Positions 1-64,000 are shown, counted from the stretch's first letter. The stretch is DNA of 64,000 nucleotides from Moniliella sp. 'wahieum' (GCA_003971905.1 RSEE01000061.1:248001-312000), one strand, 5' to 3'. Made by a program: numbers and translations. The notes: a model not told the origin generated them from the letters alone.

Positions 1-700
1 GTAGTTTACTGCGGTATCCTCACTACTTTTCCTTTATACTAGCGGCCAAGCGGTTGCCTCTGCGAGGGGAGCTACATCCGACCCAACCCGAAGTAAGCGC
101 CTCGCCCGATCGAATTCCCAAAAGGCACAAGGAATACGAGAGAACACTAATCATGGGCTTTCGAAGTTATCGATCTTAGTATCTGTTACTGGGATGAATG
201 ATGAAAAGCTGTGGTCGGAGCACATCTTGGTTGCTGGTGTGTCGTACAAAACCTCTACACTTTCGTGGTGCGTTTTGTTTGCCCAGGGCCACGTCGACAC
301 ATCCATCCACCCATTTCAATACATTGCGTGACGGACAGGGCAGAAAACATTCTCTATAGCGCGGTGAAGTGGCATCCCGAAAGAGTCGCTTGGGGGGGAG
401 AGCCTGGTATATAATCAAAGGGGACAGTGGCGAAGGAGCGAGCCCCGCCCCGCACACGAGCAAGGCGAAACGTTACGGGCGAAGGATGTGGACCACATAA
501 TCGACCCAGGGCGCCAACTCGCCTGTGGGTTCGAGGCGTGTGGCCCATTGGATTCCGGAGGGAGCGCGGGAAAATGCGAGGAGGGGAGGATACGCACCGT
601 TCCCTCTCTCTTCCAAAACACAGATGACGCACCCCTCGATACGGATACGAATGAAACAACCGGGGTACAAAAGGCGGAAAAGAACAGAAGCACCATATAC

Positions 701-1764
701 TCAAAGCAGTCCGCATTCCCTCAAGTTGTTGGAGAGAATTGTATCGTTGACCGCAGTCATGACAAACTTGATCTGCTGGGTATCGGTGGCGCACGTGTAG
801 TGGGTGTAGATCTGTTTGGCGCGGTTCTGGTTGAGGCGGACAAACTGTTGGGTCAAGAACTCGAGGGCGGCATTGTAGTCCGAACCTCCGGTAAAATCGG
901 CAAAGTAGTTGGACAAAGGCGAAGTGGACAGCTTCTGCTCAAAGAGATCAATCTTGTTCATAAAGAGGATGATGGACGAGGCAGAGAACCATCGGGAATT
1001 GCAAATCGAGTCGAACAGCATCAAGGCCTCGTGCATCCGGTTGACGTTGGCATCCTCATACAGTGCCTGGTCGTATTCCGAAACGGCAACCAAAAACAAA
1101 TAGCTGTGACCCCGTCAAAACAGTGGATCCACTTTTTGCGCTCGGAACGCTGGCCGCCCACATCAAGCAGTTTGTACGTCAACCTGCCGATCTCAAAGGT
1201 GGTTTCCGTAATTCCCGTCGTCTTGACCCGGGAGCGCAGTACGTCTTGGTCCGTGGGCATGTAGTCGGCGGCGCCAATGCGAGCAATTGCATCAAAGTAA
1301 TAGGGCGCCGAGTCGTTCAGCTGGAACTCGCGAGAGCGCGCAAAGCAAGCGAGGATCCAGCATCATGCCACAGCACATCGACAGCTTGCATCAGCGCGGG
1401 GGGCATCACGCTAGCCTCAATTTGGCTCGGGGCGGCAAGGACCACCTCTCGGCGCCGGCACGGCGTGGGCCTCGGCAAGGGGCAAATCCAGTACCTCCAT
1501 CGCCTCCAACAGCACCTTCATGCTTTGCACCGTGTTGGAAAAGATGATCTCCTTGTACGACTCGCGCTCAGACACCGAGTAGGGGCCGTGGTGAATGAGT
1601 TTCATTTGTTTCAGCACCGTGCTCTTCCCCGACTCGCCAGCGCCGAGGAGAAGAAGCTTGACCTCGCGGCGCTGTGCCAGGCGGTCGTTCTTCAGCTGGG
1701 CGTCGATCGCATCGTTGCGTGCTGCTGCTACCGTCTCGTCGGGGCGGGAGGAGATGCAGCCCAT
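701..1764 (-). CDS. Heterotrimeric G-protein alpha subunit (group I/Gi-like); frameshifted in this assembly
   Basis: Pieces across ORFs 1417-1764, 1021-1260 and 701-1099: N-terminal MGC lipidation motif, P-loop [51 protein letters not shown]-terminal LRECGLL. Confidence 0.95.
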
Positions 1765-4151
1765 GGCGGAGGGGTGGTGGGGTGGGACAGCGGTTGGTCG
1801 AGCGAATCTAGACGGAGGCAGCGAAGACGAGGGATGGTTAATCAGTGGGAGGTGATCGAGGTATCGATCCTCGACCCCGTCCTATTCTATTCTAGTCAAT
1901 ATCAATAGTAGCGCTTCAATGAAGTCTCAGATCGCAGGGCCTCAGGGCTTCAGGGTTCGGCGCTTCAGAAGCGCGCCACATGTTGCACTGGTGCACTAGG
2001 TACGACTGCTCCACCGCGCCAGTCCCAGGGAACATCATGCATCATGCATCATGCGCCAGACGCTGGCTGCAGTGCGCGGCACCCACGCTGCCCTGCCCCC
2101 ACCCACAGCATCGGGCCTGGGACAGCATGCCCCGTGGCGCCGTGCGGGCGCACGCAAGCCACTGCCCCCCCGCCGGTGCTGGACCCTGGTCGGGGGAAGG
2201 AACGACTGCGGCGCCACATTCGGCAAGGCAAGGCGCATGCCGCAGCAGGAGCAGATACCGGCACGCTGCCCGCAAAGCCGGCGCGTGTCGCGTCGTGTAG
2301 CGCGCGCCCAGGGCCAAACTCACCGGACTCACCGGAGTTTGGTGTCCACGGCCAAATGGTTGATTGCGGCCAGCTCAGACAGTGCGACAACTCACACACC
2401 CACATAATGGGCGTCGGCCGGTGGACGCAGGGCGCTGGAGTCTCATGCATTTTTGGGAGAAGACCACGCCGGGTCGCCAGCTATCCATATGGTTGTGGTT
2501 GCAGGCAGCTGGACGCAGAGTCGCCGACCCCTCAGGGCCTCGCCTCGAGCCTCAGGGTGATCAATGGAAGAGAGAAAAGACCGAAATCCCCCATAGATAC
2601 ATTTTTGGTTTGCCCCAACGCACATAGTGTCAAACTGTCGCCGTGCCAGGAGCCCTTAGGCCTTATGGCCTGTTCGCGGCATTTTGCCTGATTCCTATCA
2701 GTACTATCAATTGTGGGAGATCCTGTGTCTACCTCTCAGATCTCAGATGTGCCCCTTTCCTTCAGAATATACATATAGATCCAGGCTGCCCAGAGATAAA
2801 GTACTCAATTCTGCTAGAGTGCGACTTGGAGCACTCGCGATCCTATGGATCAGCTGCAAAGCAGCCTTCAGACAAGGCGTGAAAGCAAAGTGGTGATCCA
2901 CAAGTCTTCAAGCAAAGTCTGAAGGGAAGGAGGAAGGAGAGAGAGAAGGGAGCGAACTCTTCCGGACGGCTAAGCGAGCGGCACCGATCCATTGAGGGCC
3001 GTGCAAGGGAACCCTAGCACTACCCCTCTAACAAATTCATCTGCATCCCTTTTCTCTCCATCTCCCTGACACCTGACCTTTTTTGCCTAATACGATCTTC
3101 CACTCCGTCGTCTCCCCATTGCATGCATATAGATTTTCTTCTTGATTTCTTGATACCTTTCCCTCAGAATGAACGCCACGTACGATGCCGTGGGGCGTGG
3201 CTGTGAACGATCTTTATTTTCGCCCCTTCTATTTGATCAGGACTGTGAAGAGTGGCAATCACTTACGACTTGGGTGCACAACATTTGAACGAGGATGGGG
3301 AGAGTTACCTGGCAATGTTATCCCGGGGTTCTTCTGGAGGGCTGCTTGGGACAGAGCAAATGGTTCGTGGGTTAGTGGCAAGGGTTACTTGTCGCCCACC
3401 CGTGCTCCCACAGGTGCAGCTGGCAGGCATCTCATCAGTGCATCTGCCCCTCGGGCTCACCCCCCCCCACCGCCACCTTCTTGCTACCAGCGTCGGATCA
3501 GCCCGACGCATGGTGCAACGGCAATGTCTGTACTGCTAGTGCGGTTTGCTGAACACGGCGTCTGTCGCTCTGCCCCGTCGCAGTGTGCCGGTCGAGTAGT
3601 GCGAGGTGCCTCTTGACTGGGTTGATGCTCCGCCGCTAACAGCATGGGTGGTGAACCCAGTGCTACCACAATGCCGCCAGCTACTCATCATACGTCTCCT
3701 CTGCCGCGCCTTGTGCCATCCGTCTCCGTTCCTGTGCTGACATTTTGGCAGCGCTATCTCGTGGGCCATCCGTCGTCCCCCTCTTCCCTGAAGTCAACGA
3801 GTGGAAAGCAACTGAACGAGAGGCAAGTGTTCGGGCAAAGGAAACGAGAAGTTGCTTCTCTGTCGGATTGTCGAGCGATACGAGTGGGAGCACCAAGTAC
3901 CAAGCCAAGCAAAAGATGCACTGGTAGAGGGAAGGACACAGGATCGGCTGAGAGCACAGTGAGGAGACTTACCTGATTACCAGCTACGAGCACCGTGACA
4001 CCGCGCGTTTTTTTGGCCACAGAGCCTGCCACAGCCAATGCGCAGCTCTTCAATATCATTTTTTGACCCTACCGGTGCGATGGGCCAGAAGCTCAGCATT
4101 GCTACTCCAGGTGCCCATCCCCTCGAGTCTCCCACCAGCGGGTTTTTTTTT

Positions 4152-4690
4152 TGTTGACTAGGTTGCCGCTGGATCTGGTCCCAACCCATCCACAATAAGT
4201 ACGTTGGGTGTGCATGCCTGATTCTCCGCTCGCCCGAGCCACAGCCCGCAAGGCGGCTGAGCACTTCGGTTGAGTGGCTCGTGTGTTTTGGCCACCTGGG
4301 CCTTCAGTCCCTCCTCAGGCGTAGGAGTTGCCTTGTTTTTCTCGCTTCTGTTTTCCTTGTTCCACAGCCTAGCCCCTGGAGGCGACTGGCCGCTTGACGT
4401 TTCTCTCTAGGCGTTGCCGGCTGGCTTCATCCACCACCGTCACCAGTGCGGTTGCATCACCCTCGAGGACCATCAGGACTCCAGGTCTCAACAAACTTCT
4501 CCCACCAAGGCTTCAAGCCTCAAGACATAGGTTGGCCTCGAGATCGGACTTACCATTGACGTTGCCCTTTGAAATTGGGTACAATGGTTTCGGTTGGAGA
4601 AGGGCGGGTACATATCTGGGCCCTTCGCCGGCGGCGTACCGTGCTTGTACTCTGTTGTGCTTGAGAGCCGAGTCCAGTGTTGACTCGTGA
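4152..4690 (-). mobile_element. Decayed LTR-retrotransposon 3' end (probably Ty1/copia): LTR-like segment 4152-4493, purine-rich tract and RNase H-like remnant
   Basis: 4152-4493 is bounded by TGTTGA...TCAACA. On the minus strand it is preceded by GGTGGGAGAAGTT (PPT-like). 4274-4493 aligns by eye with the TSD-flanked solo LTR at 34471-34698. The adjacent minus frame reads KHNRVQARYAAGEGPRYVP, resembling the copia RNase H C-terminus. Confidence 0.6.
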
Positions 4691-5280
4691 GGCCTGAGGA
4701 AACTAGAGTTGGTCACCAGCAGGCATAGTGCTAGTGAACTTGATTCCTGAGCGCCTGCGCGCCTGACTTCATGCTGGAGCGGTTGGGCGGCGAGACGCTG
4801 GGTAGTGTTGGTGGCAGTGCCGTTGAAACGAGGCCATTTGATGTATGTCGTAGTAGTGGTGGGTGCACTGGGGCGGAGGCTGCTGGCGCGGCGTATGCTA
4901 GCGTAAGGACGCGCGGGCAGGCACACCGGAGAGAGACGCGGGGTTTGGGCGCTTGGGTTGGACGTTGGTGCCTGCACGCCGCCGATCTTCTTGCGCGTCA
5001 GGAGGTCTGTGCACACACTGCCCCTGCGCCTAGGCTGCAATGCAGCGCTAGAGGGGCAGTGCGCTGTCCTGTGCCGCCCCGAGCCGCAAGATGGCGCCCA
5101 GCACCAGCAAGGGGGCAGTGTTGCGGACATGGTTCTCTCTAGCCTCTGATTCTGAGGATCTCAACTCTCAACGTTCAGTTGAACGTTGAACCTACGAAGG
5201 CAGTCGTCAACCCTTGCCACGTTCTCCGTTGCTTACGCCCACCACCCCTTCCGCCCCTGCCCCTTCCCCCCACATCCGCC

Positions 5281-7294
5281 ATGCCCCTCCAGGCCTTTGA
5301 TATTACCAAGTTCCCTGTCCCGCTGGACCAGTACAAGCCTGTGCCCCTGTCGCTTGCCGACAAGCAGCTGACTGCAGAGCAGAAGGCCCAGCTGGCCACC
5401 AACATCAAAATCCTCCGTGAGGCCATCATCTTCTTCACCGCGTCTGGTGCGGCTCGTGGCGGTACGCATTCCTTCCGTGCGCTCTTTCGTCCGGGAATCT
5501 TACTGACCCTTTCCCGCACACAGTCTCTGGCCACACGGGTGGGCCTTACGACACTGTCCCTGAGGTTGTTCTGCTCCTTTCGCTCTTTGCTGGCCCTGAT
5601 GGCGACAAGTTCTACCAGACTTTCTTCGACGAGGCTGGCCACCGTGTTGCCACCCAGTACCTTCTCGCTGTTCTCGATGGCGCGTTCCCAGCCGAGCACC
5701 TCCTCTACTACCGTGAGGCTGACAGCAAACTCCCTGGCCACCCCGAGTTGGGCTTGACTCCGGGCGTCAAGTTTTCGTCGGGTCGTCTGGGCCATGTGGC
5801 CGATGGTCAATGGTGTAGCAGCTGCCCACGCGACAAGATCACTATTATGCTTGGTTCGGCGACGGCTCGAGCAGGAGGGTGACGATGCCGAGGCGGCGCG
5901 CCTTGCAGTTGCCAAAGACTTGAATGTGAAGCTCTTCATTGATGACAACAATGTCACCATTGCCGGCCACCCTCGGACTACTTCAAGGGTTACGACGTTG
6001 GCAAGACGTTGGAAGGGCATGGCCTCAAGATCATTCGTGCCGAGGGTGAGGACCTGGACAGCCTCTTTGGCGCGATCATTGAGTCAGTCAACACCAAGGG
6101 TCCCGTCGCTGTGATCACCAAGCGTCCCATGGCACCTGGTATCAAGGGCATTGAGGGCAACCCTCACGGCCACGATGTGATTCCCCTTCCCAAGGCGATT
6201 GAGTTCCTTACCGACGCTGGGAACAAGGATGCTGTTGCCATCCTCGAGAGCATCAAGCCCCGCAAGGACCCTTACACTTACATTGGATCGACCAAGGAGC
6301 GTGGTGCCAACCGTGTTGTGTTTGGTGACGCTGTGGCCGCTGTGCTGGACAAGACGTCGGCGGAAGAGAACGCCAAGAAGGTGCTTTGCGTTGACTCTGA
6401 CTTGGAGGGCTCGACTGGCCTTAAGGTCATTCACCAGAAGCACCCCGAGGTCTTCTGGTCCTCGGGCATTTGCGAGCGCGGCAACTTTAGTGCCGCGGCT
6501 GGCTTTGGCTCGTTCGTTCCCGAAGGCGAGTACCGCACCGGTATCTTCTCCACCTTCTCAGCCTTCCTCGAGATGATCGTCTCGGAGCTCACCATGGCCC
6601 GTCTCAACAAGTCTAACGTTCTCTCTCTCATTTCTCCCATGCTGGTGTGGATGAGATGGCGGACAACACCTGCCACTTTGGTATTAACAACTTCTTTGCC
6701 GACAATGGCCTGTCCGATGCGGGCGTGCCTACCAGCCTCTACTTCCTGCCGACCCGACTCAGATGACGGCGGTGATTGAGAAGGTGCTGTATGCGCCTGG
6801 CCTTCGGTTTGTTTTTCGACGCGCTCAAGGTTCCTTGGGTGTTGAAGGAGGGTTCGGACTCGGAGCGCTTCTATGGCGAGGGCTACACTTTTGTTCCGGG
6901 CAAGGATGACATTATCCGTGGTGCTCCCGGTGAAGTCGAAGGCTGGATCGTCACGTTTGGTGAGATGCTGTACCGTGTCGTCGATGCCGTTGACAAGCTC
7001 AAGGCCGAGGGGATCAAGGTTGGTGTGATCAACAAGTCGACCCTCAACGTCGTAGACGAGGAGGCGATCAAGGTGTGGGGTGCTGGCAAGTTCACCCTGG
7101 TGGTCGAGTCGTTCAACAAGGCGACTGGCCTTGGCTCGCGCGTCGGCTCTTGGCTCCTTGAACGCAACATTCGCCCGGGCAAGTTTGGCCACCTCGGCAC
7201 CACCATTGAGGGTTCGGGTGGACTCTGGGAGCAAATCCCCCACCAGGGCCTCGACTCGGACTCGATCCAAAAGAAGGTCAAGGAGCTTCTTTAA
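5281..7294 (+). CDS. Transketolase-like thiamine-diphosphate enzyme (non-canonical TK family); intron 5462-5523
   Basis: Spliced N-terminus GVSGHTGGPYD, LPGHPE, TPP-binding DGS..EG..AEAARLA...IDDNN, DSDLEGST, GICERG, STFSAF, C-terminal VGVINKSTL...LVVES. GT-AG intron with a ctgac branch site. Confidence 0.85.
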
Positions 7295-7774
7295 TCTGTT
7301 TTGTTCGGTCGTAACTGCCTGATTGCATCTGGCCTACTCCTTGAATCGACGGGCTTCAGCGGCTGAAGCTCTGCTGCTGCTGACCCTCTCCTTTCTATAG
7401 CTGATCAAAAGGGGCATATGTGATTGCCAGGTGCTTCTAATTGTCCACATAGACACTCTCTAAGCTTGATGTCACGGTCCTCTCAAGTAATCTGGCAAAC
7501 GTTCCTACTGCGCGCTTCCTAGCCATGTCTCCTCCTACCAACGACTGCTTTGCCTCCTTGAGTTCTACTCGCCTTTCTCTGGCTGGGGTGCGGATATGGG
7601 CCAGGAATAGGCTCCTGCGGTGCACTCAAAAATGCAACGTTGAAATCTGACCTTCACGCCGGATGTGGCAAGGGACAGCGGAATTGGCTGGCATTGCGTG
7701 CCCAAAGCGTCAACCAAACGCGTCCAACTGGAGCCCAGCCACCGTGCTGTCCAGGACTCAACCACCGACCCGTT

Positions 7775-8884
7775 ATGCCCACCACGACAGCCGAAACGGT
7801 CGCGCTGTCCAACACGACAGTTATTGTCCACCCACTGGTTCTGCTCAGTGTGGCGGATCATGCGGCTCGGAGTGCAACGGGCGCGCGGAAGCGCTGTGTG
7901 GGTGTGTTGCTCGGCCAAGATGATGGTCAAGTGGTCAATGTGGCCAACTCGTTTGCGGTTCCCTTTGAGGAGGACGATCACGACCCCAAAACCTGGTTTC
8001 TGGACCACAATTACATCCTAGGCATGAACGACATGTTCAAAAAGGTCAATGGTACGCGCTTTTTCCACTGGGTAACGTACCATGCAAGGCACTGACTTAC
8101 AATCTGATGGCAGCTAAGGAAAAGATGATCGGGTGGTACCACACCGGTCCCGACTACGCTCTTCCGATCTGGAGATAAACGAGCTGATGAAGCGGATCAT
8201 TCAACGCCCGGTCATGGTCATTATTGACCCACGGCAGCGAGAAGCTGGCTTGCCTACCAATGCCTACTTTGCTGTGGAGGAGATCAAGGACGATGGGACG
8301 ACGACCGAAGCTACTTTTATGCATGTTCCATCGGAGATCCAGGCTGAGGAGGCTGAGGAGATTGGAGTCGAACATTTGCTTCGGACGTGCGAGACACCAC
8401 TCAGTGGGGACGTTATCGACGCGGGTGGAGGATCGGCTGGTGGGGCTCCGGGGACTGCAGGGCGCTTGGTTGAGATTCGGGATTACCTGCAAGAGGTAGT
8501 AGCGGGCCGCTTGCCGGTGAACCACCAGATCATTTATAACCTCCAAGATATGTTCAACTTGCTTCCCAACCTAGATATGCCCCGCTTCAACGGGCCTTGA
8601 CCGCAGCCAACAATGATCAACTGTTGGTTGTTTACCTCTCATCATTGATTCGCTCTGTTATTGCTCTCCATGGCTTGGTCGACAACCGCATGGACAATGC
8701 TCGTGGCGATGATGATGATGCCGATGCTCAGGTTCCCACCGGGGAGGAGGAGACGAATAAAGACCAAGAAGACGGCAAGGACAAGCCAGCCGATCCATCT
8801 GAAAACCAGAGACAAAGTAGCTGTTCATCTCCATCTCAGGGGGAAATGCACGTTGCGATTGTACACATTGTGATTGTATTCTGA
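7775..8884 (+). CDS. RPN8: 26S proteasome lid subunit Rpn8 (MPN domain); intron 8052-8113; 3' end uncertain (8820 or 8884)
   Basis: [87 protein letters not shown]. Confidence 0.96.
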
Positions 8885-9341
8885 TGACCGAACTGACCCA
8901 TCTCCGTGCTGGGTAGGGGGGGGTTAGGCCCCTTGGGTGTGGGCAAGGCAGCTGTTCCGTGCTTCTGGCTACTGCATCATATGGTCCGCTGAACCATGTG
9001 GCCTACCTTTAGTGCCATCAGCAATAGTCTGTCAGTCTCGTCAGCGATCCGGTTGATATTGTCTGGGCGACTGGGTGGGGGGGAAATGATGCTGTGGTGA
9101 TGTACATAAGACAACCCACCACACCAATGTGAGCCAAACGTGGCCGTGCACGGCTGACTGTCCCAAAGCGGCGCTAAGCCTGAGCGGATTTTCCACTGGA
9201 CGGAAGGTCGTTGTTCAGTGCCCTGTGCGGGATATGTCCCAACCCTACCGGAACAATTCGTCGTGGTCAGAAATTGCTTGGTATGACCACCTTCTTGGCC
9301 CATCGCCATCACCACTACCACCACCACCTCTCTTCTTTACC

Positions 9342-9973
9342 ATGTCCGCCACGATTGAGGAAGTCACCGAAGGCCTGCAGAACGCCCCGCTGGCTCAGGC
9401 CGGCTCGGATGTGGTTGTTTCGGAGCAGATTGCGAACCGCGCGAGCGCAAGAGCCGCAAGGCTCTCCAGGGCCTCGGCCTGGAGCGTGTGCCCGGCATTT
9501 CGCGCATTGCCATGCGCCGTGCTCGTGGCCACCTGTACGTGATCAGCAACCCGGATGTACAAGTCTTCCACTGCCGACTCGTATGTGATCTTTGGTGAGG
9601 GCAAGGTTGAGGACCCCAACCAGCAGCAACTTGCGCTCCCAGGCCGCCCAGCAGCAGCAGCAGCAGCTCCTCCAGATGCAGCAGGCTGCCGGTGGCGATT
9701 TCTCTGCTCCAAGCCGAGGCGCTTTTGTCGGAATCCAAGCCAGCCTGCTGAGGAGGATGAGGAGCCCATTGATGCCGAGGGCGTGAACGAGTCTGACATT
9801 GAGCTGGTCATGGCTCAATCCAAGGCTAGCCGCAACCGTGCGATCAAGGCGCTCAAGTCTACCAACGGTGACCTGGTATGTATTTGTTTCTTGGCGCTAG
9901 CGTGTTTCCCTGTCCTTGGCCCTTCTGACTTGTCCCATTTCAGATCAACGCCATTATGGAAGCAACGGCCTAA
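9342..9973 (+). CDS. EGD2: Nascent polypeptide-associated complex alpha subunit; intron 9876-9943
   Basis: NAC domain ([19 protein letters not shown]) and UBA-like end ([21 protein letters not shown], spliced to [13 protein letters not shown]). Confidence 0.93.
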
Positions 9974-11318
9974 GCGGATGCACTGCTCCATGTCCGCCCA
10001 TGACCCCGATTCCATGCGGGGTTGTATGTGTTTTGACTCGATCCTCTTATGCCATCAGCACAGGTCTTGGCGGGACGTCTTGTACATCGCTGGCTACCCT
10101 CAAGCCACTCGCCATTTTAGTTTGCTATTGGCCGATTCCAACTGGTTGGCCGATCAGATTATGTGTTTCTGTCTTGCCAGCAGCTTGCTCCTGTGTTTGG
10201 TTGATGTTAGCGTGCTCTCGGGATTCGCAAAGCGGCCTGTGAGCCTTGGGAGGGTAGACACTGCAGGGGAATAATGTGATGATATCTACATCGGAACCCG
10301 CTGAGCCTCTGGGGGCTTGAGCAGCCGCGGGGCGATATGGCATGTGAGGGCCTGAGGCTAAAGACGATGAGGGCGAGAGAGTTGACACGGGCTTTACTGG
10401 GCTAGTGGGAAACAGCAGCACGAAGCCGGCGGATGGTGGGAGGGGAGGCGTGAGTAGTGACTTGGGCTTGCTGCCATGGCTGGATTGGGAGAGGTGGCGG
10501 TGGTGACGGAGAGGCAGGTGTTGTTGTTGACTAGGGTGCGAGTAGAGGCAGAGGAAAGCGAACATGAGCAGCAGCAAGGGCTGCCTAGGGTCGGATGGCG
10601 TGGGACACACTGGCACCGGGAAAACCGGTAGCAAAGCGCCCGCAGGCGCCGGGGGAAGCGCAGCACACGTGGCTTGCTGGGCACTGCGTGGCACTGCGCT
10701 GTGGGAGGCCGCGTGCCGCTTGGGCCGGACGGAATGGATATGGATGCAGGAGGCCGCAGCAGTGCAGTGTGCTGGGCGTGCGTGCTGGTGCGTGCGGTGC
10801 GGCGGGGGCGGCGGGGCTGCTCGGGTGCGTGGCGCTGGGATGGCTTGGAGCACCGGCATGCCACATGTCAGCCGCGTGCATGCCAGCGCCTGGCTGGTAT
10901 CTGCTGTTGGCGCCCGCAGCGCCGCAGCAGGCCAGCCAGCCGCCCAGCGCGTGTGAGACCGCCTGCTGCGCTGTCGGGTGCGTGCTTCGTCCGGCGGCGC
11001 GCTGCAGTGCCCAGCACTCAGCGACTCAGCTGAGCTCAGCCAGCGCAGAGCCAGCCGGCCGCGTTCCTGCGGCCCCGTGCTCCATGCGCCCCGCGGACAG
11101 GGGCTGTGTGGCGGCGCGCTGACATAAGCATCTGCGTCTCCGCTGGCCTGCTGCTGGGAACGCCCCCCCGGCGGCGGGCGCTCAGCTCAGCGCTCGGTTG
11201 ATGACGCGGAAACAGCAGAGTGGCCTCAGTTGACAACTCTTTTGCTTCCACCCGCCGCCCTCCCCGACCCCGATTATCCCCGTCCCCGTCTCCGCCTTCG
11301 TCTCTGTCTCCCTCGTCA

Positions 11319-11620
11319 CCCTCGCCCTCGCCCTCGCCCTCGCCCTCGCCCTCGCCCTCGCCCTCGCCCTCGCCCTCCCCTCGCCCTCGCCCTCGCCCTC
11401 GCCCTCCCTCGCCCTCGCCCTCGCCCTCGCCCTCGCCCTCGCCCTCTCGCCCTCGCCCTCGCCCTCCCTCGCCCTCGCCTCGCCCTCGCCCTCGCCCTCG
11501 CCCTCTCCCTCCCCTCGCCTCGCCCCTCTCCCCTCGCCCTCGCCCTCGCCCCGCCCTCCCTCGCCCTCGCCCTCGCCCTCGCCCTCGCCCTCGCCCTCGC
11601 CCTCGCCCTCGCCCTCGCCC
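11319..11620. repeat. Hexanucleotide microsatellite (CCCTCG)n, roughly 50 units with a few interruptions
   Basis: Directly visible tandem ccctcg units, ending about 45 bp before the ATG at 11665. Confidence 0.99.
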
Positions 11621-11664
11621 CCACCCCCCCCACCCCCACCCTTGCCCCCGCCTTTCCGCGTGCC

Positions 11665-13387
11665 ATGGCCCAGCCGACGACTGGCGACGCTCACCCTTCT
11701 GCGTGGACGCCCGCGTCGGCCCACCCGGCGGCCGCTGCTCCCCCGTCGGCCACAGCCCCCGCGTCCATCTCCATGCCGCCCTCGGTTCCATCTGCTGCTG
11801 CATACACCCATCCCCACCCCTACCCGCCCCACCCTGCCCTCGCCGCACCCCCGCATGCCCTTGATCCCATGTACTGGCCCTCTCAGCCCGCTGGCGTGGC
11901 GTCTCCCCTCGGCATGCCCGGCCCCCCAGTGCCCGCCCCGGCTGCGTCCGCCCCTGCTGGACTGCCGCATGGCCCTCCTGCCACCGGCACCCGCGACGAC
12001 ATCATTGCCAACGCCATCGTAGTCAAGAACATTCCTTTTGCCGTTGCCCGCGAACAGATTCTTCAGCTCATGGACGAGCTTCATCTCCCGCGCCCCTACG
12101 CCTTCAACTACCACTATGACGATCGCCACCAGTTCCGTGGCTTGGCCTTTGGCAACTTCCGTGCCCCGGAAGAGGCGGAAGCAGTTGTCGCTGCCCTTCA
12201 CGGATTTGAGATCAGTGGCCGCCGCCTCAAGGTCGAGTTCAAGCGTGTTCTTCACCCGGACGAGAAGATGCGAATCGAAACCAACAAAGCTATTCGACGC
12301 ATGCAATCGCTCCAGGTTGACCGTGATCGCCAGCAACCCCGTGCGCCACCGCAACCGCCTCGTGCTGCTGCCTTGCGTACTCCTTCGCCCCATCACCCTC
12401 ATTTGACCCCGTACCAATCGTCGTCTACCAACTCCCTTCGCGCCGCGGCCGCTGCTGGCGCTGCCGAGGCTGCCCACCGCTCCCCTGATCAGATGCGCGC
12501 CTCGCCATCTCCTCGGCCACAATCGGGTATGCTTTCCATCTTGTCTCTTTTTGTCGTGCTATTCTAACACCTTTCTCTCTAGAAGCTTCGAGCACAAACT
12601 CGGCCGATGTCAAGCCGCTAGACTTTAACGAGCCGGGCACTCTGGAGCTCTACAGCCGCCTCCTCCTCTTCAAAGATGACCGTGCCCGAACGGAGATGGC
12701 GTTTCCGCCCGGTATGAGCGCAACGGATCGGGCGACAGTGCACCAGCTATCTGACCGTTTGGGCCTGCATCACTTGACCATACGGGAACCTGAACCGTAC
12801 GTGATTGTCTCCCATCGTCCGCTGCGGGGTCCAACCTCGACGCCTGCGTCGAGGCCCATTCACTCGTCGATGCACGAGCCACATCGAGTCGTTTCCGGTC
12901 CCATCAGTGGAGGCCCCACCCATGCCGCTTATCGTCTTCGTCCCCAAGCTTCCCTTGGCCGTATTTCAGGTACGCCTACCACTCACGGAGACCCTTCGTC
13001 GGTCTTTTGGCACCCGGATACTCTTCCCCCAGTGCCCGCTTTCTTCGTACCAAGAAGTCAGCTCCCGCAATGACATATGGAGGACGCGATTATGCCTACG
13101 ACGACCCCTACGCACCCGCCGTCCCGTCCCTTCCGTCGGGCTTTGGATACCCTTCTAAGGGCGGATTCGATCCCTCTCAAGGTTCCGGTAGTCTGGCTCA
13201 TTTGACTGCGGGGATGGGCAACATGTCCGTTGCGGATCCGGCTCAAGGGATGCCCTTGGCGGGTGGACGAGGATACGGCCCCCAGTCCGACTTGATTCAC
13301 CCTGATCTTCTCTCTGGTCTTGTCAATTCACAACAGCATCATGCTGGTGCGATTGGGAGCGCTCTCCCCGCCCCGCGGTCAGCCTAG
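11665..13387 (+). CDS. PIN4/Cip2-like RNA-binding protein (RRM + R3H); intron about 12527-12582; may extend to about 13920
   Basis: AIVVKNIPF, PYAFNYH...FRGLAFGNF, GRRLKVEFKRVL (Pin4-type RRM); LDFNEPGTLELYSRLLLFKDD and FPPGMSATDRATVHQLSDRLGLHH (R3H). Confidence 0.88.
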
Positions 13388-15155
13388 GCGTGCTGCGCGA
13401 CGCTTACCACCGCCAAGAGGAGATGGGAAATGGGGTTGGTAATGTGGGAAGTAGTCTGGGTCTGCCTTCCGGAGGTGAGCTCGGTGCCCATCCGGATGGT
13501 GCTTTGAGCACAGGCCCGTCTAGTCCTGCTCTCCCATCGCCTCATCCCCTCGATATGGTGTCTTCTCTTGGGCAACCTTCCCCTCGCTCTCGGGGGGTGC
13601 ACACGGTTCGCCTCAAAGTATTCCTCAAGCTGCTGCTTTCATTCCTGGTGGCTCGACGCCCCAGGGGAGCACGCTGGCTTCCTCCGTTACGTCCGGTGGA
13701 TCGGGCCACAATTCAGCCCGGGCGGAAGACACATCACCCCGATCCCGCTTCTTGCGCCAGCCTCGTGGACCGCCGACGGAGACGAACTTGGCCTCGGACC
13801 CGGGGTTTGGTCAACAGGCCCGGCCGCGACTGCAGACTTGACGCACTCATGAGGGGGTTACGTTCTTTGGGCGAAACCCTTGGTCGCACTGGGGCCCGGT
13901 CCTCACTTCCATCGCCCTAATAGTGGCCGGTATGCCCTCGCACGAAATTTTTGTACGAACCTTTCTCCCAGTTGTTGGGGTTCCCTATGACTTGATCTGA
14001 GGTTTTTGCTGCGTCACTCCATTTCCCTACGTCTCTCTTCATTCCACCGTACCATTTTCTTTGGATCTTTTTCTCCCTTACGCTTGCATGTCATGCCTAG
14101 CATGGGGCGCGATCCGTTGCACTGCTCACCTGGCCTTCGCTTCCCAAGCTCACGCACCACGCACCACGCCCTTCATGTCCTCTCACGGTCTTCTCCCGAG
14201 GCCAGGGTTCTTTCTTCATCTACCTACTGCTCTCGGCACGGCGCGCGCCCCCCGTCTCCAAGACGATTCCATCCTCCTTTGCCCCAGGCGGGGCCACTAT
14301 GTTTCCCCTTGCCAAAACGGAAAGAGGCAGACCCTACTCCCCCCTCTTTGGCCCTCCCGCTCTGTCCCGTAATGCCTCTCTCCCCTTTCTCATCCAGTTC
14401 GCGGAGGGGCGCATCTTACTTTTGCACTGATGCCCATTATGTTTCCTTCATTAATCCATGTAGCGCCTTGTGTCGGCTTGTGCGATTGGGAGGGGGATCA
14501 GGCCTAGGCCTCAGGCTGAAGCTCTTGGTAGATCATTCTGTCGACACGTCGTGAGGGCAACGAGTTCCTTCCAATGTCTTGTGCAGTTTGCAGTGTAGGA
14601 AGGCTCAGAGCCCGAGGCTGACAACATCCGCTCGTGGGGAACGGTGGAAGCGACTGTGGGCTAGCGGGATGCGGAATCGTGATCAGCACAGAAAGGCACT
14701 GCCTGGGCCCTGCCTTGTACCGATGCTGTCCGGCCCTGGCAGCGACGGTAAAGCCACATCGGGTGTAATGGCGCACGCAAGGCAGAGAGAGACCTGTTGG
14801 CCACGACCGAAGGACGGGCAACTTGGCTCGGTCCCCTTATCAGACAAACATCTCGGTTCCTCTCTCCCAAGACCAAGGGCACACCTTGGGTGGCGATGCG
14901 CGCGGGCTTTATCATCGCTTGTCTAGCATGGTCCATCTCTGCACTGCCCCCTCTACTGCACTGGTATCATTTGATCCAACTCAGCTGGCCAGCTTCATGG
15001 TCTCTCGTATCAATCTGGTTCCAAGGCTATGGGCCGTTGCTATGACAAAGAGACTCTACGAACTCGGCCTGATCCAGCCAGTGGGAATGGGAGGTGAAAT
15101 GAGTGAGAATGAGAGTGGGCGCTGGAGCGCTGCATCAAAGGCGCCAACACGCACG

Positions 15156-16999
15156 TTAAAATGGGAAGCCCCCGCCACCTTGACGGAAGAACTGTTGGTG
15201 CGCGCCACCGCCGCCGGATTGTTGGAACTGGTTTACCAAGGACAGTTAGTACCATTGTCACAAGCGCAGGAAGAGCATACAAATTGAGCAAAGCCACCAG
15301 CGCCAGCACCACCTTGCGTGAAGAAGGGTGTCCGCCTCCTTGTTGGAAGCTGCCTTGGCGGAAGATGATGGGGCCGCCGCCGCCGGGGCCGCCGGCCCAG
15401 CGCCGCCCGTCGGGTCATTTGGGTCCTCTCCCTGGTCAAAGCGATTGCGCAGCTCCTCGTCCCCGCCCGAGCACACCAACGCCTCGTTGATCGCCGCCAT
15501 TTTATCTTGATCCCCACCCTTGTCCGGGTGGTTTTCGCGCGCCAGTTTGCGGTAGGCCTTCTTGATCTCGCCCTGGGAGGCAGTGCGCGGCACCCCGAGC
15601 ACCTTGTAGTAATCCTTGGTGTTCGCCACCTTGAGTTTCTTCTGGGCTCGGGTCAGACGCGCGTGGATGCCGGCATCCCGTTGGCCAGTCGCTTGGAATG
15701 CGGCCGAGTAGGCTCGTACCGCTGCATCCAAGTCCTCCTTGTGCTCTGCCCCGCCCCACGACCGATCAGCGCCTCTGCATTTTCCGATTCGACGGCAAGC
15801 ACCGCCTCACAATACTTCTCGGCCGCATCCCACTGTTGCCGTTCGTACGATGCAATGCAGTTGAGTTGAGTCAGCTCGAGCAGAGGTTTGCTCTTGGCGG
15901 GAGAAACCCACCCTCGCAGTAGCGGGGGCAAAACGTGGTGGCCCGAGGACGAGGCAGCATAGAGAGAGGTGAGGTACTCTCCATGTCTTGGAGCACAGGC
16001 GGGGAAGAGACCTTGGGGCCTTTCAGAGCGCTTGCCAGGGCGCGCCACTCGGAAGCAGCCTTAAAGTTGCGCGCCTTGTTGATTGACTTGTTGAAAGCGC
16101 GCATCTTGCGCACCGCCCGGGCGCATCGCACGTTGTCCGGATCGCCCGCAAGACACTCCTTGCCCGCAGCGAGACCCAAGTCCAAGTCCCCTAGCAAGTA
16201 GAATTGAACGGCGGCCAAGGTCAGCGACCGCTCCGAACTAGGCGCCGCCTGTTCCAGTCGGGACAAGTCGGCAATCCAGCCCTCAACGTCGCCTGCATAC
16301 AGAGAACAAGAGGCTTTGGCTTCCCGAGCCACGGTCGAGCCAGGAGAGAGACGAATGAGTTGGGTTGCTTGGTCGCGGCACAATTCAGCGTCCTTTTGCA
16401 AGCCCGAATCGGCCATCACTTTTTCGAGAGCGTCATCGGGATGAGATGCGACGAGTTTGGTGACCCGTTGGCTAGCGTGGGCCAAGGACTTGTTCATGCT
16501 CGCCACCAGGTCCAGCGCTTGATCCACCTCGGTCAGGATTTTGTCCGCATCTCGCTTGGCCACGCCCTTGGCCCCGCCCTCCAACGCGCGACGGGCATCC
16601 TCCTTGGCCTTCTCCAACGATCCAGACCGGAGATTCATACGTGCGCGCTGCACCCGCGCCGGCACATAGTTCGGATCCGCCCCAGGGCCGCATCGAGCGA
16701 CTGGGCAGCTGCCTTGGAGCGCGCCATGGCGAGGTGGGCAGTGGCACGACGGTAGTGAATCGCCGCCTCGGTTTCGGCGGCGGGGGTGGGGGAGGTGGGA
16801 TCGGCGACGGAGGCAAGAGCGTCGTCAAGCACAGCAAGAGCAGCGGCCGGGTTGGAGGCCGCCAGGTGGGCGCGCGCCTGGTCGAGCAGCGAGTTGAGGT
16901 TGACGGCCGCTGGCGCCCCGTCGCCCGACGCATTGGCCGTCACGGTGACGGCCACCGCGAGGGCGGCGACCCCGGCACGGACAGAGAGTGGAGACGCAT
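15156..16999 (-). CDS. ER-type TPR + J-domain co-chaperone (DNAJC3/P58IPK/Jem1-like); intron 15228-15280
   Basis: Hydrophobic signal-peptide-like N-terminus, TPR-like helices ([20 protein letters not shown]), J domain KDYYKVLGV...[27 protein letters not shown]-rich tail. Confidence 0.88.
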
Positions 17000-17479
17000 G
17001 CTGGCGTTGGTGTTGGTGCGGGCTGCCGAGGCGGCTGGGTGGCGGGGGAAGCGGGGTAGATGCGGCCACGTGGAAGCCAGTGCCACGTCATCCACATTTT
17101 TGGCGGTGGGCGGCGGCGGAAGGTGGGAGAAGCGGTGACATGTGACACGTGAAGCCTCGAGCGGACTCGGATGCGAAATTTGAAACGTGAAAGTGTCAAG
17201 TCCAATGCTGGAAGCGTCCAGAACCTTGCAATTTGAAACGAGGCGATGCGAGCCCAGCGCTGCTACCCCAGTCGGCCTACGCAGTCCCACGTGACCCCGC
17301 GACCGCGTGACCGCCACTCGCCTGTCCACGTGACAGGCACACTATCCCCCCTTGCTCGTCAGCGGTGGTGGCGGCCGCCACAAAAATTGGCTAGCGCAGG
17401 CAGATGGAGGCCTCCTGCTCAGCCCGCAGGGGCCATCGTTTCTTCCCACCACAACCCTCCTCTCATTTGCCCTTTGCCC

Positions 17480-18369
17480 ATGTCCTACTCCCAGGCGCCA
17501 CCGTCGTATGACCAGGCGCGCGCTGCCCCGGCCGCTCCCAAGAAGCCTTCGCATGGCAGCGGAGAGGGCAGCGGCACGTACCAGTCCCTGGCCGACGCCT
17601 CAACCAGCGTCCGCAACGGACCATGGGACGAGGAGGCTGGAGAGCCTTTGTTTTCCGGCGTGGCTTCGGATGCTGATCCAGCCATCCGGTCGATGTTTGT
17701 GCGCAAAGTCTATGCCGCTCTGTTTGCTCAGATGCTGCTTACGACAATCTCAAGCTGCGTCTTCATTTACTCGGGCACTACTCAGTACTTTCAGCTGCAC
17801 CCTTGGGCCGTACTGTGCCTTCCATCGGCACCTTTGTTGCGATGGCTGGGGTGTTTTGGAAGCGACACTCGCACCCGTACGTCTCATTTCCCCACTGACG
17901 CACGGACAGCCCTGACCGACCCTTCTTCTCCCAGGCCAACATTGTGTTCCTTGCCCTCTTCACTGTTTTTGAGGCCGCGATGGTCGGCACGATCGTGTCA
18001 TTCTACAGCTCCATTGCGGTGCTCAAGGCGGTCATCCTCACTACCTTTATCTTTGCTGGTCTTACCATCTTTACGCTCAAGTCGGGCTGGGACTTTAGCC
18101 AACTGGGCCCTTGGCTATGGGGCTTCCTCTGGCTGCTGATTGGGGTATCGTTTGTCCAGATCTTCTTGCCGTATAGTCAGACGGCCGATCTGGTATTTGC
18201 CGTGATCGGTGCCCTCGTCTTTGCTGGGTACATTATGTTTGACACATATACGCTTGTCAACCGCTTGTCCCCGGATGAGTGGGTCGTGGCCACCGTGTCG
18301 CTCTACCTGGACATTATCAACCTCTTCATCAACATCCTGCGCATCGTTGGCGGGACGGACGATAACTAG
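17480..18369 (+). CDS. BXI1: Bax inhibitor-1 family membrane protein (Bxi1/LFG-like); intron 17877-17934
   Basis: PPSY N-terminus, IRSMFVRKVY, multiple hydrophobic segments, YIMFDT, LSPDEWVVATVSLYLDIINLF. Confidence 0.9.
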
Positions 18370-18852
18370 AACAAGTATGCCTTCTCTCATGTGGCGCCCG
18401 ACGCGCCGTTCCTTGTTTATCATTTTCCCTGGTTCAACGTCCCCATCTGTTCTGTTTGCTTGCTTGCAGTCTCCTCCTTTTGCAGCAGTGAAGCCGGCGC
18501 GGCTACTCAGGCTGCCCGCGTTGAGCTTGCACTGCCTGTCATGAGCAATTTGTTGTCAGATGCGAACCCTTGACGGTCGTGTCCGCATGATCTCCAGTCT
18601 CAAGCATCGTCCGTCATATGGGATGGAGTTGGGCGAGAGCGTGCAAATAGGATCGATGGTTTTGAATACAAAAGCCACACAGCAGGCGCTCCATAGCTAA
18701 TCGAAATTTCCGGTTACAAGGTTGTCCGGACCTTGCCGCAAGATTAACTCACGTTTTCGCCAGACTATCACCAGTGTTACACAATCTCGCGACAAGGAAC
18801 GCTGGCGGCAAGATCGTCGCAAGGCCGAGACAATCTGCCCGGCAGATTGCTC

Positions 18853-18907
18853 CCAGGTTACCCCCATCTATCTACCAGGTATCCCCCATCTATCTACCAG
18901 TATCCCC
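18853..18907. repeat. 22-bp imperfect tandem repeat, 2.5 copies
   Basis: ccaggttacccccatctatcta / ccaggtatcccccatctatcta / ccagtatcccc. Confidence 0.9.
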
Positions 18908-20820
18908 GAACGGGTCGCAGGCTGTTGGCTAGGGTAGTGGCTAGTCTGCCACATGCTGTCAGATCAGGCAGTGGATTATTTTTCAAAGCATGCATTGCCA
19001 GGGTTAGACATGGAGTGGAGCAGAGAAATGCGCCAAGGCAACGGCAGGTTGTTATGGGAGCCTCAGGCCGGCGGCAGCCAAAGACATCGCCTTCATCGCT
19101 TAATCACGAAGGAAAACATCATGGAACCACCGAGATGAAAAGGGACCGAAGGGCAAAAATCAAGATCCAAGGGCCAGGTCGCATGGGCGGGTGAAGCGTC
19201 ATCGCGGTCGAGAAAGAGAGAATGATGAGCCAGGCGACCATACGGTGGACGATCTGTGCGCAAGCCTCACATGTTCCGTGTTCGTTGTTGCAGCACTTGA
19301 GCTTCATCTCCAGTCATCTAGTCATCCTGCTCAAAGGCGTTATCAGCGAGTGCGTGGACAAGGACAAAACACAGGTACTGACCGTCGAGCCCCAGCGGAG
19401 GCAGCCGTCACCGTCGACCGTCCGCTCGAAGTGCCCTTGTCGTTGATGTTCAACTCGCTGTTGGGAGGCATGGCCGATATCTTGACGCGAAGGATACCAG
19501 ACAAGACTATGCCACCAGGCGTGTTCGACTCGGTTCCGTCAGCTGCGCACAGACGAGTCAGGACGACAGAGGCATCCGCCCGGAGGGCGTGGACATACCG
19601 AGGCCAGGCGCTAGCACAGCAAGCGCGTCGGCGGGGGGGCATATAATGGCAGCGCAACGAGCCGGACACATGTCGCCAGCTCCGGTAGCACAGTATGTGG
19701 CCAGCGAGAGAGGGGCGGTGGCGGTGGATGGTAGTCGAGAGGCAAGAGCATCGGCGCAGCTGCGTGCGGTTTTATAGGCGCAACCACCGGTGGTCCACCG
19801 GTGGCCCACCCGCATGGCGCCAGTGTTGCCCCCGCACCTCCAGCTCAAGGCGCCCACCTGCAGCCTGGGCGTTTAGTATATATAGATTTTTTTAAGCTAC
19901 GCACTTGAGATAGTCGTGACAGCAGCTGTATACAGCACGATACTCCAGTCCAACCGTCTCGTTGCGAGAGAAAACAGCATTCGCCCAAGTCGCGGACAAG
20001 AGCGAAGGGAAATTGTCTCTTTACTCGCTCAATAAAACTAAGGCAATCGAGAAGGTGCACCAGCCTCGTGTGCATCGGAGCAGTTTGTCATATCAGGAGA
20101 CGATATGATGTACACACTGTGTCCTTCGGTCGACCGCATTTCCAGCTCATGCATGTCCTCGAACCCGTTCATCCGCTCCAAGATGTGACAGTATCCCAAG
20201 CCCAGCATGGTCGCTCAAGGCGATGGTCCAGGTCCTCAGGGACGGGTTCATTGTGAAGAGCCACACAAGGGACGATGGGATCTGATCGGCACAATTGACT
20301 CAGCCGATGGTCAATAAGCATCCACGCGATCTGGCTATTCACATGTACCTTGGAGAACCTATTCACCTGCTCGGTATTACCGCGCCTATCTTTCCCCGTC
20401 TTGTGGCAACACGACGCCGACAGCGACTCGTGGCATGGGATCGGGATCGACCAGGCCCAGGACGAAGAGACGACCAAACTGCTGAAGTTCCCAGGCAAGA
20501 GGACACGACCCTTTGAGCTTTTACAGGTGGACATGACCAAAAAGCTGCGCCTCTGCGACGACTATACCATCAGTCAATCTTCCTGCTGTTTTTCTCTACG
20601 AGAAATTCTTGACCGATTTACTGACTTGCATCCTTGGCTATACGACACAACAGGATGTGGGACGGGGAGGAAGTGGAGAAGGGCGTCAACCCCCCTCTCC
20701 GATCCAAGTCCCGTGGCTGATACATGGTCCGTCTCCAGCTGGCGGGATGGGCCGATGGTTTTGCAACAATGTGTCCACTCGGCCAAGCTCTCTTAACAGC
20801 CTACTTCTGGGCAAAACATC

Positions 20821-22287
20821 CCCGTGCTGGTGCCGACGCTGACACAGCAGCCCATCACAGGCTTCAATGCGCGTGCGTTGACGGCGCTGGTCAGTGTGTC
20901 GGGGAAGGCGCTGAATCAGGTCTTGTCCAACATTCTCACTGCTTTGGCGGTTACCCTCGAGCGCCATGCGGCCACCATGCCGGCAGAGGAGCAGGAGAGC
21001 CTTCAAGAAGCAGTGCGGGCCAACTTGGCTTCCGTCGGAGACGGAAAGGGGTTGCACCAGCTCACGATGCTCCTTCTTGGCTGGGCGGGCGGCTCGGCGC
21101 CCGAGCGACGGGCAACAGGCTGTGCGTTTATGGCCACGTTTGCCGGCGTGATGCAAGCGCACCTGTCGCTGGAGAATTACCGGGTGCTGTGGCTTCGCAA
21201 GCTGTTGGCCCTGTTTGAAGATTCGGAGGACTCGGTCGTGGCGGCGGCACACCACGCGCTCGAAGCTGTGCTCAAGACGGTTCCCAAGGCAGAAATCGAG
21301 ACGGTGGTGGTACCGGTGCGGCACATTGTGGGCAGTTTGGGCGAATCGGTCGCGGGCTTTTCACGGCCCAAGGGAGTGGCGCCTCTGGTCCCCGTCTTCT
21401 TGGCCGGCCTGCTCAACGGCACGACCGAGCAGCGGGAACAAGGTGCCTATGGCTTGGCCGACTTTTGGTGCAACGCACCGACGCGGTCAACGTCAAGCCC
21501 TACATCATCCCGATGGTCGGGCCCTTGATTCGCGCCTGTGGCGATCGCCACACCCCGGCCGTCAAGCAGGCCATCTTGCAGGCACTGACGGTGATCCTGG
21601 ACCGTGTGCAGGCGCTGTGCCGCCCGTTCTATCCGCAGCTGCAGCGCAGCTTCCAAAAAGCGCTCAACGGTCCCAGCTCCTCCACTGTTCGCACGCGCGC
21701 AGCGCAGGGCTCGGGCACGCTCATGTTGTACCAGCCGCGTGTTGACCCGGTTGTGGCTGAGCTGGTGCAAACCATCGAGCAAGGCCTTGGGACGGTGGCT
21801 ACGGACCAGCAGCTGGTCGCCGAATCGGCGGCGACAGCGCTGGTGATGGTGCTGGAAAAGGCGCCGGGAAGAACGTGTCCGAGAAGAAGTGGGTGCAGGT
21901 GGGCGAGCTGTTCCAGGCGGCGTTTGGGGACGCGCGGGAGCCTCTGAAGGCCGCGGTGGCCGAACTGGCGGGGCTGGTGGCCGCGTCGGATGTGGCAGTG
22001 GACGGGGAGGTGGCGGCGCGGCTGCAGGCGATGGTGCAGGCCGTCGCGGCCGACACGGACGCGTACATGGCGGCGCATGAGTGGTGCGGGCGCTGGCGGT
22101 GCGGGCGCCCGAGACTCTGTATGCGCTGACGACGCGCCTCGAGCTGCTGCGGCCGCTGCTGGTGTGCCTGCTGGAGTGGATGGGGCAGAGTGGCGCCGTG
22201 GCGCGGACGGCGCGCGAGACACGCGACGCGTTGCGCGCAGCCGAGCCGTGGAAGAGCGATGTTGGGTTTGTACAGGACCACCTGTAG
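20821..22287 (+). pseudogene. GCN1: 5'-truncated GCN1 (only the last ~480 codons of the HEAT-repeat Gcn2 activator); pseudogene, mini-gene or assembly break
   Basis: LVPTL...PITGFNARAL, PKGVAPLVPVFLAGLLNGTTEQREQGAYGL, VKPYIIPMVGPLIR, PFYPQLQRSFQKAL, PRVDPVVAEL. No GCN1-like sequence is recognisable upstream, and BXI1 ends only ~2.4 kb away. Confidence 0.8.
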
Positions 22288-23273
22288 GTATTATTGTCAT
22301 TCGCATGCGCCACAATACCTGGCATCCTTACTACTTCCCTCGCGCGGTAGCATTCCATATTCAATAGTCAACTTCAACACGTTCAGCTGGCGGGAGTAGT
22401 GACTAGTGACGAGGTGGTGATGGCAGGCTCTCAGATCGGACGCCAGGCACTAAGGGCGTAACGCGTACGGACTCAACGCAAGCCTGAGGACTGGATATGC
22501 CAAGTGGGCCGATCTCGAGCAGGCTGTCGGCCGCTGTCACGCGCACCCCGATGTGGCTGTACCGGGGTTTACCCCAGTGGGACGGGCTACTTGGGCTACT
22601 TTTGCACTCGGAAGATGAAGCTATGCGTACGTACACCCCCCGCCCCGCACTGGGGCAGGAGCGGGAAGAAGGCATGGACGCAGAGCGAATAGGTTGCTCG
22701 CGGGTGCGCAGACTGAATCCACGTCGAGATCGTCAAGTTAATGCGTCCAGCGCGCGGTTAGCGGTTAGCATGCTCATCGATGATCGATGAGCGGTGCCTC
22801 ATTAATCATTAATCACGTTTGGCGCGCCCATTCGCGTTGGGGTCGCGTTGGGGCCCAGGCGCCTTTCACACGCACCGGCGCTGAGTGCCCAGGCTGAGCC
22901 TCAGCCTCAGCTGCTGCCCCCAGTGCGGCGTGGTGCGGCGCGCGTGCTGCGTTATTCCCACCGCGACAGCGTGGCTGCTGCTGCCGCCGGGGTGGACGTT
23001 GGACGCAGACAGGCCACGCAGGTGAAAACGCGGCGGCGGGAGGATGGGCGAGGCGTAAGCCAAGCGGAGCCTGCGGTGGGATGTGAGAGTGGGTTATCCG
23101 CCCCCACGCATCACCCACCCCGTCCCTCACCGCTCGCCCATCCTCCCGCCGCCGCTGAAAGCGTCCGCCCGGCCCAGCACAAACCCACACTCGTCCCCGA
23201 AGCCCAATAAAAGGCACCCCCCCCCGCATCACTCCCAGCCTCTGTCTCCGCCACCACCCCCACCCCCACCCCC

Positions 23274-25227
23274 ATGTCTGCCGCCGCCGCCGCCGCCGCC
23301 GCCCCCACCCCCGCCCCCGTCGCCGCCGCCTACTCGCCCCATGCCGACGCGTTCAACCTCACCCCCACCTACCACGAGGTTGTTATTGTCGGCGGCGGCG
23401 TGTCGTCGATTGGCATGACCATCCAGCTGGAGCAGAAGCTGGGCGTGACCGATGTCTTGATCCTGGAGAAGGAGAACGGCCTGTCGGGCACATGGCACGT
23501 CAACTCGTACCCCGGGTGCGCCTGCGACATCCCCGCCGCGCTCTACTCGTACTCCTTTGCTCAGAACCCCTACTGGTCCAAGATGCACCCCGGTGTGGCC
23601 GAGCTCAAGTCGTACTTTGAGAAGGTGGCCGACAAGTACCATGTGTCCCCCCGTGCCCGTCTCAACACGGTCGTTCTCGAGTCGCGCTTTGACGATGCGA
23701 CGGGCCTCTGGCACTTTATCGCCCAAGATGTCAACCCCCCCAACGATGGCTCGCCTCCTGCCCAGTACCACTATGTCAGCAAGATTTTCGTCATGGCCGT
23801 CGGCGGCTTGAGCGAGCCCAACAAGATCGACATTCCCGGCCACGAGAAGTTTACCGGCCCCATCTTCCACTCTCAGCGCTGGGACCACAGTGTGGATCTG
23901 AAGAACAAGGATGTGATTGTCGTTGGCAATGGCTGTACTGCTGCCCAATTGGTTCCCATTGTCCGGCGGGAGGCTAAGAGTTTGACCCAGTTTGCCCGTT
24001 CCAAGCACTGGATTGCACCGGTGCCTCACAACCCGCTGGAGGACTACGTTCCCGGATGGAAGTGGCTCATTCGTCATGTGCCGCTCATCATGTGGATCAA
24101 CCGCAGCCTGGTCTTTTTCGTCACCGAGTTTACCTTCAACCTGGTCAAGTTGGGCAAGTTTGGCAATCTGTTGCGCGCGCTGTGGAAGCGCTACTGCATT
24201 TCCCATGTCCACCGCCTCGCGCCCAAAAAGTACTGGGACCTGCTCATTCCGTCCGACAAGGAAGTCGTCGTTGGCTGCAAGCGTCGCATTTTCGACAACG
24301 ACTACCTCGCCAGTCTCAATGCGCCCAACATTGAGCTCATCCCGGAGAACCTGCAGAAGATTGGGAAAGACTACGTCGAAACCAAAGATGGCCGCCAAAT
24401 CCACGCGGATGCGATCATTATGTGCACTGGTTTCTCCATGCTTCGTGCAGGGTTCCCCATGTTCATCTATGGTCGCAATGGCGAGAGTTGCACCAGCACT
24501 GGGCCACGTATGGCCGCGGAGCCAACTATGCCTACCGGTCCTCGATGCAAGCCAACTTCCCCAACATGGGCATTCTGATGGGTGCCAACTCGGCTACAGG
24601 CCACACTTCGTACGTCTTGCCCGCTCTCTTGCTTTGTCTGATGGAGTTCCTGCTGACCCTTGTTTCTTATTTTTTTTTCTTTCCATCTCCAGGGTTATCT
24701 TCACGTCCGAGTCGCAGTACCGCTTCTTGCTCGAGGTGTTCAAGCCGATTCTTTTTGCGCCCGGGCCGACGTGGCGTGCGATCAAGCACTCGCCCTTGCC
24801 GCAGAGTCGGGAGCACGATGCGGGTCTGGCGCCTGTGGACCGCCAAGTACCTACCGTCGAGGTGACCTTGGCGGCCGAACTGAACGACCTGAACTGGGTG
24901 TGCAAGAAGATGACGCAGACTGTGTTCAACCTCGACTGTGGCGCGTGGTACAAGGACCGGCAAGCGGGGCGGGTGACAGCGATGCACCCCGACAGTCAGA
25001 TTGCGCTTCGTCGGCGACTCACGTTCCCCAACTGGTCCGACTTGGCCTACACCAACTTGCCCCACCATGCGCAGGTCCCGGCAACGATGCCGTGGTGGAA
25101 GTGGTACGGCAACCGGATCTTTGGTCTGGGCGCGCTGCCCATTGTCGACAAGGACGATGCGGCAATTGCGTATGCCAAGCCCTATGGCTCGCGCGCCGCC
25201 GAGGCCGAGGCCCAAAAAACCAAGTAG
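23274..25227 (+). CDS. Flavin-dependent monooxygenase, Baeyer-Villiger (type I BVMO) family; intron 24610-24692
   Basis: VIVGGGVS, GTWHVNSYPGCACD, BVMO fingerprint FTGPIFHSQRWD, second Rossmann motif VVGNGCTAAQ, GCKRRIFD, CTGF, FPN. Confidence 0.93.
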
Positions 25228-26384
25228 GCCCCTCGCCCGCGCGGCTCTCCTCCTCTCTTCCCATTTTATGTCCTGTGTATGTCGGTGTCACTACCATGCT
25301 TTCTTTTCCCCTTGTGTATCTCTGCGTGGCGGGGCCCTGCCATATAACGCATGGAACGTTGGAGCCATTCGTCGCCAGAGGGGGCCGAGGGGAGATGGGA
25401 GATCACATCGATCACATGAGAGGCTCACATCATAGGAGAGCGGGTGGGAGAGGTTGCTTTGTACTTGGGGTACGAAGGGCAGAGATGGCGAGGGTTAGGG
25501 ACTAGTTGGCCTGCTCAGCGGTGAGGCGCACCAGGGATGCGCACCCGAATAAGCGAGACCAACCCCGCGATCGAGCGGGGATAGGAAAGGGGGGAGCAGG
25601 CTGCGTGTAATATGAACGGTGACCGGTGACCGGTGATCGATGTTCTCGCTGATTGATCGATGAGGTCGATGAGGACCCATTCCATCGATTACAGTCTGAC
25701 AGCGGGGTACATAGTCTCTAGCAATGGACAGACACCCAGCCCTCCACAGGGTTAAACTTAACGTTAAGGAAGCGTGCAGCAGCATGGACTTGATGTATGG
25801 CGATTACGTTGATTAATGACTAGAATGACTGAGGCTGCAGCGTCCGGTGGAGTTGTCGGAGAATCCAGGCTGAGCCCAGCGGCTGAGCTGTGGTCTGTAA
25901 ACGTGTAAACGTTAAACGTGGAAACGTGGACCAGGAAGCGAAGGCTGGGGCGCGAGTATCAGCAGGCTGGGCCGAATAATGGGCTGACTCAGCTGCTGAG
26001 ACTGTCAGCGGCGTGAAGCTGAGGCGGCGCGGAGTAGAGCCGCGCAAGCGGCCGCTTTCAGCACGCTCGGGATTGGCACAGGCGCAGTCCCCGGTCCGGC
26101 TCGGGTAGCAAAAGCGCGGCCGCCGTGGAGGAGGTGACGAGGGCGGAGATGCACAGGAGGCAGATTACTACCGCAGTGGCTCTTCTTTTCCAGAGCAAAC
26201 CAAAGCCGCCAGGCAAACGCAGGGGCTAGGGTTGTGCTCGTCATGCACCATGCTCATGACTCATGCGTCAGGCGGTGCCGGCGTGGCGCGGGGGCAGTGG
26301 TGAAAATGCCATCGACCATCGATCCCCGGGCGTCTGAGGCATGACGTCAGACACAGCCTCCGTGCGGCGCAGTGCCCACCCGTC

Positions 26385-29300
26385 ACCGCCCACCGGTCAC
26401 CGGTCCCCCCCACATCCGACGGGCGAAGAAAACGACGGACGGGAAGCGAAGAAAGAAATAGTCCGACGAGCGGACAAAAGAAGGCTGCCTCCGTGCCGCC
26501 CGCGGCTGCAGCTCTTTTTAACGGCCACAGCCGCAGCCCACACCCGCCGCTTCTGCCTTCCACCTCGCCACCTCTCGCGCCCCCCCAATGGCTGCCATGA
26601 TGATGCTCCGCAGGCGAGCCGCCGCCCAGGCCCATGCCCTTGCTGCCCCCACCCCGGCGCTTGCCCTCGCTGCCGCCCGCCCCTGTCCTCGTCCGCGTCT
26701 CCCATCCGCGCTCGCCCTCCCCCCCACCTCGGTTCGCCGCGCCTTCTCGGCGCCCACGCCCAAAACCCATGCCGTGGCTGCTGCTGCCACCACCAAGCAG
26801 CACATCAAGTGTGTCTGTGCTCCGGCGCATCTGCCCTGTTCTGTCTGCACTGGTACTAACCTTTGTGTTCCTGTGTCTGTTGCAGTGAGTACCCCCGTCC
26901 CACGCCCGCCCCTTCGTTTCAAGCCCCCGAGCCTGCGCCCGAACCATCACGAGCGGAGGAGGAGGAGCTGGATCATTCCTTTGTGGGCATGACTGGCGGT
27001 CAGATTTTCCACGAGATGATGCGGCGGCACAATGTCAAGCACGTGTTTGGCTACCCTGGTGGCGCTGCGCTGCCCGTCTTTAGTGCGATCTACAAGTCCC
27101 CCTACTTTGACTTTGTTCTGCCGCGTCGGGAAGACGGGGCGGGTCATATGGCGGAAGGGTACGCTCGTGTGTCGGGCAAGCCGGGTGTGGTGCTGGTCAC
27201 GTCGGGCCCGGGTGCGACGAATGTGGTGACGCCGATGCAGGACGCTCTGTCCGACGGGCTTCCGCTCGTTGTCTTTTGTGGGCAGGTGGCCACGAGTGCG
27301 ATTGGGTCGGATGCGTTCCAAGAAGCCGACATGGTCGGCATTTCGCGCTCGTGCACAAAGTGGAACGTGATGGTCAAGAGTGTTGAGGAGCTGCCGCGTC
27401 GGATTAACGAAGCGTTCAAGATTGCCACGTCGGGCCGACCGGGTCCGGTGCTGGTGGACTTGCCCAAAGACATTACTGCTGGTGTGCTCCAACACCCGAT
27501 TCCCTTCTCCAGCACCCGCCCCAACGAGGCGGCCATTCCCTCGCGTGCGACCGCCGCCCGACGTGCGATTCCGCCCCATTCAGCTTCGACCCCTGCCCTG
27601 AGCGCGCAGATGCAAGAGGCCGCTCGCCTGATCAACCAGGCCAAGCGGCCTGTCATTTATGCTGGCGCTGGCATTCTGTCCTCGCCCGAGGGCCCCAAGT
27701 TGCTTGCTCAGCTTGCTGAGACAGCCAGCATCCCGGTCACCACCACCCTCCAGGGCTTGGGCTCGTTCCCAGAGACGAACGAACTGTCGCTGCACATGCT
27801 TGGCATGCACGGTTCTGCCTATGCCAACTTGGCGATGCAAGAGGCGGATGTGATCATTGCCCTCGGCGCACGGTTTGACGACCGTGTGACGGGACGGGTG
27901 GACGAGTTTGCCCCCGTGGCGCGCAAGGCCGCCGTCGAAGGTCGCGGCGGCATTATTCACTTTGAGATTATGCCCAAGAACATCAACAAGGTGGTCCAAG
28001 CGACGTGTGCGATTGAGGGCGACGTGGTCAAGAACCTGGGGGAGATGTTGGGGGAGATTAAGGCGGTTCCCAAGTCGGAGCGCGAGCAGTGGCTCGGTGC
28101 GATTCAGTCGTGGAAGAAGCGGTATCCGTTCACCTATACTCCCTCCGACCCCACCAAGGGAGAGATGTTGAAGCCGCAAGAGGTCATCACCGCGCTGGAT
28201 GCGGCGGTGGCCAAAGCTGGGCGTAAGGCCGACACGATTATTGCCACGGGCGTCGGACAGCACCAGATGTGGGCGTGCCAGTTTTACCGATGGACCAATC
28301 CGCACACGTGGGTCTCCTCTGGCGGTCTGGGTACCATGGGCTTTGGTGTGCCCTCAGCGATTGGGGCCAAAGTGGCGTCGCCCGAAAAGACGGTGGTGGA
28401 CATTGATGGCGATGCCTCCTTTTCCATGACGGCCATGGAGCTGGCCACGCGGCGGAATTTGGAATTGGGGTCAAGGTGCTCGTGTTGAACAATGAGTTCC
28501 AAGGCATGGTGTTGCAATGGCAAGACTTGTTCTACAATGCCGAGTACGCCCATACCAAGATGACCAATCCCAACTTTGTCAAGTTGGCCGAGGCGATGGG
28601 CATCAAGGCGCTGCGGGTGGACAATGCGGCGGACCTGCCGGCCAAGATGGACGAGTTCCTCAACCCCCAATGACAAGCCCATCTTTATGGAGGCGCGTGT
28701 GACGCGCACCGAACACGTCTTCCCCATGGTTGCCGCAGGCAAGGCGCTGAACGAGTTTATCGTACACGAGTCGCTGCGCGAAAAGAGCTCGTGAGGCCCT
28801 ACCGCCGCCTGCCCTCGCCTTTGATGTCCAGCGGAGGTTTCTCCTTTTGATCCGGGGCTACTGCTTGCCTCCGCTACATCGCACTGGCTTCAAATGTGCA
28901 TGTGTGCATGTCCTGCTGGCTTGCATGCACCTATGTATACCGCATCTTCTCCCTCTCTTCTTGCTCGACCATGCCCATCTTCTACTCTTGGATCAAACAT
29001 ACTATGTCTCCTTCCTTCTCCTGCCGTTCGTCCTTCCCCGCCCTTTCTCACAGGATGGGCGCCGATGACGGCAGCATGTGCCCGGCTGGTGTGCGACTGG
29101 ATGTGTGCCATTGCTACTGTACAAAAATGCCATGAACATCGATCTGATTGCAGTACTGAGTACTGAGTACAAGCGACAGCGTGAGGATCGATGGATCGAT
29201 GACCTGTGCCGGACGCACTAGCGCACTGGCCCTCCGTCTTGGCCGTCCCGGCACAGCGCCCCTCTTCCCTGGCTGCTGGGCCAAGAGGGGCGCCCTGCGC

Positions 29301-29385
29301 CTGGTGCCACACACGCCCTGTGCCGGCGGTGGGGGTGCGATAGGCGCAAACGGGTGCAGTGGCGTGGAGCCAACAGTGCTGGGAC
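26385..29385 (+). repeat. Direct segmental duplication, copy A (ILV2 plus flanks)
   Basis: Aligns by eye over its whole length with 39241-42588, except that copy B has an extra ~330 bp (about 42036-42365). Confidence 0.97.
26588..28794 (+). CDS. ILV2: Acetolactate synthase catalytic subunit, copy A; intron 26809-26885
   Basis: Mitochondrial-type presequence, [82 protein letters not shown]. Confidence 0.97.
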
Positions 29386-30850
29386 GTTAGGCAGTCGGAA
29401 TCCAGGGTCCACCAACATAGGCTGGGCAGTGGCCCCTTGGGAGGGGGTGTCTCAGCTGGGCAGGGCGGTTCGAAATATGTACGCGCGTGGGCATCTGAGA
29501 CACACGACGGGCAGCTGCATGCGGTGAGCATTGGGTGATGCGCAACTGCGGCCTGGCGAATGCGGTGGGCAATGGGTGATGCGCCCGGTGCTGCTGCTGT
29601 GCATCGTGGGCGCGGCTCTGTACGCCAAGTCGATGCGATATGCACAAGTCCGTGCAATATGCGCAAGCCAATGCAGTACGCACAAAAACACAAAGTCGTG
29701 CAACGCGCAAAGGTCCATGCGATGTGCCCATGCAGATATGCACAAGTGGAGCAGATACGCCCAAGTCGATACCGGCATGTGCTACACCTAAGTCGATGGC
29801 ACTGGATGCAGACGGCGTGCCTACGCCGAGTGGAACTGGGACTTGTGCGCAAAACACACACGGCTAACAAAATATGCACAAGCCGAGGACTGAATTATAT
29901 ATCCAAAGCCGACGCAAATATGCCAAGGCGATGCAAATAGGCAAACTGACGAGTACATCGGCCAGTTGCAAATCGCCCATCAGAGCACCCTGCCCAACCC
30001 CCAACGGCCGCTTCTTTCCGCCTTCTCACCACCATGTCGGTCACCAACTTATGGCCAAAGTTTACGCTTCCTCCTGCACTATGCCGTTTCCTATATACAC
30101 CATGGCCATGTTAGAGGCAACTGTTCGTAGTTTGTTACGACAAGCAAGATATTTGATACAAAAACTAGCGAGACGCGCGCATGTGCATGCTAGAAAAGGG
30201 ATATCAACGTGTGCCAGAGCACCAACTGTGTATGATATACAGACGTTGTACAGAGAGACTGGTGTGTCATGCCTGTCATTGCAAGTGCAGAGTGAGTAGC
30301 TATAGCGAGTGTTGCCAACGGCAGATGCATCTTTAAACCAGGTGCTCGAGGCTCATCATCACAACGGGGAACGAGACAATCAACATTCGGTCTTGGGGTT
30401 CAGTTGGAAGCAGACGGCCAACAGAAGTGAAGAAGTATGAATAACGTGCGTCTTTTGCATTTTTCGAGACCCAGTGGATCATGTTTGGGAACATGTACAT
30501 GCACACAGTGCTTCACAACATATGGATAGCTTTCATACACTATGCACAAACAGACTGTTGTGCAGGAGGGGTGGGGGGCTCAGGCTTTCCACACAACCAC
30601 ATATATATTGCGGAGGGGCATTGGTCGACATGAGCGTCAATGTTATCTTGGGAAGCAGGCGCTTGCCCCATATGAGGTTTGATTCATACTTTCCATTAAT
30701 TATTGGGAAGAATACGAGGCCTTCACACCATAATGGCTTAGTGAAGAGCAGAAAAGGGAGGAAGAGTCTTAGTAATACTACGGTATTCCTTGTAAATATA
30801 TACCAACCATCCCATGTCTTTCACTATGGTGTTTCCTTTCAACAGCAACT

Positions 30851-31620
30851 ATGGTCATACCGGCAAGACTTATGATGTTAGACCCTAACTCTATGCGGAC
30901 AGCGTGTGCGCGATATGGTGTCGTGGAAGAACACCGATGGGTACAAATTGCTCTCGAGCGCATGAAAGGGAGCGCCACGAATTGGTCCTTCCATCAACAA
31001 GAGGATTATTGGCGCTGGGCGCATGAGGAGCTGAGTACGCAAGAATCGAATCGGCTGGAGTATTTCAGCACGTGGAGAGCGTTTTGCGAGGTGGCGATGA
31101 AGCAATTTGGAGACGTGCAATCTGCGTTGCGAGCACGAAATGCTTTGAAGCGCCTGGAGCAAGGGAACAGTACGGTTAAGAAGTACGGCAGTACGTTCCT
31201 GGACCTTCTGCGGGAGGTGCTGGAGGTGGGCGAGGACAACAGCCTCTATATCATGGATTTTGTTGGTGAGCTTTCGTCTTTCCTCCGTCAAGTGTATACC
31301 TCGCAAACGCATCAAGCTCATTTTACATCGGTTCAAGATGATCGAATGGGCCTCGGGTGTGGAAGCAACCCAAGAGATCCTTATGGGGCCTAATCGTCGC
31401 AAGCTACGGCGGGAGAACAAAAACTCGAGTCATACGGCAAACCGTGGAAGTGGATCGACCGAACTTTTCGGCGAACCAATGGATTTAGACGGAGCTGAGG
31501 TGCAGCAAGGCCGTCGGTTTCGGAACCAGCACCGTATCAGTAATGCCGAGTACTTTCGCCGCCGGCAGGCTGAAGTGTGCGTCCGTTGCGGAAAAGCCGG
31601 GCACTAGAAGAGTAGCTGCC
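30851..31620 (+). pseudogene. Ty3/gypsy gag (capsid-like region and CCHC zinc knuckle), disrupted
   Basis: TWRAF...QFGD...ARNALKRLEQG..TVKKY, GEPMDLD, and knuckle CVRCGKAGH*KSSC with an in-frame TAG. Confidence 0.85.
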
Positions 31621-34470
31621 CCGACGCAGGAACACGCACGCAAACACAGGCGTCGCAATCGCAGCAACGCCAAGGGACGGCGACAACAACGACGCGGGAA
31701 GGCACGCTGCAGGGAGGCAGCGGTGCGGCGTCGGGGGCGTCGCATTAGGGGCAAGGGCCCCAACGTGGACGTGTGCCATGTCCACCTGCTCAGGAGAGAA
31801 GGGAAGCTTGCAACCGCACCCTTGCGAGTTTCTACCGAGCAGGGCACACGATCCACGCTATAAGCCTAGTGGACACGGAGCAGAGAAATCGTTGGTGGAC
31901 ATTAAGGAAGCGCAAGCCAGCGGGTGCGTTTTAACCCCTCTCCCTGCCCCTCTTCAGGTTCGCCTGTTGGATGGAAGTCGGAGCTCAGCTGGACAAATCA
32001 CTCACACATGCACTGTGTCATTTATGTTGGGCTCGCGTCGGTTCAGTCACGAATTTTTCGTTTCCCGCCTTCCGCGTTATCCTTTTGTCTTGGGAGCCGA
32101 TTTTCTTTGTTCGTATGAGGCCAACCTTCAGTTTGAGCGGAACGGGTCGGCACGCCTCAGCTTCGATGCGGGTAGCGTTGTGGTGGCGTGCAGTGGGATT
32201 GCAGATCTTCAACTCGTCTCTCTGCTACCAAGTTCAACCATGAACTGGAGGCAGATGAAGGTCTCGAAGTGGTGTGATGCTTGTCGACGAACGAGGGGAG
32301 GTTGTTCTGAGCGAGCAAGAGCTGTGTATGGCTGGTGCGGAGACCCAGCCTGATTCGGAGGCGGGGTAAGAAGCGGAGCGCGCCGTCAGTACCATGCCGC
32401 AGGAGCTTAGGATGGTTCGGGACCCTAGGGACGATGTGGTGAGTGAGGAGGATCCCATCGACGGTGTCTACCCAGAGTCACCCAAGCCAAGACCACTCGA
32501 AGAGATTGCCAAGCTGATTCCTCCCGAGTACGCTGATTTGGTTGGAGCGTTTGACGAGAATAGGCTGAATCGCTTGCCTCCTCGTCGGCCGGGATATGAT
32601 CATGAGATTGAGCTGCTTCCTGATGCTAAGCCTTACTTTGGCAAGATCTATCCCTTATCAACAGTGGAGTCGGAGCAACTGGCCAAATGGGTACGGGATA
32701 ATTTGGCACGAGGCTGGATTAGTCGCTCGACTTCGGCGTGGCGGTCCCTAGTACTCTTTGTGAGGAAGAAGTCTGGGGAATTGGGGTGGTGACCGACATG
32801 CGTGGGGTTAATGCACGTTCAACCAAGAAGAGGGTTCCTTTACCCTTGATTGATGAGACGCTGCAGCGTATGACAGGGTACAAGTACTACACGCAACTGG
32901 ACCTCAAGAGCGCGTACAACCTTTTACGAGTAGCGCCCAAGTCGGTCCCTCTGACGGCTGTGGGGACAAAGTTTGGGTCGTTCGTCTCCAACGTGATGCC
33001 GTTTGGATTACAAGGATCCGAGAGCCACCTTTACTACCCTTATCAACGCTGTGCTGTCCGACCTTATCGATTCGCACGTTTTCTGCTACCTGGACGACGT
33101 GGCCATTGTCAATAATGACCGTGACGAACATGTTCGAACCGTACGTGAGGTTCTTACACGCCTTCGGGATAACCAATTGGTTGTGGGTATTGACAAGTGT
33201 AATTTCTTCAAGGAGTCCATTGTGTACCTTGGTCACAGAGTTGGAAGAACTGGTTTGGCATTGGAGGCTGATCGGGTCGAGGGGTGGTGGATTGGCCGGC
33301 TCCTAGGTCAACCAAGGAGCTGCTTCGGTTGCTGGGGTTTATGAATTTCTGCCGCATCTATGTGCCTCAATACTCCAAGTATACCGCTCCACTAACTCAA
33401 CTGCTTCACAAGGGGCAGAAGTGGGAGTGGACGGAGGTGCACCAGCGGTCGTTTGAAGCATTGAAGAAGGCTTTCACCCAGACCCCAGTACTGGCACCGT
33501 TCGATCAGACCAAGCCATTACGAATCGAGACGGACGCGAGTGGCTATGCAGCGGCTGCCGTGCTTTTCCAAGTGCATCAAGGATGACAGACAGAAACCGG
33601 TTGTGTATTGGTCACGCAAGCTCTCTCCACAAGAGCAACGATGGGGGGTTGGAGATCAAGAGCTCCTTCCTATCGTGGAGGTGATCAAGACGTTTAGGCA
33701 CCTGGTCGAGTCGGCTCCAGAACTTGAGCTGGTGACAGACCACAAGAATATCGTTACTTTTAACGATGAGGGCCAACGCAACCGAGACGTCAAGCTCGAT
33801 GGAGAGTCTTCTTGTCTGTATACCAACCGCGCATGATTTATCGCCCAGGCTCCCAAAACCGGGCGGCTGATGCCTTGTCGCGTCGGCCGGATTTGGTTGA
33901 GCAAGCGAAAGCAGAGGGAGCGATGGATGAGGCTGAATGGAAAAATGCCGATTCTACGAGCCAAGTCGGAAGTACATGACGATGGCTATGACTCTCTGCT
34001 TTGGTATGGCAACGCGTGGGAGGAGAAGCAAGCAACAATGGGTGCCATTTGGGCGAAACGGAACCAGTGGAAGTGCCTGAAGGCGAGATACTGGAAGCGA
34101 TTCGGGATTTGAAGGAGCACGATGGAGGGTACCAAGTGGTTGTGGAGACCGGGTTGCAGAGGGTTGTGCACACCGGTTGGATACGAGGTCCGAAACGGTC
34201 TGCTCTACTTCCAAGGTCGTCTCTATGTCCCCGAGTCGGATGCCCTACGCTACACGCCTCTCCAAGATCATCACGACCTACCCGAGGCAGGGCGCCAAGG
34301 TCGAGAACGGACGTACGACTTGCTTGCTCGTTACTATTACTGGCCGGGCATGACCGAATCGGTCCGTCAGTATGTGAGCACCTGCTCGTCTTGTTAACTT
34401 ACTAAGAGCCGTCGCCACCGTCCGTATGGTTTGCTTCAACCATTGGAGGTGCCCGCAAGACCATGGTCCA

Positions 34471-34698
34471 TGTGGAGCCAGGTGGCTCGTGCTTTGGCCA
34501 ATGTCCCTTCAGTTCCTCCTCAGACCTAGGAGTTCCGTTGTTTTCTCTCTCCTGTTTTTCCTTGTTCCGCAGCTTAGCCCCTGGTGGCGACTCGCTGCTT
34601 GATGTTCCTCAGTAGGCGTTGCTGGTTGGCTTAGACCACCACCACCACTAGTGCGATTGCATCACCCTCGAGGACCATCTGGACTCCAGGTCTCATCA
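34471..34698. mobile_element. 228-bp solo LTR inserted in the gypsy integrase, with 5-bp TSD GTCCA
   Basis: TG...CA ends; GTCCA at 34466-34470 and 34699-34703; removing it restores integrase PWSSISMDHF. A related copy lies at about 4274-4493. Confidence 0.9.
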
Positions 34699-35113
34699 GT
34701 CCAGCATTTCTATGGATCATTTCGGGCCTTTGCCCGAGGGAGGGAAAGGAGAAGAAAATGAGGCACTGAACCAAGTTCTGTGGTGGTGGTGGAACGCTTG
34801 TCCAAGATGCTGGTGCTCATTCCTTGCAGCACATCAGATGGAGCCAGGATGCTTTTGAAGCGGTTGGAAAGGCACATTTTCCACGTGTTTGGACGACCAA
34901 TTGAAATTGTGAGCGACCGAGGACCTCTTCACATCGTCCGATTTTGCTCAGTTTTGTGTCCGACATGGCATACGGCAAAGCCTTGCTACTACCCAACATC
35001 CTCAATCCGATGGTCAATCGGAGCGATTTGTGGACCTGGCCAAAATTCATTTGAGGCATTTTGTGAATCATATGCAAAGTGACTGGCTTCAATACCTCCC
35101 AAGTGTCTCGTTG

Positions 35114-36152
35114 TGTCACGGGCTGCGGCGGACACGAGATGGTCCGACCCAAGCTAAGGCCCGCCTGCTCCGCACATGCCCAGTAGAGCGTGCTCCGCAG
35201 GCCAACCAAGTGTGATGATGGTTGACTAAATTAAGTATCGTGGCCGAAGGGCCATGCTCCGTGCGACAATAGTCGCCCCCCCCCAAGTCCAAGTCGGCCG
35301 GCCTAAATAAGGCCACCGAGCTTCCAGTGCCGTGGCGACGACTGTCGCCCCGTCCCCGTTTCCTTTTCCTTTTCCTTTTTCGGTCGCGCCTGCGGCGACC
35401 ACCCCGCTTTTGACGTGTCTTCCTTTCTACACCCCCTCTTGTATCCGTTTCCCTTTTTACCCTGCCTGTACCCCTGGTTGATGGGGATCTTTTCCCCACC
35501 CACAGCGGTAGTCCCACCCTCCCGCTACACTTCCCACTAATACACCACGGCGGTAGCACCAACCGTCGAGGCGCTGCACCTCTTGTTCACTCTTGCTCAA
35601 AACTTCCCACCGCCATATCTCCAACAGTACTGCACCCCCCGCGCCCCATTTTCACCAGAGGTACTCCTGACTGCCGTGACAATGTCCAATTAGCCTTCCA
35701 TTCTCGTCTCAACCCTCCATTTCGTCCCTTTCCCGCCTATCTTGTCCGACTCCTGCCCGTTTCCAGCCAATTGATCCAGTACAGGCAGCTCCTCTTGTTA
35801 GCGTCCGACATCTCCTCCGACCTCGTCCTCCAGCCTTTCGTCAATCCCATCGCGCGAGCCTTTCTTTGGTCGCGGCGATTCCCAGTCTCAGTTGAGGCAG
35901 TGTTTGTCCCCCTCTGCCTCCTCCCGTCCCTAAGTTCCGGAGGCTTCAGACACGTTACTACGGCCCAAGCCGGTGCAGACGCAGCCTTGCCACACGTGCA
36001 GCCGCCCCACCAAAGGCCTCTCCTCGTCCCTAGCTCCGCTCGGACGCACCAACCAGCCTAAGCCCGAAACTACCGTGAGTCGACCTACCGTCGCCTAAGG
36101 GATTGTACCCAAAACCCCCAGGGTGGGCCCCTGGCGGCGCCCGCCCGTGACA
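35114..36152. mobile_element. 1039-bp solo LTR inserted in the gypsy integrase
   Basis: Perfect 10-bp inverted termini TGTCACGGGC...GCCCGTGACA; flanks GTTG / GTTTG (5-bp TSD with one T missing); removal restores LPSVSFALNTAKASSTGLSPF. Confidence 0.88.
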
Positions 36153-36962
36153 GTTTGCACTCAACACGGCCAAAGCATCATCAACTGGCCTTTCTCCCTT
36201 CTTTGTCTTGTATGGGTTCCATCCCCTCACGCAAGGCGATCCAGTTCTTCCTACGCTTGGCGGTACCCAAGAAGGGCATGAGAGGTATCGCTGGAAGTGG
36301 CGATTCAAGAAGCCAAGCAAGCGTTGGAACAAGCGAGGACACGAGCAAAGCATTATGCCGATCGTCTTCGTCGAGCAGCCCCGGATCTTCAACCGGGCGA
36401 CTGCGGGGTGTTGGTTGATCAAGAGCGAATCCTTCGACTCGGCCAAGTGGGTCATTGGAGCGGCGCTACCTTGGTCCATTCAAGATTTTGGAAAAGGTGC
36501 ATGAGGGAGCGTTTTTGCTTCAGCTGCGGACCATATCAAGATACACCCCGTTCTCAACGTGTCGGCTCTGAGCCGTACCGGTTTGATGCAGTGCAGCCAG
36601 GTATTTACCTCTACCTCCTCCTCCAGAAATTCAACGGGATGAGGAACATTGGCTGGTGCATCGCATTCTCGACTCGCGTCTGTACCGACGGCAGTTCCAA
36701 TACTTGGTCTCACTCGTTGGTTTTCCTGACACGGAAAACGATTGGGTCAAGGCTGCCGATCTCAGCGACGACTCTCCTCAGGTGCGGACTTCCACAGTCA
36801 GCACCCAGAGAAATACTGCTCAGTGCAGCTCCGGCGTACTTTAACACGCTTGCTGCGCCAGTGAAGGTGATGGTTACCAGTAACTGATGGTGACCATCTC
36901 ATCCCCCTACCTTGGATGAGTTATCCTAGGCGTGCGGACAGCCTTGGTAGGGGGGAGCGTGA

Positions 36963-37729
36963 TGTTACGGGGCGCTCCGCGGTTATCTCCGGACAACGAG
37001 CCCCGCATGTCGTAGAACCCTCATCGACGCACACGCCATTCCCACGACACTTATTGTGAGTAAGAGCCAGCACGGACCACTTGTCGCGGATGTTTTCCGC
37101 GGAGCCAGGAGAGGACCGGACTTAACGGTACGAAGATTCGTATCCGCGGCGTCCGGCCTTGATAGAACTCCACATCGACTGCGGCCCACCGGATCGCAGT
37201 CTGGGCAGAACAGGCCGCCCTTTGCCTTTTACTACTGTAGATTCCCCTTCCTTCTGTTGATGCCTGTTCTGATGCTACGATATATAAGCACAGCCCGGTC
37301 TGAGGCTTGCTGGCGGTGATCCTCACCGCCCAACCTTCCCCACGTCAACCCCCGTCTATACTCCCCCCGTCTATACTCCCGACTTCCCTCTTCACTCTTC
37401 ACCTATACGCTTACGTATTTACGACTTACGTCGAGCACTCTGCAAGTCGCGGTTACTATCAGTAGCACTTGCTCTTCTTTAGGACTCTGTCTGTTCCCGC
37501 CAACTATAGCGTACCAAGTGTGGTAACGCTGCGAGGAACGGAGTAACTCCGGAGATCCTGGACCCCTTCAATTGGTCTTACGACTTGCGAACACGGCTCC
37601 TACCTCGGAGGGTCTGAGCTGCGGCCTTTGCACGCAGGCAGCCACCCAAACTAGAGGGTCTCCCCTTGCCTCTACACCGCTCGGTTCAACCAGAATCGAC
37701 GAAGCAGGCAGGACCTAACGTACGTAACT
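36963..37729 (+). repeat. 3' LTR of the gypsy element (~770 bp); no matching 5' LTR seen in the window
   Basis: Follows a polypurine tract (AGGGGGGAG, about 36949-36957); termini TGTTACG...CGTAAC(T); internal TATATAAG and a 16-bp tandem duplication near 37349-37380. Confidence 0.75.
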
Positions 37730-39240
37730 CTAATGCCAAGTCCAAGGGCTTTCTCCCCTAAATTCCGGGGTCGAGAGCTCCGTCTCGGGGCTCGCCCCAT
37801 GACATTTTGAAGTGCCAACAATAAGTGGAATGCGCAACACACAGCTGCTCTGCAAAGAGCAGTACTTCTATACCGGAGTTGCTATGGGGCTGATACCATC
37901 TTCTTTTCATAAGCTGTGGTGGTTGCTGATCAGTTGTGAAGAGTATGAGGCCCCAGACTGGGGCCAGAGGAGGCGTTGCCGCTTCAAAGGTATGCCACTT
38001 CGTCTTTTGGAGCAGGGAGTGCGGATACCATCGAGAGCACTCTGTAACATTTCAGAACGCGACGCGAGAGGGCACTGCCCTGTACATTCCGCTCGAGCAA
38101 GGCGGAAAGTAACACTGCCTCAGTGCCAGAGGAATGTGACAGTGTCGTGCTGCTTCCCCTCGCTTGGCATTCAGGCCGCGCTTGAATGCCCCTAGGAAAC
38201 GCGTGGGTATAAAAAGCCCGCCCCCCAGGTTCGCTTCCTTCCCCCTCCCACCACCATCCTTCCAGCAAGCAACCAGCCTTCCTCTGGATACGTGCCCTCC
38301 CTATCCCCACCTGTGGTCTCGCACATCCCTCGAGCCCAGGACTGAGTACTAACACCCTCACCCTGTCTATCTGCCCTTCTGCCAGGTTGGGAGACGCGTC
38401 GCAGGTCAAGATCATCCTCAATGTCGCCGCGAGCATCTCCAAGCCCATGGCCAGCGTCGTCTCGGATCCAAACGCACTCCAATTGGGAATCAAGAGCTTC
38501 TACCTCGTCCAGGGCCACGCGTGTTACACAACAACCTCCCACAAGCATCGCCGACGCGTCGAACGTCTTCAAGAGCGTGACCAACACCTTGGCGACCATC
38601 CTTAACATCATGGCCGGTACCATCCCCATTCCACGCACCCCTGTTCTTCAGCTAACTTGTCTTCCCTCTCTGTGCACTTGCAGCTCCAAAGGCCATGCAC
38701 ACTGGTACGTTCTGGCATCCTGTTGCTGTTGTCCATCGTGTACTAACTCTCTTTCATCGCTTGTGCCCCAGAAGTCTTTCGACGTTTCCACATGGCGTGC
38801 CCAAGTTTCGCTTACTCGTTTTTCGTTCGGCTGGGGGCAACCACTAACTCTTGCAGCGCTCCCCCTCGCCCTTCCCGTCGTCGTCGAGCGCGTCAAGTTG
38901 CGCTGGATTTACCCGCGGTGTTCTGGCGCAAACGCGAGCGCCTGCTCGATTCAAAAATGCATTAATTGAACCCCTAATCTTGTTTGGATCCTTCATTGGC
39001 TGTGATTTGATAGTGTGTGATTTGGCTGTGATTTGATAGTGATGCTAGCAATCGGTGATCCACTGGTCGATGTTCCAATCATCGGGGATGATCGATGATC
39101 GATGAAGTGATCGATGATCAACGATGCGGTGATAGATAACCCATGTGTGACTTGTCCCGATCTTGGACCCTGGTCCCGATCACATCACAAAGCTGAGTAT
39201 CGTCACCCGTCATGCGGTGAGCGAATTTCCCAAGAGCGCC

Positions 39241-42200
39241 ACCGCCCACCGCCCACCGGTTCCCCCCACATCCGACGGGCGAGGACAAGAAAGAAAACGA
39301 CGGACGAAGAAACGACGGACGGGAAGCGAAGAAAGATATAGTCTGACGAGCAGACGAAAGAAGGCTGCTTCGGTGCCGGCCGCGGCTGCAGCTCCTTTAA
39401 CGGCCACAGCCGCGGCCCACACCCCGCCGCTTCTGCCTTTCACCTCGCCACCTCTCGCCCCCCCCCCCCCCCCCCCCCCCCCCCATGGCTGCCATGATGA
39501 TGCTCCGCAGGCGAGCCGCCGCCCAGGCCCACGCCCTTGCTGCCCCCACCTCGGCCCTTGCCCCGCTGCCGCCCGCCCCTGTCCTCGTCCGCGTCTCCCA
39601 TCCGCGCTTGCCCTCCCCCCCACCTCGGTTCGCCGCGCCTTCTCGACGCCCACGCCCAAAACCTACGCTGTGGCTGTTGCTGCCACCACCAAGCAGCACA
39701 TCAAGTGTGTGCTCCGGCGCTCTGCTCTGTTCTGTCTGCACTGGTACTGACCTGTGTTCCTGTGTGCGTTGCAGTGAGTACCCCCGTCCCACGCCCGCCC
39801 CTTCGTTTCAAGCCCCCGAGCCTGCGCCCGAACCATCACGAGAGGAGGAGGAGGAGATGGATCATTCCTTTGTGGGTATGACTGGCGGTCAGATTTTCCA
39901 CGAGATGATGCGGCGGCACAATGTCAAGCACGTGTTTGGCTACCTTGGTGGAGCTGTGCTGCCCGTCTTTAGTGCAATATACAAGTCCCCCTACTTTGAC
40001 TTTGTTTTGCCGCGTCGGGAAGACGGGGCGGGTCATATGGCAGAAGGGTACGCTCGTGGTCGGGCAAGCCGGGTGTGGTGCTGGTCACGTCGGGCCCGGG
40101 TGCGACAAATGTGGTGACGCCGATGCAGGATGCTCTGTCCGACGGGCTTCCGCTCGTTGTCTTTTGTGGGCAGGTGGCCACGAGTGCGATTGGGTCGGAT
40201 GCGTTCCAAGAAGCCGACATGGTCGGCATTTCGCGCCCGTGCACAAAGTGGAACGTGATGGTCAAGAGTGTTGAGGAGCTGCCGCGTCGGATTAACGAAG
40301 CGTTCAAGATTGCCACGTCGGGCCGACCGGGCCCGGTGCTGGTGGACTTGCCCAAAGACATTACTGCTAGTGTGCTCCAGCACCCGATTCCCTTTTCCAG
40401 CACCCGCCCCAACGAGGCGGTCATTCCCTCGCGTGCGACCGCCGGCCGACGTGCGATTCCGCCCCATTCAGCTTCGATCCCTGCCTTGAGCGTGCAGATG
40501 CAAGAGGCCGTTCGTCTGATCAACCAGGCCAAGCGGCCTGTCATTTATGCTGGCGCTGGCATTCTGTCCTCGCCCGAGGGCCCCAACTTGCTTGCTCAGC
40601 TTGCTGAGACGGCCAGCATCCCGGTCACCACCCTCCAGGGCTTGGGCTCGTTCCCAGAGACGAACGAACTGTCGCTGCACATGCTCGGCATGCACGGTTC
40701 TGCCTATGCCAACTTGGCGATGCAAGAGGCGGATGTGATCATTGCCCTCGGCGCACGGTTTGACGATCGTGTGACGGGACGGGTGGACGAGTTTGCCCCC
40801 GTGGCGCGCAAGGCCGCCGTCGAAGGTCGCGGCGGCATTATTCACTTTGAGATTATGCCCAAGAACATCAACAAGGTGGTCCAAGCGACGTGTGCGATTG
40901 AGGGCGACGTGGTCAAGAACCTGCGGGAGATGTTGGGGGAGATTAAGGCGGTTCCCAAGTCGGAGCGCGAGCAGTGGCTCGGTGCGGTTCAGTCGTGGAA
41001 AAAGCGGTATCCGTTCACCTATACTCCCTCCGACCCCACCAAGGGAGAAATGTTGAAGCCGCAAGAGGTCATCACCGCGCTGGATGCGGCGGTGGCCAAA
41101 GCTGGGCGTAAGGCCGACACGATTATTGCCACGGGCGTCGGACAGCACCAGATGTGGGCGTGCCAGTTTTACCGATGGACCAATCCGCACACGTGGGTCT
41201 CCTCTGGCGGTCTGGGTACCATGGGCTTTGGTGTGCCATCGGCGATTGGGGCCAAAGTGGCGTCGCCTGAAAAGACGGTGGTGGACATTGATGGCGATGC
41301 TCCTTTTCCATGACGGGCATGGAGCTGGCCACGGCGGCGGAATTTGGAATTGGGGTCAAGGTGCTGGTGTTGAACAATGAGTTCCAAGGCATGGCGTTGC
41401 AATGGCAAGACTTGTTTTACAATGCCGAGTACGCTCATTCCAAGATGACCAATCCCAACTTTGTCAAGTTGGCCGAGGCGATGGGCATCAAGGCGCTGCG
41501 GGTGGACAATGCGGCGGATCTGCCGGCCAAGATGGACGAGTTCCTCAACTACCCCAATGACAAGCCCATCTTTATGGAAGCACGGGTGACGCACACCGAA
41601 CACGTCTTCCCCATGGTTGCCGCAGGCAAGGCGCTGAACGAGTTTATCGTACACGAGTCGCTGCGCGAAAAGAGCTCGTGAGGCCCTACCGCCGCCTGCC
41701 CTCGCCTTTGATGTCCAGCGGAGGTTTCTCCTTTTGATCCGGGGCTACTGCTTGCCTCCGCTACATCGCACTGGCTTCAAAATGTGCATGTGTGCATGTC
41801 CTGGGCTGCATGCACCTATGTATACCGCATCTTCTCCCTCTCTTCTTGCTCGACCATGCCCATCTTCTACTCTTGGATCAAACATACTATGTCTTCCCTT
41901 CTCCTGCCGTTCGTCCTTCCCCGCCCTTTCTCACAGGATGGGCGCCGATGACGGCAGCATGTGCCCGGCTGGTGTGCGACTGGATGTGTGCCATTGCTAC
42001 TGTACAAAAATGCCATGAACATCGATATGATTGCACCGCAGCGAAAGCGGACGTAGGGCGTATACTTCTTGTGTAGACCTATCGACTATCGTTGCGCGCC
42101 GGAAATGGGCTGCGGAGCTTTACCGAGACGCTGACAACAGCTGTTGACGTTGCAGACATCCTCGGTCGTCCAACCTCGATAAGCCCGTTGTGGGGCGGCA

Positions 42201-42588
42201 GGAGTGCGGCAGGGCGCTGAGGCGGCGTTAGAAGGGCAGTCCATGTCATTCATGTGACCACTACACTAAAGTACGGAGGAGTATGGGTAGCTGTGACATG
42301 CGACTAGACTGGGGACCGGTGACTAGTAATTAATGATTGTCACGAGTGAGCTAGTGAGTACTCAGGTACTGAGTACAAGCGACAGCGTGAGGATCGATGG
42401 ATCGGTGACCTGTGCCGGACGCACTAGCGCACTGGCCCTCGTCTTGGCCGTCCCGGCACAGCGCCCCTCTTCCCTGGCTGCTGGACCAAGAGGGGCCCTG
42501 CGCCTGGTGCCACACACGCCCTGTGCTGGCAGTGGGGGTGCGATAGGCGCAGACGGGTGCAGTGGCATGGAGTCAACAGTCCCGGGAC
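39241..42588 (+). repeat. Direct segmental duplication, copy B (ILV2 plus flanks)
   Basis: Near-identical to 26385-29385. Confidence 0.97.
39485..41681 (+). CDS. ILV2: Acetolactate synthase catalytic subunit, copy B (more diverged, possibly degenerating); intron 39705-39774
   Basis: Same motifs as copy A but with YLGGAV, ISRPC, PVTTLQ (one codon deleted), GMALQW and other changes. Confidence 0.9.
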
Positions 42589-42823
42589 ACCAGGCAGGCG
42601 GCCAGCCACGGGCGGAAGATCGATACGCAATCTGAGATCTGAGATCGGCAAACGGGTGTTCAATCATTGATCAACGTTCAACGTTCAACGTAGGCACCAA
42701 TTTAGCTCCAGCCACGCCAAGGATCGACATGGGTTCTAGCCTGAATATAAGAAGCAGGTGTCCGAGGCCAGTTGTTATCAATCAGCCCCTCCTTTCCTCC
42801 ACCCCCCCACGTCGCCCTACGCC

Positions 42824-44990
<2,167 letters not shown>

Positions 44991-46200
44991 GGGGTTCTCT
45001 TTCTTACTACTATACGCCTTCTCAGCCCCCGTCCAGGGCTGCTCCCTTGCCTCTCGTCTCTCTCTTCTTTTAATCCCATGCATACCTTTCATCGTCTTTG
45101 CTTTCGCATCTCCCCGTCTACGCTATGTATGTGCTCTATCGTTTCCTGTCTATCCGTTCTTTGCCTCATTCTGTCTCTTACCTGTTATTCTTTAGCCTTT
45201 GTTATGGTGACTCATTAAACCCCTTTAGACAATTGATGGTTATAGCTTCAATCTGCAGAGCCATTTCGTCCCTATTAGACTCTTCTCACTCAAGACATGG
45301 ATAGGCCCCGACACGACTCGTTCCACTTTGCACTTGCAGCTTTTCGTTCAAGCCACGTTTCAACCCACACTGCTTTCCGTCGCTTTGTGCATCTTTTCAT
45401 ACGTTCCTTCTCATCCCCTTTTGCCGCTAGCCCGAGGAGCAACCCTTCTTGCTGTTCAAAGTATACCAGCAACTCTCGCTCCCCCCATATTACTGCACTC
45501 CTCCGCATTAGTATTTAGCGCTGTACAAGCATGGTCAGCATCACGGATCGACGGTCCCCCTTCCTTCTAGCCAACGAGTTCTCCACCTACTACACATTAT
45601 AAGAAACGCAACCTCGATTGGGGCGTTAACACAGTCGTATGAAGTAGGCGTGTGTCACGGGGCAACGTCTGAACCACCTTGCACAACACCTCCACTTCCT
45701 TATCGTCTCTATCGCTTCTCGGCTTCTTTCCCTTCACCCTTCTTCTAGGCTCTCCACTTCTAGAAGGAACACCTCTCGCTCAGCTCGCTCGCCCTCCCTC
45801 GCCCATCGGAAGAGGAGGACTAAGCAAACGGGGACCAAATATGTATGCGATTCCGTGGACTTGGCCTCCTTTCGCTTGGCTCCTTAGCCCCTCCTCATCG
45901 CCCTTGGTCTCTTCCTGAGGCACCCCCTTGCTCTTCTTCTCAATGACTAGAGCGTTTCCCCTTTCTGAACCTGTTAAGACCGTCTGGAACACTTGAGCAT
46001 CTGATTTGGGGGAAAGGTCACAGTACAGCTCATAAACCGTGGTCGGAATCACCTACTTTTCGCATTGGAAAAGCGGATCGCTGGCCTCACGGGCTGTGTT
46101 TCACCACCATACACGACGGCCGCCGCATTGTTGTACACCCACCAACGGTCCGAAGAGACATCGGGTTTGAGCGCAATATCGGGAGTGGGGAGAATGCGGG

Positions 46201-46673
46201 TCAGCAAAACGCCCCACGTACTTTAGACGTAAACATGGTACTGTAGTGGTTTGCGCATACTTGAAGGGTCTTGTCACCACACATCACAACACAGCTCTTG
46301 TTGGTTTGCCTATGCTGAAGCTGGCGTATGTCGCCTGTCCCACGCTCCTTCCACTGTTTCTTGCCCTCAGGGTCGAAACGAAAGAGTTTATAGTGCAGCT
46401 GATGCCTGCGAATGGAGGATGACAGGAAGGGGATCGGTTCGTCATTGTCAGGCCTGCGATCCCGCATGGACATCGCGACACTTACATCTTGAACACTACA
46501 TTCTCATCCTCCTCAAACATTTTGGTCTCCACCTGCTTTTCGAGCTGTAGCCGATGCCCGCTGCTACTGAGGACTCTGTGACCGGCTCGTATTACTGCGC
46601 GTCGTTCTCCTCTCTCGCCCGTATCGGTTCCAACAGAGGTGAGGGGATCATTCGTGGGATCTGGCGCAGACAT
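46201..46673 (-). pseudogene. YRB1: Degenerate, 3'-truncated Ran-binding protein 1 (RanBD) fragment
   Basis: EEDENVVFKM / KLFRFD...QWKERGTGD...DKTLQVCANHY with a retained GTAAGT...CAG intron. Conserved MRAKLF and VMRRDK are altered to MHQLHYKLF and VMCGDK, and the second half of the domain was not found. Confidence 0.8.
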
Positions 46674-46826
46674 GGCTACGGTAGCGAGGGGTAGTGGTGG
46701 CGCGGGCCACTTGGGGCGGCGGGCTGCTGGCCAGATGTCTGTCTAACCGAAGGTGGGTTCCCGCAGGTGCCCGCTTGGCTATCGAGGCGCTAATAAGGGG
46801 CTGGCGCACTGATGAGCCTACCTCGA

Positions 46827-46857
46827 TGATGAATGATCGATGACCGGTGACCGGTGA
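46827..46857. promoter_or_regulatory. 7-bp-periodic TGA-(4-bp palindrome) array between the divergent YRB1 fragment and PRP8 (representative of a dispersed family; function inferred)
   Basis: TGA TGAA TGA TCGA TGA CCGG TGA CCGG TGA, about 270 bp upstream of the PRP8 ATG. Confidence 0.5.
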
Positions 46858-47124
46858 CCCTGCATTTCATTTTCAGCGCAGTCTTGCGCCAGTGCCTCCA
46901 ATTCCGCCCGAAAGTTGGGATGCATTACCTAATTCCGCTTCTCCCTCCCGCCGCGTACAGCCCGCAGGCATCCAAACAAGCAGCAACGCCTGGCGGCGAC
47001 CAGCAAGAATCTGGCCACCGCCTCCTGCGTTCTGCCCACCGTCTGCGAGTGCGTCCGTGGTTGCGTCGGCGTCTGCGTCTGCATCTGTGCCTTCCCCCCT
47101 TCGGCGCTTCTCACAACTGGCACC

Positions 47125-54422
<7,298 letters not shown>

Positions 54423-54967
54423 GGGGACGTGCCTGACTGTTGGCATTGTCCACCCCGACCGGAATTGTCTACTATGATCTGAACTGGCACTGCCCGCGTG
54501 TGCCCCACTAATAGCAACAATTGAATTGGTTCGTCATGTGCTTTTAGGCTTGTCGATCGTACCCCGTAGAGGAGATGCGTCATGACGGATGGCCCTGAGG
54601 GCTCCGATCGCACTGATGGGCTTCAACCTCAACAGCTTAACCCATCAGGCAACGATCAGATGGCTTGCCAGGAGAACTACATAGGGAAGAGCAGGACTAA
54701 ACGTTTACACCTGGACACTTGAATTTAACTTGGAGGACAACTGTCGTGCCCGCTGGGCGGCCGCAGATCCATCATCTCCGCGAACACTCGCCAGGTGCGG
54801 GGGGGCGCAAGCTACCAGTCTCCGCTGTAGATGTACATGTCGCAATTGAAATTGCAAGCCGACCTTCTTTCTTCGCCTTCTCATCTCGTAAACTGGTTTT
54901 TTTTCCCCGGCCCGCTTCCTAGCCACCATCCCCACCGCTCCTTGATTCAACCCTTGCCTCCCTTATA

Positions 54968-55853
54968 ATGGCGCCGCACCTCGATGGTCCCCGTCGCGAG
55001 AGCGAACGCTCGCATTGCTGGCTCGGGTGTCAGCGGCATTGCCGAGCTCTTCGTCTTCCACCCTGTGGACACGATTGCCAAGCGTCTGATGAGCAACAAG
55101 GATGCGTCCAAGTCGCTTACCCAGGTCATTTTCAAGGAAAAGGCCACCGCACCCATCGGCACCAAGGCGCTCTCTCTCTTCCCTGGGCTCGGGTATGCGG
55201 CTGGGTACAAGGTTCTGCAGCGTGTGTACAAGTTTGGTGGTCAGCCTTTTATCAACGACTACCTCCGCACCCACTATGGCCAAGCCTTTACCAACACCTT
55301 TGGTGAGCGCAACGGCAAGTCGATGATGCAGGCCACGGCCGGATCTCTCACCGGTATCGGTGAGGTGGTTCTCCTCCCGCTCGACGTGCTTAAGATCAAG
55401 CGCCAGACCAACCCTGAGGCTTTCCGTTCGCGTGGCTTCTTGCGCATCGTTAAGGACGAAGGCTTTGCCCTGTACCGCGGATGGGGCTGGACCATGGCCC
55501 GCAACGCCCCGGCTCGTTCGCCCTCTTTGGTGGCTCTGCATTCACCAAGGAGTACCTCTTTGGTCTGAGCGACTACAGCTCGGCCACCTGGAGCCAAAAC
55601 TTTGCCGCTCGATTGGTGGTGCCGTGGCGTCCATTACTGTCTCTGCTCCATTGGACGTGGTCAAGACCCGCATCCAGAACGCCAACTTTGAGTCCAACGT
55701 TGGTGGCTTTACGATCATCAAGGACATGGTCAAGAACGAGGGAGTGGGCGCTTTCTTCAAGGGTCTCACCCCAAGATTCTCGTCGTTGGACCGAAGCTGG
55801 TCTTCAGCTTCACTCTTGCCCAGTCGCTCCCCCTCTTTGGCAAGCACATCTAA
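54968..55853 (+). CDS. GGC1: Mitochondrial GTP/GDP carrier
   Basis: FHPVDTIAKRLMSN, SLFPGLGYAAGYKVLQRVYKFGGQP, GIGEVVLLPLDVLKIKRQTNPE, LYRGWGWTMARNAP, PLDVVKTRIQN. Confidence 0.95.
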
Positions 55854-58800
55854 TGGCCCTGTACCACCTAAAAGTCCCTGTCTCCCCTACGGGTGCACAT
55901 GTCTTGCTCTAGGAGGCACATGCTATCATTCCCATATGCTTCACTGCTCTCAGCAACGACACCAACTTGTGCTCCTAGCCGGACGATCTAGTCAGGGGAG
56001 ATGCCGTAGTTCAACCCGTAGCTGCCCCGCAGGCTGCATTCCATTCAGCAGTCGCAGCATTGCAGTACAGCATCGACTGTCTCGCCCCGTCTGGAATCAG
56101 CCGCAGCACTATACTGTTAGCGCCATGATGCATGCATGAGATAGATCCTGCGCCCTTTTAATGTTACGGGAGAAACGAGATCTGAGAATAGACTGATGGT
56201 GGCCAAAAGGATCAAGCGCAGCCGATTGGCTTTCAAAGGCATTGCGCGCCGAGCTCGCAGTTGGGTTGCGGTAGACACAGGGTTTGGCCAAAAACTGCGC
56301 GCAATGGGCATGCCTGGAAGCATCATCTATCGTACCCTATAGCGTTGGGCCAAAGGGGTCTTGGCCGGGCGGGGAGTACATCGGCAACACGGATAAGTTG
56401 CCGGCTAACTAGGGATTCTCTTTCAACACTAGTCCGACGGGAGAGACGGGGGGTGTTTCGATGATCGATGATCAATGATTAATGAGAGGCCTCCGAAATG
56501 AGGGCCTCGTGCCCTATGTCCGGGAAAGTATCCGCAATGCCCCGTAACGCGTAACGCATAAGGAGTAACTAGTTCCTTCGACCCTTCCTACAGAAGACTC
56601 TAGAGACGGCTAACATGTAACAACGCGCACACATGCCCCGCATCTGCTCTGTGTGATGTATATGGTCCGACCTCCAACCCTCCCATGTGGTTCTGCCCCT
56701 GTCGTCAGTCCTCAGGGCCTCAGGCACCTCTCCACGCTCACGTGGAATGGAACCATCAGTGCATCATCCATCATCGCCTCCCTTTCTCACGCTGTCTACA
56801 TTTATTAGCTTCAAGCTTCTTAAGCCTCAAGCTTCAAGCTTCAAGTTGAAGGTCTGGGAGATCCAGGGTCAAAGAGCCGATCCTGCACCAAGCTTCGTAA
56901 GCCTCCGAGGGCGACACGACACGTTACACATGCCCCTTATGGTGTCGGCTCCGGCAGGGAGGGGAGTCCTACCGCCGTAGGGTAGGTGGAGCCAGGGCCC
57001 AGGGAGGCAGACGGACGAGTGCAACCAGGTGTAGCGCGTAGCCTCAACGTGTTCAGATCTCAGAGGAGACTAGATGAGCCCTACCCTGCCCCTGTAAAAG
57101 ATCAACTAGAGACCGAGAGTCCGAGAGACCGAGAGACCGAGAGAAGGGAGATGGTGTTGGCCCAGCCTTTTAGTCCAGGCCCAGCGCCCCGCTGTTTTCT
57201 GTACCACGCAGCCCAGTGGCACGCGCAGCGCCAAGACGCCATACATCCCGGGATTTCTCCCAAGCTCCAGCCTCCTGTGACCTGTGACCTTCAAGGGCGA
57301 CAGGCAACACGCTTCCCCTATAGGTTCTGCCCTCCCATGTCGGTTTCAGCTACGCCGATTGCAGATGGTAAAATGCCAACTTGCCAAAAGAGGAGTCCGA
57401 TAGGGGGAGGCCAGGAAGGAAGAGCCGTATGGATAGGAAGCAACAGGAGACAAAGTGGCCTGAGGCAGAACCACGCAAGGTTCAGACAGCTGTATGACAT
57501 TACACCAGCCCAGGCCATGCCAAGGAAGAGACGGTGCATGAGGTGCATGCGGCATGAGGCATGTGGTGGCGATCTACTGGTGGAGAACATAGCTCCCTCG
57601 GTATCCCGGGTATGTGTGCTGATGATGGGCGGTGTATGCAGCGCACTCTCTCTCAGTCTCATCGACGCAGGAAGAAGGCTGGTCCAAGGGTAGCAACAAG
57701 TGGGAACGAGGGTGTGGCAGAGCGAGAGAATGGCCCTGTCGGGTGCGTGGCGCTCGTGTACGATGCACCTCCCCCGGTCCCCACGGCGCGTGGTGTGGGC
57801 AGCAATGGAAGGCGATGGAACATGGAGGACCCAGCGGCCCTCCCATCCGGCATGCTGCGTCCAGGCTGCCTGCAGGTGCACGTGCACGGCAGCCAGTGCC
57901 TGACGCATGCAGCATGATGCAGGGTGCACGTGATGCGCGTTGCTTCCATCAAGCTCATCAAGCTTTAAGCTTCAAGCAACGACGCATAAGCTCGACGAGG
58001 TGGGTTTGCATATGCGTGAAAGCGAATGATCAACGAGGACGTGAAACGTTAATGATGTTCATGATGAATGACGCGTGACGCAGCCGCGATGATCGATGAC
58101 CTCGATGGCCAGCCTGAGGCGCGCCTGACTGACGAGACAGGCTGAATGTGTTAGACGTCCAAGTGCTGTGCGCTCGCTCAGGCTCAACACCTGTTCAGCT
58201 GCCAGTCACTCAGCCGCTCAGCCTGAGCACCGAGCACGTCTGAGTACCTGAGGACTGGTCCTGAGGCCGAAGCCCGAGTTACCGAGTTACTGAGTACTGA
58301 TGGTGTGCTGATCGCTGATCGATTGGCTGCGGATGCTCGATGCATGGGCATCAGAGATCTGACTACTTGGCTATGTAGGGCTGAGGCAATGCAAGTATGT
58401 ATACGGCGTGGATGCGTGAAAGTGGCTATGGTATAGGGAGGCTTGAAGCTTGAAGCTTGACGAGGTGGATGAGTTGGATGAGATGGATGCGACATGTGAG
58501 ATGCGCATGCGTACGGTTTCCAGGCAGGGCGACCGGTGGAGAGTAGGGTACCAGTGTTGGATGGGCCGGCTGGGCAGTGCCGGCTGCCAAGCGGACTTTT
58601 GCAGCTACTCTCTGACTTGGCAGTTCATCTGCAACAATCCTCCCGGTGTGAAAGAGCCTGATTCACTGATTAACTGATTGACCTGGCTATCGAGATGAAT
58701 GTGGCGCGGCAGATGTGGATGGATGGCGACACAGCAGGGGCGGGGAAAAGAAAGGTGGAAGATCGGCGGGGAAATGAGGCTAATAGAAAAACTTGCGCCC

Positions 58801-59438
58801 GAGCCCGAGGGCGCCGAGAGAAGCGGTGCCGCCGATTTCTGCCCCGCCGGCGCAGTGAATATGGAGCGCACGTTGATACGTTCGTTGATGCATGATGTGC
58901 TGGGGGCGTTGATATAATGATCCGTACTCAGTGGATACGTTGATAGTCGCGTCGTCACGCGTCAGGTGTCAGGGCCTCAGGGCCTGCTCGAATGATTACT
59001 ACCTGACGATTAACTATGAACTGGCTCACACTCGCCCTGTACGGCGGGCGGGGTGGCTTGCGGGGGCTTGCGGCCGCACGCTGCGCCTACAACCATCGTC
59101 ATCGATCATCGATCATCTGCCCTCGCACCCCCCGCGTACCCGGCCCTGCCCGACACCCGAGCCAGACAGGTCACGGTCAGCCCGCCAGGCAAGCAACGCC
59201 CACGATTAATGATGAGCGCATGATGAGCAGCCATCATGCATCATGCATCAGCGGTCATCTCGTTTGAAAGACCCGAGCCCAGACGAGACGAGCTCACCAT
59301 ATAACCCCCACACCACTCCCTGTGTGCCCACTCCTTGTCTTCTCCCACCCGCCACCACCACCACACCACCACCACCGCTGCCGGCCACCGCTCCCGGATA
59401 CCCCTCTCAGCTCCACCCTCGTGTCTGCCATCGCCATC

Positions 59439-60061
59439 ATGCCATCGCCATTACCCTCGGCTGCCACCGCCACTCCGCCTTCCTCCATCACATCCATGGG
59501 GAGCAGGCCTCGACCAGTACTGCTGCCACCGAGCCCGACAACCACCTCGACCTCGCCTTCAACCCCATGCACCCTTCCCGGCTGGTCTCTTTCCGCGCCT
59601 CGTTGGCACCTGGAGTCTGGAGCGCGTTGTGGCCACCCAGCCACTGGCCAAGTCCTCGACGCACCCCTCGGGCCTTGTCCCCACGGTCTCCTCATCTACA
59701 GCCCAGACGGCTACGTCACCACTTCCATCGAAGGCACCGGACGGCCCATCTTGTACACTGGCCCTTTGAGCTTGCCACCCAAACACTCGCCACGCTCACC
59801 CGATGCACTTTGTTTTGACATGCTCGACTCTTCCATCCCCCCGAAGAGATTGGCACCATCCTTCGACGCGAGCTCAAAATCATTGGCTCTGGGCCTCATC
59901 GTCTCTTGGCCATGCACATGCCCGATAGGGGAAAGGCGTACGTGTTCTCCCCCCTTCCATCTCGCACCCCCCCCCCCCCCGCCTCATGTACTGACCCCAA
60001 GTGCCTTCCACAGTGGTCTCTCGACTTGCATTGGCGACGTCAACAGGTGTTTTCCTTCTGA
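59439..60061 (+). CDS. Small lipocalin-like domain protein; intron about 59938-60013
   Basis: Across frameshifts: RLVGTWSLE...PLGPCPHGLLIYSPDGYV...YTGPFE, and a spliced end LDLHWRR, matching the lipocalin-like (GxW ... LxWxR) pattern. Confidence 0.65.
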
Positions 60062-60829
60062 ACCTCCTTGCCGTCTCCCTCGCTAGTCTCCGCTCTTACC
60101 GTTGTCATGCTGGTACATACCCACCCCCTCTATTCCCATCGTCTTTGCTCCAGCAACCTTTGTTGGCCCAGCTGGATTCGGCTGGATCCTGCTGGCACAA
60201 TGGTTCTGCTTGGATGCTGATCCCGCCGGCCGAGGTTGTCTGCCTATCATACGCCTGTCTGTCTCGTTGTATACTATTACTACCATCTCACAAAGTTATC
60301 TCATCATCTCGCTTTTTGGGTTGGTATACTATAGGCGAACAGTAGGCCCACAGCTGAAGGTCTACTGCGGTTACACTCACACATTGTGCTTGCCAAAGCA
60401 AACATATAATGAGATCACCCGCCGCCAAAAGTGTATCTATCGCCAGGCGACGATCCATGCCACCACCGGCCGGGGGCCACTCGTCGCATCATATTTATAC
60501 ACCCAAACTGGTGCACCGGAACTGATTTTCGCGGGGAGGATGGGTCTGTTCACAGCACCCATGCTGCCATCCTGACTACAGCAACATGATGGTCGACCTA
60601 ACTCTCTATGCCAAAACCAGCTCCAAAACTCGTCAAGGAGAGTGGCCCAATCGTTAGCAGATGGAGGTTCCCCTCGGCTCGTCGGTGGATGGGCTATGTT
60701 CCATCCGTTTCGAGGACCGCTCAGCTACCAAATCAGGAACAACACCTATACAATACTACATGTGAAGGACGGCGTGTGTGTCGCTGCGCGAGTCGCTCAA
60801 TCAGCCCGACCTTGAACAGGTGAATCATC

Positions 60830-61800
60830 ATCATGGACCAGCCTTGTTAGTATGCTCTCTTTCCTGTTGATATGCTATCCTCTGGATCTGTTCAAATGAA
60901 GCGTTTTCACCCATCGGCTCGACCTCTTGAGAGTGGATCGTCACCTCTCGACCATGATGAGAGGAACACCCCAGTTGAGAGACGAATGGTGTGTAGGCTT
61001 TATTTGGGAATACACACTTTGCCATCTGGGTTGGCGTCTCTCGTATAGGCACGCGCACCATCAGTAAAGTGCCATATGCGAAGGCTATATGTTCCGAGCG
61101 TGCAGTCAAAACAAAAAGCCCTTGGAGATTCTCACGAGTAACATTCTTGATGCCTTTACCACATCGAGACACTCAAAGTATAGATATTTCATTGGCGTTA
61201 TGGATCAGACGGTCCCAAACCGCCAGTGGGAACAACGGGACTACACACTTTCCTTATTCACATCCAGCACTCCCATTTACCACAGCTAACCTGCCAGCCA
61301 AAAGACTTGGACGTGAACGTCTGTGGCCAGGTAAGAAAATTGTTGAGATAAACTATGTTTCCAAGACGTCTGTGGTTGACGGTCGGCTAACTTCTCTCCC
61401 CCGTGAGCGATTCAGGGTGCGAGAAACTCAAAGTCATTACGGCCCGGTTCGACATGATGGACTCCCTTCATATATCACACCAGTCAACCGCAAAAAGCGT
61501 CTACAAACAAGTTGAGAGGGCGGGCCACGGTAGGAGGACAGGGTGCAGAAACGCGTATCTCCTCTGCCTCGAGGTATCCTATACCTTAACAGTACATTTC
61601 CCAATAACAAAACAATCCTGGAGATGCGAAACACCCAAGTGATCATATCCCGGTAATCCAATGAGTCAATCCCTGTTGGCAAACATATATGAGGTTGCGC
61701 ACCACACGTCGCTTTAGAGGTCATTAAGTTGCTCGAGGCTTTAAGGTTTAATGGACTCACAAGCGCAAGAGGACATTGCCAACTTGATGCATTCACCCTG
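60830..61800 (-). mobile_element. Possible degenerate KDZ/CxC-type DNA transposase remnant
   Basis: Lower-GC stretch with broken minus-strand frames. CGKGIKNVTRENLQGLFVLTARSEHIAFAYG...RETP and PSCRTGP loosely resemble fungal KDZ-like transposase motifs as recalled; not verified. Confidence 0.3.
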
Positions 61801-62889
61801 CGTACTTAGAATGCAGAGCTCCCTGGCTTAAGCCTTTGCTTCATCGAGTTTACCCCGATGGAACTAACTGAGCCTGGTCAAGATCCTCCATTGTCATAAA
61901 CGTGCACGTTTCCGTGCTCGGCACTGAGGGGCCGACAATCTTCAGTATACTCACTGTACCCCCCCCTTCCCCGCCTCAATTCGCGGAAAGAGGAGTCGGA
62001 TACAACACCGCCGAAAACTCTTTTATCGCAGAGAAGGACCATTGAGCCTTCGCGTGCCCAACGGTTTTAGTTATGAAAGGAGGCCTGGCAGGCATTTTCT
62101 CCAAACCCACACTTCTGTGCAACGTCAATGAAGGATGAGAACGAAGGCAGAGTGCAACGTCGCAATATTCCCCCGAGAGCCAGTACTTGTCCCTGCTCTT
62201 CTCAGCAGGTACAGATGGGGAAACCGCCTCCGTCAGTGCGTTGCCTCGAGCTTCCTTGCCGTCAAGCCACCCAGACAACCCCTGTCAAATGAATTGGTCG
62301 GAGAATAGACCAGTGTGGGTATAGGCATCCTTCTCGACTTCTTGATATGTATTGAAAAGTTGGACAAAGATGCTGGCGGCAGTTACATCCGTCGAGAGCA
62401 GGTCGATTGAGGTGATCGAGCCTGTGTTCATGTTCTGTAACCCGTAGAGGGATACGAATGCTAAGGGAACCGATTATGTGAAGGAGGAACATCTCAATCC
62501 ATCGGCCAGCACGGCTCTCTACAACGCTATCAAGAACGTACGCAAGGCGGTCCGTGTCTATTTCTCCGTACCTCCCGATGCAGATTCCAGGAACAGGCTG
62601 CCAACTCGACTTTGTTCAACCACCCCCCGACAGAGACGTCGTCAAGTGGTCGCAATTTGGGACGCTGCCGAGACACGAGAGATTGTGCTCAAAGGTGTCA
62701 AGCAGTGGAGGGCCGCAAGTTGTTGCCCCTGGGTAAGGCCGACGTAGAAGAAGCGCTCATAGTGCAAAATGGGAGGAACGTTTCCTGGCTCGACACCCCC
62801 CTCGACCACCTTGCCTTCAACGTAGGCCTTCGTTAAAAAGTACCGAGCAAAAAATGCATGCATGATGATTCAGAACTTCCTCCTCTTTC

Positions 62890-63661
62890 TTACTTGAATT
62901 CAAGCGTCCATGCGCTCCGCGGTTCAATCCCTTCATGGTAGTAGAGCGGGTCCTCTTTGGTCATGGTGAAGCCATGGTGTTCGTAAAAGGCCCGCGCATC
63001 CTGGTTGTTGGTTTGCATGTTGAGGTACACACACTCAATCGTGTATTCCTTTCCTTCCTTTCGCTTCCTTGCTCTCTTTGGTGCCCTTGGTGTCCTTGGC
63101 ATCCTTGCTCTCCTTCCCCCCTTGGCCTCCTTGGCCACGGGTGCTCCGGGCTCAGGGAGGGTGATAGTTGTGCCGGGCTTAGCAACCTCAAGCACGTTCT
63201 GGAGCATCTTAGTAGCTAGGTGAAGACGACGGTATGGCGCAAGCACACCCAAAGTCATGATGTATACCTTGAGTGTTGTCTCGGACGTAATCTCGTAGCG
63301 ACAGATAATATTCCCACCGGCAGGTCGTTGAAGTAGGCTGTACGCACGACAGGCCAGGCCAGGTCAGAACAGGACAGGGCAGGACGCGAACATGCCCAAC
63401 CCAAAGAAATGGAAACATACCAATTTTGTTGAGGGAGCGCACTTGAGGCCAGAGCGCTTCTTGGTAGAAGCGGTCTGAATAGACGACCGGGAAGAGGGCG
63501 GCGTGGAGCATTTTGACCTGACCGAGGTTGTTGGGGGTCATTTGGTCCAGCACCGTTTTGCGTGCCGCGACCAGTTCGCGGCGGACGGGCGCAACGGATG
63601 GGGCCGCCTTTCTGCCGCGTGTAGGAAACGACAATGGTGGGAGGGGCGGAAGGTCGACCAT
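62890..63661 (-). CDS. NAT5: N-terminal acetyltransferase Naa50/Nat5 (GNAT); intron 63338-63420
   Basis: TPNNLGQVKMLHAALFPVVYSDRFY, YIMTLGVLAPYRR, VYLNMQTNNQDARAFYEHHGF. Confidence 0.9.
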
Positions 63662-64000
63662 GGCTCGGGCAGTAGTGAGGATGGGCGTGGCTGCTCGTCT
63701 GCCTGGACTCGATTCGTAGCCAGTCGACGAGAGTGGTCCGCCCTATTCTCAGGTGGCACCGGTCTCAGCCATTAATCATTCCGCGCCGCCATTCCGCGCC
63801 TGCCCCCCCAATATGCCGCTTGCACGCGCTGATGGGCTGATGCACCGATGTTGGTTTGCTAGATGCCAGCTACTAGCGAGCCACCATCCCGCCTGCTGCC
63901 ATGAGTGGCGCCGACGTGTCTGCCGCCTCTTCTGCCTCTTCCGCGCCGGCCACTGCGCCCCGCCGGCTGGGGACACCACCACCACTAGCACACACGCCAG

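Follow-up and report, generated by a model that had tools for sequence, protein, structure and literature searches.

Seven-nucleotide-phased palindromic arrays in the intergenic spacers of a Moniliella genome, tentatively read as scars of a stereotyped insertion

The window analysed here is one stretch of 64 kb (64,000 nucleotides) from the assembly of Moniliella sp. 'wahieum' (GCA_003971905.1, RSEE01000061.1:248001-312000), a host placed in the smut subphylum by the similarity of its ILV2 sequences. It carries a G-alpha gene with Pfam matches on the minus-strand ORFs 704-1881, a divergent DnaJ / Bax-inhibitor spacer, two ILV2 copies (A and B), GFA1, PRP8 and a gypsy retrotransposon region of 9.5 kb. 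The coding map was obtained with a crude codon-usage predictor made for this analysis. The assembly is an indel-rich one built from long reads, and the arrays described below are known from this one window of it. About one base is missing per 100-150 nt, as judged from the exon pieces that are comparable with a same-species contig. The same-species contigs of run X1 contain 10 inserted bases or base pairs relative to the window, and the X1 comparison pieces of 227-335 nt display 0-4 substitutions, yet two gaps each. PRP8 and similar long genes are split into frame-shifted ORFs at the places of the missing bases.

A preliminary description of the window had listed dispersed TGA or TCA repeats separated by 4-bp palindromes, and the strings that it gave are present at 19 of 19 coordinates. 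This period-7 palindromic pattern is real and very strong in the window, and we found no earlier description of it in the literature. Shuffled sequence provided the background expectation for the period-7 and palindrome counts. Period-7 rows represent 28 of the 112 rows returned by Tandem Repeats Finder, and exact period-7 tandem runs of at least two copies number 32, against a mean of 3.62 and a maximum of 9 in 50 dinucleotide shuffles. In 20 of these 32 runs the unit is a 6-bp palindrome plus one base, and all 20 palindromes are of the form A....T; the 12 non-palindromic runs are enriched over shuffles no more than runs of periods 6, 8 and 9. Pairs of palindromic A-N4-T hexamers occur 18 times at distance 7 and five times at distance 14 (0.4 and 0.5 in 100 shuffles), and the same shuffles reveal no such spike for the other palindromes (C..G 2 vs 1.6, G..C 2 vs 1.6, T..A 0 vs 0.4).

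The enrichment of palindromic spacers that the preliminary description had proposed to measure was found with 200 shuffles: TGA-pal4-TGA occurs 25 times vs 1.05 and TCA-pal4-TCA 17 times vs 1.08, and non-palindromic tetramers stay near expectation (TGA..TGA 23 vs 16.1, TCA..TCA 15 vs 15.6). Thirteen of the 16 palindromic tetramers are in use. The rule that the palindromes are joined by G or C holds for 18 of the 20 palindromic runs; it is not a restriction, as A is the joiner in the other two and any base is possible. With the same 200 shuffles, TAA-pal4-TAA (3 vs 0.12) and TTA-pal4-TTA (1 vs 0.14) are enriched as well; all four middle bases of T-N-A are represented, three of them similarly enriched and TTA, with one case, more weakly. 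The repeat unit is T-N-A plus a 4-bp palindrome, a sharper rule than the one first given.

The tracts are given below as palindrome + joiner, with the strand where one is assigned. Canonical 12-mers are located at 2654..2665 (AGGCCT+T, plus), 4688..4699 (AGGCCT+G, minus), 17136..17147 (ACATGT+G, minus, in the DnaJ / Bax-inhibitor spacer), 22398..22409 (ACTAGT+G, plus), 25906..25917 (AACGTT+A, minus, with an A joiner), 39108..39119 (ATCGAT+G, minus), 56611..56622 (ACATGT+A, minus), 57053..57064 (AGATCT+C, minus), 58069..58080 (ACGCGT+G, minus), 58088..58099 (ATCGAT+G, plus), 58289..58300 (AGTACT+G, plus), 58886..58897 (ATGCAT+G, minus) and 58953..58964 (ACGCGT+C, plus). Canonical 19-mers are found at 25618..25636 (ACCGGT+G, between a decayed unit and an ATCGAT unit), 39087..39105 (ATCGAT+G), 42671..42689 (AACGTT+C, about 60 nt upstream of GFA1, with exact period 7 up to 42691, 21 nt), 56827..56845 (AAGCTT+C, the exact reverse complement of 58442-58460), 58442..58460 (AAGCTT+G), 59099..59117 (ATCGAT+C) and 59232..59250 (ATGCAT+C, with the next predicted exon about 190 nt downstream). 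At 46834..46859, 118 nt upstream of PRP8, an ATCGAT unit precedes a canonical 19-mer ACCGGT+G. The 19-nt array at 29152..29170 (AGTACT+G) is the sole 19-mer out of phase. Arrays with three TNA lie at 2033..2053 (ATGCAT+C, about 150-250 nt upstream of the minus-strand G-alpha gene) and 22799..22815 (ATTAAT+C).

Arrays of two units are situated at 2734..2747 (AGATCT+C), 5178..5191 (AACGTT+G, adjoining an inverted TCA-ACGT-TCA at 5168 and the sole tract in predicted coding sequence), 26391..26405 (ACCGGT+C, upstream of ILV2 copy A), 42631..42644 (AGATCT+G, about 100 nt upstream of GFA1) and 56543..56556 (ACGCGT+A, with an A joiner). The array at 22774..22790 (plus) contains ATCGAT with the joiners C then G, G within an odd palindrome of 21 nt (arm 10), 42315..42334 (plus) is a mixed period-7 array of the three perfect palindromes ACCGGT, ACTAGT and ATTAAT, which differ by transitions only, and 56460..56485 passes from ATCGAT units through TCAA and TTAA units to a canonical 12-mer ATTAAT+G, a stepwise CpG decay. 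Finally, extra letters separate the left copy from the inverted pair in the period-9 variant 25659..25672 (plus, two letters) and in the period-8 variant 58667..58679 (minus, one letter).

The basic object is the 12-mer xyTNA + revcomp(xy) + xyTNA, which has 57 matches at 31 loci against 0.31-0.36 in shuffles. The spacer is the reverse complement of xy in 57 cases (0.33 expected) and non-complementary in 24 (4.58 expected), so that palindromic letters templated by the flank are present at the junction. The target letters are retained as a duplication, in two or three copies of xyTNA that share one N: TGA..TGA and TCA..TCA with a palindromic N4 total 42, and the mixed TGA..TCA only 2, which indicates that N is copied directly. 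Tract lengths are quantised at 12 or 19 nt in a single fixed phase. Eight of the nine exact 12-nt tracts fall in one strand-symmetric phase class (expected 0.16), and five of the six 19-nt tracts fall in the class of the canonical 12-nt tracts; tracts of 13 and 20 nt are this class plus one chance letter, and the three 14-nt tracts are each in a different phase. Lengths cluster at 12/13 and 19/20, and no tract in the window is as long as 26 nt. Taking one 7-nt period out of the 12-mer, wherever it is cut, leaves the bare xyTNA, with no palindrome and no direct repeat; the palindrome is thus made by the event and did not pre-exist.

These properties bear on the microsatellite-like appearance noted in the preliminary description, since the arbitrary ends expected of microsatellites are contradicted by the fixed phase and the quantised length. 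Ordinary slippage, or plain 7-bp target-site duplication of the kind made by Galileo, hAT7 or Kyakuja, would account for tandem period-7 copies of two or three units in spacers. Galileo makes 7-bp duplications with a palindromic consensus around the centre base (PMC2775673), and 7-bp duplications are also ascribed to the basidiomycete hAT7 and Kyakuja in PMC12730594. Nevertheless, such processes predict at least 14 nt in arbitrary phase, and the dominant tracts have 12 and 19 nt in one phase. A pentamer with no direct repeat offers slippage no starting point, perfect palindromy of arbitrary letters is more than a target consensus can require, and the 12 non-palindromic period-7 runs show no special excess. 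We consider this explanation hardly credible, the canonical 12-mer being incompatible with it. A slippage-born micro- or minisatellite was rejected as well: it implies arbitrary phase, smooth lengths, a pre-existing repeat and an unconstrained unit, none of which the tracts show.

The sequence requirement is restricted to T-N-A. With T as third letter there are 66 matches vs 1.52, the other letters giving 2 vs 1.66 (A), 5 vs 2.81 (C) and 5 vs 3.2 (G), and enrichment among the 12-mers is confined to the T..A class (57 vs 0.33). The letters xy are arbitrary and unselected: their choice fits the background frequencies of xyTNA (35 arrays, 2725 seeds, chi-square 16.7, 15 df), without any preferred core, and the left flanks of the arrays have no consensus. 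The outcome of the event is stereotyped, as a single product class is enriched. Pure 5-nt duplications (6 vs 5.03) stay at or near background, as do truncated products and those with an inverted part of another length (at most 5 vs 1.24), and the inverted letters always lie on the side away from TNA. In a minority of products the inverted pair is set off by extra letters from the left copy (one letter 7 vs 0.21, two letters 5 vs 0.37) or from the right copy (5, 1 and 1 vs about 0.3), although four of the five one-letter extras on the right lie in G/C runs where reading or assembly is ambiguous. The extra letters thus sit at the junctions where they would be expected if two ends had been joined. 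Derivatives with one mismatch occur 2-13 times at every position vs about 1, and look like neutral decay.

Folded as DNA, the 12-mers reach 0 to -0.8 kcal/mol and the 19- to 22-mers fold weakly (-1.7 to -4.2). A structured hairpin element was rejected on the absence of a stable fold in the 12-mers and the weak ones in the 19-mers. The window has no excess of T-S-A-centred palindromes with non-palindromic arms (4 with an arm of at least 6 vs 2.2 expected).

The arrays are intergenic, as had been suggested, and scarce in coding sequence. Of the 35 tracts of at least 12 nt, 34 lie in the 28.2 kb of other non-coding DNA, outside the retrotransposon, and one in the 26.3 kb of predicted coding sequence (Fisher 1e-8); the 9.5-kb gypsy region has 0 tracts in spite of 774 seeds (Fisher 8e-5), both tests being computed relative to TNA seeds. 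About 1.3% of the eligible pentamers in the spacers of the window carry the signature, and promoter-containing spacers house all but one or two loci. Predicted coding sequence and retrotransposon together hold 2740 of the 4978 TNA seeds and 102 of the 246 A-N4-T hexamers, and only 1 of the 35 tracts. This distribution weighs against the reading that the arrays are artefacts of long-read base calling or consensus, with errors surviving only where both strands share context, that is in palindromes. The window is indeed error-rich, with the inserted bases and gaps seen against X1 and long genes of the PRP8 type frame-shifted at the places of error, but an artefact should follow its trigger wherever the seeds are. 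It would also not be expected to yield graded decay, mixed units that differ by transitions or differences between paralogues in their arrays. Known long-read errors are indels of one or two bases, and not templated insertions of 7 nt. We consider an artefact very improbable.

The placement in promoter-containing spacers is an argument for selected cis-regulatory or chromatin elements, in which a factor would read the phased T-N-A or the palindromes, or TGA/TAA on the sense strand would act as three-frame stops in leaders. No array goes beyond three TNA, and TGA repeated three times every 7 nt would place a stop in each of the three frames; several of the palindromes resemble known factor sites. 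Furthermore, in a tally of our own from the tract list (the paralogue at 42366 included) and the exon map, 24 of 35 tracts have a purine joiner when read in the sense of the nearest gene downstream, 10 do not, and 1 is ambiguous; these tracts are not independent. The 'wrong' strand is seen, however, in the three arrays closest to the gene at 59441. The variable letters occur at background frequency, and a factor cannot require 'any palindrome'; the lack of folding in 12-mers and its weakness in 19-mers, as well as mismatched derivatives as common as perfect copies, also argue against selection. As paralogues, only the arrays of the two ILV2 copies are comparable, and of these one has changed unit type and one has changed length. 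The site of copy B at 39239-39258, paralogous to 26391..26405, presents CACCGCC units instead of ACCGGT+C, a switch of unit type in the sole comparable pair of ILV2-copy arrays, and the paralogue of 29152..29170 at 42366-42376 differs and adjoins a 320-bp indel. In 80 other fungal contigs (711,622 bp), 16 canonical 12-mers were counted vs 7.35 in shuffles; the array signal is limited to the lineage and absent from these 712 kb of sampled fungi. Selected elements are therefore an improbable explanation. The preliminary description had offered two readings, and the one of a promoter or chromatin code is not supported, there being no preferred core, no foldable structure in the 12-mers and only a weak one in the 19-mers. 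Its other reading, the footprint of a repeat-generating mechanism, is favoured by the palindrome made by the event, the background xy letters, the stereotyped outcome and the neutral-like decay by mismatches.

The explanation that we prefer, tentatively and with somewhat less than even confidence, is that the arrays are neutral mutational scars of a stereotyped break-and-rejoin insertion of 7 nt, perhaps transposon-derived, and not a code. We infer a bare pentamer xyTNA (x, y and N free) as the ancestor, which would gain seven letters to become xyTNA + revcomp(xy) + xyTNA. Five of the inserted letters, including N, would be direct copies, and two would come from the opposite strand and abut xy without a spacer; the inverted part may also be read as three letters if the A opposite T is counted. 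The junction of the inverted pair with xy would create the A-N4-T palindrome, and the 19-mer would arise if the restored xyTNA underwent the event once more or a single step of slippage. Because a direct duplication is combined with a spacer-less inverted copy, we propose a staggered break of which one end would pass through a hairpin-type, P-nucleotide-like intermediate before rejoining, a minority of junctions gaining one or two extra letters. The agent would be a nuclease or a cut-and-paste transposase with a T-N-A preference, working in the open promoter DNA of this lineage, either through visits of a transposon that inserts and excises or as a transposase-derived enzyme. Against such scars, the 64-kb window has yielded no transposon whose ends or target duplications match, and the search for inverted repeats in it returned array pairs and unrelated palindromes only.

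Tracts with the joiner on the same strand tend to follow one another (11 runs in 35, permutation P 0.016). Such blocks are not foreseen by a purely random process and count against the scar model, and they would fit an asymmetry linked to replication or transcription. An unlikely alternative is an error of replication that needs no dedicated nuclease: the nascent strand would pause after T-N-A, switch template for two letters and resume five letters back. T-N-A pairs with a same-sense T-N-A save for the middle base, which offers a foothold for the switch, and the 12-mer contains 5-nt direct repeats 7 nt apart, so that 12 could become 19 by slippage without a special enzyme. Template-switch and quasi-palindrome mutations yield templated insertions that are inverted plus direct, as in the arrays; these and insertions of the polymerase-theta type consist of direct and reverse-complement copies from a few bases away. 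Such insertions nevertheless vary in length and source, and the arrays show one fixed product with T-N-A required. C-N-G, G-N-C and A-N-T are equally self-complementary, yet unused. The return jump would occur without microhomology, the left flanks lacking a consensus, and a fold-back of one strand needs a loop and cannot give a spacer-less inverted copy. One or two extra letters at one defined junction resemble end joining, and a replication error should also strike the retrotransposon, whose seeds carry no tract.

Several known systems resemble the proposed scars in part. P nucleotides of V(D)J coding joints are comparable palindromic letters derived from the flank. Footprints of Ac/Ds consist of palindromic copies of flanking DNA explained by hairpins (PMC4561436). 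Ac/Ds shares with the arrays a direct target duplication, spacer-less letters of the opposite strand and occasional extras at the junction (PMC4561436), as do other hAT elements. In contrast to hAT and V(D)J products, the inverted letters of the arrays are one-sided and always two (or three), and the product is almost invariant. In contrast to hAT, the arrays duplicate 5 (or 4) nt instead of 8, require T-N-A and keep the centre base uncomplemented, and no element was seen in the 64-kb window. Among the traits of hairpin-type footprints, the arrays show the duplication and the flank-templated palindrome and lack the equal treatment of both flanks and the variable trimming or P length. If a transposase acted symmetrically, hairpin nucleotides should be found at either flank, together with a range of trimmed products, and by our own derivation a complemented centre base and A-N-T centres should follow from hairpins of the hAT type, yet neither is seen; both points count against the scar model, as does the maximum of three TNA (no 26-mers), for which it has no explanation.

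PIF/Harbinger-type transposases target T-N-A with a free middle base, produce 3-bp duplications and excise precisely, and TTA, TAA, TCA and TGA are all usable by PIF/Harbinger-Tourist (mPing/Pong) in yeast assays; for the mPing/Pong type, both copies stayed in about 14% of cases, only with mismatched duplications (PMC4561436). The arrays share the T-N-A target with its free middle base. They differ in duplicating five letters and adding two inverted ones, whereas PIF/Harbinger duplicates 3 bp, excises precisely and leaves no inverted pair. The Tc1/mariner footprint is composed of the target duplication, letters of the element ends and the duplication again, according to PMC4561436. It is similarly a stereotyped scar with a short palindrome between two target copies, but this palindrome comes from the element ends and is family-specific and symmetric, while that of the arrays matches a one-sided flank at background letter frequencies. 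Galileo (P superfamily) and the hAT7 and Kyakuja of Basidiomycota share the 7-bp periodicity; their retained duplication is at least 14 nt with a consensus only, with which the 12-nt canonical tract is incompatible. Promoter microsatellites and unstable tandem repeats are also short arrays in promoter spacers, and the 12-to-19 step of the arrays may be slippage, but they lack the unit rule, fixed phase, quantised length and birth without a repeat.

If they are real, the arrays constitute a clean and countable mutational signature with single-base anatomy, and such signatures usually trace to one enzyme, which would give a handle on a nuclease, a transposase or a repair pathway in a little-studied branch of the smut fungi. 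Possibly, though with less assurance than the scars themselves, the lineage carries a new break-and-rejoin activity that recognises T-N-A in open promoter DNA, either an enzyme derived from a transposase or a pathway of a repair polymerase; we suggest that it may be still active because perfect copies coexist with decayed ones. For annotation, the arrays should not be taken for a regulatory code or for unrelated microsatellites, and the phase and length of short repeats can tell insertion scars from slippage. Empty and filled alleles should be easily scored in populations. If the scar model is true, the scars are a countable record of past breaks, and the process keeps minting 6-bp palindromes in promoters, which are potential dimer-binding sites and would be raw material for regulatory evolution.

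The strings of TGA or TCA trinucleotides separated by palindromic tetramers, on which a preliminary description of this DNA was based, are present at every position where they had been described. Tandem Repeats Finder assigns period 7 to 28 of its 112 rows, and at this period 32 exact tandem runs with two or more copies were counted, where 50 dinucleotide-preserving shuffles gave a mean of 3.62 and a maximum of 9. An excess over the shuffles was also found at periods 6, 8 and 9 (55 vs 13.5, 11 vs 0.92 and 7 vs 0.36, respectively), which indicates a general background of short duplications. In 20 of the 32 period-7 runs, the unit is a 6-bp palindrome plus one joiner base; all 20 palindromes have the form A....T, and 18 of these runs have G or C as joiner and two have A. 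The remaining 12 runs are what the general duplication background would give. Pairs of A-N4-T palindromic hexamers occur 18 times at 7 nt (0.4 expected) and five times at 14 nt (0.5 expected), and the C..G, G..C and T..A palindromic hexamers of the window give no such signal. The proposed preference for palindromic tetramers (pal4) was borne out against shuffles, with 25 vs 1.05 occurrences of TGA-pal4-TGA and 17 vs 1.08 of TCA-pal4-TCA; the corresponding values for non-palindromic spacers are 23 vs 16.1 and 15 vs 15.6. The restriction of the joiner to G or C proved too narrow, since TAA (3 vs 0.12) and TTA (1 vs 0.14) act around pal4 like TGA and TCA. The joiner is therefore free, and G and C dominate because the DNA is G+C-rich (57.5% in the window). 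Mixed TGA..TCA pairs flank a palindrome in just two cases, a rarity indicating that the joiner is copied and not complemented.

Every maximal exact period-7 tract with a rule-obeying unit was measured, and the positions in the unit where it starts and ends were recorded. The lengths are quantised: nine tracts of 12 nt, six of 13 nt, six of 19 nt, two of 20 nt, and one each of 21 and 22 nt. No 26-nt tract was found among them, and the arrays end at three TNA. The phase is fixed, as one strand-symmetric class holds eight of the nine 12-nt tracts (0.16 expected) and five of the six 19-nt tracts; the 13- and 20-nt tracts represent the same class with one more letter. The canonical 12-mer is composed of xyTNA, the reverse complement of xy and a second xyTNA (x, y and N being free), and the 19-mer contains one further reverse complement and xyTNA. 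This 12-mer was detected 57 times (both strands counted) at 31 loci, versus 0.31-0.36 in shuffles. Concerning the third letter of the architecture, T is found 66 times vs 1.52, and A, C and G 2 vs 1.66, 5 vs 2.81 and 5 vs 3.2 times; among the 12-mers, T..A is the sole outstanding class if the remaining phases of these arrays are disregarded. Simple doubling of the five letters xyTNA shows no enrichment (6 vs 5.03), inverted parts of another length and trimmed left copies stay at or near background, and among other geometries of the form D(k)+revcomp(D[:m])+D(k) the period-7 cells alone stand out beyond ordinary repeats. The product is stereotyped. Removal of one period from the 12-mer leaves xyTNA, which contains neither palindrome nor repeat, so that the A-N4-T palindrome would be made at the junction by the event itself and would not be a pre-existing site that was duplicated. 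Plain slippage, or a retained 7-bp target duplication, is contradicted by the phase and length of the tracts and is hardly credible as their origin.

A minority of sites contain one or two extra letters, which are observed between the left copy and the inverted pair (one letter, 7 vs 0.21; two letters, 5 vs 0.37), and between the inverted pair and the right copy in 5, 1 and 1 cases vs about 0.3, four of the five one-letter extras on this side falling within runs of G/C, whose reading or assembly is ambiguous. Judged by their placing, the inverted pair acts like an extension of the right-hand copy, the junction lying to the left of the pair. The direction of templating deduced from near-miss copies is uninformative (right 16 vs left 13).

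The window has a eukaryotic gene content. Pfam matches include a G-alpha (minus strand), a transketolase-like E1 subunit, an MPN/JAB protein, DnaJ, a Bax inhibitor, a GCN1-like HEAT protein, a flavin monooxygenase, two acetolactate synthase (ILV2) copies, GFA1, PRP8, a mitochondrial carrier and a GNAT protein. Coding DNA was delimited with our own crude codon-usage predictor trained on 14 Pfam-supported ORFs, which is not a gene annotation. On this map the arrays do lie between genes, as had been noticed: 34 of the 35 tracts of at least 12 nt are located in 28.2 kb of non-coding DNA and one in the 26.3 kb predicted to be coding (Fisher 1e-8, per TNA pentamers). None is found in the 9.5 kb between the ILV2 copies (Fisher 8e-5, per TNA pentamers), a stretch that holds a Ty3/gypsy chromovirus on the plus strand at about 30.4-36.9 kb, with gag, reverse transcriptase, RNase H, integrase and chromodomain. 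A 143-nt dispersed repeat (4351-4493 and 34556-34698, 86% identical), shared by the G-alpha/transketolase spacer and the integrase portion of the gypsy element, points to a remnant of an element of this retrotransposon family. A promoter is present in nearly all spacers that carry tracts, and 16 tracts are grouped in a single 3.4-kb spacer upstream of the gene at 59441.

X1, the single public sequencing run with words common to the window (5%), provided contigs of the same species that were compared over 42001-61000. These contigs are short and lie over exons; some are at least 99% identical to the window and skip a GT..AG interval, as if spliced, and one odd contig of low likeness links 58458 to 59099. 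None of the contig matches listed spans an array. Compared with near-identical X1 contigs, the window is short of one or two bases at ten sites where its ORFs shift frame (47584, 48375, 48444, 51620, 51795, 51917, 53475, 53492, 54240 and 55001). PRP8 is split into frame-shifted ORFs at sites of missing bases, and its apparent many exons are partly frame errors. The missing bases and the broken PRP8 frame show that the window derives from an indel-rich long-read assembly, which bears on the possibility that the arrays are assembly artefacts. This origin is very unlikely: over half of the trigger sequences lie in coding DNA or in the retrotransposon, yet both are nearly devoid of tracts.

The ILV2 copies A and B belong to a segmental duplication (26430-29400 vs 39310-42600, 95-99% identity). 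Upstream of the gene, copy A carries CACCGCC, CACCGGT, CACCGGT and copy B CACCGCC, CACCGCC, CACCGGT; downstream, a 19-nt AGTACT array in copy A is represented by a different 20-nt version in copy B. About 320 bp of copy B (42036-42365) are absent from copy A and end directly at the AGTACT array, the last 50 nt being packed with different A-N4-T palindromes at 7-nt spacing. These differences indicate that the arrays turn over on a time scale of a few per cent divergence. Copy B also contains additional frame breaks, which may reflect decay or assembly error, and a run of 27 C (39458-39484) vs about 8 in copy A, which may represent either a genuine expansion or a miscounted homopolymer.

The letters of the arrays look neutral. 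The xy dinucleotides of the 35 arrays follow those of 2725 unoccupied xyTNA pentamers in spacers (chi-square 16.7, 15 df over 16 dinucleotides), and about 1.3% of the eligible spacer pentamers are occupied. Copies with a single broken constraint exist for every position (2-13 each vs about 1), and mixed arrays differ by transitions (TCGA, TCAA, TTAA at 56462; ACCGGT, ACTAGT, ATTAAT at 42315), which looks like decay. The proposal of a promoter or chromatin code maintained by selection fits the placement of the arrays and their stop at three TNA, but clashes with background-like letters and decay, and we consider it improbable.

On the plus strand, purine and pyrimidine joiners are arranged in blocks (11 runs among 35 tracts, permutation P 0.016): purine at 56.1-56.6 kb, pyrimidine at 56.8-58.0 kb, purine at 58.07-58.9 kb and pyrimidine at 58.95-59.25 kb. 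These blocks only partly track the local TGA/TCA background. Arrays of the same type are only marginally clustered within 3 kb (19 pairs vs 13.1, permutation P 0.05). The 12-mers have no fold as single strands of DNA (0 to -0.8 kcal/mol), and in the 19- to 22-mers folding is limited to a 5-bp stem capped by a T-N-A loop (-1.7 to -4.2 kcal/mol). A template switch during replication, with the self-complementary T-N-A as anchor, would account for the step from 12 to 19 nt and perhaps for the strand blocks; it leaves unexplained why C-N-G and similar sequences are unused and why the retrotransposon is free of tracts, and appears unlikely. A general enrichment of T-S-A-centred hairpins was rejected, being absent outside the arrays: in the window, such palindromes with non-palindromic arms of at least 6 number 4 vs 2.2 expected.

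Three pairs of arrays of the same type form perfect inverted repeats of 12-19 bp (56827/58442, 58069/58953 and 58886/59232). They were rejected as terminal inverted repeats of small elements, as the pairs interleave instead of nesting and have no flanking duplications. Other repeats are present in the window. At 58840-58950 a 9-10-nt motif (ACGTTGATA-like) occurs three times within 100 nt, and the surrounding long spacer has many other 8-10-nt tandem duplications and a high general load of short duplications. About 51 copies of the hexamer CCCTCG (89% matches) lie at 11319-11620 inside long ORFs on both strands and adjoin other C-rich repeats (11618-11765); they represent either spacer satellite DNA or a coding repeat of low complexity. 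A 30-nt inverted repeat (23030-23155, 90% complementary, 66-nt loop) lies immediately upstream of the flavin monooxygenase gene and is devoid of TNA-type flanks.

The ILV2 translation shares 72-74% identity with named Ustilaginomycotina (Tilletiaria, Sympodiomycopsis, Jaminaea, Violaceomyces) and 87-88% with two other proteins in the same database search. These identities place the organism in the smut subphylum, with no close named relative in the database searched. The comparison set consisted of 80 metagenome contigs encoding ILV2 relatives (62-73% identity, hence not close relatives; 711,622 bp). It contains 16 canonical 12-mers vs 7.35 in shuffles, and 99 vs 95 for a control architecture with a non-complementary spacer. 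In these contigs, A-N4-T palindromes are not commoner at 7 nt (17) than elsewhere (72 over six other distances), and the 12-mer is about 40 times denser in the window. The pattern is not a general fungal feature, and a full-text literature search covering article texts retrieved no description of it.

To our knowledge, no protein can demand a palindrome of arbitrary letters, and such a palindrome betrays copying of the complementary strand. When a covalently closed hairpin is opened off-centre, it yields an inverted copy that directly adjoins its template with no spacer; fold-back priming needs a loop and cannot give such a copy. A direct five-letter copy, inverted letters and occasional extras at one defined junction make break and rejoining the simplest operation. 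A staggered break would span xyTNA, one end would gain two letters of its own complement (three, counting the A opposite T), and the ends would then be rejoined. The need for T-N-A would reflect the specificity of the agent behind the break.

Two element types were tried and rejected. In a mariner style, the 4-bp palindrome would consist of letters from the element ends, enclosed by 3-bp TNA duplications; symmetric tracts of 10 and 17 nt would then be expected, of which only 4 and 1 were found, together with family-specific letters, where xy follows background instead. With a hAT-type hairpin of odd tip, the centre base should be complemented, and H-N-revcomp(H) triplets should accompany non-palindromic hexamers, a case seen once, at 4514. 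PIF/Harbinger-type transposases target T-N-A whatever its middle base, and Ac/Ds leaves footprints with palindromic letters derived from the flank (PMC4561436). These two precedents would fit a transposase or an enzyme derived from one. Contrary to a textbook element, the arrays have one-sided inverted letters, a nearly invariant product, a duplication of 5 nt and not 3 or 8, and a centre base that is not complemented; an inverted-repeat search of the window detected no transposable element fitting the scars. The unusual repeat-generating mechanism envisaged in the preliminary description is retained as a stereotyped 7-nt insertion at xyTNA, the steps from operation to hairpin and from hairpin to transposase being those that we infer. 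Tentatively, we favour a reading of the arrays as scars left in open promoter DNA either by visiting transposons or by a nuclease of transposase origin.
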